DNA of 64,000 bases from contig OZ245033.1 of assembly GCA_965224025.1 (NCBI GenBank), positions 4,640,001 to 4,704,000 of the forward strand, read 5' to 3'. The position numbers and the translations under genes were made by a program. The notes beneath the pieces were generated by a model. It saw nothing but the letters and a program-made list of their open reading frames with translations. It was not told the origin of the DNA and searched no databases. Positions 1-64,000 of this stretch are shown here, piece by piece. Source of the stretch: Candidatus Multivorans sp. Its GTDB lineage: Bacteria > Acidobacteriota > Thermoanaerobaculia > Multivoradales > Multivoraceae. The stretch's first letter is position 1. The number at the start of each line of letters is the position of its first letter.

Positions 1-2
1 TT

Positions 3-1511
3 TTGGCCGCGACGGCCCCGGCGCGCGCGGAGGAGGACGACGGCGCATCGGCGGCCGCCGAGACGCCCCCTCCGCCCGGCCGCTGGGAGACCAGCCACTC
101 GATCGATGTCGGCGGCGAGACGGTTGAGTACGACGCCGTCGTCACCGGAATCCAACTCGACAACGACGACGGCGTCCCGGCCGCACATCTCTGGTACACG
201 GCGTACTTCCGGACGAACGGCGCGGCGCCGCGGGAGCGCCCCCTGGTGTTCTCCTACAACGGAGGCCCCGGCTCCGCGTCCTTCTGGCTGCACATGGGGA
301 TCATGGGGCCGCGGCGCGTCGTGACCCCCGATGTCGGCCCGCAGGGAGCGCCGCCCTACCCTCTCGAGGACAACGCCTGGACCCTCCTCGACATCGCCGA
401 CATCGTGATGGTCGATCCCGTAGGCACCGGCTTCAGCCATACCCTGGGCGAGACTCCGGGCGCCGATTACTGGGGCATCGACGAGGACGCGAAGTCGCTT
501 GCCCAGTTCATCCGGCGGTTCCTCAGCGCGCACACCCGCTGGAACTCGCCCCGCTACCTGCTCGGCGAGAGCTACGGCACGACCCGATCGGCGGTGCTCG
601 CCGCCCACCTGCAGCGCGCCAACATCGACCTGAACGGCATCGTCCTGGTCTCGTCGGTCCTGCAGTTCAACACGATCCAGTTCGCGCCCGGCGACGACCT
701 CTCCTACGTCGTCAACCTGCCGTCCTACACCGTCGCCGCCCGCTACCTGGACGCGCTGCCGGAGGGCACACCGGCCGACCTCGAGACCCTGATGGCCGAG
801 GTCGAGGAGTGGGCGCTCACCGAGTACGCCACCGCGTTGCTTCGGGGCAGCATGCTCGACCCGCACACTCGTGCCCGGGTGGTCGACCGCCTGCACCGCT
901 ACACCGGTCTCTCGCGCGACTTCATCGACAAGTCGGACCTGCGGGTGACTGCTCCGGCCTTCGAGGCCGAGTTGCTGCGCGACGAAGGGAAGGTCGTCGG
1001 ACGGCTGGACGCGCGCTTCACCGGCCCGGCGGGGGACACGCTGGGGACCCGGCCTTCCCACGACCCGCAGTCCACGGCGATCAGCTCGGCCTACACGTCG
1101 GCGTTCAACAGCTACCTGCGGGGCGAACTCGGCTACGACGGCGACCGCGAGTACGTCCCGAGCGGCGCCGTCCGCGACTGGAACTGGGGGCGGGTGAACG
1201 CGGGCCGCTTCTCGCGCGGCGACGGTACACCGAACGTCGCCCCCGACCTCGCCGCCGCCATGCGCCGGAATCCAGCGCTCGAAGTTCTTCTGATCAACGG
1301 CCTGTACGACCTGGCGACACCCTACTTCGCGGCTGTCTGGACGCTCGACCACATGGGTCTGCCGCCGGAACTCAGGGCCAACATCCAGCGTGAGGACTTC
1401 GCCGCCGGGCACATGATGTACGTGGAGCAGTCCCTGCTGCCGCAATGGAAGGAAACGCTCGACGCCTTCATCCTGCGCACGTCGGGCCGCGCCGCGCCAG
1501 ACCTTGAGTAG
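3..1511 (+). CDS. Peptidase S10 (serine carboxypeptidase-like), 5'-truncated by window edge
   Basis: NGGPGS motif, DPVGTGFS, catalytic GESYG, C-terminal GHMMY; the frame is open from the window start and begins with the tail of a signal peptide. Confidence 0.9.
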   Translation: MAATAPARAEEDDGASAAAETPPPPGRWETSHSIDVGGETVEYDAVVTGIQLDNDDGVPAAHLWYTAYFRTNGAAPRERPLVFSYNGGPGSASFWLHMGIMGPRRVVTPDVGPQGAPPYPLEDNAWTLLDIADIVMVDPVGTGFSHTLGETPGADYWGIDEDAKSLAQFIRRFLSAHTRWNSPRYLLGESYGTTRSAVLAAHLQRANIDLNGIVLVSSVLQFNTIQFAPGDDLSYVVNLPSYTVAARYLDALPEGTPADLETLMAEVEEWALTEYATALLRGSMLDPHTRARVVDRLHRYTGLSRDFIDKSDLRVTAPAFEAELLRDEGKVVGRLDARFTGPAGDTLGTRPSHDPQSTAISSAYTSAFNSYLRGELGYDGDREYVPSGAVRDWNWGRVNAGRFSRGDGTPNVAPDLAAAMRRNPALEVLLINGLYDLATPYFAAVWTLDHMGLPPELRANIQREDFAAGHMMYVEQSLLPQWKETLDAFILRTSGRAAPDLE

Positions 1512-1613
1512 CACGCTCCTCGCGCCCCGAAACGCAGCGGCCGCGTACCGAAGAGACAGCCTGGTACACTGTTACAACTTCAAATGCACCGGCGTTCCTT
1601 GCCCACGTCATCC

Positions 1614-1972
1614 GCCATGAAGCTCGAGACCGAGCTGTTCGTCGAGGAAGCGATCTTCGACCGCGAGGGCACCTTCACCGAGCTCATGACCGGCAACCAC
1701 GGTTACATGTCGCGCAGCACCGCGCCGATCTACGGCGCCGGCGCCGCGCGCGTTTAACGTCAATCGAGGGTGAGCGGTCTCTTGCGTCCGATCGATGCGG
1801 AGACGTACTCGATACGGACCGCTGCCGCCACGAAGCCGCGCGAGTGCAACACGTGCCACCGCCGGATCGCGGAACGCCGGGACTCGAATCGATCCAGGAC
1901 CGCTTCCGCGAGAACGACTCGGTCAAGGAACTCCTGGTTTCCATCGCCGCCAGCGACCTTTTCCGTAGGCAC
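1614..1972 (+). pseudogene. Collapsed remnant of a DUF1592/DUF1588/DUF1585-domain gene
   Basis: Three short fragments in the expected order but in different frames: AMKLETELFVEEAIFDREGTFTELMTGNHGYMSRSTAPIYG (DUF1592-like), KPRECNTCHRRI (DUF1588 CxxCH), DRFRENDSVKELLVSIAASDLFRR (DUF1585-like C-terminus). Confidence 0.6.
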
Positions 1973-2033
1973 CCTGCTGGACTATCCTCTGCCAGCCGAG
2001 GGCCGTGACCACGCAACGCCTACGAGAGCTCGA

Positions 2034-4209
2034 ATGTCCGCGCGTCCAGGACCCAAAGCAACCAGGCGGTATCCCGGAGCCACCCTGAAACGCCCATTCG
2101 CCAAAGCGTCGAAAGCCCGAAGGCCCCCCGCTCGGCACCCGCCGCCGAGTGGATTGGTGGCCGGACAACGGCGCCCTTCTTCGTCCACGATCGCGCAGAG
2201 CCCTACCTCCCCGGTCTGGCGCTCTGGGTCGAACTGCCGAAGCAGCTCGTGGTGGGCCATGGAGTCTTCACGCCCGGTCAGGCCGAAGGCGCCCTCGCGC
2301 GTACCCTGCGCGGAGCGCTGGCGGCGCCCGACATCGGAAGGCCTCGCCGGCCCGCCTCCATCCGGGTTGCCGACGAGGAAGCAGCCGCCGAGATCCGCAA
2401 CGAGATCGGAGGCGACATACCGGTCGTCGTCGGCCCGACACCGGAATTGCACGATCTCTTCGAGGACCTGATCGAGGCCTTTTCGCAGTTCGAAGGAGAA
2501 CTCGAGGAAGAAGTCGAGGAACCCGGCTACCTGGATGGGGGCTTCGTCTCGCCCCCCGTCGTGGCAGCGCTGTTCGCCGCCAGCGGCCAGCTCTTCACGC
2601 GCCAGCCCTGGACGATGGGAGAGGATCCGCCCCTACTGCAGTTGGACATTCCGTCGCTCGGCGTCGACGGCGCATGCGTGGCGATCACCGGCCAGAGCGG
2701 CGAGAGTCGAGGCCTTCTCATCTTTCCGTCGATTGCCCACCTCAAGAGGTTCCAAGAAACAGCCGCACCAGCCGCGGACGATCCGAGGCTCGAGACGATT
2801 GCCGATCTGCTGGCGCTCTCATTCGAGTCCGCGGCCGATGTGCCGCCGGAGATGCGGCGCGAGGCGATGCGGCACGAATGGCGAGTAGTGAGCGCGGACG
2901 CCTACCCCATACTCGACGCACACGACCGGGAGGGCTTGCCGCGGCCGCTCGCGGTACGCGATCTGCAGATAGCGACACACTGTGCGGAGTCGCTGGCGAT
3001 GCTGCTGAACCGGCATCCCGCCCTCCTCGAGGACGACAGCGTACTGCCCGTCTGCGAGTCGTACTTCGAAGACGACGGCACGGAAGTACGGCTCACCGTT
3101 CCTTGCGGCGCGCTCGAACTCTTCGACCTGGAAGACGGCGAACCGATCGAGGCCGAAGGCGACGCAGTTCGCAGGAAGAACTGGCGTGGCTGGAGGCCCA
3201 GCGCGCCGCATGGCTCTCGGTCTGGGAAGTCGAGGACGTGAATCCGGGAGAGACCGTTGCCCTGCACGATCTGCTCTCGGGCGAACGGCGCATGGTGCGG
3301 GAGATCCTGGCCTCCAGGTCGCTCAATCTGCGGGATGCGGTCCTCGCCCGCGTCCTCGATCACGACGGCCTCTCGCTGCTCGCCGGCGTCCACGCGATCC
3401 CGCTGCCCCCCTTCGAGGCCGCGGATGTCGTCGACCACGCCCGGGCCCGCCTGAGGCGCAAAGGCGCCGTGCCGGTGGAACGCCTCCGGGATCCAGCCTT
3501 CGGGCGGTCCCTGATGCGCTACTGGGAGGAGGCAGTCGAAGAAGTCCGCCTGCGGAGCGCTCAACCCCCTGAACTGCGCAACCGGGACGGCGACCTCTTG
3601 CTGGTCACGGTGGATCGGTTCGATGTGGTGCGGGGCGCAAGGGAAGAAGTAGAAGACCTGGTAGCCGCACTCGAAGGCGTCGTGCCGGAGTCCGACGACG
3701 ACGAGCGGAGCGCCTGGGTGTTCCTCGAAAGCGGCAACGAAGCGCAGGAAGACGGCCGGAAGACCGTCCTCGGATGGATCCGGGTGCGGGCCGGGTCGCT
3801 CAGGATCGAAACGAACTCGCAGGCCCGGGCGGATGCGCTGCGGGCACGCGTCGAGGCAGCCTGCGGTTCACGCATCCGCCACCGCATCCGCGAGCACTCG
3901 AATCCGCTTCCACCCGCCGGACACACCGCGGCGGCGGCGCGGAACATGCCCTCGCTTTCACCCGAGGACGAGGCACGCGCCTCCGTCTACGCAGCGGAGC
4001 ACAAGGCGAAGCACTATGCCGCCTGGCCCGACCTGCCGCTGCCGGCGCTGAACCAGAGGACGCCGCGAGAGTGCGCCCGGACGGCTGCCGGGCGTCGAGA
4101 GGTCGATCTGGTCCTGAAACACATGGAAAACATGGAGCATCGCGCTGGCGGAGCGAACCAGTTCGACTTCTCGACCGTCCGCGAGGAACTCGGCATCAAC
4201 CCTCGCTGA
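2034..4209 (+). pseudogene. Frameshifted hypothetical gene of the kind associated with SEC-C proteins; C-terminal Xre/MbcA/ParS-antitoxin-like motif
   Basis: Protein-like acidic sequence in frame +2 (from ~2100 to ~3170) switches to frame +1 (EELAWLEAQRAAWLSVWEV... WPDLPLPALNQRTPRE...) to the stop at 4209; start uncertain. Confidence 0.55.
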
Positions 4210-4243
4210 GAGGACGTCAACCCCACGAAGCACCACGCTCCGC

Positions 4244-4596
4244 ATGAAACACTCCGATCTCGCGAAGACACTTCCTGCAACTCGGCGGGATCGCTGCGCT
4301 CGGCGACGGCTGGCGCGGCTACCGCAACTACTGCCCCGTCCTCATCGGCGGCGCCTGGGCCTTCGATACCGGCCGCTACATGTACTGGCCCCACGTGACA
4401 CCCGCCCAGATGCGAGTCCCGTCACAGCTCGCCCCCGGCGGCCTCACGAAGTTCGCCGGCGTCCCCACCAACACCTCCTCGTCAGCGTCGCCCGCGCCAT
4501 GGGCCTCGACACCACCACGTCGGCCTCCGCCACGAGTATGGCCAACGCGGCGATCACATCGACCTCGCCGGACCACTCCCCGGACTGCGCGCGTAG
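4244..4596 (+). pseudogene. Collapsed DUF1552-family gene remnant
   Basis: Tat-like TPISRRHFLQLGG joined directly to C-terminal-type sequence GDGWRGYRNYCPVLIGGAWAFDTGRY, then PHQHLLVSVARAMGL and GDHIDLAGPLPGL* across several frameshifts. Confidence 0.6.
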
Positions 4597-4673
4597 CTGC
4601 CCGGCGCGGCGCGGTGTCGGTTACACTCGCCGGGCGAGGACCCCGCTGCGGGCGGCAGTAACCGACGCCGCCG

Positions 4674-6710
4674 CTACCGCGGCAAAGCGAAGGCGAGCAG
4701 TTCGGACTTGCGGGGCGGTTGGCGTCTGGGCCGCGCCGGTGCGTCGGCGATGGCCGTCGCTTCGACGGGGATGCCGGGGCCCGGCCGTTCGCCGCCGCCG
4801 GTTATCAGGATGTACTGGCGGCCTTCGTGCATGTACGTCATCGGGCCGCCGTGAAGGCCGCGCTCTACTTCGACCTGGGCGAGGAGTTCGCCGGTCGCCT
4901 TGTCGAAGGCGACGAGGTAGCTGCCGTTGGCCGACCGGTCTCCGAGCTCATCGACGATCGGTTCGATGGAGATGATGAGGGTCTTGGTCACCAGGACACC
5001 GCCTTCGGTGACGACGCCGTCCTGGGGCGGCGTGCCGAGTCGGCCGGGGTTCAGGTGCTTGATCGCCGGGTGGTCACGGGGCCCCTCCCCCAGCGGAACC
5101 TGCCACAGCATCTCGCCGCGGTTCATGTCGAACGCGGTGATCCGCCGGTAGGGCGGCTTGAGCAGGGGCAGGCCCTGGACCAGGGGCATGGCCCGGCGGT
5201 TGATCGAGTAGCGCCAGTCGGACCGCGCCGGGTCGGGCGGCGAGAGCGAGATGGCGCCTGGCCGCGTGAGCGAGGGCACGTAGAGGATGTTCGTCTCCGG
5301 ATCGAAGGAGGCGCCGGTCCAGTTCGCGCCACCGCCGGGACCCGGGTTCTGGAGGTAGGCCCGCTTGCCGTCCTGGCCGTGGACGATCGGCGGCGTGAAC
5401 ACCGGGCCGATCACGTAGTCCCGGATCACTTCGAGTGCCTCCGCCCGCAGCTCCGGCGTGAAGTCGGTCAGGTCCTCGTAGTCGATGCCGAGCGTCTCGA
5501 ACGGCGGCGGCCGGCTGGTGAACGGCTGGGTGCGCGAGAGCTTCTCGCCCGGTACCTGGGAATGGTAGTTGACCGGCGCCTCGACGATCGGCCACACATG
5601 CTCTCCCGTGGCCCGGTCGAACACGTAGGTCATCGCGACCTTCGAAACCACCGCCACCGCCTCGATGTCCTTGCCGTCGACCGTGATGTCGATCAGGTTC
5701 GGCGCCGAGGCCAGGTCATAGTCCCAGACGCCGTGGTGGATGGTCTGAAAGTGCCAGACGACCTCGCCGGTGCGGGCATCGAGACAGACGATCGACTCGG
5801 CATAGACGTTGTCGCCGTGCCGGTCGCCGCCGTAGTAGTCGTTGGTCGGCGTCCCGAAGGGCAGGTAAACGTAGCCGAGTTCCTGGTCGGCGCTCATCAT
5901 TGACCACACGTTCGTGTTGCCCATCTTCCGCCAGGACTCGTTCTCCCAGGTCTCGATGTAGGGCTCGCCCTCCCGCGGCACGGCGTGGAACGTCCACTTC
6001 AGCTCGCCGGTGCGGATGTCGAAACCGCGGACGTCCCCGGGCGGGTTGTTGTTGCGGAGCGGAAAGTCCCAGACCGTGCCGCCGATCACGATCGTGTCGG
6101 CCACGACGGTCACGGGCGCCGTCCAGTTCATATTGCGGTTCGCACGCCCCGGCAGGAGACCCTGCATCAGGTCGACGACGCCCTCCTCGCCGAACTCGGC
6201 GTCCGGCCTGCCGGTCTTCGTGTCGATGGACACCAACCGACCGCCGCGGGTCGCGACAAGGATGCGTTCCGCTTCGCCGTCGGTCCAGAACTCGATGCCG
6301 CGGATCTGGACCAGCGAACCGCGCTGCTCGATCTCCCAGTCCCTCGGATCGTGCCGCCAAAGCGCCTCGCCGGTCGCCGGATCGAGCGCCGCGACCTGAC
6401 CCAGGTTGGTGGCAATGTAGACCACGCCGTCGATCATCAAGGGCATGCCCCGGAACGGCCCGGGCATCTTGTCGGCCACGTCTTTCAGCAGAGAATCGGC
6501 TGACTTCCACCGCCAGGCGACCTCCAACTGATCGAAGTTGTCGCGGTCGATCTGGTCGAGGGGCGAGTACCGGGTCGAACCGCCGTCACCCGCGAAATGA
6601 CGCCACTCGCCGCCTTCCGCGCCATGCTGCGCCGCCGTCGGCGCCGCGACGGCCACAGCGGCCAAGAGGACGTAGAAACCTGGAACGATCCTCGGATCGA
6701 GGCTCGACAT
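4674..6710 (-). CDS. PQQ-dependent (quinoprotein) glucose dehydrogenase family protein, secreted
   Basis: Signal peptide; RYSPLDQIDRDNF, WHFQTIHHGVWDYD, GGANWTG, PMTYMHEGRQYI quinoprotein motifs. Confidence 0.9.
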   Translation of the reverse strand: MSSLDPRIVPGFYVLLAAVAVAAPTAAQHGAEGGEWRHFAGDGGSTRYSPLDQIDRDNFDQLEVAWRWKSADSLLKDVADKMPGPFRGMPLMIDGVVYIATNLGQVAALDPATGEALWRHDPRDWEIEQRGSLVQIRGIEFWTDGEAERILVATRGGRLVSIDTKTGRPDAEFGEEGVVDLMQGLLPGRANRNMNWTAPVTVVADTIVIGGTVWDFPLRNNNPPGDVRGFDIRTGELKWTFHAVPREGEPYIETWENESWRKMGNTNVWSMMSADQELGYVYLPFGTPTNDYYGGDRHGDNVYAESIVCLDARTGEVVWHFQTIHHGVWDYDLASAPNLIDITVDGKDIEAVAVVSKVAMTYVFDRATGEHVWPIVEAPVNYHSQVPGEKLSRTQPFTSRPPPFETLGIDYEDLTDFTPELRAEALEVIRDYVIGPVFTPPIVHGQDGKRAYLQNPGPGGGANWTGASFDPETNILYVPSLTRPGAISLSPPDPARSDWRYSINRRAMPLVQGLPLLKPPYRRITAFDMNRGEMLWQVPLGEGPRDHPAIKHLNPGRLGTPPQDGVVTEGGVLVTKTLIISIEPIVDELGDRSANGSYLVAFDKATGELLAQVEVERGLHGGPMTYMHEGRQYILITGGGERPGPGIPVEATAIADAPARPRRQPPRKSELLAFALPR

Positions 6711-6779
6711 TCGCAATCCCCTCAGGTCGGACCGGCGCATCTTACTGCGCTGTCGACGCTGCCCCTCGCGGTGTCGTAG

Positions 6780-9543
<2,764 letters not shown>

Positions 9544-9559
9544 GTGCCAAGGATACGGC

Positions 9560-9966
9560 GAGGGCCCGCAACGTCCTTCCGTGGACCGGCAGAAGCTGGC
9601 CGACCCCGTCGGCTACTTGCGTCAGAAACGCGACCAGCTCGTCGTGCTCGACGAGATTCAACGCACACCGCGTCTCTTCGAGGCGCTGCGCGGCATCATC
9701 GACGAGCGTATCCGCGGCGGCGAATCCGCAGGGCAGTTCCTTCTCCTCGGTTCGGCGTCGATGGACCTCCCAAGTCGCCAAAGGTCTACGTCCGCGATAG
9801 CGGCATCGTGGCGCCGTCCATTGGCCGCGGATTGCGGGTTGCGTTGGACGACCTCAAGCCGGACCGGGCGTTCACGCTGTACGGCGGCCAGGACCGGTAC
9901 CCGATGGGAAGCGGACTGGAGGCGATCGGTCTGCGAACGCTGGCCGAAGAACTGGCGTCCGCGTGA
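9560..9966 (+). pseudogene. Internally deleted AAA-family ATPase (AAA_14/DUF4143 type) remnant
   Basis: Fragments LVVLDEIQRTPRLFEALRGIID...FLLLGSASMDL (Walker B region), KSPKVYVRDSG, and C-terminal DDLKPDRAFTLYGG...; no Walker A, frames discontinuous. Confidence 0.75.
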
Positions 9967-10020
9967 ACCGCCCCATGCCTCAGCCTCGCTGGTAGAATAG
10001 GCGGCCCGACGGTAGCCGCC

Positions 10021-11547
10021 ATGGATTCCAGTCAAGCGCCGCCTTCTGTGCCCTGCAGGATCGGCTGGGAGTTCCCGGCGCCGGTCCCGGACGGGTACCG
10101 GTTCAACCACTTCCTCGAAGCCGCGAGCGGCCGCCTGCTCGCGCACGGGCTGGACCTGGCGGCCTTCTTCGAGCCCGGTCGTGCACCGGCATCCGGTCTG
10201 CCCGCGGAGGCAATGCCCTGTCCGCTCGAGATCGCCTTCCTGCCGAACATCCGCGCCCAGGTGACGGCGATGGAACGCTGCTTCCAGCGCGCAATCGACC
10301 TGGCCGGCTACCCCGCCCCCTTCCACTTCGCGTTCGCGTCGAAGGCGAACACCGCCGAGGAGATCGTCCGCTCGACGCTCGGCGCCGGCGCCCACCACGA
10401 GATGTCCTCGGATGTCGATGTCGAGATCGCGCGCCGCATGATTCGGGCCGGGCTGCTGCCGCCGGACAGGTTCGTGCTGGCGAACGGCTTCAAGGGGCCG
10501 GGCAGCGCATATGCTCGGAACCTGGTGGCGCTGCGGACCGAACACCGCCTTGTGATCCCTATTCTCGAGGACGCCGCCGAACTGGACGCCTTCACCGGCG
10601 GTGGCGTGGAGTTCGAGTTCGGCATCCGGCTCAAGCGGCCGACGGAAGAGGGCTGCGTCGCCGACCGAGACTCGCGCTTCGGCGTCGACGCCGCCGAGGC
10701 GCGGCGCCTCGCTGCCCGGATCGACCGTACGCCCGGCTCGCGTTTCGTCCTCCTGCACGCGATGTTCGGGTCGGCGGGCTACAGCGAGGAGGAGTTCGTC
10801 GATGCTCTCGAACCGGGCCTCGACCTCTACGCCCGTCTCGGCCGCGGCCATCCCCGCCTCCGCTGCTTCGACTTCGGCGGCGGAGTGCCCGGCAGAACCA
10901 CGCTCGACCACGACTTCGACTACGACCTCTTCGCGCGCCTCCTGCTCCGGAGGACGCTCGCGCGCTGCGCCGCCCACGGCACGAGCCCGCCGGCGTTGAT
11001 CGGCGAGTTCGGGCGCTACGCCGTGTCCGAGCACGCGGCGCACCTGTTCCGCGTCATCTCCGTCAAGGACAACGGCGCCGAGCTGCCCTGGTATTTGGTC
11101 GACGGGTCGATCATGACCTCCTTCCCCGACGCCTGGGCCCTCGGCGAGCACTTCATCTGCCTGCCGCTCAACCACCTCGACCTTCCCTTCCGCCGCGTGC
11201 GCCTGGGCGGCATCACCTGCGACCGGGACGACGTGTACCCGCCCCGCGGCAGCGCGGTTCCGCTCTTCCTGCCCGGCCTGGCCGCCGCCGAACTGGGCGA
11301 AACGCCGCTCTACCTGGGGTTCTTTTCCGTCGGCGCCTACCAGGAGATGCTCGGCGGCGTCCGCGGCAGCAAGCACTGTGTCCTGCCCGAGGCGACCGAG
11401 ATCCTGATCGATCGGGACGCCGATGGCGGCTTCGTCTGCGACATTCTCCCGGGCCACACGACCGAGGACGTGCTCCACAATCTGGGTTACGGGCGGACCG
11501 GGCGCGTCGGCGCGCCGCGCACCGCGGCGCGGGTGCCGCTGGCCTGA
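10021..11547 (+). CDS. Fold-type III PLP-dependent basic amino-acid decarboxylase (arginine/diaminopimelate decarboxylase-like)
   Basis: FASKAN (PLP Lys), SRFG, DFGGG, GEFGRY, GGITCDRDD, GAYQE; TAGAAT -10-like box at 9993-9998. Confidence 0.8.
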   Translation: MDSSQAPPSVPCRIGWEFPAPVPDGYRFNHFLEAASGRLLAHGLDLAAFFEPGRAPASGLPAEAMPCPLEIAFLPNIRAQVTAMERCFQRAIDLAGYPAPFHFAFASKANTAEEIVRSTLGAGAHHEMSSDVDVEIARRMIRAGLLPPDRFVLANGFKGPGSAYARNLVALRTEHRLVIPILEDAAELDAFTGGGVEFEFGIRLKRPTEEGCVADRDSRFGVDAAEARRLAARIDRTPGSRFVLLHAMFGSAGYSEEEFVDALEPGLDLYARLGRGHPRLRCFDFGGGVPGRTTLDHDFDYDLFARLLLRRTLARCAAHGTSPPALIGEFGRYAVSEHAAHLFRVISVKDNGAELPWYLVDGSIMTSFPDAWALGEHFICLPLNHLDLPFRRVRLGGITCDRDDVYPPRGSAVPLFLPGLAAAELGETPLYLGFFSVGAYQEMLGGVRGSKHCVLPEATEILIDRDADGGFVCDILPGHTTEDVLHNLGYGRTGRVGAPRTAARVPLA

Positions 11548-11554
11548 GGGAATC

Positions 11555-13387
11555 GTGTCTCGAACCTGTTTGTCGCTTCCGGGAATCGGGCGTCCGATGC
11601 TGGCTTCAGTCGCCGGGGTCCTTGCCCTAGCCGCCGCGGCTCCGGGGAGCCTTGCAGCCGAGGATCCGAAGCTGATCTTCATCGACCGAGCGGCCGAACT
11701 GGGCGTCGACTTCACGCACCACAACGGGATGACGGGCAATCTGTACACTGCGGAGCACATGGGCGGGGCGGTCGCCCTCTTCGACAACGACAACGATGGC
11801 GACCTCGACCTCTACTTGGGCCAGGGCCACCTGCTGGCTCCTGCCGGTGACTCGGGCTCCTCATCGGCCGCCGGGGGCGCCAACGAATCAACGATGAGGG
11901 ACCGCCTGTTCCGCAACGATCTGGAAGGCGGCGTACTGCATTTCACCGACATCACCGAAGAAAGCGGTCTCGACGCACGGGGCTACGCCATGGGCGCCAC
12001 CGTCGGCGACATCGACAACGACGGAGATCCTGATCTCTACATTCTCAACCTGGGGCCGAACGAACTCTGGCGAAACGACTCGCAACCCGGCGTGCCTCGC
12101 TTCACCAACATCACGGCGGGAAGCCAGACTGCCGATCCGCGTTGGAGCGCGGCCGCGAGCTTCTTCGACCTCGACAACGACGGGCTGCTCGACCTCTTCG
12201 TCGGCAACTACGTCGAGTTCCGGATCGCGACGCACAAGCCCTGTTCCTCGGCCCAGGGAATCGTCGAGTACTGCGGACCGAACGCCTTCCGGGGCGAGGC
12301 AAACCGAGTACTGCTCAACCGGGGCGACGGCACGTTCACGGATTGGACCTCCCGACTCGGCATCGCCGACCTGATGGCCGGAACCCTCGGCACGGTGGCT
12401 ACGGACTTCAACGGCGACGGCTGGACGGACATCTACGTGGCCAATGACATGAAGCCGAACCGGCTGCTCCTGAACGAGGGCGGCACAGCCCTCGTCGACG
12501 ATGCCGTACCGGCCGGAGCTGCCGTAAACGGCTCCGGTGAGCCTGAGGCGAGCATGGGAATCGTGGCCCAGGACTTCAACGACGATGGTCTCATGGACCT
12601 GTTCATGACCCACGTCCTCCGCGAGACGAACACGCTGTACATCAACCTGGGAGATGGCATGTGGGAGGACGCCACGCGGGCCAGCGGCCTCGGTTCCCCC
12701 AGTTTCCGATACACCGGTTTCGGCGTCGCCGCCATCGACTACGACCTCGATGGCAACCTCGACCTCTACGTGGCAAACGGCGCCGTCATCCGTATCGAGG
12801 AACAGTTCCGGGCGGGCGATCCGTTCCCCCTGAGACAGCGAAACCAGCTCTTCCGGAGCCTGGGCGGCGGCCGCTTCGAGGAGATCGCCCACTTCGAGGA
12901 CCCAGGTACTCCGGAGGTCAGCCGCGGTGTTGCGCGGGGCGATCTGGACAACGACGGCGACCCGGACCTGGTCGTGGCAAACAACATGGCCGCGGCCTGG
13001 GTGCTGATCAACGAGGCCAAACCCTCGCCCAGCGAGTGGGTCGGAATCGACTTGCGGTCGCCCGGACCCGATCCAGCGGTAGGAGCCCCCCAGGACGACA
13101 AGGAGACGGTCTTCGGGCGGAGGCCGCTTGGTTCCCGCGTTGGGCTGAATCGTGACAGGCAGGGCGCCAGCGTGACTTGGCGGCGCTTCCACACGGACGG
13201 TTCCTACGCCGCGGGCAACGATCCACGGGTTCTGTTCTCTGTCGACGGCGCCGCGTCGCCGTCTGTCGTCGTCTCATGGCCGGACGGCGAGCGGGAGTCC
13301 TTCCTTCTCGATCAGGTCGGCCGTTACTTCACACTGGTCCGCGGTCGCGGAGAGCCGATCGAGGCCAGACCGAAACAGGCACGTTGA
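11555..13387 (+). CDS. CRTAC1-family FG-GAP repeat / ASPIC-UnbV protein, secreted
   Basis: Signal peptide, repeated DxDxDGxxDL Ca-binding FG-GAP motifs, SRGVARGDLDNDGD, C-terminal GSY...V.WPDG UnbV region; start GTG 11555 or ATG 11597. Confidence 0.9.
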   Translation: MSRTCLSLPGIGRPMLASVAGVLALAAAAPGSLAAEDPKLIFIDRAAELGVDFTHHNGMTGNLYTAEHMGGAVALFDNDNDGDLDLYLGQGHLLAPAGDSGSSSAAGGANESTMRDRLFRNDLEGGVLHFTDITEESGLDARGYAMGATVGDIDNDGDPDLYILNLGPNELWRNDSQPGVPRFTNITAGSQTADPRWSAAASFFDLDNDGLLDLFVGNYVEFRIATHKPCSSAQGIVEYCGPNAFRGEANRVLLNRGDGTFTDWTSRLGIADLMAGTLGTVATDFNGDGWTDIYVANDMKPNRLLLNEGGTALVDDAVPAGAAVNGSGEPEASMGIVAQDFNDDGLMDLFMTHVLRETNTLYINLGDGMWEDATRASGLGSPSFRYTGFGVAAIDYDLDGNLDLYVANGAVIRIEEQFRAGDPFPLRQRNQLFRSLGGGRFEEIAHFEDPGTPEVSRGVARGDLDNDGDPDLVVANNMAAAWVLINEAKPSPSEWVGIDLRSPGPDPAVGAPQDDKETVFGRRPLGSRVGLNRDRQGASVTWRRFHTDGSYAAGNDPRVLFSVDGAASPSVVVSWPDGERESFLLDQVGRYFTLVRGRGEPIEARPKQAR

Positions 13388-15372
13388 GCAAGGAGAGGCA
13401 ACGCTCCCTGGGGGTCCCCGCCGCCTTCGTGACGGCGGCGTTCGCGGCCGCGCAGCCGCTTGCCAGCCAGCCCTCGGCAGGTCAAGAGAACCTGGAAACC
13501 GTCCCCAGGCCTCGGACTGACCAGTACGAACAGGTCGTGCGGGACCAGATGGCGGCGGCGCACGACAACGTGAGCCGCCTTCGGAGCGACCCGGAGGCAC
13601 AGCGTGCGGAGCTGGCCGCCGCGTTCGGCCTGCTCGGCCAGCTCTACCTCCTGTACGACTTCCCGGAGCCAGCACGAGCCGCCGTGCAGAACGCGGAGAC
13701 GCTAGATGGGGATGATCCCCGCTGGCCCTACTACCTCGCCGATCTCGCCGCAGCCCAGGGCGACCACGGAGCAGCTGCCACAGCTTTGAATCGTGTCCTC
13801 TCTCTCGATTCGCGCAACATGGCCGCACTCGTTCGCCGCGGCAACGCCCTGTTCGAGTTGGGCCGCTTCGACGATGCGGAGAAGGACTATGCAAGCGTCC
13901 TCGACCGCGTTCCGGGGCAATCCGCGGCACTCTACGGTCTCGGTCGGATCAGCTACGAGCGCGACGAGTTCGATCAGGCGATCGGGCACTTCGAGGCAGC
14001 GATCTCCAACCAACCGGAAGGTTCCGTCATTCACCACCACCTTGGCCTGGCGCTCCGGCGTCTCGGCCGGCGCGATGAGGCGATTGCTCATCTTCAGCAG
14101 AACGAGCACCGGACCGTGGCGTTCCCCGACCCGCTCCGTGACTTGGTGGACCAGCTCAATGCCAGTTCCGAAGCGCACTACTTTCGGGGCACCTCCGCGC
14201 TCCGGCGCGGCGATGCGCGGGCCGCGCTGGATTCCTTCCTCCTCGCGCTCGAGGTCAAGCCGGAGAGTGCCCGGAACGTGTTCAGCGCGGGCCTGGCCCA
14301 GATCGAACTCGGGAACAAGCAGGCTGCCGAGGCGCGGATGCGGCAAGCGCTCGTGCTCGACCCGAACTACCGCGAGCCGCACTTCAACCTAGCCTTGATC
14401 ATGGCGGAACGCAACGACTACCGGGCTGCCGAGCTGCACTTCAGGCGTGCGACAGAGATCGATCCCTCCGATTTCGAGGCGTCGGCGCGGCGCGCGGACG
14501 CCCTGACGCGCCTGGGGCGGGTCGAGGAAGCGATCGAGGTCGCGAAACAAGTGCTGGAAGCGGAGCCGGCGATGCCGGTCGCCCTGCTCACGCTGGGTAC
14601 CGCGTACCACGCAGCCGGCAAAACGGAGCAGGCCCTGGCGACACTGCAGCAGGTCCTCGCGGCCGCGCCCGGAGCACCCCGGGAACGAGCGGAGGCCCAC
14701 TACCGCCTCGCTCTCATCGCGGGCGACAGCCCCGACTTGGCCGACAAGGACGCCCCGACAGGGGAAATCGACAGCGCGAGCGGAGAAGACAACCTACTGG
14801 CCCACGTGCAAAGCGCGGTTGGACTCGACCCCGACCTTACCGAGGCGCGTGCTCTTCTGGGCCGGTTGCTCGCACAACGCGGCCAGTACGCGGAAGCCGC
14901 CGGTCACTTCGCCCGCGCGATCTCCCGCGATCCGGAAAATGGCGGCTGGCATCGCGACCGCGCCATGGCCTTGATCCTGGGCCGTCGCTACGCTGCCGCG
15001 CGGGGCGCGCTGACAAGCGGAGTCGGCGCACTGGAGCGCTCGAATCCCGCATCCTCGGAAACGGCGGTCGGCCATCTGCGGATCCTGCTTTCACGGCTCC
15101 TGTCCACGTGCCCCGATCCGCAGATCCGCGACGGCCGGCAAGCCTTGGCGATTGCCCAGCGACTCATGGCCGACCGCCCCTCCCTCGAACACGCGGAGAC
15201 GATGGCGATGGCCCTGGCCGAGACACGCGACTTCGAACAGGCCACGAACATCCAACGGCAGGTACTGGCCGAGGTGGAGCGCCGCGGCGGTACACCCTCA
15301 GCCGGCCAACGGCAAAGGCTGCGGACCTACCTCGACGGCAGGCCCGCGCGCGAACCGTGGTTCACTCCCTGA
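13384..15372 (+). CDS. TPR repeat protein, secreted
   Basis: Many TPR-like helical repeats; TTG start overlaps the upstream stop; C-terminal LLSTCPDPQIRDG motif. Confidence 0.85.
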   Translation: MSKERQRSLGVPAAFVTAAFAAAQPLASQPSAGQENLETVPRPRTDQYEQVVRDQMAAAHDNVSRLRSDPEAQRAELAAAFGLLGQLYLLYDFPEPARAAVQNAETLDGDDPRWPYYLADLAAAQGDHGAAATALNRVLSLDSRNMAALVRRGNALFELGRFDDAEKDYASVLDRVPGQSAALYGLGRISYERDEFDQAIGHFEAAISNQPEGSVIHHHLGLALRRLGRRDEAIAHLQQNEHRTVAFPDPLRDLVDQLNASSEAHYFRGTSALRRGDARAALDSFLLALEVKPESARNVFSAGLAQIELGNKQAAEARMRQALVLDPNYREPHFNLALIMAERNDYRAAELHFRRATEIDPSDFEASARRADALTRLGRVEEAIEVAKQVLEAEPAMPVALLTLGTAYHAAGKTEQALATLQQVLAAAPGAPRERAEAHYRLALIAGDSPDLADKDAPTGEIDSASGEDNLLAHVQSAVGLDPDLTEARALLGRLLAQRGQYAEAAGHFARAISRDPENGGWHRDRAMALILGRRYAAARGALTSGVGALERSNPASSETAVGHLRILLSRLLSTCPDPQIRDGRQALAIAQRLMADRPSLEHAETMAMALAETRDFEQATNIQRQVLAEVERRGGTPSAGQRQRLRTYLDGRPAREPWFTP

Positions 15373-17081
15373 CCGCCGTCCTGCTCGTGCTGGCGTTCGC
15401 CCCGCCCGCAGAGACGTCGCCCGATGGCGACAGCCTCCGCTTCATCGATGCGGCGGCGGAGTGGGGTGTCGACTTCCGGCACAACCACGGCGGTCGGGGC
15501 GACTTCTTCATGGTCGAGACGATGGGAAGCGGCGTCGTCGCCTTCGACTACGACGGCGACGGCGACGACGACCTGCTGTTTGTCGACAGCGGCCAACCCG
15601 AGCCCTACGGCGGAACTCCTGGGCGAACGACACTGCTGCGAAACGACCGCCTTGGGGAAGGCGGCAGGTTCCTGGACGTGACCGACGCCTCCGGCCTCCT
15701 GCTCGACAGCTACGGCATGGGCGCCGTCGCCGCCGACCTGGACGGCGACGGTGATGAGGACCTCTACCTCACGGCCTTCGGGCCGAACCGACTGCGGCTC
15801 AATCAGGGAGACGGCTCGTTTGGAGCCGCCCCAGCCGCGGATGCCGCCGCCGACCCCTCCTGGAGCGCCTCAGCGGCGTTTGGCGACCTCGATCTTGACG
15901 GCGACCTCGACCTCTATGTGGCGAACTACGTCGACTTCCACTACGACAACAACAAGATCTGCGGAGAGCCGCCGGGTGGGCGCCGTTCCTATTGCCACCC
16001 CGATGTCTACAACGGTCTTGAGGACCGCCTCTACCGCAATGACGGCGGCCACGGAAGCGTCGCCTTCGTCGACGCGACGGCTGATGCGGACCTCGCGGAT
16101 ATCGCCCGGGGCGCTGGTCTGGGGGTCGCGATCCTGGACCTGGACGGTGACCAGAGGCCCGACATCTACGTCGCGAACGACATGGACCCGAATCTCCATC
16201 TGATCAACCGTGGAGGGTCCGCGCTTCGCTTCGAGGACCAGGCGCTCCTGGCCGGCACCGCCACGTCCGATCGCGGCCAGGCCGAAGCCGGCATGGGAGT
16301 GGCGATTGGCGATATCGACGGCAACGGCTTCGATGATCTGATCATCACCCATCTCGACCGGCAGACCAACGCGCTGTACGCCAACCGTGGCGACGGTCTG
16401 TACCTCGATCGCCGGTACGCCGCCGGCATCGCCGAACCCTCCCTGCCCTGGGTCGGTTTCGGCGTCGCGCTGGCCGACTTCGACCTCGACGGCGACCTCG
16501 ATCTGGCGGTCGCGAACGGCCATGTCAGCCACAACTTCGACCGGGGCGCGACTCCCGGCGACGGCCTGACGCAACCCAACCAGCTCTTCGAAAACCGCGG
16601 CGGGCACTTCTCCCAGGTCCAGAACAGCGGCGTGTCCGGCGTGCGGACCAGCCGCGGCCTTGTCACCGCAGACTTCGACCTGGACGGCGATCTCGACATC
16701 GTGATCTCGAACTGCGACGGCCCCGCCGAGGTCTACAGGAACGAGACCACACCGCGCGGCAACGGACTGCAGGTCGACCTGGTCGACCGCGAATCGCCGA
16801 ACCGGCGCGCGATCGGCGGCGTCCTCGAACTGCGAACCTCGGGCACCGTCCAGCGGCGGGTCGTACGAACCGGTTCTTCCTACCTTTCGCAGAATTCCCT
16901 AACCCAAACCTTCGCTTTGCCGGAACTTGGCGACGGCGCGGGTGAAGGCGGCAAGTCCACTCCCGCCGTATCGACCGAGAGGCAAATCGCCGGCCCGCAA
17001 CTCGACGTGCGTTGGCCGGGGGGTGGACGTGTACGCCTCTTGGGCCTGTCCGGGGCCCGGCAGCTCCGGCTGGTTCGCTAG
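15357..17081 (+). CDS. CRTAC1-family FG-GAP / ASPIC-UnbV protein
   Basis: ETMGSGV, DYDGDGDDDL repeats, EAGMGVAIGD, GSSYLSQ, VRWPGG; GTG start overlapping the upstream gene. Confidence 0.9.
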   Translation: MVHSLTAVLLVLAFAPPAETSPDGDSLRFIDAAAEWGVDFRHNHGGRGDFFMVETMGSGVVAFDYDGDGDDDLLFVDSGQPEPYGGTPGRTTLLRNDRLGEGGRFLDVTDASGLLLDSYGMGAVAADLDGDGDEDLYLTAFGPNRLRLNQGDGSFGAAPAADAAADPSWSASAAFGDLDLDGDLDLYVANYVDFHYDNNKICGEPPGGRRSYCHPDVYNGLEDRLYRNDGGHGSVAFVDATADADLADIARGAGLGVAILDLDGDQRPDIYVANDMDPNLHLINRGGSALRFEDQALLAGTATSDRGQAEAGMGVAIGDIDGNGFDDLIITHLDRQTNALYANRGDGLYLDRRYAAGIAEPSLPWVGFGVALADFDLDGDLDLAVANGHVSHNFDRGATPGDGLTQPNQLFENRGGHFSQVQNSGVSGVRTSRGLVTADFDLDGDLDIVISNCDGPAEVYRNETTPRGNGLQVDLVDRESPNRRAIGGVLELRTSGTVQRRVVRTGSSYLSQNSLTQTFALPELGDGAGEGGKSTPAVSTERQIAGPQLDVRWPGGGRVRLLGLSGARQLRLVR

Positions 17082-17109
17082 CTCCTGCGGCGCTAGCATG
17101 CTGGCCACG

Positions 17110-19299
17110 ATGAACCGCCGCGCACGAACCGACTCGCACCGTCGAACCGCAATCCTGGCCTTACTGCTGGCCCTGCTGTTAGCACCGGAGGCGCCCGGCG
17201 CCCAGGACCTTCCCCAGCCCCTGGAGGACGCGATGGGCCGAGCCCAGAGCGGCGACCTCCTCGGCGCCATCGAGATCCTGGAGGCATTCCGTGCCGGCGG
17301 CGACGCGCCCGACGCCGCCTTCGCCGCTCTCGGCGCCCTTTACCTCGAAGCGAGAAACCCGCGGAGGGCGATCGAGGTGCTCCTGCCGCTTTCCCGGCGA
17401 CCGCGGCCCGATCCGGCCGTCCTCTTCAACACCGGCCGAGCGGCCGAAGCGCTGGGGCGTTTCACGGATGCGGTCGCCTTCTACCGGCGCTCCGTCACGA
17501 TCGACGACTTCTCGCCCGCCGTGCGCGCACTCGGCATGCTGCTCGGACGGCTCGGACGTCCCGAGGACTCGTACGAGTTCCTCAAGACCTGGCTCGAAGC
17601 GAACTCAAACGATTACACCGCCCGGATCGCGGCGGCAGCGGGCGCCGTGGACCTCGGGCTAGTGGACGAAGCGGCGTCGCTGATCGAGGGCCTGCCGCGC
17701 TACGCCCCCGCGATCCGACTGCTCCACGGACAGATCCTCCTTCGGCGCGACGATCCGTGGGGAGCTCTCGGCCAACTCCAACCTCTGGCCGAAGAGCCTC
17801 CGCCGGCTCTCGAACTCGACGTCCGGCGCAGCCTCGCCGACATCTGGCTGCAGGTCGGCGACCCCGACGCCGCGATCGGGCAGATGGAGTTGATCCCACC
17901 CGGCGCTCCCTCGGACACCCTCCAACTGGCAAGCGCCTACTTCCAGGCCGGCCGAACCGGGGACGCAATCGAAGCCCTGGCGCCACTGGCGGAGCCGCTG
18001 GTAGGCAGCCAACCACCGGACGATCCCGGATCGCTGGCGCTGAACGTGCTCATCGACTACGGCCGCTACCTGCAGTCGGCGGGCGACATCCGCCGGGCTC
18101 TGCCCTTCCTGCAACTTGCCACTGAGATCGGTCCGGACTTTCCCGAGGCGTTCGAGGCGCTCGCTGACGGCCTCGAAGCCGGCGGTCGGCCAGCCGAGGC
18201 GACCGCGGCCCGGGAGCGCTACGAAACGCTGACCGCCGCGCCGCAACCGAGCGTCACTCCCTTCGAACTCGCGGTCCGCCCCAACGATCCGGTCGCTCGA
18301 GGGATCCGCGAGGCACTGGAGCTGGCGTTCTCGGGCGAAGCCGACGCGGCTCTCGAACGGCTCGCCCGGCAGATCGTCCAGGCACCCGGCGATCCACGGC
18401 CCGCCTACGTCAGGTCATCGATCCTGCTTCAGAGTGGCCGCGCGGAAGAAGCTCTCGAAGCAGCCGACCGGGCCCTCGGGATCGCCCCCGGACGCGCCGA
18501 CGGCCTGTACCAGCGGGCGGTGGTCCTGATGGCGCTGCAACGTTTCGCGGAAGCCGAGGACATGTTTCGCGACGCCCTCGAAGTTGCTCCGGAACACCCG
18601 GCCGTGCTTTCGGACTACGCCGTGCTGCTGATCGGCACGGCGCGAAGCGACGAAGCCGCCGACCTGCTCACGCGGTTGGTCGAACAGAGGCCGAACGACT
18701 CACGCGTTCTCGCCATGTTTGGGCGTTCCCTTCTTGACGCCCGAAGATTCCAGGAGGCCGAAGAGCCGCTGCGACGGGCCGCCGGCCTCGATCCCCAGAA
18801 CGCCGCGATCCTCCTCGACCTCGCTTCAGCCCTCTGGGAAGAGAACCGGCCGGCAGAAGCGGAGCAGTGGGCCCGCGAAGCCACGGCGCTAGCGCCCGAC
18901 GCCTCGGCTGGACATAGACTGCTGGGAGCGCTTCTCCTCTGGCGAGGCGACTACCTGGAGGCCGCAGCATCTCTCGAGCAGGCCAGTACGAGGGAGAGGG
19001 AGGATCCCGAGCTGGCGCTCGAACTCGCCCGCGCCTGGGAGGGCGCCGCCGACCAGACCGAGGATGCCGCTGAAGAGCAGGCCCGCCTGAAGCGAGCCGA
19101 GACCGCTTACCGCCAAGCGGCGGCGTGGGCGCCCGAGCACGCGGAGGTCGCCTACGGTCTGGCCCAGGTTCTGCGCCGGCTCGGCCAGGACCAGGAGGCT
19201 TCCGCCCAGATGGACCGCTACCGTGAACTCTACGAGCAGGATCAGCGCCAAACCCGCGAACAGGGCCTCGGAGCCTCCGAGCCCGACGCCCACGAGTAG
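17110..19299 (+). CDS. TPR repeat protein, secreted
   Basis: Signal peptide (RTAILALLLALLLA...AQ) followed by numerous TPR repeats. Confidence 0.85.
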   Translation: MNRRARTDSHRRTAILALLLALLLAPEAPGAQDLPQPLEDAMGRAQSGDLLGAIEILEAFRAGGDAPDAAFAALGALYLEARNPRRAIEVLLPLSRRPRPDPAVLFNTGRAAEALGRFTDAVAFYRRSVTIDDFSPAVRALGMLLGRLGRPEDSYEFLKTWLEANSNDYTARIAAAAGAVDLGLVDEAASLIEGLPRYAPAIRLLHGQILLRRDDPWGALGQLQPLAEEPPPALELDVRRSLADIWLQVGDPDAAIGQMELIPPGAPSDTLQLASAYFQAGRTGDAIEALAPLAEPLVGSQPPDDPGSLALNVLIDYGRYLQSAGDIRRALPFLQLATEIGPDFPEAFEALADGLEAGGRPAEATAARERYETLTAAPQPSVTPFELAVRPNDPVARGIREALELAFSGEADAALERLARQIVQAPGDPRPAYVRSSILLQSGRAEEALEAADRALGIAPGRADGLYQRAVVLMALQRFAEAEDMFRDALEVAPEHPAVLSDYAVLLIGTARSDEAADLLTRLVEQRPNDSRVLAMFGRSLLDARRFQEAEEPLRRAAGLDPQNAAILLDLASALWEENRPAEAEQWAREATALAPDASAGHRLLGALLLWRGDYLEAAASLEQASTREREDPELALELARAWEGAADQTEDAAEEQARLKRAETAYRQAAAWAPEHAEVAYGLAQVLRRLGQDQEASAQMDRYRELYEQDQRQTREQGLGASEPDAHE

Positions 19300-19305
19300 A
19301 CACGA

Positions 19306-21495
19306 CTAGAGGCTGCGCAGCAGGGACCGTGCCGTCGCGACGTCGGCGTTGTACCGACCGCGGAGACTCGGAGTGGACGCCTCCCGCACGAACCGTTCCA
19401 GCGCCTGTCTGGCCAGTTCAGATCGACCCGAGCGAGCCGCGACGCTGCCCAGGTTGTAGAGCACGTCGAGATCTCGCGGCTTGAGTTCGACCGCGCGCCG
19501 CCATGCGTCGATCGCCTCGTCGACCCGACGCTGGTTGAACAGGGAGAGCCCCAGGTAGTTCCACGAGAGTGGAAGCTCCGGGTTCAGCGCCAACGCCAGA
19601 CGCGACTCTTCCTCGCACAGATGCCAATCGCGGGCGTGGATGGCAGCCAGAGCCAGGTTCTGACGCGCCAGCGGATTGCGTTCATCCACCTCGATCGACC
19701 GCAGCAGGACCTCACGCGCGCGTTCCGGCGCCCCCGCTTCGGCAAGGACAAGTCCAAGGACGTTCAGGGTGTCCGGATCCCTCGAATCGGAATGCTGCTC
19801 CATCAGCCGCACTGCTTCGGCGGCACGGCCGACTTCGGCAAGCGTGAGCGCCAACTGCCGCAGCAGCGAAACCGGCGCCACGAGCTCGCGTTGCGCTCGA
19901 ATCATCACGGCCAACGCCTCGTCCACCTTTGCTCGCTCGAGCAGAACCTGAGCCAGGTTCGAGTAACCGATGGCCATCTGCGGCCGGCGCGACACGACGT
20001 TTCTGGCGAGCTGCTCCGCGCGCTCCAGCTCTCCTCCCTGGTAGGCCTCCGAGAAGGCCTGAATCAACGAATCGAGTTCCACCAGCGCCTTCGGATCGTC
20101 CTCCTGGTCGTAGTGGTTCGATCCCGGGCCACTGCCCGCCCCACTCAGGTACCCCAGACTTCGGAGCGCCCGGCGTTCCTCCTCACTCACGGCACCCGCC
20201 GCGGGCGGCCACTCCGATTCGGTGGGCAGCAGGGACGCGAGTTCCGTCGTGACACTGTCCTCGGCGTGCAGGTTGTGTGCCTCGGCCGGGTCGGCCAACA
20301 GGTCGTATCGCTCCGGGATCGGCAGCGCGATGTACTTCAGGAGCCTCGTGCCGCTCCCGATTGGTCCACATTCGGGCCCTTCCAGCGGGTAGGGGGCGAT
20401 CACGCCGCGAAGCGGGGCCCAGCCCCGCTGAAGGTTCGTATGCAGCGCCTCGAAGTAGACGGAACCTGGACCTCGCAGGGCGCTCGTCTCCCCAGCGCCG
20501 GACGGGGACCGCCAGAGGCTTTGGCCTGCCAGATCCGGCACCAGGTGCAGTTCAACACCTGCCGCCTCCAGCATCGTCGGCAGGACATCGACATGACGAA
20601 CCGGCGCACCGATCCGGGATGGAGTCAGGCGCTCGGCCCAAAGGACCAGGGGCACCGCCAGCGTTGCTTCGTAGGCGAACAGGCCATGCGTCCTCTCGCC
20701 GTGGTCGCCAAGTGCCTCGCCGTGATCCGAAGTCACCACGACCAGGACTTCAGCTCGGACGTCATCCGGCGCGACGGCCTGGAGCAGGCGCCCGACGTAC
20801 TCGTCGGCAGCGGCGACCTCGCCCAGGTAGGGCTGCCCGGCAAACCGCGCCGCGAAAGGCGCCGGCGGTTCGTAGGGCGTGTGCGGCTCGTACAGATGCA
20901 CCCAGAGAAAGCGCGGTTCGCCTTCATGCCGCCGCCACCAACCGGCAGCGCCGTCCACCACCTCGGCGCCGCTTCGTTCGGCAACCGAGAAACCGCTCGT
21001 CGAACCCTCCGGATAGGAATCGTCGTAGATCTCGAAACCCCGGTCGAGTCCGTAGCGCGCATCCAAAGGGAATGCGGCCACGAAGGCGGCGGTGCGGAAC
21101 CCGGCCGCCGCAAACGCCTCGGCGACGGTGGGAGTATCCGGCGGCAGAACGAAGCCGGCATTATCCCGGACGCCGTGCTCGTAGGGCAAGCGGCCAGTCA
21201 ACAGGTTGGCGTGCGACGGCAGGGTCATCACACTGTGACCATAAGCACGGTCGAAGACCCAACCGGTCGCGGCAAGCCGGTCGAGGTGCGGGGTCCGGGC
21301 ATCCGCGTTGCCGGCGAACCCCAAGGCATCGGCGCGTAGCGTGTCGATCGTGACCAGCACGACATCCCGCACGAAGCCAAGTTCCGGCGCCTCGGGCCAG
21401 GCAACCGCTTCCGTACCGGTTGCCGACTCGACCACGCCAGGTGTGGGCCGACAGGTGGCCAGAGAGAGAGCGGCCAGCAAGATGGCGGCTGCCAC
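19306..21495 (-). CDS. Sulfatase-fold (alkaline phosphatase superfamily) hydrolase/transferase fused to C-terminal TPRs; probable lipoprotein
   Basis: LVTIDTLRAD, TLPSH, LYEPHTPY, SDHGE, LRSLGYL linker, TPRs; lipobox-like LATC. Confidence 0.88.
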   Translation of the reverse strand: MAAAILLAALSLATCRPTPGVVESATGTEAVAWPEAPELGFVRDVVLVTIDTLRADALGFAGNADARTPHLDRLAATGWVFDRAYGHSVMTLPSHANLLTGRLPYEHGVRDNAGFVLPPDTPTVAEAFAAAGFRTAAFVAAFPLDARYGLDRGFEIYDDSYPEGSTSGFSVAERSGAEVVDGAAGWWRRHEGEPRFLWVHLYEPHTPYEPPAPFAARFAGQPYLGEVAAADEYVGRLLQAVAPDDVRAEVLVVVTSDHGEALGDHGERTHGLFAYEATLAVPLVLWAERLTPSRIGAPVRHVDVLPTMLEAAGVELHLVPDLAGQSLWRSPSGAGETSALRGPGSVYFEALHTNLQRGWAPLRGVIAPYPLEGPECGPIGSGTRLLKYIALPIPERYDLLADPAEAHNLHAEDSVTTELASLLPTESEWPPAAGAVSEEERRALRSLGYLSGAGSGPGSNHYDQEDDPKALVELDSLIQAFSEAYQGGELERAEQLARNVVSRRPQMAIGYSNLAQVLLERAKVDEALAVMIRAQRELVAPVSLLRQLALTLAEVGRAAEAVRLMEQHSDSRDPDTLNVLGLVLAEAGAPERAREVLLRSIEVDERNPLARQNLALAAIHARDWHLCEEESRLALALNPELPLSWNYLGLSLFNQRRVDEAIDAWRRAVELKPRDLDVLYNLGSVAARSGRSELARQALERFVREASTPSLRGRYNADVATARSLLRSL

Positions 21496-21572
21496 CGCCC
21501 CGGGGCTCGCCCTGGAGACGAGGGCAGCGATCCCGCGTTCGCGGGAGGGAGCCGAGAAGGTCGCTCCGGTTG

Positions 21573-22550
21573 TCAGAGCGATTCCAGATACTCCGCGAAC
21601 TGCTTCGCCTCATCGGCCTTCTCGCCCTCCGGCTCGAGTTCGAGCAGCCGGCGGAAGTCGGCTGCCGCCGCCGCGTTCTCGCCCGCGGCCATGTTCGCCA
21701 ACCCCCGGAAGTAGTAGGCTTCGGCCCAATCCGGTTTGGACTCGATGACCGCGTCGAACCTGCCGAGCGCACCCTTGAAGTCGTTCTGGTTGTACAGGTC
21801 GACTCCCTCACGGAGCAGAATCTCGGGGTCCGCGCGCAGCTCTTCCGGCAAACGCCGCAGGTATTGCCGCGCCTCGTCGTTGCGACCCAGCGCGGCCAAA
21901 CGCCGACTCATCAACTGAAGGGCGTCCACGTTGGTCGGCGCATAGCCAAGCGCCTTCTCCAGACTGGCCAGTGCCTCGTCCTCCCGATCCAGTTGTATCT
22001 GCGCTTGAGCGATCGCGACCAGTACCGCCGCCTTGCCGCCGTCGCCCAATGACGGCAACGCTTCGTTGAAGAGCGCCATGGCGCCTTCGAAGTCCCCTGA
22101 CAGCAGCAGGTCGTTGCCGCGCTCCAACGACTCGCGTGCGGCCTGGCCCGACTCGCCTTCGTCCAGGGCTGCCGCCGATCCGTCGGTCACCTCCTGGCCC
22201 CCAGGCTCAAGAGCCGTCTTGACGAACGGTCTCTCAGCGGCCGTCGCGTATTCGTTGAGTCGTACCGTGTGCTGACTGGGGATGTACCCCGGCTTCGTCA
22301 CGAAGACTTCCCAACTGCCGCCCGCCAGGCCGGCCCGCGCCCACCGGCCCTTCTTGTTCGTCAGAACTTCCTCCGCGGGTCCGACACCGTCGAGGGTCAA
22401 CTTGACGCTCGCCCCTTCGACCGGATTGCCTTCCAGATCGGCCACGCCACCGCTGAGTCGACCCCGGCCCACCCAGGCCTGGGCCGAAACCGCCGAGGTC
22501 AAAAGGATGCCGGCCAAGACCGCCACGGCAACACGGGTTCGATAGGTCAT
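21573..22550 (-). CDS. Carboxypeptidase-regulatory-like domain + TPR protein, secreted
   Basis: AGGAGG RBS at 22555-22560; signal peptide; GRLSGGVADLEGNPVEGASV...GYIP prealbumin-like domain; C-terminal TPRs. Confidence 0.85.
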   Translation of the reverse strand: MTYRTRVAVAVLAGILLTSAVSAQAWVGRGRLSGGVADLEGNPVEGASVKLTLDGVGPAEEVLTNKKGRWARAGLAGGSWEVFVTKPGYIPSQHTVRLNEYATAAERPFVKTALEPGGQEVTDGSAAALDEGESGQAARESLERGNDLLLSGDFEGAMALFNEALPSLGDGGKAAVLVAIAQAQIQLDREDEALASLEKALGYAPTNVDALQLMSRRLAALGRNDEARQYLRRLPEELRADPEILLREGVDLYNQNDFKGALGRFDAVIESKPDWAEAYYFRGLANMAAGENAAAAADFRRLLELEPEGEKADEAKQFAEYLESL

Positions 22551-22646
22551 GAGTCCTCCTCGTTCTCCGAAACGCCGATCTCCTTGCACATGCTACTACC
22601 GCCCTCCGGGGCGCCGACACCCAATCCACTCTCCTTCGGCCACGAA

Positions 22647-22676
22647 GAAGGGCCGGGGATTCTTCCCCGGCCCTTC
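22647..22676 (-). terminator. Strong hairpin downstream of the TonB-dependent receptor gene (terminator or mRNA stabiliser)
   Basis: Perfect 13-bp stem GAAGGGCCGGGGA / TCCCCGGCCCTTC with a 4-nt loop; only a weak U-tract on the minus strand. Confidence 0.7.
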
Positions 22677-22728
22677 GTTCCGTCGGCTCAGTGGCCGGAC
22701 AACCGGCCGCTAGCCGTCTGTTCCGGAC

Positions 22729-25632
22729 TTACCTCCAGCTCAGACGGACACCCAAGCGATACACGCGCGGAGCGATGTGATCGTCCAGGTTACCCGAGTT
22801 CGAGCGACCACCTCTGTCGATCCATGACAGCGCCGTGCCACGGTTCGTCACGTTGAAGATGTCGATGCCGAAGGTCAGGTTCAGCGGACCCGACACGGCG
22901 AACTCCTTCTCAAGCCTGACATCCATCGTGTGAACGTCAGGCAGCCGCACCGAGCCGAGATCATCGACGATGTTGATGCTGGCGCTGTCCGCATTCGAGA
23001 GGTTTTCGATAACGTAGAAGGCAGCCGGCGAGCCCTCCCGACCGGTCAGATTGGCCGAGACGTTGAAGCCCCAACCCCTGTCGGGAGCGACCTGGTACAT
23101 GCCGTTCAGGTTGTACGACCAGGTCGACTGCAGGTACCGCTGTCCCTTGCCGGAACCACTCGAGCGCTCCATGTAGATCTGGCCGTCGACGTCACCGCCA
23201 GCTCGTCCGGGATTCCGGTTGAAGTGGTCGTAGAACTCGTCGGGCACGTTCCACTCGGCGTCGCCGTACTGGAAGAACCCGCGAGCCATCCAGCGGTTGG
23301 ACAGCCGCTTCGTCAGGCTCACGTTGTAGCCGAGGAAGTCGCGGGAGCGGAACCCCTGCTGCCAGTGACTACCGCCGGCAAACTCGAGCCCGTCTGCGAG
23401 GTCGTACAACTGGACCCTGTAGCTGCCGCCATCGCGTGGCACGGTGCCGCTGGCAACATGGGACGGCACGAAGTCCGAGCCCCGTTGCAGACGGCGATTG
23501 CCGTTCGCGTCCTCGAGGTACGGGATGCCCACCGTCAGGTCGTCCACGCTGCGCGACGTGATGCCGAAGCCGGCGACCAGTTCGGGCATGAACTCGTGCT
23601 CAACGCCGATGATGAACTCGGTGGTGAGCGGCGGATCCAGATCCGGATCCGTCGTGTCGAGGACGTTGAACGGGTCGTCGAGATCCACGTTGGCGAAGAA
23701 GGTCTCGCCCGGCGAGTAGCAGACCTGATCGGCAATGCTCAGATCGTCGCAGATCACGATGACCCGGTTGTAGCCCAGCGGAGAGTTCCGCGTCACGGAG
23801 TTCGTCGGCAACTGGTCGGCGAACTGGGAAAGGCTCGCGCGAAGCAGTGTCGTGCGGCCCTCTCCGAGCGCGTAGGTCGCGCCGAGACGCGGCACGATCG
23901 ACGTCCAACCGAAGCCCGCCTCGGATCCCTCGAAGGTGATCGCCGGCAGGAGGTCGGGGCGCGTCGGATGCGCAGGCAACTCGTATACGCCGTTCTCACC
24001 ACCCTGGTCGTCCCAGCGGAGGCCGACGTTCAACGTCAAGCGACCGAACGTGATCGTGTCCTGGGCGTAGAGGGCGTTGTAGTCGGCTGACAGGGCTCCG
24101 TAGTCGGTGCGCACGTAGTTGGTCCAGGAACGAGCACCGTAGTGCCACGTATCCCTCGGACCCTGATAGAAGGCCGAGCTGTTCTCGTAGGTACGGAATC
24201 GACCACCCATCTTCAGCTCGTGGTTGACGGAGGCGCCGCTGGTGAAGAAGTAGCTCGCGTCGGCCTGGAACAGGTCGTTCGGAGACGCTGCCGAGCCGGA
24301 ACGGTAGTTCCCCTGCCAGACGCCGTCGGCCAGGGTCGGATCCAACGCCTTGGGATCGAGACCGTTCTGGTTCGACAGGTGGCCCCGAGCAAGCAGCGCG
24401 AAGCCGAAGTCGCCGTGCGAGTAGACACCGACGGAGAAGAGATTCGGCGAGAAGACGTGCTGGTCCTCCAACCGGTACTGGGCCGAGGGGCCACGCTGAT
24501 TCCAGGTCGTCTGAGGCGGGCGGGTCGTACCGCCACCGCGGCCGAACTTCAACTTGTCGCCATTGTTGTAGGAGGCGACCATCGAGTTGTCGTTCGAGAG
24601 CTGGCCGTTGATCTTGATCACCGTGTTCTCGAGGAGGGTGTCGTCAGCGGCACCGGTGACGTTGTTCTGGCCGATGTCCTGCTGACCCCAGCTTCCCCAC
24701 AGCCACAGGCGATCCTGGATCGCGGCGCCGCCGGCCTCGAAACCGAAGTCCTCGATCTTGCGGACCCTGGCGCCGGGCAGTTCGGTCTGGCCGTTGCTCT
24801 GGTAGAGCTGGCTGTCGATGTTCGGTTCCAACCCCTTGAGCAGGCCGCCGAAATAGCCCGTCGCCTGGGTGTTGTAGAACCGCGCCGAACCGCGGAACTC
24901 GTTGGTTCCACGCTTCGTGACCAGGTTGACCGCCACGCCGGACGTGCTCTTCGTGACGTCCGACCCGCCGGTCGTGAACGACATCTCGGCGAACTGGTCG
25001 AAGTCGTAGTACGTCGGCGACGCGCCGGTGGCGCGCATGTCGGTGATCTCCGTGCCGTCGAGCTGGAACGTGTTCTCATCGCTCGACACGCCCTGGGCCC
25101 GGAAGACGGACTGCTGGCCGGACTCGCTGCCGGCGACGTTGATCCGGTCCACGAGCACGCCCGGCGTCTGGCTCAGGACGGCCCAAGGGTCGCGAGCGGT
25201 CGGGATCTTCTCAAGTTCCACCTGCGTGACGTTGGTGCCGGCCCTGATTTGGCGTTCGTCGAGCAGCGGGCTCTCGGAAGTGACGGTAATCGTCTCTTCA
25301 AGTGCGGCCGTCAAGGTCAGCGGCAGGTCCGTGTTGCGTCCCAGCCGGATACTGACGTCCGGGTACTCAAGGCCGCCGAAACCGTCGAGTTCGGCCTTCA
25401 CGTTGCACGAGCCCGGGTCGATCGCCAAGAAGCGGAAGGCGCCGTTGGCATCGGTGAACTGCTCCCGCGTTGCGCCGATACCAGTGACGGTCACCTTGAC
25501 GCCGGGCAGAGCGGCGCCGGACTCGTCCATCACGGTGCCGTAGAGATTGCCCGTCGTCTGCTGGCCCCAGGCCAAGCCTCCAACGAGCAAACAAAGGATG
25601 ACGCTGAACGTCGAAACGAGGCGTTTGTTCAT
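22729..25632 (-). CDS. TonB-dependent receptor, Oar-like, with N-terminal carboxypeptidase-regulatory-like domain
   Basis: Signal peptide; GTVMDESGAALPGV, ETITVTSESPLLD, NLVTKRGTNEFRG, YAQDT...LNVGLRWD, PRLGATY; C-terminal PRVYRLGVRLSW beta-signal; GGAGGGAG RBS. Confidence 0.92.
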   Translation of the reverse strand: MNKRLVSTFSVILCLLVGGLAWGQQTTGNLYGTVMDESGAALPGVKVTVTGIGATREQFTDANGAFRFLAIDPGSCNVKAELDGFGGLEYPDVSIRLGRNTDLPLTLTAALEETITVTSESPLLDERQIRAGTNVTQVELEKIPTARDPWAVLSQTPGVLVDRINVAGSESGQQSVFRAQGVSSDENTFQLDGTEITDMRATGASPTYYDFDQFAEMSFTTGGSDVTKSTSGVAVNLVTKRGTNEFRGSARFYNTQATGYFGGLLKGLEPNIDSQLYQSNGQTELPGARVRKIEDFGFEAGGAAIQDRLWLWGSWGQQDIGQNNVTGAADDTLLENTVIKINGQLSNDNSMVASYNNGDKLKFGRGGGTTRPPQTTWNQRGPSAQYRLEDQHVFSPNLFSVGVYSHGDFGFALLARGHLSNQNGLDPKALDPTLADGVWQGNYRSGSAASPNDLFQADASYFFTSGASVNHELKMGGRFRTYENSSAFYQGPRDTWHYGARSWTNYVRTDYGALSADYNALYAQDTITFGRLTLNVGLRWDDQGGENGVYELPAHPTRPDLLPAITFEGSEAGFGWTSIVPRLGATYALGEGRTTLLRASLSQFADQLPTNSVTRNSPLGYNRVIVICDDLSIADQVCYSPGETFFANVDLDDPFNVLDTTDPDLDPPLTTEFIIGVEHEFMPELVAGFGITSRSVDDLTVGIPYLEDANGNRRLQRGSDFVPSHVASGTVPRDGGSYRVQLYDLADGLEFAGGSHWQQGFRSRDFLGYNVSLTKRLSNRWMARGFFQYGDAEWNVPDEFYDHFNRNPGRAGGDVDGQIYMERSSGSGKGQRYLQSTWSYNLNGMYQVAPDRGWGFNVSANLTGREGSPAAFYVIENLSNADSASINIVDDLGSVRLPDVHTMDVRLEKEFAVSGPLNLTFGIDIFNVTNRGTALSWIDRGGRSNSGNLDDHIAPRVYRLGVRLSWR

Positions 25633-25747
25633 GATGTTCGATACTCCCTCCGAAGTGTGTTTACACAGAAACCCGCGCTACCTGGGCGACGCGAAACCTG
25701 CGGTTTGGGAAGAGCCTCATCGGCTCACCAACGGTATGGAACTCCCC

Positions 25748-25764
25748 CGCAAGGGGTATGCCAA
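25748..25764 (-). promoter_or_regulatory. Sigma-54 (-24/-12) promoter for the TonB-dependent receptor gene
   Basis: Minus strand reads TTGGCATACCCCTTGCG: exact GG-N10-GC spacing with TGGCA and TTGC, ~115 nt upstream of the ATG. Confidence 0.7.
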
Positions 25765-26117
25765 AGCGACGAGGTACCGGCCACTCCATACGGCGACCGG
25801 AACCCTCCACCAACAGGGGGATTGGCGCCGGACTCGGCCGAGGACGCGCCAAAATGGCGCTGCTCAACCCACGGAGCCATCCAAGAAAGTGCTTCGTATC
25901 CATAACCTTGAATCGTCTCTCCAACTGATCCGCGCCGCGGGGCGTTCCCTGATCCGGTCCTGACGCGCGTCATTCGACTGTGACCCGACCGGCTCCCAAG
26001 CGCGACGGCGATGCGCCGAAGCGCCGATGCGTGACTGACGAGAAACCGTCAACCGCACTAAGCTGTGACGGGCGCAAACTGCGGATCAACCTTTTGAGTG
26101 CGGGAATCGTACAGTAG

Positions 26118-27332
26118 ATGAACCGGGTTGTCTACGGCGGCCGCGCCCGCCCACGCAATCCTGTCCCCCACGCAGTCACCGTGAACGGTCCCAACACAGA
26201 TCTCGGACCGACCCGTTCCGCGCGGTACCGGACCGCCGCACCTCTCTTTCTCGCCGCCGTCTGCGCCGCCTGCACGGGCTTTGTTCCCTTTGACGGGTCT
26301 CAGGCGCTGACTCCCGAGTTCGAGCGTCGCCTGGGTGCCGACTGGCGAGAGCGGATCGTCGTTCCCTTCGGGATGGACGAGGAGCTGCGCCAGGCGATCA
26401 ACGAACGGATCAGCCCCGCCGGAAGCGAGACGCGCAGGCGTGACGCCGTCCTCGACTTCATCTTCGGCTGGATCGACCTGGAGTACGCACTCACACCCAC
26501 CCGGACCGCGCGCGAGACCTTCGTCGCCGCCCGGGGCAATTGCCTCTCGTTCGTCAACCTGTTCGTCGCGGTAGGGCGCGAACGGCGGCTGAACCCCTTC
26601 TTCGTCGAGGTCGAGGACTACCAGCGTTGGAACTACGAGGACGGCGTCGTGATCAGCCGCGGCCACATCGTCGCCGGCATGTACGTCGACGGGGAGATGG
26701 CCACCTACGACTTTCTTCCCTACCGGCCCAAGTCCTACCGCGACTTCGAGCCCATCAGCGATCTGGCCGCCGCCGGCCACTACTACAACAACCTGGGCGC
26801 GGAGGCCCTGATGGCGAACGACCTCGACGCCGCCGAAAAGTGGTTGAACATCGCCGTCCGGCTGGCGCCCGACTTCGACAAGGCAATCAACAACCAAGGC
26901 ATCCTCCTGCTCCGGCGCGACCGCGTCGACGAGGCAGTGCGGGTCTACGAGGAAGGTCTGGAGCTTCATCCGCGGAACGTTCCGCTGCTGACGAACCTGG
27001 TCCGGACCTACCAGATCCAGGGCCGGCACGAGCGCGCCGGCGAACTGCTCGACATCCTCGAAGACCTGAACATGGCCAGTCCTTTCTTCTACATCTATCG
27101 GGGCTACGCCGCCCTGGCGGCCGGCGACCCGGATCTGGCCCTGGACTACATGCGCAGGGCCTTCCGCGCCGACTCCGAACTTCCAGAGGTCCATGTGGGC
27201 CTCGTCAGGGTCTTTCTGTCGACGGGCAAGACGCGTGAAGCGAAACACCACGTGGAGCGTGCTCTCCGCCTGGACGCGACCCACCAGGAGGCCCGCAAGT
27301 ACGCGGCCCTTCTGGAGCGGGAAGTGCCTTGA
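26118..27332 (+). CDS. Transglutaminase-like domain + TPR protein, probable lipoprotein
   Basis: ARGNCLSF (Cys), GHIVAG (His), TYDF (Asp); C-terminal TPRs; hydrophobic segment ending in CAAC; exact start uncertain. Confidence 0.8.
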   Translation: MNRVVYGGRARPRNPVPHAVTVNGPNTDLGPTRSARYRTAAPLFLAAVCAACTGFVPFDGSQALTPEFERRLGADWRERIVVPFGMDEELRQAINERISPAGSETRRRDAVLDFIFGWIDLEYALTPTRTARETFVAARGNCLSFVNLFVAVGRERRLNPFFVEVEDYQRWNYEDGVVISRGHIVAGMYVDGEMATYDFLPYRPKSYRDFEPISDLAAAGHYYNNLGAEALMANDLDAAEKWLNIAVRLAPDFDKAINNQGILLLRRDRVDEAVRVYEEGLELHPRNVPLLTNLVRTYQIQGRHERAGELLDILEDLNMASPFFYIYRGYAALAAGDPDLALDYMRRAFRADSELPEVHVGLVRVFLSTGKTREAKHHVERALRLDATHQEARKYAALLEREVP

Positions 27333-27408
27333 ACCCGGCAGAGGATAGACGCCGGCTCAACTGCTAGCCTTAGGGAATCGATGTCCCGGGATGGGGCATC
27401 CGAGGAAC

Positions 27409-29643
27409 ATGAAACGCGAATCATCGTCCGCGTCCCTCGACCAGCTCGGCGCGAGCCCCTGGCGCCGGCCGAGCCTCGCCCACATCACGAGGCCGGCGCT
27501 TCTGGCGGTGCTCTTCGGAGCAATGGCCCTGGCGGCCCAGGGCCCCAACGATCTGCCCGAGTTCGACGAACGCGCCCTCGTCTTCGAAGTTCAGGTGCCG
27601 GTGAACGTCGTCGGCAGGGACGGCGAATCGGTCCGCGGCCTGACCCGCGAGGACTTCCAGCTTCTCGACGAGGGCGATGTGCAGGAAGTGTCCGGATTTC
27701 AGGTCGTGGACCTCGATCTCCTGGCGCCGGACGACCGGCGCGTGATCGATACGGGGCACGGTCTGCCGCCGGCCGTCAGGCGGCACTTCCTGCTCCTGTT
27801 CGACCTCACGTTCTCCGCCCCGACAGCGGTCGCCCGAGCCCGAGTGGCCGCCCAGGAATTCGTCCTCAACGAGATGCATGCCACCGATCTGGCCGCGGTC
27901 GCCGTGCATACCGCGGAATCCGGATCCCAGTTGCTGGTCACGTTTACGCCGGACCGGGCCCAACTCGCCCGAGCGATCGCCACGCTCGGCAATCCCCGCC
28001 TGCTGAAGCTCGTCACCAAGGATCCCCTCGGTTTCCTGATCGACGCGCCCCGTCCGGCGACCTCGGCGGCGCTGGACGCCGGCGGCGTGGACCAGAGCAT
28101 CTCCGAGATGGAGGGCGGCCTCGACGGCTACCTTCGGATCATCGGCAACCAGATGGCCAGGTACGAGCGCAGCTTCGCCCGCGGCCGGATCTCGAGCTGG
28201 GCCGACTCGCTGCAGGACATGGGGCGGATCCTGGGCAGCGTCGAGGGCCGCAAGCACGTCATCCTGTTCTCGGAGGGGTTCGACGGCCGGCTGCTGTTCG
28301 GGCGCCAGCCCGACTTCTTCGACGAAGACATGCAGCGCGAGATCCAGGCCATCGAGGACGGCCGGTATGCCGAGGTCGACACGGACGACCGGTACGGCAA
28401 CACCCAGCTTCAGGTCCTGATGGATCAGATGCTGCGGGAGTTCAGCCGGGCGAACGCCGTCATCCACGCGGTCGACATCTCGGGCCTCAGGGCCGACATG
28501 CCTGACGAGCGCCGCGCCCGCATCGTGGGGCGGGATGCGCTCTTCTACATCTCCAACGAAACGGGCGGCGGGTTCCACGAAGACGCGAACGACTTCGGGG
28601 CGGAACTCCGCGAAGTACTGGCCTCGTCCAACGTCACCTACCTGCTGTCCTTCGAACCCTCCGGTCCGGGCAAACCGGGCGACCACCGCCGGATCACGAT
28701 CCGCGCACGAGCGCCCAGGGGATCCCAGGTTTCCCACCGGATGGGGTACGTCACGCCCCGCCCCTACGGTGACCTCCACCCCATGGAGAAACGCCTGCTG
28801 GCCTCGGACCTGATCGCCACGGCGACGGAAACGGACGGTCTCAAGATCGACGTGCTGGCCGCGCCCTTCCGAGCGACCGGAGGCGAAGCGTACGTACCCG
28901 TGATCATCGAGATCGGAGGCGACGGGCTGCTCGACGCGCACGAAGCGGCCCATCTCCCGGTCGAGATCTACGCCTACGTCACCGACGACAAGGCCCAGAT
29001 GCGCGACTTCTTCAGCCGGGTCGTGACACTCGACCTGGCCGGGCGTGAGGATGCCTTCGCCAATACCGGGCTGAAGTACTACGGCCACCTGAACCTCGCC
29101 CCCGGCGCGTATCTTGTGAGGGTTCTCGCCCGCAACGCCGTCACCGGCAGTACCGGCGCGGCGACGGTCGAACTCGACGTCCCGCCCTTCGCCGACGGGC
29201 GCCCGGCCCTGCTGCCGCCATTCTTCCTGGAAGAGCCCGGAAGCTGGTTCCTGGTCCGTGAGCAGCCTGGCGACCAGTACGCCAAGACCACGGTCTATCC
29301 GTTCACGGTGAACGGCGAACCCTACGTGCCTTCGGCCGTGCCTCTGTTGCCGTTGAGCGGTGATTCGGACGGCGCGGAGCTCTGCCTCGTGGGCTACAAC
29401 CTCGGAACAGGCGAACTGACACTGCAGGCAACCCTCACCGGCCCGGAAGGCGAGACGGTAACCGGGGGCGCACTCCGTCTCCGCGAGCGCACCGTGACCG
29501 GAATCCCGGGGCTCGACAAGCTCGTTGCAGCCTTCGAGCCCACCGGTCTCGAACCGGGCGACTACACTCTCCGTGTCGCGGTGACGGACCAGGCGAATCA
29601 AGCCACGTCCGCCAACTCGATCCCCTTGAAGGTGCTGAACTGA
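27409..29643 (+). CDS. VWA-domain protein (VWFA-related acidobacterial type), secreted
   Basis: VQVPVNVVGRDGESVRGLTREDF, RHFLLLFD, TFTPDR, GRKHVILFSEGF, ETGG, YLLSF; long C-terminal beta domains. Confidence 0.85.
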   Translation: MKRESSSASLDQLGASPWRRPSLAHITRPALLAVLFGAMALAAQGPNDLPEFDERALVFEVQVPVNVVGRDGESVRGLTREDFQLLDEGDVQEVSGFQVVDLDLLAPDDRRVIDTGHGLPPAVRRHFLLLFDLTFSAPTAVARARVAAQEFVLNEMHATDLAAVAVHTAESGSQLLVTFTPDRAQLARAIATLGNPRLLKLVTKDPLGFLIDAPRPATSAALDAGGVDQSISEMEGGLDGYLRIIGNQMARYERSFARGRISSWADSLQDMGRILGSVEGRKHVILFSEGFDGRLLFGRQPDFFDEDMQREIQAIEDGRYAEVDTDDRYGNTQLQVLMDQMLREFSRANAVIHAVDISGLRADMPDERRARIVGRDALFYISNETGGGFHEDANDFGAELREVLASSNVTYLLSFEPSGPGKPGDHRRITIRARAPRGSQVSHRMGYVTPRPYGDLHPMEKRLLASDLIATATETDGLKIDVLAAPFRATGGEAYVPVIIEIGGDGLLDAHEAAHLPVEIYAYVTDDKAQMRDFFSRVVTLDLAGREDAFANTGLKYYGHLNLAPGAYLVRVLARNAVTGSTGAATVELDVPPFADGRPALLPPFFLEEPGSWFLVREQPGDQYAKTTVYPFTVNGEPYVPSAVPLLPLSGDSDGAELCLVGYNLGTGELTLQATLTGPEGETVTGGALRLRERTVTGIPGLDKLVAAFEPTGLEPGDYTLRVAVTDQANQATSANSIPLKVLN

Positions 29644-29722
29644 GCACCGGGCGTCTCAAGCCAAGGCGCCAGGCGAAGAACAATCCACTTCCAGACCGAG
29701 GATCCTCAGGAGGACCTTTGGA

Positions 29723-31897
29723 ATGAACGACTCCAGTTTCTCAAGCCGTCTTCTCCCCACGTCAAGCCTCAGAACGGGAGCCCTGCTCTGCGCCGGCGCG
29801 CTGCTGCTCGCGGCGGCCTCGGCCGACGCCCAGCGCAACCGCCGCAACCGGCAGGCACAGGCAGAGTTCAGCGACACGACCACGGTCACCGTCGTGGAAG
29901 TTCCGGTGCAGGTGAGCCGTGCCGGTGCTCCGCTTCGCGACCTCACGGCCGCCGACTTCGAACTCCAGGACAACCGGAAGACGGTCCAGATCACCGGCTT
30001 CGACGTCGTCGATCTCTCGAAGATCGAGGGCAGGGCCACCGAGCAACCGGTGCCGGTGGCCGGGCGGCGCCACTTCCTGCTGCTGTTCGACCTCTTCTTC
30101 ACTCCGCCCGACTCCGTCGGCCGCGCGCAGCAGGCCGCCGCCGACCTCGTTCTGCGGGAACTGCACCCCACGGACCTGGTGGCCCTCGCCGTCTTCGACA
30201 CGCGGCCCCGGCTGATCCTCGGCTTCACCTCGGACCGCAGCCAGATCCGCCAGGCGATCCGCGGCCTGGGACTGGCCAAGAACGAGCCCGGGCAGGGAAT
30301 CCGCGATCCACTAGGCCTCGTGATCGGCGATCTGAGCGGTGATCTGCCGACCAGTTCCGATCTGGGAGACACCAGTGGCCGCGCCGGCATCGACGCCCAG
30401 GCCACGCTCCTCCAGACGCAGCGAGAGTTGCAGACGCTGCAGGAGGCCGCGGACCGCGGGCGCGCCGCCGGCCAGATCGACGCCCTGACGGCTGGCATGA
30501 GCGATCTCGCCAACTGGATGCGGGCCATTCAGGGGCGCAAGCACGTCGTCTTTCTGTCCGAAGGCTTCGACGATTCCATTCTGGTGGGTCAGCAGGGCGT
30601 GACGATCGAGCAGCAGGCAGAGATCCTGGACCGCCAGCAGAGGCTGGTAGACGGCAACTTCGAACAGGTGGACAACGAGGCGCTCTTCGGCAGCAGCGCC
30701 GCCCAGAGGTCGATGAACCAGATGCTCGAACGCTTCCGGGAAGCGGACTGTTCGATCCAGGCCGTGGACGTGAGCGGCCAGATCCAGACCCAAGGCCAGA
30801 GCAACCGGTCCTCCCTGCACATGATGGCGAGCGACACCGGCGGCCAGTTGTTCGCCAACTTCGGCGACCTGGGTGAGGCGATGTCCGAGATGCTGGAGCA
30901 GACCAGCGTCACCTACCTGCTCTCGTTCTACCCCACGGACCTGAAGAACGACGGCCGGTTCCGCAAACTGCGGGTACGGCTCAAGAACGCTCCCCGTGGA
31001 ACCCAGGTGGTTCACCGACTCGGCTACTACGCCCCGAAGCGCTATGAACAGACGAACCCCTTCGAGCGGGCACTGGACTCGGCGCAACGGGTGATGGGCG
31101 GCGTTGAGACGGGCCAGATCGAGACCTCCGTTCTCGCCGCCGCCTTCCCCGCCGACAGCGGCAAGGCCTACGCGCCGGTTCTGATCGAAGTCCGCGGCCA
31201 GGATCTCCTCGCGGAGCAACAGGGCGATACGGTTCCCCTCCAGATCTACGCCTACGCCCTGGACCAGCACGGCATCGTCCGTGACTTCTTCGTTCGCGCC
31301 ATGGGCCTGAACGCGGCCCAGGCCGGACCGGCGCTTCTGCAGAGCGGACTCAAGTACTGGGGGCACTTCGACCTGGATCCGGGCGAGTACTCCGTTCGCG
31401 TACTGATTCGCAACGACGCCACGGGCCGCCGGGCTCTGGCGACTTCCCTACTCACCGTCCCTGGGGACGGCCCCGCGCTGCAGCCGCCTCTCTTCCCGGA
31501 ACCGCCCCAGAAATGGGTTCTGCTCCGCGAGGAGGAATCGGAGCAGCGGCGCGATGTCGCCTTCCCGTTCCTGATGGACGGCAATTCGTTCATCCCCGCC
31601 GCAAAGCCGGTGGTCACCGCGGGCGGTGAGACGCCGATCAGCCTCGCCGGCACGAATCTCAGCGCGGGGCCTGTATCCGTACGCACACAGGTGTTCCGTC
31701 CTGACGGCCAGGCGGTGGCCGACGGCGGCGAGGTCATCCTGGCGTCCGGCGCTCAGGCCGGATCGGGGAGTTCGCAGTTGTCCGGGACTTTCGTGGCCGG
31801 GAAGAAGCTCGCCAGCGGCGACTACACTCTGGTCGTCACCGTGACCGACGGGAACAACGGCCAGCACTCGTCCTCGACATCGATTCGGGTGCTCTGA
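29723..31897 (+). CDS. VWA-domain protein (acidobacterial type), paralogue of the upstream gene
   Basis: VEVPVQV...LRDLTAADF, RHFLLLFD, GFTSDR, GRKHVVFLSEGF, DTGG, YLLSFYP; AGGAGG RBS. Confidence 0.85.
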   Translation: MNDSSFSSRLLPTSSLRTGALLCAGALLLAAASADAQRNRRNRQAQAEFSDTTTVTVVEVPVQVSRAGAPLRDLTAADFELQDNRKTVQITGFDVVDLSKIEGRATEQPVPVAGRRHFLLLFDLFFTPPDSVGRAQQAAADLVLRELHPTDLVALAVFDTRPRLILGFTSDRSQIRQAIRGLGLAKNEPGQGIRDPLGLVIGDLSGDLPTSSDLGDTSGRAGIDAQATLLQTQRELQTLQEAADRGRAAGQIDALTAGMSDLANWMRAIQGRKHVVFLSEGFDDSILVGQQGVTIEQQAEILDRQQRLVDGNFEQVDNEALFGSSAAQRSMNQMLERFREADCSIQAVDVSGQIQTQGQSNRSSLHMMASDTGGQLFANFGDLGEAMSEMLEQTSVTYLLSFYPTDLKNDGRFRKLRVRLKNAPRGTQVVHRLGYYAPKRYEQTNPFERALDSAQRVMGGVETGQIETSVLAAAFPADSGKAYAPVLIEVRGQDLLAEQQGDTVPLQIYAYALDQHGIVRDFFVRAMGLNAAQAGPALLQSGLKYWGHFDLDPGEYSVRVLIRNDATGRRALATSLLTVPGDGPALQPPLFPEPPQKWVLLREEESEQRRDVAFPFLMDGNSFIPAAKPVVTAGGETPISLAGTNLSAGPVSVRTQVFRPDGQAVADGGEVILASGAQAGSGSSQLSGTFVAGKKLASGDYTLVVTVTDGNNGQHSSSTSIRVL

Positions 31898-31910
31898 CAC
31901 CCGGGTGGGG

Positions 31911-31965
31911 GTGGGGGCCATCGCGGCCCCCACTTCGCCCGCGCCCGGCTCGGGCTAGCCGAGCC
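31911..31965. terminator. Two adjacent hairpins between convergent genes
   Basis: GTGGGGGCC/GGCCCCCAC (31911-31933) and GGCTCGG/CCGAGCC (31947-31965). Confidence 0.5.
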
Positions 31966-34526
31966 TACTGAGCGCAGGCGAACGCCGTGATGTCGCTCTT
32001 GGCCGCCGCGGTCTGGTTGAGGCGGTTCTCGTGCGTCCAGGGCTTGCCGCCATCGGGCGGATCGATCGACAGGTTGAACGCCAGCGTCGTCACCGGCGCC
32101 ACGAACACCCAGCGGTGGCCGTTGATCCCGCAGCCGTCGAGCACCTTGATCAGCACCTCCGCGTTGTTCTTGCCGAAGAAGTAGAGGATCGCCGACTGCT
32201 CCGAGTCCAGCTCGTAGTCCTGGACCACCTCCACCACCGTCTCGCCGTCCTTGATGTGCTCGACGCACATGTTGACGGTGTAGCCCCCGCGAAGGGTCTT
32301 CACCGGCTGCGGTTCGCAGTCTGCCGCTTCGCCCGCGCTGATTGGTTGCGAGACGGAAACCGGCGGTCGCGACACGGGTTCGACTCGCGCCAACGGCGTC
32401 GATGAGACCGGCGCCGCCGGGAATCCCGCATCGACGAGATCTACTCCACGAACACCGCCACCGCCATCCGCAACGGCCGTCGACGCAGCAGATGCCGCAC
32501 CGCACGGGAAGGCCGTGAGGTCGCTCTCCGTCGTCGCCGTCACGCCGCCGCGCGGGTTCTTGTGTTCCCAATACTCGCCGGTAGCCGTCTCGTCGACGCG
32601 CAGATTGAACGCGAGCGTCGTCACCGGCGCCGCGAACACCCAACGATGGCCGTTCACGGCGCACGCGTCGAGCACCTTGATCAGCACCTCGGAGTTGTCC
32701 CTGTCGAAGAAGTAGAGAAGGCCCGACTCGCGCGAACCGAGACCGTAGTCGACCGCATCGGCCTGCACGGTCTCGCCGTCCTTCTCGTACTCGATGCACA
32801 TGCTCACCGTGTACCCGTGCACGAACGCAATTTGCGGCGAGGACGGCACGCAGTCCGTGTACTTCGCGGCCGGCAGCGCAACCGTCACGATGCCGCTGTT
32901 CGCGCCGCCGGCGCGGTTGTAGGCCCGCACGCGGAAGTCGTAACGGCCGCCGGCGTCCAGCCCGGTCACGTCCGCCGACGTCGTGTTCGCCGGCAGCCTG
33001 GTGGCCGCCCGCCAGCGCCCGTCCCGCGGGCGATACTGCACCTCGAACCCGTTCTCGTTGTCCGATTGGTCCGACCAGGTCAGGCGCACGCTCGTGGGGC
33101 CCGCGCGCGTGGCACTCAGGTTGGCCGGCGCGGTAGGAATCTCGCCGGGAGGAGGAGGCGGAGGCGGAGGCGGAGGCTCCGGAGCACTGCCGATGAAGTC
33201 GCTGTACTGAACGGCGAGGTGGACCGTCTGCTGCATGGCCCGTTCGTTCTCGCGCTCGCCCGCGATGCCCAAGGTCCAGCCCCGCGGCTCGAACCGGACA
33301 GTGGAGAAGTAGGGTTCCACCCGGCCCGAACCGTAGCTCATGAGCGTGTCGATGTTCGGTACCGGCACGAAGTCCGTGTGACCGTAGGCGTAGGGATACA
33401 CCGCAACTTCGTTCCGATGCTCCTCGAAGGTCCTGTTGCCCAGGTTGACGTTCTGCGGATCGTGGTTGGCGCCCATGTTGTGGCCGATTTCGTGGGCGAA
33501 CGTCGGCTCGAAATCCCCACGCGCCAAGGTCAATCCAAAGGCCGCCCCTGAAAAGGATCGAGCCGAACGGCCCTTGGTCAGGAGGTAGGCGATACCGCTG
33601 CATCCCTGGGCGTCCCAAAGGAACATGTGAACCATGTCCGCCTGGTGCTCCGCCCGCAGTCGCGCTAGGTCCGGATCCCCGGGCATGTGGCCAAGAACGT
33701 GTCCGCAGGACCACTCGCTTTCCTCCCCGCCCTCTTCCGGTTCGTGTTCCCCGTACAGCGGCGGCGCCTCTTCGAAATGCACGAGGTTCGGCGTCACGCC
33801 CAACTGGCCGTTTCGAAACACCTGGGCCAGGTAGTCCACGGCCTGCTGAATCGACACCCCGGGTGTCCGGTTGCGGCGGCTCCACCGCTCCTCGGATTGC
33901 GCCGTGTAGACGGCCAGGATGTCGAGCACATCGTGGTTCGACTCGGACGCCACGCCGCGCGGCGCTCCGGCCCGCTGAGCCAGGGGCGCTGAAACGGGAG
34001 ACTCCATGGGCGGAACCACGCCGCCCGGGCAATGTTCTTCCTCAGGCTCCGGCTCGCGCGTAGACGTGTCGACCATCTGACCGAGCCCGTCCGGCCCAAC
34101 GCTGATCACGTAGGCGGCGCCGCCCGGCTCGCCGAACCGCCCGGCGAGATAGCCGTCCTTGATGGTGAGCACGACGCTCTCGTAACCCGCGCCGGGGAAG
34201 CTGCCCGCCCACATCGCATCGCCGTTGCCGCGGTCCTCGAAGACCGTCAGTTCGGCAGCCAGAATCCGGCCGTCCGGTGTCGGGAGTTCCACGCGCTGCG
34301 GAGCGGAGCGCACGAAGTCGATGTCCAGCTCGGCGGCGAATGTCTCGAAACCCTCTTCGGCGTCCGGGGCATCCTCGATCGAGAGTCCGAGATCGAGCAG
34401 ACGCTGTCCGTTCGCGCCATCGGCTGCGAACAGGACGAGAATCAGAGCCGGCAACAGTGGCCAATGCCGGCCAGCACAAAGGGAAAAGGGACGATTGGCC
34501 CGCGCCCCACGTAGAGAAACAACCAT
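31965..34526 (-). CDS. Secreted M12 (reprolysin-like) zinc metalloprotease + poly-Pro linker + fibronectin type III + duplicated C-terminal domain
   Basis: HEIGHNMGANHD zinc motif, Met-turn TLMSY, PPPPPPPPP linker, Fn3 (LTWSDQSDNENGF...YDFRVRAYN), two copies of an EVLIKVLDxCxxNGHRWVF domain. Confidence 0.9.
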   Translation of the reverse strand: MVVSLRGARANRPFSLCAGRHWPLLPALILVLFAADGANGQRLLDLGLSIEDAPDAEEGFETFAAELDIDFVRSAPQRVELPTPDGRILAAELTVFEDRGNGDAMWAGSFPGAGYESVVLTIKDGYLAGRFGEPGGAAYVISVGPDGLGQMVDTSTREPEPEEEHCPGGVVPPMESPVSAPLAQRAGAPRGVASESNHDVLDILAVYTAQSEERWSRRNRTPGVSIQQAVDYLAQVFRNGQLGVTPNLVHFEEAPPLYGEHEPEEGGEESEWSCGHVLGHMPGDPDLARLRAEHQADMVHMFLWDAQGCSGIAYLLTKGRSARSFSGAAFGLTLARGDFEPTFAHEIGHNMGANHDPQNVNLGNRTFEEHRNEVAVYPYAYGHTDFVPVPNIDTLMSYGSGRVEPYFSTVRFEPRGWTLGIAGERENERAMQQTVHLAVQYSDFIGSAPEPPPPPPPPPPGEIPTAPANLSATRAGPTSVRLTWSDQSDNENGFEVQYRPRDGRWRAATRLPANTTSADVTGLDAGGRYDFRVRAYNRAGGANSGIVTVALPAAKYTDCVPSSPQIAFVHGYTVSMCIEYEKDGETVQADAVDYGLGSRESGLLYFFDRDNSEVLIKVLDACAVNGHRWVFAAPVTTLAFNLRVDETATGEYWEHKNPRGGVTATTESDLTAFPCGAASAASTAVADGGGGVRGVDLVDAGFPAAPVSSTPLARVEPVSRPPVSVSQPISAGEAADCEPQPVKTLRGGYTVNMCVEHIKDGETVVEVVQDYELDSEQSAILYFFGKNNAEVLIKVLDGCGINGHRWVFVAPVTTLAFNLSIDPPDGGKPWTHENRLNQTAAAKSDITAFACAQ
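31968..32856 (-). repeat. Intragenic tandem duplication of a ~115-aa C-terminal domain
   Basis: DNA 32074-32159 is highly similar to 32605-32690 (offset 531 bp = 177 codons). Confidence 0.9.
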
Positions 34527-34591
34527 GACCGTTCAGTATAGCCGCCGTCCCGCCGTACTGCCCGGATCGGGCGTACCCGTCGCCGTGCGGC

Positions 34592-36451
34592 TCAGCGCAC
34601 GTTGACGCCGTAGCGCAGGAACGACTGACGACCGCCGACATCGTCCCGCAGCCCGATCCCGATGTCGTGGTATCCGGCCTCCATCGTCAACTCCAGGCCG
34701 TAGCGCCATCTGCGCCCCTTGATCTCGGCCAGGCGATCCCGCGGCACCGCGATGTTCAACTCGGTGAGCCGGGGCTCGGTCGAACGGTCCTTCTCGTCCT
34801 TGGCCGCCAGCCAGAGCCGAATTCGGCCGTGGTGAACCCCTTCCCGCGGAATCAGAGTCAGATCCTCCCAAGCCACATCGACGACCAGCGGCACGTCGTA
34901 GTGCCCGTCCGCGCGCCGTTTCGGCGGCAGACTCCGCACCCTGACGCCGAGCGGGTTCTCGTACACGTTCAGGTTGAGGGCCGAGAGCGTCCCCTCGACC
35001 ATTCGCGACTCGATCGACTTGGTCCGGAAACCGCGCCGGTAGTTCACGTCGACGCCGCGAGGACGGTTCTTGAGACGCACCTCGATCGTGTGCAGGCGGC
35101 CAGTGCCGGCGACGGCGGGCATGTACCCAAGGGAGTAGTAGTTGCGGAAGTCCCGCGCAATCTTGAGCAGGTCGGGCATCACCCGGTTGGCGTTGATGAT
35201 CGCCCGGCCGCCTGTCTCCCGCGCCATCAAACGGAGCGGGCTCTGCAGGTTGGTCACCCGGATCTGGTCGATCAGCAGTCCCTGTCCCGGCAGGCCGGCG
35301 GCCTGTTGCTCCACGGTTCCCTGGGAGTACACGGTCAACCCGCGGGCGTCGATCGCGTAGAAGCTGGTCCGGTTCGCGTTCGCGGCCGCCGCAAGTTGCT
35401 GGAAGCGCCGTGACATGTCGTAACTCGCCATCTCGATCAGGGAAACCGCTTGCTCGTAGGAATCGCGAATGAAGTGGAACATGTCCTCGCCCGCGATCAT
35501 CGGCAGACCGTCGGAAACGTAGACCACCGCCTTGCGTCCGGGCGCCGCGGACAGGTTCTCGACGACGCTGGCGAGGGCGTCGATGGACAGGTGGGTGTCG
35601 TTGCGCACCGAACCGGCGTAGGCGATCAACTGATTGCGGGCCAGACTGATGGGGCCGCCGATGACCCGTCCTTCCCGCACCCCCTGCTGGAACTGTTCAC
35701 TCCCCCGGCGCCCCGCAGTTTCCAGATTGACGTCATTGATCAAGGCGACGATGTCCCGCCGCTCGTTGTTGCGATGAACCCGGTTCCCCGTCGTTTCCTC
35801 AAGCTCCAGCAGCGCCCGGTTCAGCTTCTCGCGATCGCTGGTGAAGGGCATCAACAAGTCGAGGGAGCGGTTGTAGCTCACCAACATGACGCTGTCCTCG
35901 GGGCGAAGCTGCTCGCGGATGAAGGTCCGCAGTTCGCGCAGCACCCGGTTCCGGTTGAACGGCGTCAGGTTCAGGTTGTCGATGTAGACCACGACGTGGA
36001 GCGCCTGTTCGGACGGAACGGCCGGGCGCGCTCGCTCGGGGAGACCCGGCGCGAGCGGGTCCTCGGGTTCCGGCGCGGCCAGAGGTTCCGCGTCGGCTTC
36101 GCCGCGCCGCACCCACAGATCGTCGCCGCGCTCTTCGACCGCGTAGAAGTTGCTGATCGCGACCCGCCGATCGTCCACCAGCAGTTCGAAGTCGTCCAGC
36201 GTCAGGCCGTGCACCGGCTGACCGTCGGCGCCGGTGACGTACACGTCGATGTTGATGACTTCGACGTCCACGGTCTCGATGAAGACCGGGCCGGATACCC
36301 GTTCGCTGCCGCCTTCCGCCTGCTGGGCGGTCAAGGGCACGGCGGCCTGGAAGCCCGCCACGACGAAGGCGACCGCCAGCCGACCCGCTACGGTTCGCCA
36401 CCGCGCGCGCTCCAGCGAACGGCGCCCCACCGGTTGTTTCGCCCCAGCCAC
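34592..36451 (-). CDS. VWA-domain protein (acidobacterial type), secreted
   Basis: VINIDVYVTGADGQPVHGLTLDDF, PFTSDR, GRKAVVYVSDG, ETGG, YYSLGY. Confidence 0.85.
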   Translation of the reverse strand: MAGAKQPVGRRSLERARWRTVAGRLAVAFVVAGFQAAVPLTAQQAEGGSERVSGPVFIETVDVEVINIDVYVTGADGQPVHGLTLDDFELLVDDRRVAISNFYAVEERGDDLWVRRGEADAEPLAAPEPEDPLAPGLPERARPAVPSEQALHVVVYIDNLNLTPFNRNRVLRELRTFIREQLRPEDSVMLVSYNRSLDLLMPFTSDREKLNRALLELEETTGNRVHRNNERRDIVALINDVNLETAGRRGSEQFQQGVREGRVIGGPISLARNQLIAYAGSVRNDTHLSIDALASVVENLSAAPGRKAVVYVSDGLPMIAGEDMFHFIRDSYEQAVSLIEMASYDMSRRFQQLAAAANANRTSFYAIDARGLTVYSQGTVEQQAAGLPGQGLLIDQIRVTNLQSPLRLMARETGGRAIINANRVMPDLLKIARDFRNYYSLGYMPAVAGTGRLHTIEVRLKNRPRGVDVNYRRGFRTKSIESRMVEGTLSALNLNVYENPLGVRVRSLPPKRRADGHYDVPLVVDVAWEDLTLIPREGVHHGRIRLWLAAKDEKDRSTEPRLTELNIAVPRDRLAEIKGRRWRYGLELTMEAGYHDIGIGLRDDVGGRQSFLRYGVNVR

Positions 36452-36460
36452 TCGGAAAGC

Positions 36461-38644
36461 CTACCCCGATGTCCGGATCCGGAGGAGTTCCGCACTGTCC
36501 GGCCAGCGCCGGAGCGCCTGCGCCAGCAGTCGCGCCGCGGACGCTTCGTCGTTCATCGCCCGCAGCGTCCGCACCGCCTCGGCGTAGGCGGCCGGCTCCG
36601 GGTTCGCCGTCACCATCTGTTGCAGGGCCTGACCCGCCTCGGGGGCGCGACCCTGCAGGGCGAACAGGAAGGCCCGCGAGGAGTACGCCCCGAGCAGTTC
36701 GCCGTCCAGGTCGATCGCTTCCTGGTACGAGCGCTCCGCCTCGCCCATCCGCTCCAGGGCGCCGAGCGCCGTGCCGCGATGCAGGAAGAGCCGAGCGAGA
36801 ACCGTCCGGTCGCCCCGGTCCCCGAACCCGGCCAGAACCTCATCGGACTGCGCGAGGGCTTCCTCGAACCGCCCCCGCACGTTGAGCCAGCCCGCACGCA
36901 CGATCAGCGGCGTCAACCGCGGTCCCCGCTCGGCGATCGCCCTCTCCAGATGCTCCCCCGCCGCCTCCAGGTCACCCGCAACCATCGCAACCTCGGCCAA
37001 CACCTGGTGGGCCAGCGGCGACCGATCCACGACCGCGAGCGCGTGCTCACGCGCCTCCTCCACCCGCCCCGTCCGGAGCAGGAGCTCCGCCAACTTGACG
37101 CCGGCGGCGACCGCGTCGCCCCCGGAGGCCTCGAACGCGCTCCGGTAAGCCTCGAGCGCCGGCTCCAGCCGGCCGCGCCCGTCCAGCACGTCCCCAAGCT
37201 CGTGCCACGCCTGGACGAGTTGCGGCTCGGTCTCCAAGATCTTGCGGAGCACCGACTCGGCCTCCGCCAGGCGACCGCCGGCCACCAGCTCCGCGGCGCG
37301 ATCCAGGTCGGCGACGACGCCGATCCGGCTCTTGGGGTCCGGGAGCGGGCCCTCCCGGGCGCGGCCGCCGCCGGACAGGTACCCGAGCGACTGCAGGCGC
37401 CGGCGGGTTTCCGGGTCCTCCTCGGCCGGCGAAGCCAGCGTCCGGTCGAATCCGGCCAGCGCCTCGCGCAGCCGGCGCGCAGCCGCCCGCTCCTCCTGAA
37501 TGACGTTGTTGAGCTCGCCAGGGTCCTCGGACAGCCGGTAGAGCTCCGGATCGGGCGAATCGATGAAGTGAAGGTCGCCTTCGACGATCGAGGCGAGGTC
37601 GCTCCATCCGAAGTGAATCCGCGGATACACGCTCTCGGAAACGATGTGCCGCGGCTCCCCGGCCGGCGTCAGATCGAAGAGATCGGCTCCGGCCAGCCCG
37701 TCCGGTTTCTCCAGACCCAGGATCGAGTAGGCCGTCGGCGCGACGTCGACGAGCTGGACATTGACCCCCACTCTCTCGCCGGCGCGCTCCCCGCCCGGCA
37801 GCTTCACGATCAGGGGCACTTGGAGCACTTCGCGGTAGACGAGGACCAGGTGGTCCATCTCGCCGTGATCCATCAGGCCCTCGCCGTGATCGGAGAGCAG
37901 GATGACGACGGCGTCGTCATAGAGGCCAAGTGCCTCCAGGCGCCCGAGCAGCTCGCCGACCACCCGGTCGGCCGCCGCCACCTCGCCGTCGTAGGGGTCG
38001 TCATGGCGACCGGCGAACTCCGCCGGCGGCTGGTAAGGAGCATGAGGCTCGTAGAGGTGCAGGAACAGGAAGAAGGGGTCGTCCGCCACGCCGTCCAACC
38101 AGCCCGAGGCGGCCGCCTGGGTTTCCGTCCCCGCCCGTTGCAACTCGCCCAGTTGACGACCCGTCTCGAACCGGACGCCGTCGTCGTAGACGTCGAACCC
38201 GCGGTCGATTCCGGTCCAGGCCCGCAGGACGTAGGAGGACACGAAACCGCCGGTGGCGTACCCCTGCCGGCTGAGCTCCGCCGCCAGCGTCGGGATTCCC
38301 TCGCTCAGCCGGTACCCGGCGTTGTCGCGAACGCCGTGCTCCGGCGGCAGCAGCCCCGTGAACAGGCTGGCGTGGGAGGGCAGCGTTACGTTGACGTGAG
38401 TGAACGCACGTTCGAACAGCACGCCGTCAGCCGCCAGACGGTCGATGGCGGGGGTCTCGACTCCTCCGTATCCGTATGCGGGAAGCCGGTCTGACCGCAG
38501 CGTGTCGATCGAGATCAGAATGACTGGCGGACGGGGCGACTCGGCGCTTCTTCCCGTGGTCCGCTGGGGCGCCGGCGAGCACGCCGACACCAAGAAAGCC
38601 GCCGCGCCCGCGAGCACGGTGACGAAGATGGGAGCCGCCGTCAC
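36461..38644 (-). CDS. Sulfatase-fold hydrolase/transferase + TPR fusion, lipoprotein
   Basis: Lipobox VSAC, ISIDTLRSD, TLPSH, LYEPHAPY, SDHGE, LQSLGYL, TPRs; GTG start overlaps the upstream TGA. Confidence 0.88.
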   Translation of the reverse strand: MTAAPIFVTVLAGAAAFLVSACSPAPQRTTGRSAESPRPPVILISIDTLRSDRLPAYGYGGVETPAIDRLAADGVLFERAFTHVNVTLPSHASLFTGLLPPEHGVRDNAGYRLSEGIPTLAAELSRQGYATGGFVSSYVLRAWTGIDRGFDVYDDGVRFETGRQLGELQRAGTETQAAASGWLDGVADDPFFLFLHLYEPHAPYQPPAEFAGRHDDPYDGEVAAADRVVGELLGRLEALGLYDDAVVILLSDHGEGLMDHGEMDHLVLVYREVLQVPLIVKLPGGERAGERVGVNVQLVDVAPTAYSILGLEKPDGLAGADLFDLTPAGEPRHIVSESVYPRIHFGWSDLASIVEGDLHFIDSPDPELYRLSEDPGELNNVIQEERAAARRLREALAGFDRTLASPAEEDPETRRRLQSLGYLSGGGRAREGPLPDPKSRIGVVADLDRAAELVAGGRLAEAESVLRKILETEPQLVQAWHELGDVLDGRGRLEPALEAYRSAFEASGGDAVAAGVKLAELLLRTGRVEEAREHALAVVDRSPLAHQVLAEVAMVAGDLEAAGEHLERAIAERGPRLTPLIVRAGWLNVRGRFEEALAQSDEVLAGFGDRGDRTVLARLFLHRGTALGALERMGEAERSYQEAIDLDGELLGAYSSRAFLFALQGRAPEAGQALQQMVTANPEPAAYAEAVRTLRAMNDEASAARLLAQALRRWPDSAELLRIRTSG

Positions 38645-39189
38645 TTCAGCTTCAGGGTTCGGCTGACCATCTGAGGCAGGCCGGAGACATCGCCGGCCGG
38701 CGTCCACACCTCGACCGTCTCGCCGTCCTCTTCGACCTCGGACACTTCAACCCACCGCGCTTCACGCAGCCGGACCAGCACTTCCAGGTTGCCGTCGGCC
38801 GGCGCCGGACGCCCGGTTTCCGAGGTCCAGAAGTTGTAGAGCGCCACCCCATCCGATTCGCCGGCTTCGATCACTTGCAGAAAGAGCTGTTTCTCGTAGA
38901 CGGGTAGTGCCCGACCGTTCAACTCGACATCGAAGCCGAAGCTGTACACATCCCGCTGGCCGGCGTTCCTGACCCGTGCGGTCAACCGGCACAGGGTTTC
39001 CGGGCCCGGCGTCGCGGGCGTGATCTCGATACTCTCGAGGATGACCTCAGCCTCCTCTGCCCAGGCGCCAGCCGCGAGAGCGAGAAGGCTGAACAGGGAC
39101 CACGCGATGAATGGCGGCTGACCGGCTGAGACCAACCGTGACCTGATTCTGGCGCCGGAAGTCCGGTCGCCGAGCCCTCCGTTCAGCAC
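38641..39189 (-). CDS. Secreted hypothetical protein, possibly Ig/CARDB-like beta-sandwich
   Basis: Signal-peptide-like segment, LTARVRNAG...F.VELNG beta pattern; translationally coupled to the sulfatase gene; start uncertain. Confidence 0.6.
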   Translation of the reverse strand: MLNGGLGDRTSGARIRSRLVSAGQPPFIAWSLFSLLALAAGAWAEEAEVILESIEITPATPGPETLCRLTARVRNAGQRDVYSFGFDVELNGRALPVYEKQLFLQVIEAGESDGVALYNFWTSETGRPAPADGNLEVLVRLREARWVEVSEVEEDGETVEVWTPAGDVSGLPQMVSRTLKLK

Positions 39190-39216
39190 GGTATGGATAA
39201 TACCGACGGGATTCTC

Positions 39217-40671
39217 ATGAAGACTCCAGCCTCGCTCCTTCGCCTGACCGCCGCGGCCTCGTGCCTGGCCCTGCTCAGCCCGGTCGCGACCACGGCCCAG
39301 ACCCGGAAGATGGAGGATCCGCTGGCCGTCAGGCCGTCGTATCCCACACTCGACGGCAGGGCTTCCAGAACCCCGAGCGCGGGCGGAGTCTACGAGCGGC
39401 TTCGGCGTCTGATGTCGGACAAGCAGAAGGTGAGGCGCAAAGCCGCCCGAGCGCTCGGCAAGACCGATCCCGCGACCCTGATCCCCCTGGTCGACGCCTA
39501 CTTCTTCTCACCCAGCAAGGCCCGCGCCGACGTCCGGAGCGTCCTCGAGGAACTCTCGGGCGAACAGTTCGGCGATCGCTACCGGGACTGGTTCGTGTAC
39601 GTCGGCGGCCGCCAGGACATCGAGCCGCCGCGCGGCTACGTCGCTTGGAAGGGAGAGCTGTTCTCACGCATCGACCCCGTCTACCAGCGCATTCTCAGCC
39701 CCGAAGCCGAAGCAACGGTCCGGCTGCGGCTGCGGGAAGTCCAGTGGGGCGGTGTCCCGCTGGACGGAATCCCGGCGGTCGACGACCCCGTCTCGGTTCC
39801 GGCCGACACGGCCAGCTTCATGCGGGACACCGACACCGTGTTCGGCGTCGAGCTGGGCGGCGAACGGCGCGCCTACCCGGTCAAGGTGCTTGGTTGGCAC
39901 GAACTTCTGAACGACACCGTGGGCGGCCAACCCATCACCCTTTCCTTCTGCACTCTCTGCGGCTCCGGCATCCTCTATTCGGCGGTCGACGAACACGGCG
40001 TGCGGCTCAAGTTCGGCACCTCGGGCTTGCTCTACCGCTCGAACAAGCTGATGTTCGACCGGGCCACGCTCAGCCTGTGGAGCAATCTGACTGGCGAGGC
40101 GGTCGTCGGAGAACGCGCCGCCGGAGGCGCCACGCTGACCATGCTGCCGATGACGCTGACGCGATGGAACGCGTGGCTGAGGCGCCACCCGGACACAACC
40201 GTGATGCGACCCGAACCCGAGACCGCGAGGCGTACCGGCTACCGCTACGTCGAGGGTGCGGCCGACCGAGCGCGGAGCGGAGTCGAGTTTCCCGTCTGGC
40301 GGCAAAGCGACGCGCTGGAGCGGAACGCACGCATCTATGCCCTGCGCATAGGCGGCAAGGCCAAGGCCTACCCGATGGAGAAGCTGCGCACCGAGCGACT
40401 CGTCAACGATACGCTGGGAGGCGTACCGATCGTGCTCGTCCTCGACGAAGAAAGCGGCGCGATTCGGGCCTACGAGCGTGGCAGCCTGATCTTCAGGCCG
40501 CCAGCCGAAGGGACCCTGCGCGAGATCCAGGCAAAGGACGGATCGAGATGGATGATCGCCGAACCGGGCCTCGCGCCGGAAGCTGGCGGTGAGTTGTTGT
40601 CCCGCATCGCCGGCCACGTCGCGTTCTGGTTCGGCTGGTACGCCTTCTACCCGGACACGGAGGTGTACTGA
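39217..40671 (+). CDS. DUF3179-domain protein, secreted, CxxC form
   Basis: GGVPLDGIPAVDDP, RAYP...WHELLND, FCTLCGSG, FGTSGLLYRSNKLMFDR, FWFGWYAFYPDT. Confidence 0.85.
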   Translation: MKTPASLLRLTAAASCLALLSPVATTAQTRKMEDPLAVRPSYPTLDGRASRTPSAGGVYERLRRLMSDKQKVRRKAARALGKTDPATLIPLVDAYFFSPSKARADVRSVLEELSGEQFGDRYRDWFVYVGGRQDIEPPRGYVAWKGELFSRIDPVYQRILSPEAEATVRLRLREVQWGGVPLDGIPAVDDPVSVPADTASFMRDTDTVFGVELGGERRAYPVKVLGWHELLNDTVGGQPITLSFCTLCGSGILYSAVDEHGVRLKFGTSGLLYRSNKLMFDRATLSLWSNLTGEAVVGERAAGGATLTMLPMTLTRWNAWLRRHPDTTVMRPEPETARRTGYRYVEGAADRARSGVEFPVWRQSDALERNARIYALRIGGKAKAYPMEKLRTERLVNDTLGGVPIVLVLDEESGAIRAYERGSLIFRPPAEGTLREIQAKDGSRWMIAEPGLAPEAGGELLSRIAGHVAFWFGWYAFYPDTEVY

Positions 40672-40694
40672 TCGCGCGGCAGTGCCGCCAGGCC

Positions 40695-42293
40695 TCACCG
40701 ATCCTCCAGCGGACGCGGCGGCCCCAGTAGACGGCGCAGTTCCGTGGCCCCACTTCCCTCGCGAACGACCTCCCGGTTCCCAATCATCAGCAGCACCACG
40801 CCGTCCGGGTCGAGGAAGCGCTCCGCCGCGCGCCGTACGTCCGCCGAGGTCACGGCATGCAGACGCCGCCGGTAGTGAGCCCAGTACTCGTGAGGCCGTC
40901 CCAGCAACTCGTCCTCGGCGTAGACGCCGGCAATCGCCTCCGCGCGGTCGAAGAGCAGTGGAAAACGGGCCAACACCGACCGTTTCGCGGTCTCGAGTTC
41001 GCCGGCCGGCGCGGCATCCCGCTGCAGCCGCCGCAGTTCCCGCAGCACCTCGGCGACAGCCTCGGCGGCAGCCTCGGGCGCGGTCTCCAGGAAGACGCGG
41101 AACTCGCCCGCGTGCTCCGACCCCCAACCGCTCCGCGGGGGATCGATGTCGAAGGTCGTCAGCAGGCGGTAGACCAGGCCGTCACCGAGCTGCAGACGGG
41201 ACCGCAGGCGAGACACGGCGCCGGGGCCGTCGAGGATCTCGGTCAGCAGCAGCAGCGCCCAACGGTCGCGGTGGTCCCATGAATCGAAGACCGCTCCCCG
41301 GTGGCCGATGGCGATCGCGGCCTGGGCGCCCGGGCGATCCACGGTCCACCAACCCGGCGCCGCGGCCGAGGCCGCCGAATCGCCCGCTTGCCCCACGCCC
41401 ACTTCGTCCGCCTCCGGTCCGCGGGCGCTTGGACCGGCCGCTGCCCGGTCGACTTCGTCGGGCCCCGTCCAATCGCCGAACAGCTCATCCAGGCGAGCCA
41501 CCACGGCTTCGGCATCCACGTCGCCCGAAACGGCGAACACGGCGCCCTCGGGGCGGTAGCGACGGCGATGGAAGTCGGCGAGCGCCTCGGGCGTGAAGGC
41601 AACCACCGCCTCGCGCGTCAGCCGCCGTCCGCGCGGTGCACGGTCTCCATGCACCAGGCGCAGCCACTCCCGTTCGAGGAACCGCCGCGGGTCGTCGTCC
41701 TGGGCGGCGAGGCTGACCTCGAGGTTGTCCTTCGCCTGAGCCAGGCGCTCCGCGTCGAAGCGCGGCTCGAGCACGATGGAAGCAAACAGTTCAAGACCGC
41801 GACCCAAGGCTTCCGAACCGCAGTCGAGGGCGATCACGCTCCGCGCCGAGGCACCCACCGTCTGGATCCGGGCGCCCAGGGCGTCGATTTCGTCGTCCAG
41901 ACGGTCCGGGTCCATGTCGCCGGCGCCCCCGCGACGCAGCATGGCAGCGGTCATCGAGGCCAGTCCTGCCTCCGCGGGCCGCTCGTCCGGATCGCCGACC
42001 GGAAACGCCAGCACGACATCTACCAGGGGCAAGCTGCGATCCGGCACGACGTAGACTGGCAGCCCGTTGGCCAGTTCGAAGAGCATGCCGTCGGGACTCG
42101 GCGGCGCGAAGGCCGACGGAGGAAAACGCAGGCCTTCCGGGCGCGGCGGAATCTGGGCGCCTCCTGCTGCTCCCGCCACGGTCAGGCCGAGCAAGACGAA
42201 CAGACTGAGCACCGGCGCCAGCCCCGGATGCGGGCGGGACGCCCGCGTTCCCAGGACCGGAGTCGCGTACCGTGCCACGCAAGCTGCCGGCAC
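40695..42293 (-). CDS. M16 (pitrilysin-family) peptidase, non-catalytic subunit
   Basis: LANGLPVYVV, GLASMTAAMLRRG (no HxxEH), FHRRRYRP...GDV, SRL motif, VTSADVRRAA. Confidence 0.85.
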   Translation of the reverse strand: MPAACVARYATPVLGTRASRPHPGLAPVLSLFVLLGLTVAGAAGGAQIPPRPEGLRFPPSAFAPPSPDGMLFELANGLPVYVVPDRSLPLVDVVLAFPVGDPDERPAEAGLASMTAAMLRRGGAGDMDPDRLDDEIDALGARIQTVGASARSVIALDCGSEALGRGLELFASIVLEPRFDAERLAQAKDNLEVSLAAQDDDPRRFLEREWLRLVHGDRAPRGRRLTREAVVAFTPEALADFHRRRYRPEGAVFAVSGDVDAEAVVARLDELFGDWTGPDEVDRAAAGPSARGPEADEVGVGQAGDSAASAAAPGWWTVDRPGAQAAIAIGHRGAVFDSWDHRDRWALLLLTEILDGPGAVSRLRSRLQLGDGLVYRLLTTFDIDPPRSGWGSEHAGEFRVFLETAPEAAAEAVAEVLRELRRLQRDAAPAGELETAKRSVLARFPLLFDRAEAIAGVYAEDELLGRPHEYWAHYRRRLHAVTSADVRRAAERFLDPDGVVLLMIGNREVVREGSGATELRRLLGPPRPLEDR

Positions 42294-42296
42294 CGC

Positions 42297-43871
42297 TTAG
42301 CCCTCCCCGGTCCGCTCTAGCGACAGGACGGCTCGTTTCTCCGCCACGAGAAAGGCGTCGATCACCCGCACCAGGTCATCGGCGCCAACCGCGGCCGCCG
42401 CCTCGAACCACCCATCCAGTTGCCGCCAGCCGCCCAGTACTTCGGCCGCCGCCAGCCGGTGGGCGAGTCCAGCGTCGGTTTCGATCTGCCGGAAGGAGTC
42501 GGTGGCCAGTTGGCGCCGAACCCGCTCCAGCTCCTCGCGTTCGACGCCGTCCGCCCGAACCCGCGCCAGCAGGCGGTCCCACGCCGGGAGCAGCTCCGCC
42601 AACTTCGTGTCGCCGGCAGCCTCGACGCGCACCGCGAAGTAGCCCCCGTGGATCCGCGACACATGCCGCGCCGAAGCCGAGGTTGCCACCGCGTCATCCG
42701 CGAGCACGAGCCGACGATGCAGCCGGCCCGAGCGGCCGTTCAGTACGCCCGCCAGCACATCCAGGGCGACTGCGTCACCCGAAGCCGCAAAGGCCACGGT
42801 GGGATAGCGGATCTCGATCTGCGTGCGGCAGGCGCAGAGTCCGTCCAGCGACCCGAGAGCGGGCGAGGGAGACGGCGAGCCCAGGGGTTGCGGACTCGCC
42901 GGTCTGCTCGGTACGGAACGCGGGAGAGGCGCCGCCGTTCCCGGATCTCCCCGCCGGCGAGAGGCCTCGGTTCGCGAAGCCCGTCCCGAGCCACGGCTGA
43001 TGCGGCCGAAGTAGCGCTCGGCCAGTTCCCTGGCGCGCTCCGGCGCCACGTCGCCGACCAGCACCGCGACCAGCCGCTCCGGCCCGTAGGCCGCCTTGAA
43101 GTGCGCCCGCGCGTCCGCCGGCAGGAGGCCCGCGATCTCCAGCCGGTCTCCTCCCGGCGTGTGGGCGTAGGGATGGCCCGCGCCCCAGAAGGCGGCGTCG
43201 AAGAGCTCGAACCACGAACCCGCCGGACTCGAATCGATGCGCTGCCGACGCTCCTGCTCGACCATCCGCAACTCACGCTCGAAGCCGCGGAACACGGGCT
43301 CGAGCAACCGGTCGGACTCCATCCAGAACCACAGCTCGATCTTCTCCGCGGGCGCCAGTACCTGGAACACGGTCGAGTCGTGCCGCGTCTCCGCGTCGAG
43401 GCCGAAGGCACCGGCACGGGTGTAGACCGTCGAGTACTCGCCCGGCCGCCGCAGCGCCGCCAGCCGTCGTTCCAGGCGGGCAAGGCCCTGCGTGGTCCGG
43501 CGCCGCCGCAGGGACTCCTCGTATTGCCGCTCCCACTGCCGCAGGAGCCGCGCCTCCGCGTCCCAGTCCGCGGTGCCGACGGTCCGGCTGCCGGCGAACA
43601 GCAGGTGCTCCACCAAGTGGGCCAGACCCCGCTGACCCGGCGGATCCGCCGCCGAACCGCCCCGCGCCGCCCACACGGCGGAGACCAAGGGCCTCCCGGG
43701 CCGCTCGACGACCAGGAAGGTCATGCCATTGTCCAGTTCGAAGTGAGCGGGCTGGAGTTCGGCCGGCAACGTCGCGGGCGCCGCAGGCGCTGCCGCGGCA
43801 AGAACCAGAACGGCGAGGAAGCTGCGCCGCAGAACGATCCGTCCCTGGGAACGCGCGAATCTTGCCCGCAT
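42297..43871 (-). CDS. M16 (pitrilysin-family) peptidase, catalytic subunit
   Basis: LDNGMTFLVV, GLAHLVEHLLFAGS (HxxEH), ESDRL, ERRQR, HPY, GRSGRL. Confidence 0.85.
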   Translation of the reverse strand: MRARFARSQGRIVLRRSFLAVLVLAAAAPAAPATLPAELQPAHFELDNGMTFLVVERPGRPLVSAVWAARGGSAADPPGQRGLAHLVEHLLFAGSRTVGTADWDAEARLLRQWERQYEESLRRRRTTQGLARLERRLAALRRPGEYSTVYTRAGAFGLDAETRHDSTVFQVLAPAEKIELWFWMESDRLLEPVFRGFERELRMVEQERRQRIDSSPAGSWFELFDAAFWGAGHPYAHTPGGDRLEIAGLLPADARAHFKAAYGPERLVAVLVGDVAPERARELAERYFGRISRGSGRASRTEASRRRGDPGTAAPLPRSVPSRPASPQPLGSPSPSPALGSLDGLCACRTQIEIRYPTVAFAASGDAVALDVLAGVLNGRSGRLHRRLVLADDAVATSASARHVSRIHGGYFAVRVEAAGDTKLAELLPAWDRLLARVRADGVEREELERVRRQLATDSFRQIETDAGLAHRLAAAEVLGGWRQLDGWFEAAAAVGADDLVRVIDAFLVAEKRAVLSLERTGEG

Positions 43872-43912
43872 CCGGCGCGAAGCGGTCGCGTTGGAGATGG
43901 CGCTGTGACTCC

Positions 43913-45706
43913 TCACCGCCGCTCCTGGACCACCAGGTAGACGCCCGACGGCGGATCGACGATGCGGGTCCGGGCGCCGGAGGGCCACCGCACGTCGAGC
44001 CGGCGGAAGGCGCCGGCGCCGGCCGCCGGGACGTTGCCGGACGCCGCCGCAGCCCAGCGGAGCCGATGTCCGCTCGACGACTGGTAGCTGTCGCCCCGCA
44101 GCACCCAGCGGTGAGCCGGCGGCTTCCCGGGCTCGGCGGCGAGCGTCACGGCGGCGCCCACCGCCTGTGTGTTCGACCCGGCGCCGCGCAGCTCGACGCC
44201 GAGCCAACCGCCACCTTCCGGCCCTGCCGTGTCATTCCGCCCCGTGTCGCTGCGCCCCGTCTCGTTCCGCCAGAGGCGCGCCGGACCGTCGTTGGCGGTA
44301 ACCACGAGGTCGCCGTCGCCATCGCCGTCGTAGTCCGCGACTGCGGCGCCGCGGCTGACCAGCGGATCCCGATCCGTCCAGTCGCAGCGCACTTCGATGA
44401 AGCTCTGGCGGGGGTCCGCCGCGTTGCCGCGGAGCAGCAGGTTGCGCTGCCGGTGGCTCGTGTTGTCGCGCCGGGGCGTAGTGAAGATGTGCCCGTTGGC
44501 GACGTACACATCGAGCGCGCCGTCCCTGTCGAAGTCCTCGGTCACGATCCCGAATCCGAGCAGGTTGAAGGAGGGCTGACCGAAGCCGGACACGGCCGAT
44601 ACGTCCTCGAACAGAAGGCCGCCGCCGGCGCCGGCATTGCGAGCGCCGGCATTGCGGTAGAGCGTGTTCGTCTCGACATCGAAGTTGGTCACCATGAGAT
44701 CCGGATCGCCGTCGGAATCGAAGTCGGCAGCCGCCAGCCCCATGCCTGCCTCCGGCCGGCCGTTTCGATTCACGGCAGCGCCCGACAACAGCGACTGATC
44801 CTCGAACGTGCCGTCGCCCCGGTTGCGGAACACGAGGTTCAGGGTCAGATCGTTGGCCACGTAGAGATCGGGCCGGCCGTCTCCATCGAGGTCGGTGAAG
44901 ACCACCCCGAGACCCTTGCCGTCGGCGCCGTCGAGACCGGCCGCCGCCACTCCGTCCTCGAAGACGCCGCCGCCCCGGTTCACGTAGTAGCGGTCGTGCT
45001 GGCCCAGGAACAGCGACGGATCGCACACCTCCGGCGCGGCGCCGGGACCGTCCCGCCGGCAGACCAGGCCGTGGTCCGGGTCGTAATGGAGGTAGCGGCT
45101 GACGTAGAGGTCCAGGTCGCCGTCGCCGGCCGCATCGGCAAGGGCCATCGAGGAACCCCACGGGAACTCGTCCGCCCCTCCCTCCGGCTCGGCCGCTCGC
45201 AGCGGTTCCGCCGCGGCGAATGCGCCGTGTCCGCCATTGCGCAAGAGCATAGTGGGACCGTAGTGCGACACCAGCAGGTCGACGTCCCGGTCGCCGTCGA
45301 CATCGGCGGCGACGACTCCCTGGCCGTAGCCGCGGGCAAGGCCGCCGGCGTCGGCCGGCTCGAAGCGGATCTTCCCCGCGGCGTCGGGCCCCAGGTTGCG
45401 AAACAGCCGGTCCGCCGCCGCCTCGCCACGCTGCGGCGGGAACGGCCCCGACTGCACCAGGTAGAGGTCGAGCCAGCCGTCACCGTCGAAGTCGATCCAG
45501 GCGACGCCCGCGCCCATCGTCTCGGGCAGGTGCAGGCCGCCGCTCGCGCCCGATTCGTGGACGAAGCGCACACCGGCCTCCACCGCCACCTCCGTGAACG
45601 TGAAGCCGCAATCCTCACTGCCGGCGGCGCCGAAAGGGAGGACGAAGGCGCACGCCAGCGTCGCGACGTGGGCGACCGACGAGGCGCCGCCGGCGTCCCG
45701 GCTCAT
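43913..45706 (-). CDS. CRTAC1-family FG-GAP / ASPIC-UnbV protein
   Basis: PETMGAGVAWIDFDGDG, GKGLGV, ANDL, EAGMG, SRGAAVADYDGDGD, GDSYQS, VRWPSG. Confidence 0.9.
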   Translation of the reverse strand: MSRDAGGASSVAHVATLACAFVLPFGAAGSEDCGFTFTEVAVEAGVRFVHESGASGGLHLPETMGAGVAWIDFDGDGWLDLYLVQSGPFPPQRGEAAADRLFRNLGPDAAGKIRFEPADAGGLARGYGQGVVAADVDGDRDVDLLVSHYGPTMLLRNGGHGAFAAAEPLRAAEPEGGADEFPWGSSMALADAAGDGDLDLYVSRYLHYDPDHGLVCRRDGPGAAPEVCDPSLFLGQHDRYYVNRGGGVFEDGVAAAGLDGADGKGLGVVFTDLDGDGRPDLYVANDLTLNLVFRNRGDGTFEDQSLLSGAAVNRNGRPEAGMGLAAADFDSDGDPDLMVTNFDVETNTLYRNAGARNAGAGGGLLFEDVSAVSGFGQPSFNLLGFGIVTEDFDRDGALDVYVANGHIFTTPRRDNTSHRQRNLLLRGNAADPRQSFIEVRCDWTDRDPLVSRGAAVADYDGDGDGDLVVTANDGPARLWRNETGRSDTGRNDTAGPEGGGWLGVELRGAGSNTQAVGAAVTLAAEPGKPPAHRWVLRGDSYQSSSGHRLRWAAAASGNVPAAGAGAFRRLDVRWPSGARTRIVDPPSGVYLVVQERR

Positions 45707-45766
45707 CCGGTGACCGCGCGACGGCCGCCTGGAAACGGTTCGCAGGTCATCTTGAAGCGTCCTCGG

Positions 45767-46171
45767 CTAGTGGGAGGCGATGTCCAGGATCTGCGCCACT
45801 CCAGTGATCCCCTGTAGTTTGCCGACTTCGCGGTTCAACTCCGTGATCTGGCCAGAGAGTTGTTCGTCCAACCGGTCAATCCGCTCGTCCAGCCGGTCGC
45901 CCAACCGGTCAATCCGCTCCTCCATCCGAGACCAACGCTCCTCGAACTTCGCCTCCATCCGATCGCACCGCGCATCGAGCTTCGCCTCGATCCCGTCGCA
46001 CCGCGCATCGATCCCGTCGCACCGCGCATCGAACTTCGCCTCGATCCGCGCCCGGTCCTGCCGGGCCTCCTCGAAGCGTCGGTCCATTCGACGCACGCCC
46101 CAGGCGAACAGCCCGCCAAGCGCCGCAAAGCTCGGCACCATGACGCCAGCGATCTGAAGAGCCGTTTCCAT
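45767..46171 (-). CDS. Small membrane-anchored coiled-coil protein with 7/11-residue repeats
   Basis: METALQIAGVMVPSFAALGGLFAWG (TM) followed by DARCDGI and EERIDRLGDRL repeats. Confidence 0.75.
   Translation of the reverse strand: METALQIAGVMVPSFAALGGLFAWGVRRMDRRFEEARQDRARIEAKFDARCDGIDARCDGIEAKLDARCDRMEAKFEERWSRMEERIDRLGDRLDERIDRLDEQLSGQITELNREVGKLQGITGVAQILDIASH
45868..46040. repeat. 21-bp and 33-bp coding tandem repeats
   Basis: TCGATCCCGTCGCACCGCGCA exact tandem at 45987-46007 and 46008-46028; CCAACCGGTCAATCCGCTC at 45868 and 45901 (period 33). Confidence 0.9.
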
Positions 46172-46357
46172 TCCATCCTCCACCGGATCGCCTCCGGACT
46201 CAGGATCCAAGTCGGGAATGACCTCAGAGCCGGCGGCGCCACGATGGCGCGGCCACGACTCTATCCAATGACTCAGACGGAATTCCGCCGCGCCATCCCG
46301 CACAGCTCCGACGAGGTCCACAGGGGCGGCCACGCCGGAGAGACTTAGACTGCGCCC

Positions 46358-47590
46358 ATGGACCTCGTCTGCGGCCCGCACATCCTGACGTCGGTCGAAC
46401 GGCCCCTGGTCATGGGGGTGCTCAACGTGACGCCGGACAGCTTCTTCGACGGCGGCCGCCACCACGCCTGCGAGGCCGCGATCGAACACGCGCGGCGCAT
46501 GGCGGCGGAAGGGGCCGACCTGATCGACATCGGCGCCGAAAGCACCCGGCCGGGCGCCGATCCGGTGGGCTTGACGGAGGAGCTTGGCCGGCTGCTGCCG
46601 GTGATCGAAGGCATCGGCCGGCTCGACCTCGGAGTGCCCCTGAGCGTCGACACGGCGAAGCCCGAGGCCGCCGACCGCGCGCTTGCTGCCGGCGCCGACC
46701 TGATCAACGACACTTCCGGCGCCGGCGAGGCGATGCTCGAGGTCGCGGCCCGCCACGGCGCTCCAGTGATCGCCATGCACATGCAGGGCGAACCGCGCAC
46801 GATGCAGCGCAAGCCCAGCTACGACGACGTGGTGGCCGAGATCCGCGACTACCTCGCCGGGCGGGTCGCGGCCGGACGGCGCCTCGGAGTCGAGGTGCTG
46901 GTCGACCCGGGAATCGGCTTCGGCAAGACGCTCGAGCACAACCTCGACCTGCTGGCGAACCTGCACGAGCTGCAGCAGATCGGCGCGCCCGTGGTGCTCG
47001 GCGTGTCGCGTAAGTCGTTCCTCGACCGGCTGCTCGGCGGCGTACCCGTCGGGGAGCGACTGACCGGAACGCTGGCGGTCAACGCCTGGGCGGCGGCACT
47101 GGGCATTGCCGACGTGCTGCGGGTACACGATGTCGAACCGCACCGGCAACTGGCGAAGAGCATCGGCGCCCTGAGGCGGCGGCGCAATCGATCGGCGCCA
47201 AGGCGGCGGGTACTTGCACGCGGCATCGTCTGCCGGAGCCGGATCGGCGTCAGCCGGGAAGAGCGCGCCGCGCCGCAGGAACTCCTGGTCGACATCGAGG
47301 TGACGCTGACGGCCGAGGCCCGCAGAACACGCGACGACCTGGGTGAGACCGTGGACTACGCGGAACTCGCCGCCACAGCAGAAGCGGTCGCGGCGCGCGA
47401 CGAATACCGGCTCGTCGAGACGCTGGCCGAGCGGATTGCGGCGAGCATCGGCCGGGAAACCCCTCAAGCAGCAGGCGGCTCGACGCCGTGGCGCCGGATC
47501 GAATCGCTGCGAGTACGGGTCACGAAGCCCGGCGCCGCTCGCGAGATCGGCGCCGCGGAAGTCGGCGCCGAAGTCGACTGGCGGCCGTGA
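46358..47590 (+). CDS. folP: Dihydropteroate synthase fused to C-terminal dihydroneopterin aldolase (FolP-FolB)
   Basis: MGVLNVTPDSFFDGG, DIGAESTRPG, DPGIGFGK, SRKSF, RVHDV; then IGV..EER..PQ, TVDY, LVETLAE, VTKP FolB motifs. Confidence 0.92.
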   Translation: MDLVCGPHILTSVERPLVMGVLNVTPDSFFDGGRHHACEAAIEHARRMAAEGADLIDIGAESTRPGADPVGLTEELGRLLPVIEGIGRLDLGVPLSVDTAKPEAADRALAAGADLINDTSGAGEAMLEVAARHGAPVIAMHMQGEPRTMQRKPSYDDVVAEIRDYLAGRVAAGRRLGVEVLVDPGIGFGKTLEHNLDLLANLHELQQIGAPVVLGVSRKSFLDRLLGGVPVGERLTGTLAVNAWAAALGIADVLRVHDVEPHRQLAKSIGALRRRRNRSAPRRRVLARGIVCRSRIGVSREERAAPQELLVDIEVTLTAEARRTRDDLGETVDYAELAATAEAVAARDEYRLVETLAERIAASIGRETPQAAGGSTPWRRIESLRVRVTKPGAAREIGAAEVGAEVDWRP

Positions 47591-48060
47591 CCCGGACCCG
47601 CGCCTTCGTCGCCCTCGGCTCGAACCTGGGCAGTCGACGGACGAACCTGCGCGCAGCGATCGACCAGCTCTCGCGACTCGGGGACGTGACCGCGGTTTCA
47701 GGGTTCCACCCTACCCGGGCCGTACCGGAGAGCGGCGTCGCGGCCACCGACCCGGAGTTCCTGAATGCCGCGGCGGCGATCGAAACACACCTCGACGCCA
47801 GGACCCTGCTCGATGGCCTGCTCGAGATCGAGGCCGGCCTCGGTCGGGATCGGACATCCACCCCGGTCGGCCCGAGGACGATCGACCTCGACCTGCTCCT
47901 GTTCGGCGACCTCGTCATCGAGGCGCCCGGCCTGGTGGTGCCCCACCCCCGCATGCACCGCCGCCGCTTCGTCCTCGAGCCGCTCTGCCAGATCGCCCCC
48001 AACGCCTGGCACCCCGGCCTGGGGAAGACCGCGGCCGAGTTGCTGGCCGGGTTGCGCTAG
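47587..48060 (+). CDS. folK: 2-amino-4-hydroxy-6-hydroxymethyldihydropteridine diphosphokinase
   Basis: ALGSNLG, FLNAA, GPRTIDLDLL, PHPRMHRRRFVL; GTGA overlap with folP-folB. Confidence 0.95.
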   Translation: MTRTRAFVALGSNLGSRRTNLRAAIDQLSRLGDVTAVSGFHPTRAVPESGVAATDPEFLNAAAAIETHLDARTLLDGLLEIEAGLGRDRTSTPVGPRTIDLDLLLFGDLVIEAPGLVVPHPRMHRRRFVLEPLCQIAPNAWHPGLGKTAAELLAGLR

Positions 48061-49226
48061 TAGCTCTTCGGCAGGCCCAACACCTTCTCGGCAATGTGAC
48101 AGAGGATGAGCTGCGGGCTGACCGGAGCAAGGCGCGGAATCATCACCTCGCGCATCAGCCGCTCGACATGGAACTCCTTCGCGTAGCCCATGCCGCCGTG
48201 GGTCATGACCGCCTGCGTGCAGGCCTTGAAGCCCGCCTCGGCGCCGAGGTACTTCGCGGCGTTCGCATAGTGGCCGCACGGCTCCTCGCGGTCGTAGAGC
48301 GACGCCGCCTGCATCGCCACGAGGAACGCCGCCTCCAGCTCCATCCAACATTCCGCCAGCGGATGCTGAATCGACTGGTTCTGGCCGATCGGACGACCGA
48401 AGACCCGCCGGTTGCGGGCATAGTCGCTTGCTCTCTCCAGCGCGTTGCGGCCGACGCCGACCGCCTCGATGCCGATCAGGATCCGCTCCGGGTTCAGGCT
48501 GTGAAGGATGTACTCGAAGCCGCGCCCTTCTTCGCCGATGCGGTCCTCGGCCGGTATCTCGAGCCCGTCGATGAACAGCTCGTTCGAATCCACCGCGGCC
48601 CGGCCCATCTTCGGAATGCGCCGCACCTCGATCCTCGACCGGTCGAGCGTCGTGTAGAACAACGAAAGGCCCTTCGTCGCCTTGCCCGTCTCCTCTCTGG
48701 GCGTCGTGCGCGCGAGCAGCATGACCCGGTCCGCCTCCTGGGCGGTCGTCGTCCAGATCTTGCGGCCATGGACGATGTAGCCGCCATCCGGCTGCCGCTC
48801 GGCGCGGGTCGTGATCGCCGTCGTTTCCAGCCCGGCATCGGGCTCCGTCACCGCGAAGCACGTCTTCGCCCGACCCTCGATCAGTTCAGGCAGGAAACGA
48901 CGGCGCTGGTCCTCGGCGCCGAAGACGACGATCGGGTGCGGCCCGAAGATGTTGATGTGGATCGCCGAGGCCGCGCTCATGCCGCCGCCCGCACGGGCCA
49001 CTGCGTGCATGACCAGGGCGGCTTCGGTAACGCCCAGGCCGGAACCACCGTACTTCTCCGGCATGGTGATTCCGAGCGCGCCGCACTCGGCCATGGCGCG
49101 GTGGAACTCGTTCGGGAACCGGACCTCGTTGTCGACCGCCAGCCAGTAGTCGTCGTCGAAGGCCGCGCAGGTGCGGGCAATCCCCTCGCACAGAGCACGC
49201 TGCTGTCCGGTGAGCGTGAAGTCCAT
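48057..49226 (-). CDS. Acyl-CoA dehydrogenase
   Basis: PEKYGGSGLG, FAVTEPDAG, GRKIWTT, R.VFGRPIG, HGGMGYAKE. Confidence 0.93.
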   Translation of the reverse strand: MDFTLTGQQRALCEGIARTCAAFDDDYWLAVDNEVRFPNEFHRAMAECGALGITMPEKYGGSGLGVTEAALVMHAVARAGGGMSAASAIHINIFGPHPIVVFGAEDQRRRFLPELIEGRAKTCFAVTEPDAGLETTAITTRAERQPDGGYIVHGRKIWTTTAQEADRVMLLARTTPREETGKATKGLSLFYTTLDRSRIEVRRIPKMGRAAVDSNELFIDGLEIPAEDRIGEEGRGFEYILHSLNPERILIGIEAVGVGRNALERASDYARNRRVFGRPIGQNQSIQHPLAECWMELEAAFLVAMQAASLYDREEPCGHYANAAKYLGAEAGFKACTQAVMTHGGMGYAKEFHVERLMREVMIPRLAPVSPQLILCHIAEKVLGLPKSY

Positions 49227-49567
49227 CAGCCGGGCGCGGAGGGCAGCAGGACATACCGGGCCAGGACGGCAAAGCCGCCGATCAGGATGAACGCCACGGT
49301 CCAGATCAGGGCCGTCCGATGCCCGCGTTTGAGATGATCCTGCTTTCGGGCCCACCGCACGACGGCGCGCAGGAGGAACGGCAGCGACGCTCCCCAGGCC
49401 AGGAGGACGCCCAGCAACAACCAGGATGACGGCGAGAAACCCTGGAGCAGCGCGAGCGCCCCGATCGCGAACAGGAGCGCAACCCGCACCACGACGCGCA
49501 CGAAGCGCATGCTGCCGGCCTGCTGCCTCTTGAGCTGCTGCCGCCGGTCGCTGAAGTCGATGGCCAT
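49226..49567 (-). CDS. Small membrane protein (about 3 TM)
   Basis: MAIDFSDRRQQLKRQQ followed by three hydrophobic segments; stop overlaps the acyl-CoA dehydrogenase start. Confidence 0.7.
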   Translation of the reverse strand: MAIDFSDRRQQLKRQQAGSMRFVRVVVRVALLFAIGALALLQGFSPSSWLLLGVLLAWGASLPFLLRAVVRWARKQDHLKRGHRTALIWTVAFILIGGFAVLARYVLLPSAPG

Positions 49568-49599
49568 GTTCGCTTCCCGGGTCCCGCCTCTGGAAGCCG

Positions 49600-51771
49600 C
49601 TACACCCCAGCGCGGTCGAGCAGGAAGGCGTACACCAACGCCGTCTCGCGGTAGCGGTCGTAGCGCCCGGAAGCGCCGCCGTGGCCGGCGCTCATGTTCG
49701 TCTTCAGCAGCAGCAGGTTGTCGTCCGTCTTCTTCGCGCGCAGCCGGGCCACCCACTTCGCGGGCTCCCAGTACTGGACCTGGGAGTCGTGCAGACCCGT
49801 GGTCACAAGCATGTGCGGGTAGTCCTTCGGCTCGACGTTGTCGTACGGCGAGTAGGAGAGCATGTAGTCGTAGTACTCGCGCTGCCTGGGGTCCCCCCAC
49901 TCGTCCCACTCGAAGGTCGTCAGCGGGATGCTCGCGTCGAGCATCGTGGTCACGACATCGACGAACGGCACCTGCGCCACGATGCCGCCCCAGAGGTCCG
50001 GCCGCATCGTGAACACGGCGCCCATCAGGAGCCCTCCGGCGCTTCCGCCCATCGCGTAGATCCGATCCGGATCGGCGTAGCCCTCGGCCGCCAGATGCTC
50101 GGCGGCGGCGATGAAGTCGGTGAAGGTGTTCTTCTTGTTCAGCAGCTTGCCGTCTTCGTACCAGTAGCGCCCCATCTCCTCGCCGCCCCGAATGTGCGCG
50201 ATGGCGTAGACGAAGCCGCGGTCGAGCAGGCTCAGTCGCAGCGAACTGAATCCCGCGTCCATGCTGGCGCCGTAGGAGCCGTAGCCGTAGAGGAGCAGGG
50301 GGCCGCCGCCCTCGGCCGGACGCAGATCGGACCGGTAGACGACGGACACCGGCACTTCCGTGCCGTCCGAGGCGACCGCCCAGAGCCGTTCGGTCCGGTA
50401 GTCGGCGGAGTCGAAGCCGCCCAGCACCCGGTCCTGCTTGCGCAGGGTCTTCTCCCGCCTGGCAGGGTCGTAGTCGAACACGGATCGCGGCGTGGTCAGC
50501 GACTGGTAGACGTAGCGCAAGGTGCCGGAGGCCGGATCGGGGTTGAGGCCGAGCCCCGCGGAGTAGGCCGGTTCGCCGAAGTCCAGGTCGTGACCCTCGA
50601 CGCCGCCGCCGCCCACCTCTTCGATGCGCAACTGGTTCAGGCCGCCGCGACGTTCGGACAGCACCAGGAAGCGATCGAACAGCCCGAAACCCTCGAGCAG
50701 CACGTCGTCGCGATGCGGCCGCTCCTCGCGCCAGGCGGCGCGGCCGGTCTCATCCTCGGCGGTCGACATGAGGCGGAAGTTCGGCGCTTCGTCGTTCGTG
50801 CGCACCCAGAAGCGGTCCCCCAGGTGGTCGACACCGTACTCGTGCCGCTCGCCCCGCGGCTCGAAGACCGCGAAGTCGCCGTCGGGGTCGTCGGCGCGCA
50901 GGATGCGCACTTCGGTACGCAGCGTGTGGCTCGAGACCGCCATCACGTACTTGCGGGACTGGCTGCGCCGCAGGAAGACGCTGAAGGTCTCGTCCGGCTC
51001 TTGGTAGACCAGGTCGTCGGCGGATTCGGACCCCAACCGGTGCCGGAACACCTGGTAGGAGCGCAGCGTGTCCGGATCCTGGCGAACGTAGAACAGGGTC
51101 GCGCTGTCGGCGGCCCAGGCCAGGTTCGCGGTTACGTCGGGGATCTCGTCCGGCAGCGTCTCGCCGGTCGACAGATCCTTGAAGCGGACGGTGTAGAAGC
51201 GCCGCCCCACGTCGTCGACGGCATAGGCCAGGATGCGGTGGTCCGGGCTGACCGACGGACGAACGGAGGTGTACTCCTTGCCCTCGGCGATCTCGTTCAC
51301 GTCGACCAGGACTTTCTCCGCCTCCGGACCGGCGGCGCCGCCGAACACATCGCCGTCCGCCGGCCGGCGGCAGTGGATCGGGTACTGCTTCCCCTCCTCG
51401 TAGCGGGTGTAGTACCAGTAGTCGCCGTCACGGTAGGGCACCGACGAATCGTCCTCGACGATGCGGCCGCGGATCTCCTCGAACAGCTCCTCCTGCAGCT
51501 TCCCGGTGTGCGCCATGACGCCATCGAGATAGGCGTTCTCCGCCTCGAGGTAGGCGATGACTTCCGGATCTTCCCGCTCCCGAAGCCAGTAGTACTCGTC
51601 GACCCGCACGTCGCCGTGGGTCTCGAGTTCGTGCGGACGCGCCGCGGCCATCGGCGGCTCGCCCGGGCTGGCCGCCGGAGCGGCGCAGGAGGTCACGGCG
51701 AGGGCGGACGCCACGAGCGCGGCAGCAATCGGGATTCTGGTTCGGAACGCTCTTGTTCGTGTCTTTTGCAT
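49600..51771 (-). CDS. ptrB: Oligopeptidase B (S9A), lipoprotein
   Basis: DEYYWLR, LYGYGSYG, GGSAGG (Ser), HDSQV (Asp), AGHGGASGR (His). Confidence 0.93.
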   Translation of the reverse strand: MQKTRTRAFRTRIPIAAALVASALAVTSCAAPAASPGEPPMAAARPHELETHGDVRVDEYYWLREREDPEVIAYLEAENAYLDGVMAHTGKLQEELFEEIRGRIVEDDSSVPYRDGDYWYYTRYEEGKQYPIHCRRPADGDVFGGAAGPEAEKVLVDVNEIAEGKEYTSVRPSVSPDHRILAYAVDDVGRRFYTVRFKDLSTGETLPDEIPDVTANLAWAADSATLFYVRQDPDTLRSYQVFRHRLGSESADDLVYQEPDETFSVFLRRSQSRKYVMAVSSHTLRTEVRILRADDPDGDFAVFEPRGERHEYGVDHLGDRFWVRTNDEAPNFRLMSTAEDETGRAAWREERPHRDDVLLEGFGLFDRFLVLSERRGGLNQLRIEEVGGGGVEGHDLDFGEPAYSAGLGLNPDPASGTLRYVYQSLTTPRSVFDYDPARREKTLRKQDRVLGGFDSADYRTERLWAVASDGTEVPVSVVYRSDLRPAEGGGPLLLYGYGSYGASMDAGFSSLRLSLLDRGFVYAIAHIRGGEEMGRYWYEDGKLLNKKNTFTDFIAAAEHLAAEGYADPDRIYAMGGSAGGLLMGAVFTMRPDLWGGIVAQVPFVDVVTTMLDASIPLTTFEWDEWGDPRQREYYDYMLSYSPYDNVEPKDYPHMLVTTGLHDSQVQYWEPAKWVARLRAKKTDDNLLLLKTNMSAGHGGASGRYDRYRETALVYAFLLDRAGV

Positions 51772-51790
51772 GGGTAGGTGAGTCTAGCCA

Positions 51791-52729
51791 TCAACTTCGT
51801 TCCCACAGAAGAATGGCCGCAAAGAGATCTTCGAGCGCGGCGCCGACGGACTTGAACAGGGTGATCTCCTCGCCATCCCTGCGTCCGCCGTGCTCGCCGC
51901 GGCACAGCTCGTAGAGGTCCGCGGCCACGTCCTCCGGAACAAGGGCGCCCGACTCAATCGGCTGGGTCAGGTCGCCCCCCTCCACCAGAGCGCCGGCCCG
52001 GGTGTCGACGAAGACGGTCGAACGGCGCATCGCCTCGTCGTCCGTCTCGCGCATGGCCGGCGTGAAGCCGCCGACCAGGTCCACGTGGACGCCGGGCTGC
52101 AGCCATGAACCGAGCACCAGGGGCGCCGTCGCCAGGGTCGCGGTGCTGACGATGTCCGCCTCGCGCACGGCCGCCTCCAGATCAACAGCCGTCCCGGTCC
52201 CCAGTCCTTGAAGCAATGGCGAACGGGACGCCGCCACCGCCTTCTCGGGCCGGCGTCCCCAGAACTCGATCTCGAGTTCAGGCCGCGCCGCCGCGTGCGC
52301 GGCCGCCAGATGGTGTGCCAGATTTCCCGTGCCGACCACCAGCAGCCGCCGGGCATCGGAGCGCGCCAGGAACTTCGACGCCAGCGCCGAGGCGGCCGCC
52401 GTGCGCCGCAGGGTCAGTTCCAGGCCGTCGATCAACGCCAGCGGCTCGCCGGTCACCGTCGAGGACAGGATGTAGCTGGCCTGCACCGCCCCCAGACCGC
52501 GGGAAACGTTGCCCGGAAACACCGTCGCCACCTTGACCCCCAGGTAGCCGCCCGCGGTCCACGCCGGCATCAGCAGCAGCGTAGCCTCCGGATCGCCGGC
52601 CGGCGTGGCGACGCCATGATGATGGCGCACCGGCATCTCGCAGCCGTCGTGGAAGCCCCGTTCCAGGGCCTCCACCACGACGCCCCAGGGCAGCAGTTCG
52701 GCGGTCTTGGCGGCGTCGAAGATCTTCAT
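51791..52729 (-). CDS. Ornithine cyclodeaminase/mu-crystallin family (imine reductase, e.g. pyrroline-2-carboxylate reductase-like)
   Basis: LLLMPAW, GVKVATVFPGN, LTLRRTAAAS, GTG, FKSVGAALED. Confidence 0.9.
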   Translation of the reverse strand: MKIFDAAKTAELLPWGVVVEALERGFHDGCEMPVRHHHGVATPAGDPEATLLLMPAWTAGGYLGVKVATVFPGNVSRGLGAVQASYILSSTVTGEPLALIDGLELTLRRTAAASALASKFLARSDARRLLVVGTGNLAHHLAAAHAAARPELEIEFWGRRPEKAVAASRSPLLQGLGTGTAVDLEAAVREADIVSTATLATAPLVLGSWLQPGVHVDLVGGFTPAMRETDDEAMRRSTVFVDTRAGALVEGGDLTQPIESGALVPEDVAADLYELCRGEHGGRRDGEEITLFKSVGAALEDLFAAILLWERS

Positions 52730-52757
52730 ACGAATGCGGAGGATAGTCTCATCCGCC

Positions 52758-53501
52758 ATGGACCATCTCGGAGAGCTTGAACAGAACGGTTACGTGATCC
52801 TGGAAGGGGCTCTGGAGCGGCGGCAGGTCGACGCTCTTCGCCGCGAACTCGAACCCCACCTCGACCGCCGACTGTTCGGTCGCAACCCGTTCGAGGGACA
52901 CAGCACGCAGCGGGTCTACGGTCTGCTCTCCAAGTCGCGCCTGTTCGACCCCCTCGTCGAGCATCCGGCGGTGATGGCCGCCTGCGAGAGCACCCTGGGA
53001 GCCGGCTTCCTGCTCTCCGTGGCCCACGCCATCCTGATCCACCCGGGCGAGGCGGCCCAGAGCCTCCACCACGACGATTCGTTCTACCCCCTGCCCCGGC
53101 CCCGCCAGGCGCTCGGCGTGAGCACGATCTGGGCGCTCGACGACTTCACCGAGGACAACGGCGCCACCCGCATCGTGCCCCGCAGCCACCGCTGGAACGG
53201 CGAGAAACCCGAAGAGTCGGCGGCGCGGCCGGTCATCATGCCGGCCGGCTCGCTGCTCATCTTCCTCGGCACCCTCTACCACGGCGGAGGCGAGAACCGC
53301 TCGGCCGGAACGCGCCTCGGCCTGACCATCCAGTACTGCCCGCCGTGGGCGCGCCAGCAGGAGAACTTCATCCTCGGGGTCCCCGCGGATGAGGTTCCCA
53401 GAATGTCTCCCAGGATCCAGGAGCTGATCGGCTACGGCATCCATCCTCCGTTCATGGGCCACGTAGACGGCCGCCACCCGCGGAAGGCGCTCCAAACATG
53501 A
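52758..53501 (+). CDS. Phytanoyl-CoA dioxygenase (PhyH)-family Fe(II)/2OG dioxygenase
   Basis: QSLHHD (HxD), WALDDFTEDNGATRIVP, HGGGEN, RLG. Confidence 0.9.
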   Translation: MDHLGELEQNGYVILEGALERRQVDALRRELEPHLDRRLFGRNPFEGHSTQRVYGLLSKSRLFDPLVEHPAVMAACESTLGAGFLLSVAHAILIHPGEAAQSLHHDDSFYPLPRPRQALGVSTIWALDDFTEDNGATRIVPRSHRWNGEKPEESAARPVIMPAGSLLIFLGTLYHGGGENRSAGTRLGLTIQYCPPWARQQENFILGVPADEVPRMSPRIQELIGYGIHPPFMGHVDGRHPRKALQT

Positions 53502-55123
53502 AGAAGTTCCAGTTCCTGTTCGGCCTGCTGACCACCCTGGCCCTTGCCGCGGCCTGCGGCGCCCCGGCCGATGGGCCCGAAGGCGAGGCATCCACGGACG
53601 AACCCGCGGCCGCCGTCCCCGAAGGCGCGCCCAAACTCGTCCTCCTGATCGCCGTCGATCAGATGCGAGCCGACTACCTGGAGCGCTTCGGCCCCCTGCT
53701 CACGGACGGCCTGGCCCGGCTTCTCCGCGAGGGCGTCGCCTTCACCGACGCCCACCACTTCCACGCCGCCACCGAGACCGCCCCCGGCCACGCCACCCTG
53801 GCCACGGGTGCGTTCCCCAAGCGGCACGGGATCATCGGCAACGGCTGGTTCGACCGGGAGACCGGCGACGAGGCGTACTGCTGCGGCGACCCGGACCACG
53901 GCGTGTCGCCGCGCAACATGCTCGTCCCGGCCCTGGGCGATCTGCTCAAGGCCGCCTGGCCGCAGTCCAAGGTCTTCTCCGCCAGCGGCAAGGACCGGGC
54001 GGCGATCCTGATGGGCGGACACCACGCCGACGGCGCCTGGTGGTACAGCCGCGCGACAGGGAGTTGGGTGACGTCGACCTACTACGGCGACGCGGACTCC
54101 CAGCCCGAGTGGCTCGACGATTTCAACGCCCAGAGCCGCCTCGACCTGCTCTTCGGCACCGCTTGGGCGCCGCTGCTGCCGATCGAGCACACCGCGGCCT
54201 ACGACATCGAGCCGCTCGACCGCGGTCTGTTCGCGAACACCTTCCCGCACGCCCTGGGCGGCTACACCGTCGAACGGTCGGCGTTCTATGCCTCCATCTA
54301 CCGGTCGCCCTTCCTCGACGGCTACCTCGAGGACTTCGCGGAGACCCTGATCGAGGCGGAGGATCTCGGCGCCGACGACGTCCCCGACCTGCTTGCGCTC
54401 AGCTTCTCGGCGCTCGACACGGTCGGCCACGGCTTCGGCCCGAACGCCCCGGAGACCCTGGACACGATCCTGCGGCTCGACCGGACGATCGGCGAACTGT
54501 TCGACTTCATCGACGACAAGATCGGCATGGAAAACGTGGTCGTCGCGCTCTCCGCCGACCACGGCGTCGGCATCGTGCCGGAACTGGTGGTCCGCGACGG
54601 CGGCGAGGGCGGCCGTTTCGGCGCCGAGCAGACGCTCTGCCTGCAGCGGCTGCTGGCGCGGCTCGAAGAACGCTTCGGCGACGGCGAGTTCCTGCTCGAC
54701 ACCTTCTATCTCGACGACGAGGCCATCGCCGCGGCCGGCGCCGACCGGACGGCGGTCGAGGACGAGATCATCGAGGCGATGGGCAACTGCCCGCTGATCG
54801 CCGAAGTCGTCCGGCCCGCCGAACTCGACCCGGCCGATCCCCTCCACGAGCTCTACCTGAACAGCTACCACGCGAGCCGCAGCGGCGATCTGATCGCCGT
54901 GCCGGCGCCCAACGTGCTGCCGGCGCCGTTCACGGCCGTCACCGCCAGCCACGGCTCGCCGCACGGCTATGACACCCACGTGCCGCTGATCATCCGCCGT
55001 CAGGACGGCGCCGGCCGCGTGGTCACGGAGCGCGCCAACACGATCGATCTTGCACCCAGCCTGGCTACGATCCTGGGACTCGACTTCGACGGATTCGACG
55101 GCGTCGACCGGCTGACCGAGTGA
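53498..55123 (+). CDS. Alkaline phosphatase family protein (PafA-like), lipoprotein
   Basis: Lipobox AAAC, VDQMRADY, TETAPGHAT, KDRAAILMGGH, D.VGH.FGP, SADHG, HGSP.GYDTHVP. Confidence 0.9.
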   Translation: MKKFQFLFGLLTTLALAAACGAPADGPEGEASTDEPAAAVPEGAPKLVLLIAVDQMRADYLERFGPLLTDGLARLLREGVAFTDAHHFHAATETAPGHATLATGAFPKRHGIIGNGWFDRETGDEAYCCGDPDHGVSPRNMLVPALGDLLKAAWPQSKVFSASGKDRAAILMGGHHADGAWWYSRATGSWVTSTYYGDADSQPEWLDDFNAQSRLDLLFGTAWAPLLPIEHTAAYDIEPLDRGLFANTFPHALGGYTVERSAFYASIYRSPFLDGYLEDFAETLIEAEDLGADDVPDLLALSFSALDTVGHGFGPNAPETLDTILRLDRTIGELFDFIDDKIGMENVVVALSADHGVGIVPELVVRDGGEGGRFGAEQTLCLQRLLARLEERFGDGEFLLDTFYLDDEAIAAAGADRTAVEDEIIEAMGNCPLIAEVVRPAELDPADPLHELYLNSYHASRSGDLIAVPAPNVLPAPFTAVTASHGSPHGYDTHVPLIIRRQDGAGRVVTERANTIDLAPSLATILGLDFDGFDGVDRLTE

Positions 55124-55140
55124 GTCGATTGGCCGACCCA

Positions 55141-56205
55141 ATGAGGACGACCTTCATGCCCAGTACCACCACACCCGCGCCGATGGCCAGGGTTCGAACC
55201 GCGGCCGCGGCCACCGTCTGCCTGACGGCAGCCTTCCTCACGGCCTGCCAGGCGGAGGCGCAGACCTACGCGGAGAAGCTCGGCTTCCCCGCCGGCGCCC
55301 GCGCCGTCATCCTGCACGTCGACGACGCCGGCATGTCGCACGACTCGAACGTCGGCGCCTTCCGCTCCATCCTCGACGGCGTCGCGAACTCGATGAGCGT
55401 GATGATGCCCTGCCCGTGGGTGCCCGAGCTGGTGCGGGGCCTCAAGGAGAACCCGGGGATCGACGCCGGCCTCCACGTGACCCTGACCGCCGAGTGGGAC
55501 GACTACCGCTGGGGTCCCCTCGTGGGCCGGGAAGCGGCGCCCGGCCTGGTCGATCCGGAGGGAGCCCTGTGGTCGAGCGTCGCCGAGGTCGCCGCCAACG
55601 CGACCCCCGACGAAGTGGAGGCCGAGGTCCGCGAACAGATCAACCGCGCCCGCACGATGGGTTTCGAACCGACCCATCTCGACTCCCACATGGGCACCCT
55701 CTTCGCCACGATGGACTTCCTCGAGCGCTACATCGCGGTCGGTCTCGACGAGGGCATCCCGCTCATGTTCCCGGGCGGCCACAACACGATCCTCAAAGCG
55801 CAGTACGAGGCCCAGGGGCGGGACACGCCGCCGGGTCTTGGCCGCGCGACCGAACTCGGCCAGCGCATCTGGGACGGCGGCCTGCCGGTTCTCGACGACC
55901 TCCACAACCTGAGCTACGGCTGGGTCCCCGAGAGCGGCCCCGACGCCACGGACGAGGAACTCCTGGAGTACAAGGTCGAGCGCTACATCCAGGGCCTGCG
56001 CGATCTCCGCCCCGGAGTCACGATGGTCATCATGCACTCCACCGATCCAAGCGAGAACTTCAAGTACATCTCCAGTTCCGGCCCCAGCCGCAAGGGCGAC
56101 ATGCTGGCTATGCTCGACCCCCGCCTCAGGCAGGCGATCGAGGAGGAGGGGCTGGTCCTGACCACCTTCCGCGAACTGAAGGAAAGGCGGGACCGCGTCG
56201 AGTAG
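55141..56205 (+). CDS. ChbG/YdjC-family carbohydrate deacetylase
   Basis: ILHVDDAGM, GLHVTL, THLDSHMG; start may be 55156 or 55183. Confidence 0.85.
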   Translation: MRTTFMPSTTTPAPMARVRTAAAATVCLTAAFLTACQAEAQTYAEKLGFPAGARAVILHVDDAGMSHDSNVGAFRSILDGVANSMSVMMPCPWVPELVRGLKENPGIDAGLHVTLTAEWDDYRWGPLVGREAAPGLVDPEGALWSSVAEVAANATPDEVEAEVREQINRARTMGFEPTHLDSHMGTLFATMDFLERYIAVGLDEGIPLMFPGGHNTILKAQYEAQGRDTPPGLGRATELGQRIWDGGLPVLDDLHNLSYGWVPESGPDATDEELLEYKVERYIQGLRDLRPGVTMVIMHSTDPSENFKYISSSGPSRKGDMLAMLDPRLRQAIEEEGLVLTTFRELKERRDRVE

Positions 56206-56212
56206 CAGACGG

Positions 56213-56485
56213 GTGCTCCGTAGCGCCGGCGATTATTCCGCCGAAGAGATGGCGGCGGCCTGGTTGATTCAGGCGAAGCGGTTGCTCGACTCAGCCGACT
56301 TGCCGACCCACCTGGCGACGGTTCGATCAACTGAGGTGGAACCTCTGGCCACGATTCAGCTTCCCGCTGAGACGGCCAACACCGTCCTCGAGTGGGCACT
56401 CGAAGCGGCGACCCGGGTACTTCGAGGCGAACCCCAGCCTTCCGACGCCGAGGTCTACAAGGCTGCTCGGGCCCTACCGCGCTAG
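56213..56485 (+). CDS. Short hypothetical ORF or gene fragment
   Basis: 90-aa helical-looking ORF without a clear RBS; no recognisable motif. Confidence 0.3.
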   Translation: MLRSAGDYSAEEMAAAWLIQAKRLLDSADLPTHLATVRSTEVEPLATIQLPAETANTVLEWALEAATRVLRGEPQPSDAEVYKAARALPR

Positions 56486-56702
56486 GCAAGGCCCGAGACT
56501 CGCGCTCGCCGCTTCGCGGCGTCGCGCCTGATGCGGGCCGGAAGGCCCGCGCACCCAGAGATACGCCTCAGGTGCGGCGAGGTTCTCTACATGCGGATGA
56601 CATGACACCGCTGCGGGCGTTGCGGACCAGAAAGTACCCCAGAGGCAAGTCGGTGCTCGAGCTTCCGCGTCAGGCCCCTCGGCACCGACGTCCAGCCCAG
56701 TC

Positions 56703-56862
56703 GGGTCAGGAGGGGTCGGCTCCCAGGTGCCTCTGAACGAGCGACGGCCGGCGCCCTCCCAGCAACCGACGCCCAACCGGAGCGAGTGAAGCGGAGTGAG
56801 TGCAACCCCTCCCATCTCCTCTCAAGCGCTCACGTCAACTGGGAGCCGACCCCTCCTGACCC
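56703..56862. repeat. 160-bp element bounded by perfect 24-bp inverted repeats (MITE/REP-like)
   Basis: GGGTCAGGAGGGGTCGGCTCCCAG (56703-56726) is the exact reverse complement of CTGGGAGCCGACCCCTCCTGACCC (56839-56862). Confidence 0.8.
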
Positions 56863-56909
56863 AAGACGGGCGGGTGCGTCCTCCGCCGCGCGCGCCGTCG
56901 CCGGCACAG

Positions 56910-57752
56910 CTAGCTCGCGATGCGCTGGAAGTTCGGCGGCCGGCGCTCGACGAAGGAGGCGACGCCCTCCTTGAAGTCGTCGCGCTGCAGGCTTTCGGCC
57001 ATCAACTGGTTCGACTCGCGCAGCGCGTCGCCGGTGTCCATCATCAGGTGGCGGTAGACCTGCTGCTTGATGACCTTGAGCGAAAGCGGCGCGGAGCGCT
57101 CCGCCAGGGCCTTGATGTAGTTCCGGGCCTCGGGGACGACCTGGTCATGCGGCACGGAACGGTTGACGACGCCCATCTGGGCGGCTTCCGGGCCGTAGAA
57201 CTTGCGTCCCGTCCACAGGATGTCGAGCGCGTTGGACGGCCCGGCGACGCGCGGCAGGATCCAGCTCAGGCCGTGCTCGGCGATCAGTCCGCGGTTGACG
57301 AAGGCGGAGGCGAAAACGGCGCGATCGGACGCGATGCGGATGTCGCATAGCATCGCGACGGCGAAACCGAGACCCGCGCAGGGGCCGTTGATCGCGGCGA
57401 CGATCGGCTTGCGCACCGCCATCAGGTAGTTGAATGTGACGCCGAAATTCTCGGCGCCCATTTCCTCGATCGCACCGGCCTGCGCGTCTTCGAACGTGTT
57501 GCCGCCGCCGCTGCCGCCCTCGCCGCGGCTCGTGGCCTGGAGGCCCTTCATGTCCGCGCCGGCGCAGAAACCGCGCCCGGCGCCGGTGAGCAGGATGCCG
57601 ACCACCCGCTCGTCCCGCTCGGCGGCCGCCATCGCGTGCTTCATTTCGGCCATCATGCTGCCGGTGATCGCGTTCAGTTGCTCCGGCCGGTTGAGAGTGA
57701 TCGTGGCGATGGGATCGTCCACGTCGTACTTGATGAGTTCGTACTCGGTCAT
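56910..57752 (-). CDS. Enoyl-CoA hydratase/isomerase family protein
   Basis: ITLNRPEQLNA, FCAGAD, AAINGPCAG, DFKEGVASFVERRPPNF. Confidence 0.93.
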   Translation of the reverse strand: MTEYELIKYDVDDPIATITLNRPEQLNAITGSMMAEMKHAMAAAERDERVVGILLTGAGRGFCAGADMKGLQATSRGEGGSGGGNTFEDAQAGAIEEMGAENFGVTFNYLMAVRKPIVAAINGPCAGLGFAVAMLCDIRIASDRAVFASAFVNRGLIAEHGLSWILPRVAGPSNALDILWTGRKFYGPEAAQMGVVNRSVPHDQVVPEARNYIKALAERSAPLSLKVIKQQVYRHLMMDTGDALRESNQLMAESLQRDDFKEGVASFVERRPPNFQRIAS

Positions 57753-57932
57753 GCCTTGGACTCCAGCCGCTGTTCAAAGTGAGCGGCCAAGAGTAGCGCA
57801 AACCGGTCGGCCGCCAAGCCCGCATATTTCACCGAGGTCCGTAGCGAGGGCGTGGAGGCGCGACATCCCTCAAATATGCGGGCTAACATGGCCAAGCGCC
57901 CTGGAACGCACACCGCGTCGAAGGAGAACGTC

Positions 57933-58769
57933 ATGCCTCGAACTTCAACAGCGGGCGGCGACTGTCGCACGGCAACGCCGGCACCGGTTGCTCTGGTCGC
58001 CTCAGCACTCTTCGTGGCCTGCGCCGGCCCCGAGCCCGAACCGGCGCCCCGCCCCCAACCCCCGCCGGGCACCTCCGAACGGCTCGACATCGTCAATCGC
58101 GCCATCGAGCACCACGGCGGCGAGCTGTTCGAGCAGTCCCGGGTCAGGCTGACGGTGGCTTCCCGTTCCGGGAGTTTCGACGTCGACTCGATGGCCGACG
58201 GCGACCGCTTCGAGCAGCGGATCCGCGCCTCGAACGGCAGCGACGAGCGGGAGTACCGGCGCGACAACACGGCGCTGGAGGTGACCGAGGGCGGTCAGCC
58301 GATGGAAATGGACGAAACGCGACACGCCCGCGCCGAGAGCTACGTCAACCAGCGCATGTACTTCCTCTTCCTGCCCTACAAGCTGAACGATCCGGGCGCC
58401 TACAAGGAGGATCAGGGCCTCGAGGAGTGGAACGGCCGCCAACTGCACCGCGTCCGGGTCACCTTCCAACCCGGCGCCAGCGACGGCGCGGACAGCGCTT
58501 ACGTCTACTGGTTCGATCCCCAGACCGCCCGCCTCGAGCAGTTCGCGTACGACTACAGCGAAGGCACCGGCCTCCGCTTCCGGGTGCTGACGAACTACCG
58601 GCGGATCGGCGGCCTGCTATTCTACGACGCGGACAACTACGGCTTGAACACCCGCGACGGCGGTCTGACCGTCGACGACATCAACCCGGTCTACGTCGAG
58701 GAGGAGCTGCCCCTCGTGTCGCGGATCGAACTGCGCGACATAGCCGTGGAACGGACCGGCGTCAGTTGA
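57933..58769 (+). CDS. Hypothetical lipoprotein (DUF6503-like)
   Basis: AAGGAG RBS, lipobox FVAC, AIEHHGG, YFLFLPYKLNDPG. Confidence 0.7.
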   Translation: MPRTSTAGGDCRTATPAPVALVASALFVACAGPEPEPAPRPQPPPGTSERLDIVNRAIEHHGGELFEQSRVRLTVASRSGSFDVDSMADGDRFEQRIRASNGSDEREYRRDNTALEVTEGGQPMEMDETRHARAESYVNQRMYFLFLPYKLNDPGAYKEDQGLEEWNGRQLHRVRVTFQPGASDGADSAYVYWFDPQTARLEQFAYDYSEGTGLRFRVLTNYRRIGGLLFYDADNYGLNTRDGGLTVDDINPVYVEEELPLVSRIELRDIAVERTGVS

Positions 58770-59239
58770 CGGTGCGCCGCGCCACCGCCATAGCCGGGCT
58801 CGCCGCACTCCTGCTGCTCGCCTCCTGCGAACCGCCGGCGCTCGAGGAACCGGCCCCGGAATTCGACCCTCAGACCGTCGCGGCGGCGGTGCTCGAGGTT
58901 CTCGACATGCAGGTGGACGCCTGGAACGAGGGCGACATCGACGGCTTCATGGCCGGCTATCTGAACAGCGACGAACTGCGATTCGCCTCGGGCAACGAGG
59001 TCCATCGCGGCTGGAGACAGACCCGTCAGCGGTACCACGCGAGGTACCCCGACCGCGCCGCGATGGGAACGCTCGCCTTCGAGAACCTGGACGTGCGCGT
59101 ACTCTCCGAACACGCCGCCATGGTCTTCGGCCGCTTCCGGCTGACCCGCAAGGCCGACGAACCGACCGGGCTGTTCACCCTGCTGCTCGAGCAGCACGGC
59201 GAGCGGTGGTTGATCGTCGCCGACCACACGTCGCAGTAA
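58766..59239 (+). CDS. NTF2-like (DUF4440/YybH) lipoprotein
   Basis: Lipobox LASC; AWNEGDIDGFMAGY, MGTLAF, WLIVADHTS. Confidence 0.85.
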   Translation: MTVRRATAIAGLAALLLLASCEPPALEEPAPEFDPQTVAAAVLEVLDMQVDAWNEGDIDGFMAGYLNSDELRFASGNEVHRGWRQTRQRYHARYPDRAAMGTLAFENLDVRVLSEHAAMVFGRFRLTRKADEPTGLFTLLLEQHGERWLIVADHTSQ

Positions 59240-59401
59240 CCTCTTCACACGCGTCGCGTAGACTCAGCGCTCGGTGCGGTCGCGGCGCGTTCGCCGATTC
59301 GATGCCCCGGTCACCCGGCGAGGCTTCGAACCGCGCGCACCCTGAGCCCCTCTGCCTGAGATGAAACCAAGGCGGTTTCGCCTGCACTGGTAACGAAGAC
59401 G

Positions 59402-60439
59402 ATGAGAGAGCCGAGCGTGATCTTGATGGGCGCGGCGTCGGTCCTGACACTGGGACTCGCCGGCTTCGCCCTTGAGGGACCCCGGATCCAGGCCGAGATC
59501 GAGGCGCGGACCGCGGCCGCGCTGGCCGATGCCGGCGTCCGCAACCTGAGTGTGCAGGCCCGCGGACGCGATGTGACGCTCTCCGGCACCGTCGCGTTCG
59601 CGGAAATCGGCATGGAGGCAACACGGCGCGCGGCCGCGACACCCGGCGTGCGCCATGTCGACAACCGGCTGGAGATGGCCAGCGGCCCTTCCTTCGAGTT
59701 CGCTCCCGACGGCGACATCTGGTTGCTCCGCGGCCAGATGCCGACGCCCGAAAGCAGGCAGGAACTGTTCGACGCGGCCGCCGCGATCGTGGGTCCGGGG
59801 AACGTCATCGACGAGACCGAAGTCGACGGCTCGGTGACTGAACCTCCCTGGCTCGGCGCGCTGCCCAGGCTGATCCAGCTTCTGCGCCGCCTGGACGGCG
59901 CTCCGGGGCTGCGGCTCGAAGACCGGACGCTGACTCTGACGGGTCACACCTCCACCGAGGGCCTGCGTGACCACCTCATGTTCGAAATCACGTCCATCGG
60001 AGTCGCGGCCAACGCTGGCTGGACGATCGCCAATCGGATGCGGATCTCGCCCGTCGCCGTAAACCACGAGGCCGAGAGGCGCATCCGGGACGTGCTGGCA
60101 CGGGGACCCATCGAGTTCGAAGACGGCACGTCGACGCTCACCGAGGAGGCCACGACCACGGTTGGCGAGATCGGCGCCGCGCTGGCCAACATCTCGGAAA
60201 TCCGGGTAGAGATCCTCGCCCACACGGACCCCGGCGGCGAACCGGCAGTCGACCGGGCGCTCAGTCTCGAACAGGCTCGGGCCGTCCTCGACGTTCTCTC
60301 GGCCAGCATTCATCCCGACCGCCTGCTGGCGCTCGGCTACGGCAGCGATCGTCCGCTCGCCGCGGACGGCGACGACACGGCGGACTCCGCCGACGCCTCG
60401 ACTTCACGCATCGAGTTCCGCGTTCTCCACCGTCCCTGA
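59402..60439 (+). CDS. BON + OmpA-like domain protein (ArfA-like)
   Basis: N-terminal TM, GRDVTLSG...GVRHVDNRL BON domain, C-terminal OmpA-like (HTD, LS..QA, GYGSDRPLA, RIEF). Confidence 0.82.
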   Translation: MREPSVILMGAASVLTLGLAGFALEGPRIQAEIEARTAAALADAGVRNLSVQARGRDVTLSGTVAFAEIGMEATRRAAATPGVRHVDNRLEMASGPSFEFAPDGDIWLLRGQMPTPESRQELFDAAAAIVGPGNVIDETEVDGSVTEPPWLGALPRLIQLLRRLDGAPGLRLEDRTLTLTGHTSTEGLRDHLMFEITSIGVAANAGWTIANRMRISPVAVNHEAERRIRDVLARGPIEFEDGTSTLTEEATTTVGEIGAALANISEIRVEILAHTDPGGEPAVDRALSLEQARAVLDVLSASIHPDRLLALGYGSDRPLAADGDDTADSADASTSRIEFRVLHRP

Positions 60440-60487
60440 GCATCTCCACCGTTCCCCAAGAATCTCCACCGCCCCTGAAGGGCGCCG

Positions 60488-60682
60488 ATGCTGTACATTC
60501 TCCTCGAAATATGGATCTGGGTCGCCGCCGCGGCGCTGGTCGGCGCGATGTTCGGCTGGTGGATGCGCAGCATCCGGGCCGCCAGGGAGGTCGCCCGGGA
60601 AGCCCTGCTCTGGCAGCAGCGCATAGGGCGGCTGGAGAGGCTCGCCGCGGGCCTGAAGAACACGGCGGACGCCGAAGGGTAA
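60488..60682 (+). CDS. Small membrane protein (ArfB-like)
   Basis: MLYILLEIWIWVAAAALVGAMFGWW single TM segment immediately after the BON-OmpA gene. Confidence 0.65.
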   Translation: MLYILLEIWIWVAAAALVGAMFGWWMRSIRAAREVAREALLWQQRIGRLERLAAGLKNTADAEG

Positions 60683-60730
60683 AAGAACGATTCAGGCGAC
60701 GCCGGCGCCTGAGATCTGATTGCCGCCGGC

Positions 60731-62180
60731 TCAGTCGTCCCCGGTCAGGAGATCGAACTCCGACGGCGCAACGGTGACTCCGGCCCGGTGCTGCAACGCG
60801 CGCGACGTGACGTCCGCCAGGATCTCCGGCTGCGCGGCCGCGATGTCCCACTGCTCGCCCGGGTCCAGCGCCAGGTCGTACAGCAGGGGTGGATCGTGCT
60901 CCGTCCGCTCGCCGGCCAGACCGTACGCGCCCTGGGTGATGAAGTGTGCCTTGTAGTTCCCGACCCGGTAGGCGTAGAGCTCGCTCCCGCGGTAGAACGG
61001 AATCTCCCGGCGCGGCCCGTCCCCGGCTCCCAAGAGCGCCCGGCTCAGATCGAGGCTGTCCATCGGCCGGTCTTCCGGCAGGGCGCCACCGGCGAAACCG
61101 AGGAAGGTCGCGAACAGGTCACTGGTCGACCCGATCTCGTCCGTGACCACATCGGGGGCGATCGTCCCGGGCCACCAGAACAGCCCCGGCACCCGCATGC
61201 CCCCGTCCCAGGTCATCCCCTTGCCTTCGCGGAGGGGTCCGGCCAATCCCCCCTGGGTGCGGAACGCGGTCCAGGGTCCGTTGTCGCTGCTGAAGAACAC
61301 GACCGTGTTCTCCGCGAGCCCCTCCTCTTCCAGCGTGTCGAGGATCCGGCCGACGCTCCAGTCGATCTCCTCGATCACGTCGCCGTAGAGCCCCGCGTCG
61401 CTGTGGCCCTCGAACTCGGGCGCCCGGAACAAGGGTACGTGGGGCATGCTGTGCGGCAGATAGACGAAGAACGGCTCCTCCCGGTGAGCACGGATGAAGT
61501 CCACGGCCTCCTCGGCGTAGCGCTTCGTGATCGTCGTCTGGTCCGCGGGCTGCTCCAGCGTCTCCATGACGATCTGGTCGGCTTCGTCGCGCTCCGAGCG
61601 GATGAGCGGCACGTCCCAGTACTCGATCTTCGGATCCACGAACGCTGCACGACGCTCTTCCCGCGGAAGCGTCGACATCATGTCGTTCGAGTAGGGAATG
61701 CCGAACCAGTAGTCGAACCCGTGCCGGGTCGGCAGGTAGTCGGGGCCATCGCCCAGGTGCCACTTGCCGAACATGCCGGTCGCGTAGCCGAGATCGCGGA
61801 GCGCCTCGGCGATCGTCACTTCCTCGTCCTGGATGCCGCCCACGAACTCGGGGAAGAGCACACGGGCCCGGTCGCCGTAAAGTCCGCTGCGTAGCTGCAG
61901 GCGCCCGGTCAACAGCCCCGCCCGGCTCGGCGAACACACCGACGCGGTGACGTAGAAGTTCGTCCAGCGCTGGCCCTCGGCCGCCATGCGGTCGAGGTTC
62001 GGGGTGCGGATCACCGGCGCGCCGTAGCTGCCGAGGTCGCCCCAGCCCAGGTCGTCGGCGAAGACGATGACGACGTTCGGGGGGGCGGCTGGCGGCGGTG
62101 GCAGAAGGCTGTGGAGAGTCCCGCGCACAGGACGCAAGAACCGGAGCAAGGAAGGAAAGGAGAAGAGCCGTTCGTGACAT
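60731..62180 (-). pseudogene. Arylsulfatase (Cys-type) lipoprotein, frameshifted at a C7 homopolymer near the 5' end (real or sequencing error)
   Basis: Signal peptide MSRTALLLSFLAPVLASC is out of frame with PNVVIVFADDLG...CSPSRAGLLTG, GKWHLG, SDNG; removing one base from the G7 run at 62079-62085 restores the frame. Confidence 0.85.
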
Positions 62181-62278
62181 GGACCAAGTCTAGAGGCCGC
62201 AGCGATGACCCCGGTTCCCGCCACTGAAGAGAGTAGGATCGCCAACTTCCGACCGTACCGACCGACCCGAGACCGCCC

Positions 62279-63454
62279 ATGACCCCACCGCAGATCGACG
62301 AAGCCCGCGCCCTCGACCACCTGATGGACCTGCTCGCCATCGAGGGCCTGAGCGGCCGCGAGGGCAAGATCGCGGCCGCGGTCCGGGAGAAGCTCCTCGG
62401 AGCGGGCTGCGAGCGGTCCTGGATCGGGCATGACGATGCGAACGACCGGATCCCCGGTGACTACGAGGTCGGCAACCTGATCGTCGACCTGCCCGGCACG
62501 AGGCCGGGCCCGCGGCGGCTGTTCATGGGTCACATGGACACGGTGCCGCTCTGCCGCGGCGCGGTGCCCGTGCGCCGGAACGGACGGATCGAAGCCGAGG
62601 GCGACACCGCGCTCGGCGGCGACAACCGGACCTCGATCGGCGCCCTGGTGACGATGGTCGAGACCCTGCTTGCTCAGGACGTGCCCCGGCCGCCGATCAC
62701 GGTGCTGATGACGGTCGGCGAGGAAGTCGGCCTGTGGGGTGCGCGCACCGTGGAGCTCGACCGCCTCGGGAACCCGGAGATGGGCTTCAACATCGACTCC
62801 GGCGCGCCGCACGTGGTGATCATCGGCGCCACCGGCGCCGACCGCTGGCAGGTCGACATCCAGGGCAAGTCCTCTCACGCGGGCGTTCATCCCGAGCACG
62901 GCATCTCCGCGGCGCTAATCGCCTCGCGCGCGGTCGCCGACGTGGCCGCCCAGGGCTTCTTCGGCAAGATCGAGCTTCCGGCCGGCAGCGGCACCTCGAA
63001 CATCGGCCGCATGGCCGGCGGCGAAGCGAGCAACCAGGTGACGGACCACGTCTTCGTGTCCGGCGAGTCGCGCAGCCACGACAAGAGCTTCCTGGCGCAG
63101 ATCACGGCCGCCTACCGCCACGCCTTCGAGAGCGCCGCAGGGAGCGTCCGAAACAGCGACGGCCAGTGCGGCCGCGTCGACTTTCGCGCCGAGCAGGACT
63201 ACGAAGCGTTCGAGATGTCCGTGGACTCGCCTCCCGCGCAGCTCGCCGCGGAGCAGGTAAGGACGGTCCTGGGCATGGAAACCGAGTACCTCGTCGCGAA
63301 CGGCGGACTCGACGCGAACTACCTGAACGCCAAGGGTCTGCCCACGGTGACCCTGGGCGCTGGACAACACGATCCCCACACCGTGGACGAGTACGTCGAC
63401 GTGCGGGAGTACCTCGACGGTTGTCGAATGATCGCCGCCATCGCCGCGGCCTGA
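62279..63454 (+). CDS. M20 family peptidase (peptidase T-like)
   Basis: HMDTV, LGGDNR, EEVGL, HAGVHPEHG, GGLDAN, HTVDE. Confidence 0.9.
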   Translation: MTPPQIDEARALDHLMDLLAIEGLSGREGKIAAAVREKLLGAGCERSWIGHDDANDRIPGDYEVGNLIVDLPGTRPGPRRLFMGHMDTVPLCRGAVPVRRNGRIEAEGDTALGGDNRTSIGALVTMVETLLAQDVPRPPITVLMTVGEEVGLWGARTVELDRLGNPEMGFNIDSGAPHVVIIGATGADRWQVDIQGKSSHAGVHPEHGISAALIASRAVADVAAQGFFGKIELPAGSGTSNIGRMAGGEASNQVTDHVFVSGESRSHDKSFLAQITAAYRHAFESAAGSVRNSDGQCGRVDFRAEQDYEAFEMSVDSPPAQLAAEQVRTVLGMETEYLVANGGLDANYLNAKGLPTVTLGAGQHDPHTVDEYVDVREYLDGCRMIAAIAAA

Positions 63455-63478
63455 TCCCAGCTACCTGGAGGCCCCGAA

Positions 63479-64000
63479 ATGAACACTCGCATGCTCCACG
63501 AGAAAGTGATCGCCGTTACCGGCGCCGGCCGCGGCATCGGCCGCGACATCGCCCTGCTGGCGGCCGCCCACGGCGCCTCGGTGATCGTCAACGACCTCGG
63601 CGGCTCCGAACGCGGCGACGGCGCCGACCAGACGCCGGCGCAGGCCGTCGTCGACGAGATCGCGGCCGCCGGAGGACGCGCCGCCGCGAACTACGAGAGC
63701 GTTGCCGACTTTGACGCCGCCGGCCGCATCGTCGAGCAGGCTCTCGACTGCTACGGCCAGATCGACGGCGTCGTCAACAACGCCGGCATCCTGCGCGACG
63801 GCATCTTCCACAAGATGGAGGAGAGCGACTGGGACGCGGTGATCGCGGTTCATCTCAAGGGCAGCTTCAACATGGCGCGTGCCGCCGCCCCCCACTACCG
63901 CAAGCAGATCGGCGGCGCCTTCGTCCACATGACCTCGACCTCGGGGCTGATCGGCAACTTCGGCCAGGCGAACTACGCCGCCGCGAAGCTGGGGATCGTC
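63479..64000 (+). CDS. SDR family oxidoreductase, 3'-truncated by window edge
   Basis: GGAGG RBS; TGAGRGIG, VNDLGG, NNAGILRD, YAAAK. Confidence 0.9.
   Translation, partial: MNTRMLHEKVIAVTGAGRGIGRDIALLAAAHGASVIVNDLGGSERGDGADQTPAQAVVDEIAAAGGRAAANYESVADFDAAGRIVEQALDCYGQIDGVVNNAGILRDGIFHKMEESDWDAVIAVHLKGSFNMARAAAPHYRKQIGGAFVHMTSTSGLIGNFGQANYAAAKLGIV

Follow-up and report, generated by a model that had tools for sequence, protein, structure and literature searches.

The window, that is, the whole stretch of 64,000 nucleotides that was analysed, contains 18 consecutive ORFs at 11555–45706, supported by GC content at third codon positions and by scans against Pfam and NCBIfam. A hydrophobic signal-like segment was read by eye at the N-terminus of all of the products (18/18), in line with the run of exported-protein genes that an earlier note on this DNA had reported. 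The lipobox cysteine is kept among the orthologues of three of them (g05, g08, and g13). The 34-kb region is divided into six or more transcription units, which alternate between the strands, and the gene overlaps claimed at 13384, 15357, and 38641 agree with the coordinates (13384–13387, 15357–15372, and 38641–38644). Cytoplasmic housekeeping enzymes are encoded on both sides of the cluster, with an OrnDC gene in the flank of the window. A 19th small ORF (45767–46171, minus strand) was absent from the first list of genes. No published description of this cluster was found. The genes and predicted regulatory sites are as follows.

11555..13387, plus strand: g01, CRTAC1/UnbV-type FG-GAP beta-propeller (start GTG 11555 or ATG 11597)
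13384..15372, plus strand: g02 (TPRa), exported TPR protein matching many TPR families in Pfam; there is a 4-nt overlap between its start and the g01 stop
15357..17081, plus strand: g03, second CRTAC1/UnbV propeller (Pfam), with a 16-nt overlap with g02
17098..19299, plus strand: g04 (TPRb), exported TPR protein (Pfam)
19306..21495, minus strand: g05 (SulfTPRa), sulfatase-fold lipoprotein with C-terminal TPR, last gene of the receptor operon
21573..22550, minus strand: g06, exported CarboxypepD_reg + TPR protein (Pfam), directly downstream of the receptor
22729..25632, minus strand: g07, Oar-type TonB-dependent receptor (Pfam CarboxypepD_reg, Plug, and OMP_b-brl_4)
25748..25763, minus strand: predicted sigma-54 type promoter TGGCAT-N5-TTGC, ~115–130 nt upstream of the receptor ATG
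25846..25860, unstranded: palindrome GCGCCA-N3-TGGCGC, candidate enhancer-binding-protein site, ~97 nt upstream of the sigma-54 promoter
26087..26113, plus strand: promoter-like block CAAC-N17-CGTACA, abutting the annotated g08 start
26118..27332, plus strand: g08 (TPRc), transglutaminase/papain-like + TPR lipoprotein, first gene of the divergent operon
27409..29643, plus strand: g09 (VWA1), TIGR03436 VWA protein (NCBIfam 148.5 bits, cut-off 81.25)
29723..31897, plus strand: g10 (VWA2), TIGR03436 VWA protein (154.1 bits, same cut-off)
31965..34526, minus strand: g11, M12 metzincin + fn3 + duplicated C-terminal domain (Pfam)
34592..36451, minus strand: g12 (VWA3), TIGR03436 VWA protein (190.7 bits, same cut-off), convergent with VWA2
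36461..38644, minus strand: g13 (SulfTPRb), second Thr-type sulfatase-fold + TPR lipoprotein (Pfam)
38641..39135, minus strand: g14, small exported hypothetical protein, whose stop overlaps the g13 start
39217..40671, plus strand: g15, exported DUF3179 protein (Pfam 4.4e-71)
40695..43871, minus strand: g16 and g17, M16 peptidase pair (Pfam)
43913..45706, minus strand: g18, third CRTAC1/UnbV propeller (Pfam)

The domain families of the run are largely as first described, and that observation holds: the three propellers, three TPR proteins (g02, g04, and g06, the last also with CarboxypepD_reg), the Oar-like receptor, the three VWA proteins, the M12 protease, the DUF3179 protein, the M16 pair, and one small hypothetical were all recovered. 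The claimed lack of a glycoside hydrolase among the 18 genes was borne out by the Pfam and NCBIfam scans, which also revealed no inner-membrane transporter or cytoplasmic enzyme among them. Nor was any SusD-like protein, TonB/ExbBD, regulator, or cytoplasmic catabolic enzyme found in the cluster by domain scans. Peptidase families (S10, S9, M20, M12, and M16) are plentiful in the window.

Conservation was assessed with the TonB-dependent receptor as anchor in 52 loci, all from MAGs of one class (Thermoanaerobaculia-type), which comprise 35 loci of a close clade, 6 of a distant clade, and 11 solo paralogous receptors. The neighbour counts cover the 10-kb flanks of the receptor, and g14–g18 lie outside these flanks. 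Some of the solo-paralogue loci come from the same genomes as cluster loci.

In the receptor g07, CarboxypepD_reg is followed by the TonB box ETITVTSESPL, the plug, and the barrel. The plug, the barrel, and the TonB-box stretch, conserved over 56 sequences, point to an import-type receptor. The N-domain of g06 is weakly similar to that of the receptor (31% over 70 aa, E 0.002), and g06 and g05 each occur in 32/35 close, 5/6 distant, and 0/11 solo loci. Pfam matches g05 to Sulfatase (6.9e-42) and Phosphodiest (4.1e-13), and its fold class is the alkaline-phosphatase superfamily, with Thr replacing formylglycine. The motif T-L-P-S-H of g05 aligns with the CxPxR site of sulfatases and is kept in all 38 sulfatase-fold sequences, in which T, D51, and D257-H258 are invariant. 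As the C/S-x-P/A-x-R signature is absent from all 38, formylglycine cannot be made, and this replacement by Thr-Leu-Pro-Ser-His means that the g05/g13-type proteins are not canonical sulfatases. They share with the S1 formylglycine sulfatases the fold and the Asp and Asp-His metal ligands, and differ in the signature, in a TPR tail of ~300 residues, and in the lipoprotein anchor. Hence, for the two sulfatase-fold-TPR fusions proposed previously, fold and fusion stand while the sulfatase signature is missing. By sequence, they match choline sulfatase and arylsulfatases best (NCBIfam arylsulfatase 1.6e-34 vs MCR 5e-4), and sequence reading indicates that they have no membrane domain. Within the Sulfatase Pfam family, transferases such as EptA and LtaS typically use Thr as the nucleophile.

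The divergent operon starts with g08, whose true start is probably downstream of ATG 26118. The transglutaminase part of the claimed transglutaminase-TPR protein fell below the Pfam cut-off (Transglut_core, 17.5 vs 23 bits, E 0.005), and PF01841 is annotated on 3 of the 120 g08 homologues listed. The assignment as transglutaminase-like, which survives in this form, rests on the triad C142/H183/D198, invariant in 41/41 sequences, and on the predicted fold, in which the Cys lies at a helix N-terminus and His and Asp on the strands after the helix. The gene was found in 34/35 close, 6/6 distant, and 0/11 solo loci. VWA1 and VWA2 are paralogues (35% identity), each present in 33/35 close, 5/6 distant, and 0/11 solo loci. 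The model of VWA1 (pLDDT 75.9) comprises an N-terminal beta-sandwich, the VWA domain, and two C-terminal Ig-like domains, and its fold matches include RbmA, pilus-tip VWA adhesins (PitA, SpaC, and Mfa5), and an integrin. Among the VWA proteins only VWA1 retains a MIDAS-like motif, which is near-intact (DLTFS in the window; DxSxS in 30/39), and that of VWA2 is degenerate (DLFFT). None of the VWA proteins is a lipoprotein; their signal peptides are ordinary, and no sorting tag could be recognised in their sequences.

VWA3 was present in 26/35 close loci (the other close loci end before it), 1/6 distant loci, and 0/11 solo loci. SulfTPRb, a full-length paralogue of g05 (34% identical), adjoins VWA3 in 13/35 close loci. 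It occurs in 6/6 distant loci. Five have it immediately after SulfTPRa in the receptor operon, and the truncated locus L037 has it on the opposite strand; this means that it moved yet stayed within the cluster. The C-terminal duplication of the M12 protease was reproduced (57% identity, E 5e-47), and HExxHxxGxxH is found in 20/20 g11-type sequences. The conserved co-occurrence that the earlier note had proposed to look for was found for g01–g10, g12, and g13, and not for the M12 protease, whose presence in 19/35 close and 0/6 distant loci marks it as a lineage-specific addition. For g14, a weak CARDB lead was the only match (E 0.0022), and no homologue was found in any of the 52 loci, the position being beyond the range of most of them.

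The three propellers g01, g03, and g18 match FG-GAP_3 (E 8.5e-43, 7.6e-37, and 3.8e-38) and barely exceed the UnbV_ASPIC cut-off of 23.4 (24.7, 24.0, and 24.7), and g01 matches PDB 9etn, cartilage acidic protein 1 (E 7e-13). A CRTAC1 gene was seen in 31/35 close, 3/6 distant, and 1/11 solo loci, and TPRa or TPRb in 32/35, 4/6, and 1/11, respectively, with g04 itself in 32/35 close loci. The g03 orthologue, found in 25/35 close loci, is absent from the closest relatives (L001, L002, L004, and L006). No PDB relative was found for g15. In the M16 pair, g17 has HLVEH, and g16 lacks HxxEH.

The sigma-54 motif (consensus from the accessible part of PMC8743547) is the sole match within the window and is kept while the surrounding spacer diverged. 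Of the 43 cluster receptor copies, 40 have it exact upstream and three have it with a single mismatch; it is also exact in 3/11 solo copies. Among the 35 close loci, the palindrome has no mismatch in 12, one in 17, and two in 5, and is missing in 1; its distance to the sigma-54 promoter is constant in the 34 that carry it. It was not found at the corresponding position in distant or solo loci. Its 6-N3-6 layout is that of the E. coli NtrC box, with 10 of the 14 specified bases matching the box given in the accessible part of PMC8743547, a partial likeness to a reference from a distant organism. The CAAC-N17-CGTACA block is kept in 16/16 aligned spacers and is unique within the window (0/100 shuffles match). 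The two divergent promoters differ in type, and no promoter motif of the receptor operon recurs at any other transcription unit in the window.

The same receptor neighbours recur in 41/52 loci, down to 45% receptor identity: the transglutaminase-like TPR lipoprotein followed by VWA1 and VWA2 on the divergent side, the CarboxypepD_reg-TPR and sulfatase-fold-TPR protein(s) downstream of the receptor, and usually VWA3 and the CRTAC1/TPR pairs. Absences of core genes (TPRc, VWA1, VWA2, CPD-TPR, and SulfTPRa) fall in loci at contig ends (L002, L012, L037, and L046), in L018, with IS elements, and in L007, with an inversion; the cluster genes were not dispersed by IS21 insertions or inversions. Flanks vary between clades (GH3, PhyH, and thiolase in L033 vs OrnDC in the window), as does the CRTAC1 and TPR gene content. 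The 11 solo loci have no TGase-TPR, VWA, CarboxypepD_reg-TPR, or sulfatase-fold-TPR neighbour, the exceptions among other families being one TPR/CRTAC1 pair and one M12-like ORF. Since solo-locus neighbours lack the core families, simple gene density does not explain the adjacency. With its housekeeping flanks and a core order recurring in 41/52 related loci, the adjacency exceeds chance. Shared ancestry could account for some of the synteny, given that every related locus belongs to a single class.

We suggest, with a probability of about 0.4, that the cluster is a TonB-powered system which captures, processes, and imports a macromolecule. Its design would be that of a Sus-like utilisation locus in working, built from different parts. 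The VWA-Ig proteins and FG-GAP propellers would bind the polymer, and the Cys-His-Asp lipoprotein would cleave it, as would, in this lineage, the M12 protease, a late addition to the system, and possibly the M16 pair. The Thr-type alkaline-phosphatase-superfamily lipoproteins would strip phosphoester-type decorations, the TPR domains would hold the binding and cleaving proteins at the receptor, and the receptor would take in the products. An enhancer-binding protein at the NtrC-like palindrome would activate the operon, perhaps under nitrogen limitation, and the substrate would most likely be a proteinaceous or phosphoester-bearing polymer.

Import is favoured by the synteny kept despite rearrangement, by the conservation of predicted catalytic residues (Cys/His/Asp 41/41; T-L-P-S-H, Asp, and Asp-His 38/38; HExxH 20/20), by predicted binding-type folds, VWA1 resembling pilus-tip VWA adhesins and RbmA, and by the conserved sigma-54 promoter and palindrome in a peptidase-rich window. 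As in Sus-like and other TonB-receptor-centred loci, the receptor bears a CarboxypepD_reg-type domain at its N-terminus and shares an operon with lipoproteins and exported enzymes, and binding proteins with Ig-like domains are nearby. Unlike Sus-like loci, the cluster has no SusD-family protein, glycoside hydrolase, lyase, inner-membrane transporter, or dedicated regulator; the receptor is accompanied by VWA, TPR, transglutaminase-like, and Thr-type sulfatase-fold proteins, and the promoter is of sigma-54 type. In Fus-type protein import, the TonB-dependent receptor FusA works with the M16 protease FusC, and a receptor with an exported M16 peptidase would fit protein import and processing here, but 15 kb separates the receptor from the M16 pair, which belongs to another operon, and FusB- or FusD-like genes are missing. 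A utilisation locus would not usually lack a transporter, catabolic enzyme, SusD, TonB/ExbBD, and regulator, and their absence is just as consistent with a machine that resides in the envelope. By analogy with secretion and assembly machines, the TPR scaffold or TPR-tailed proteins, which are 6 of the 12 core genes, also speak against import, as do the MIDAS-like motif in VWA1 only, the solo paralogues, by which the receptor subfamily can work without partner genes, the exact sigma-54 motif in 3/11 of these, and the lack of a motif common to the other units.

Export or display of adhesins is the main rival to import and appears rather unlikely. Here, the TonB-energised Oar-type receptor would move or expose the VWA-Ig proteins on the cell surface as adhesins or matrix, perhaps with the propellers as integrin-like partners; the Cys-His-Asp lipoprotein would mature or cross-link them, and the TPR proteins would be periplasmic scaffolds or chaperones. 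Nearly all characterised TonB-dependent receptors are importers, which counts against this. All products are exported, none being an inner-membrane transporter or cytoplasmic enzyme, and the modelled VWA1 fold is like PitA, SpaC, Mfa5, the biofilm scaffold RbmA, and an integrin. Abundant TPR proteins are likewise seen in pilus, gliding, and polysaccharide-export machines, with NCBIfam matches far below cut-offs. According to the accessible part of bioRxiv 10.1101/2020.07.22.216333, Oar of Myxococcus xanthus is a TonB-dependent transporter required for protease secretion, and the VWA lipoprotein CglB is presented by the outer-membrane module of the gliding machine. The architecture of g07 (CarboxypepD_reg, plug, and large barrel; compared at the level of overall architecture) is the same as that of Oar, so export is a live possibility, but the cluster has no subtilisin-type cargo. 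We know of no report of Oar with neighbours of this kind. Similarly, the Agl-Glt machinery with CglB (same source and part) combines a VWA protein, TPR scaffolds, outer-membrane barrels, and a Ton/Tol-like energy source, whereas no cluster protein reaches the Glt/Agl cut-offs (GltE 18–50 bits vs 225), no Glt, Agl, or PopC homologue was detected in Pfam/NCBIfam scans, and the VWA proteins here have Ig-like tails and ordinary signal peptides, with no recognisable sorting tag, and are not lipoproteins. It is also hard to see what part in display two conserved, predicted esterase-type enzymes of the receptor operon would play. The Bat (Bacteroides aerotolerance) operon also has tandem VWA genes adjoining TPR genes for exported or membrane proteins. 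It encodes the VWA proteins BatA/B and the TPR proteins BatC/E and is not known to include a receptor, and the window has no MoxR ATPase or DUF58 gene (BatC model 43.8 vs cut-off 175).

A still less probable reading is that of conserved neighbours without a joint mechanism, i.e., small independent units (receptor with esterases, VWA trio, propeller-TPR pairs, and proteases) from families strongly expanded in Acidobacteriota and held together by shared ancestry or shared regulation of exported proteins. The number of transcription units, the promoters of different type, the single class of origin, and the variable CRTAC1/TPR content agree with it, and VWA, TonB-receptor, and ASPIC/UnbV genes are among the Solibacter usitatus paralogous families named in the accessible part of PMC3174227. 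Against it, gene order is retained down to 45% receptor identity amid changing flanks, SulfTPRb switched operon within the cluster, the genes remained together through inversions and IS insertions, and the solo loci lack the four partner families. Maintenance of the envelope, in which the Thr-type lipoproteins and TPR proteins would remodel a polymer such as lipopolysaccharide or capsule like the sulfatase-fold/TPR pair YejM-LapB, with receptor and VWA proteins as accessories, is highly improbable: the Thr nucleophile and weak NCBIfam matches (g13 to LapC/YejM, E 3.8e-4; TPR parts to LapB; all far below cut-offs) agree with it, but the catalytic domains resemble S1 sulfatases far more than EptA, LtaS, or YejM, the membrane domain that such transferases need for the lipid donor is missing, and three VWA proteins are left without a role.

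For the import reading, the predicted sigma-54 promoter and NtrC-like site are compatible with nitrogen or peptide scavenging, which is only a lead. Taken together, the Thermoanaerobaculia-type Acidobacteriota have a conserved module of 12 window genes (g01–g10, g12, and g13) from ~10 families around one Oar-type receptor, and g14–g18 may be only its neighbours. The module comprises (i) the sigma-54-promoted operon of receptor, CarboxypepD_reg-TPR protein, and one or two Thr-type sulfatase-fold TPR lipoproteins, (ii) the divergent operon of the transglutaminase/papain-like-TPR lipoprotein, VWA1, and VWA2, (iii) VWA3, and (iv) the CRTAC1-propeller/TPR pairs. Its receptor-centred core has remained together in many related genomes, so the module probably functions as a single unit.

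The ~34-kb cluster of exported proteins proposed in the earlier note, 18 consecutive genes (g01–g18) at 11555–45706 of the window, was borne out. Open reading frames were chosen by third-position G+C (the window has 64–72% G+C) together with domain content from Pfam and NCBIfam, and all 18 proteins begin with a hydrophobic signal-like segment, judged by eye. The observation stands because the gene content was confirmed and the genes on either side are for cytoplasmic enzymes (enolase, a PLP decarboxylase, FolP/FolB/FolK, an acyl-CoA dehydrogenase and others). ORF coordinates also reproduced the overlaps at 13384, 15357 and 38641, and in the M12 protease the duplication of the C-terminal domain was recovered, with 57% identity between the copies. 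The genes are as follows.

g01, CRTAC1-type propeller
g02 (TPRa), TPR protein
g03, CRTAC1 protein
g04 (TPRb), TPR protein
g05 (SulfTPRa), minus strand, sulfatase fold and TPR
g06, minus strand, CarboxypepD_reg and TPR
g07, minus strand, TonB-dependent receptor, heading the operon g07-g06-g05
g08 (TPRc), plus strand, TPR protein with a further N-terminal domain, heading the divergent operon g08-g09-g10
g09 and g10 (VWA1 and VWA2), plus strand, VWA proteins
g11, M12 protease with fn3
g12 (VWA3), VWA protein
g13 (SulfTPRb), sulfatase fold and TPR
g14, small hypothetical protein
g15, DUF3179 protein
g16 and g17, M16 pair
g18, CRTAC1 protein

In all three CRTAC1 proteins the FG-GAP propeller and UnbV_ASPIC exceed the Pfam cut-offs, UnbV_ASPIC narrowly, and g01 matches the human CRTAC1 structure 9etn with an E-value of 7e-13. 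The metzincin and M16 family assignments hold. Both g16 and g17 carry M16 and M16_C domains, with HLVEH in g17 and no HxxEH in g16, and their sequences fit the pattern of an M16B heterodimeric peptidase, in which one subunit alone has HxxEH. Sequence searches of the PDB gave nothing usable for g15, the ESM Atlas gave only sub-threshold leads for g14, and a search of the whole window against Rfam gave zero matches and thus no riboswitch pointer to a substrate. The divergent genes g14 and g15 are separated by at most ~80 nt (39136–39216), so their promoters must overlap.

Several features surround the cluster. A 134-aa ORF (45767–46171, minus strand), absent from the earlier gene list, immediately precedes g18 and shares its strand; it encodes an N-terminal hydrophobic helix followed by a coiled coil with near-repeats and has weak apolipoprotein-like Pfam matches. 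The wider region is peptidase-rich, with an S10 carboxypeptidase, an S9 prolyl oligopeptidase and an M20 peptidase outside the cluster (3–1511, 49600–51771 and 62279–63454). On the right-hand side, a YdjC-like gene comes after an NPP-type phosphodiesterase gene, and elsewhere in that flank a protein of 722 aa carries Sulfatase and Sulfatase_C domains (53498–55123 and 60731–62899). The ~3 kb at 1512–4673 contain no confident gene, only several overlapping ORFs of middling third-position G+C, and their one match is a sub-threshold DUF7309 at 2249–3241.

Conservation was followed in one scan of a genome collection with the receptor g07 as anchor and 10-kb flanks, which yielded 52 loci, and every window protein was run against them by tblastn. 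The loci come from MAGs titled Thermoanaerobaculia, Candidatus Multivoraceae/Multivorans, Holophagales or Acidobacteria/-ota, apart from one Vicinamibacteraceae and one 'uncultured bacterium', and their receptors range from 91% down to 45–47% identity to that of the window. In the receptor tree, a clade of 36 rows including the window has the cluster in every row, and a second clade, of 18 rows, contains both cluster copies and recent solo duplicates. Three groups of loci were distinguished: 35 close, 6 distant with the cluster, and 11 solo, in which a paralogous receptor stands alone.

Table. Presence of cluster genes beside the receptor in the three groups of loci (gene; close; distant; solo)
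g08 (TPRc); 34/35; 6/6; 0/11
VWA1; 33/35; 5/6; 0/11
VWA2; 33/35; 5/6; 0/11
CarboxypepD_reg-TPR; 32/35; 5/6; 0/11
SulfTPRa; 32/35; 5/6; 0/11
SulfTPRb; at least 13/35; 6/6; 0/11
VWA3; at least 26/35; 1/6; 0/11
Any TPRa/b; 32/35; 4/6; 1/11
Any CRTAC1; 31/35; 3/6; 1/11
M12; 19/35; 0/6; 1/11

The close-clade counts of SulfTPRb and VWA3 are lower bounds since these genes sit at the margin of the sequence retrieved. The remaining few absences belong to loci at contig ends (L002, L012, L037, L046), one with insertion elements (L018) and one with an inversion (L007). Pfam searches of ORFs left unassigned by tblastn added more TPR and CRTAC1 genes next to the clusters of the distant group. The solo loci, partly from the same genomes as the clusters, served as a control for the density of these families: the transglutaminase-TPR, VWA, CarboxypepD_reg-TPR and sulfatase-fold-TPR proteins were found in none of the 11, the exceptions being one locus with a TPR/CRTAC1 pair and one with an M12-like ORF. 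The cluster thus holds as a unit for part of its length: by synteny over the 52 loci, the predicted module is g01–g10, g12 and g13, and g11 is from its distribution an insert of one sub-lineage. Synteny reached as far as the 10-kb flanks of the single anchor, and g14–g18 lie at least 13 kb from the receptor, beyond those flanks, and gave no match in any of the 52 loci; g14 is missing also where SulfTPRb directly follows SulfTPRa.

In distant loci SulfTPRb immediately follows SulfTPRa within the receptor operon, but in closer ones it stands beside VWA3; it has switched operon, yet remained in the cluster. In L018 (14597–19156) and L019 (14289–17617), IS21-type IstA/IstB and other integrase genes separate the receptor from the CarboxypepD_reg-TPR gene, and the downstream cluster genes of L018 were not found within the flank. 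Neither inversions (L007, L008) nor IS elements have dispersed the cluster genes, and the surroundings differ, as in L033, where GH3, PhyH and thiolase genes take the place of other genes in the window. Taken together, the move of SulfTPRb within the cluster, the survival of inversions and insertions and the differing surroundings argue for selection rather than mere inheritance as the source of the synteny.

Two ORFs of 480 and 250 aa in L020 (13783–18579) have the size and arrangement of the IS21 genes of L018 and L019. Tandem receptor duplicates occur in some distant genomes (L034, 6510–12919; L038, 6307–12907; L051, 7194–18404), and in the tree one tandem copy has as its sister a solo copy from another place in that genome (L035). 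The receptor gene is thus copied and spread without taking its partner genes along.

The receptor itself has the parts of an Oar-type TonB-dependent receptor, namely a predicted N-terminal CarboxypepD_reg domain (56 vs 32.3 bits in Pfam), a putative TonB box, a plug (26.5 vs 23.9 bits) and a large β-barrel (OMP_b-brl_4, 65.3 vs 30 bits). The stretch ahead of the plug, ETITVTSESPL, is kept across 56 sequences and is taken by us to be the TonB box from its consensus. Sequence searches of the PDB returned nothing usable for either the receptor or VWA3.

All three VWA proteins score above the NCBIfam cut-off of 81.25 bits for TIGR03436 (148.5, 154.1 and 190.7 bits). The model of VWA1 (pLDDT 75.9) has a small N-terminal β-sandwich, a VWA fold into which a long helix is inserted and two C-terminal Ig-like sandwiches. 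Its best Foldseek matches, with TM-scores that are low because several domains are involved, were the biofilm scaffold RbmA and the pilus-tip VWA adhesins PitA, SpaC and Mfa5, and also an integrin and the C-terminal barrels of transglutaminases; in the ESM Atlas it found unnamed acidobacterial clusters alone. The MIDAS motif D-x-S-x-S reads DLTFS in VWA1 of the window and DxSxS in 30 of 39 orthologues, and is degenerate in VWA2 (DLFFT) and VWA3 (DNLNL), so that a MIDAS-like D-x-S/T-x-S persists only in VWA1. Complex prediction for VWA1 (57–475) with VWA2 (48–462) gave a score of 0.04 (mark 0.32), which counts neither for nor against binding.

The N-terminal domain of g08 reaches 17.5 bits against Transglut_core (PF01841; cut-off 23, E 0.005) and is thus below threshold. 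Cys142, His183 and Asp198 are nevertheless invariant in all 41 g08 sequences, and in the AlphaFold model (pLDDT 81.5) Cys142 heads a helix (142–155) while the histidine and aspartate lie on strands 182–190 and 193–198. From these residues and the modelled fold, not from the Pfam score, g08 is probably a transglutaminase/papain-like enzyme; the earlier description as a transglutaminase-TPR is supported by the triad and fold but not by the profile score. The listed homologues all bear the name "tetratricopeptide repeat protein", and PF01841 is precomputed on 3 of 120. A profile of the domain had zero PDB matches, and with Foldseek TPR matches swamped the output, leaving the N-terminal domain uninformative. 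Most listed homologues span ~87–93% of the window ORF, and a conserved promoter-like block stops 4 nt short of the ATG at 26118, which suggests that the true start of g08 lies further downstream.

The lipoproteins g05 and g13 have a conserved lipobox cysteine and are paralogous over their full length (34% identity), and the nearest relatives of their catalytic domain are choline sulfatase and arylsulfatases. The S1 formylglycine sulfatases are described in an excerpt of PMC12421950 by the signature C/S-X-P/A-X-R and metal ligands, the latter being an Asp on the first strand and Asp-His/Asn. In g05 and g13 this signature aligns to T-L-P-S-H, with Thr at the position of the formylglycine-precursor Cys/Ser and His for Arg; it is invariant in 38 of 38 SulfTPRa and in the SulfTPRb sequences that reach the region. 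The metal ligands are kept, D51 on the first strand and D257-H258 being invariant in all 38 SulfTPRa. The earlier designation as sulfatase-fold-TPR fusions is correct for the fold and the TPR; on the signature, the two proteins were rejected as formylglycine sulfatases. In the phosphoryl-transfer branches of the alkaline-phosphatase superfamily, the nucleophile is as a rule a Thr. Because Thr occupies the nucleophile position, g05 and g13 may carry a phosphoesterase-type activity. Counts of "sulfatases" in such genomes include Thr-type enzymes unable to be formylglycine sulfatases, which bears on metabolic inference from metagenomes.

Alignment of 16 sequences of the spacer between the receptor and g08 revealed several conserved islands amid diverged DNA.

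25748–25763, TGGCAT-N5-TTGC, promoter of sigma-54 type (TGGCATACCCCTTGC at 25749–25763)
25846–25860, palindrome GCGCCA-N3-TGGCGC, ~97 nt upstream of the sigma-54 promoter
just before g08, CAAC-N17-CGTACA, second block

The sigma-54 consensus is given in an excerpt of PMC8743547 as TGGCACnnTTnTTGC. The motif is exact in 40 and has one mismatch in 3 of 43 receptor copies in clusters; of 11 solo copies, 3 have it exactly, 3 have it with one mismatch and 5 lack it. The palindrome lies at a constant distance in 34 of 35 close loci, with no mismatch in 12, one in 17 and two in 5. Compared with the E. coli NtrC box TGCACCAnnnTGGTGCA (the same excerpt of PMC8743547), it has the 6-N3-6 layout in common and matches 10 of 14 specified bases, a hint at nitrogen control that we treat as a lead only. 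With its −24 TGGCA, −12 TTGC and putative upstream activator site, the receptor operon appears to be of the sigma-54 dependent type. The block before g08 looks like a promoter of the kind read by extracytoplasmic-function sigma factors. In the whole window there is one occurrence each of the sigma-54 pattern and the g08 block, so no regulon ties in the other units, and pattern searches found no motif common to these blocks and the window's other transcription units. Genes for an activator, TonB or ExbBD were not found within the window. A second perfect palindrome, GCGCCACGATGGCGC at 46236–46250, lies ~65 nt upstream of the 134-aa ORF at 45767–46171; its half-sites are those of the palindrome ahead of the receptor promoter, it is accompanied by no sigma-54 promoter, and we estimate ~0.03 perfect copies to be expected in the window.

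The cluster is a receptor-centred envelope locus, a kind already known. It differs from a Sus-like utilisation locus, an identity that was rejected since a SusD-family lipoprotein and carbohydrate-active enzymes are absent: Pfam and NCBIfam place no SusD, GH or PL family in any of the 18 proteins, in keeping with the earlier statement that no glycoside hydrolase is present. The Bat operon comprises a MoxR ATPase, DUF58 and VWA genes; a Bat aerotolerance operon was rejected as MoxR ATPase and DUF58 are not in the window and BatC reaches 43.8 against 175. Assignments to PEP-CTERM/PrsT, type IV pilus or gliding TPR families were dismissed on NCBIfam scores far under the cut-offs. No paper on the gene combination was found in a search thin on subscription journals. 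Queries for TIGR03436, for CRTAC1 with Acidobacteria and TonB-dependent, and for Candidatus Multivorans returned none, those for UnbV/ASPIC/SusD/TonB-dependent returned PMC3174227 alone, and those for Multivorans/Thermoanaerobaculia and Thermoanaerobaculia/sponge/TonB/sulfatase returned nothing on the cluster.

By analogy, we favour a module for capture, processing and uptake that would follow the logic of Sus-like loci with other parts, at a probability of about 0.4. To our knowledge, nearly all characterised TonB-dependent receptors of this kind import. In such a module, the VWA-Ig proteins and FG-GAP propellers would be the binding proteins, the Cys-His-Asp hydrolase, here also with the M12 and perhaps the M16 proteases, would do the processing, and the two phosphoesterase-type lipoproteins would act alongside, while TPR domains would tether the proteins and a sigma-54 activator would switch the module on. 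Against uptake count the lack, within the cluster, of a regulator, a SusD-like protein, a cytoplasmic enzyme and an inner-membrane transporter, the predominance of TPR scaffolds and the existence of solo receptors of the same subfamily. The same points keep alive a role in export or display, which we hold to be somewhat unlikely; an excerpt of bioRxiv 10.1101/2020.07.22.216333 reports that protease secretion depends on the TonB-dependent transporter Oar and that an outer-membrane module presents CglB, a VWA lipoprotein.

That the genes are conserved neighbours without a common substrate is unlikely; in its favour, VWA, TonB-receptor and ASPIC/UnbV families are large and paralogous in Acidobacteria according to an excerpt of PMC3174227. 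It is quite improbable that the locus is a previously undescribed TonB-energised, sigma-54-controlled surface machine that would export and present integrin-like units of VWA-Ig proteins and FG-GAP propellers, with the transglutaminase-like lipoprotein maturing or cross-linking them and the Thr-type sulfatase-fold enzymes editing them; if true, bacteria would have here a system for adhesion or for building a matrix that has no relation to pili, gliding machines or known secretion systems. As a further, minor alternative, the locus may serve to remodel the envelope.

Oar-type receptors, TIGR03436 VWA proteins, CRTAC1-like propellers and TPR-tailed sulfatase-fold proteins belong to the exported families that are most expanded and least understood in Acidobacteriota, and this locus holds one member of each together over a wide evolutionary span under a recognisable promoter. 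It is therefore a concrete handle on the function of these families, a gene set to express, localise and delete jointly, and its regulatory site offers a route to the signal to which the locus responds.
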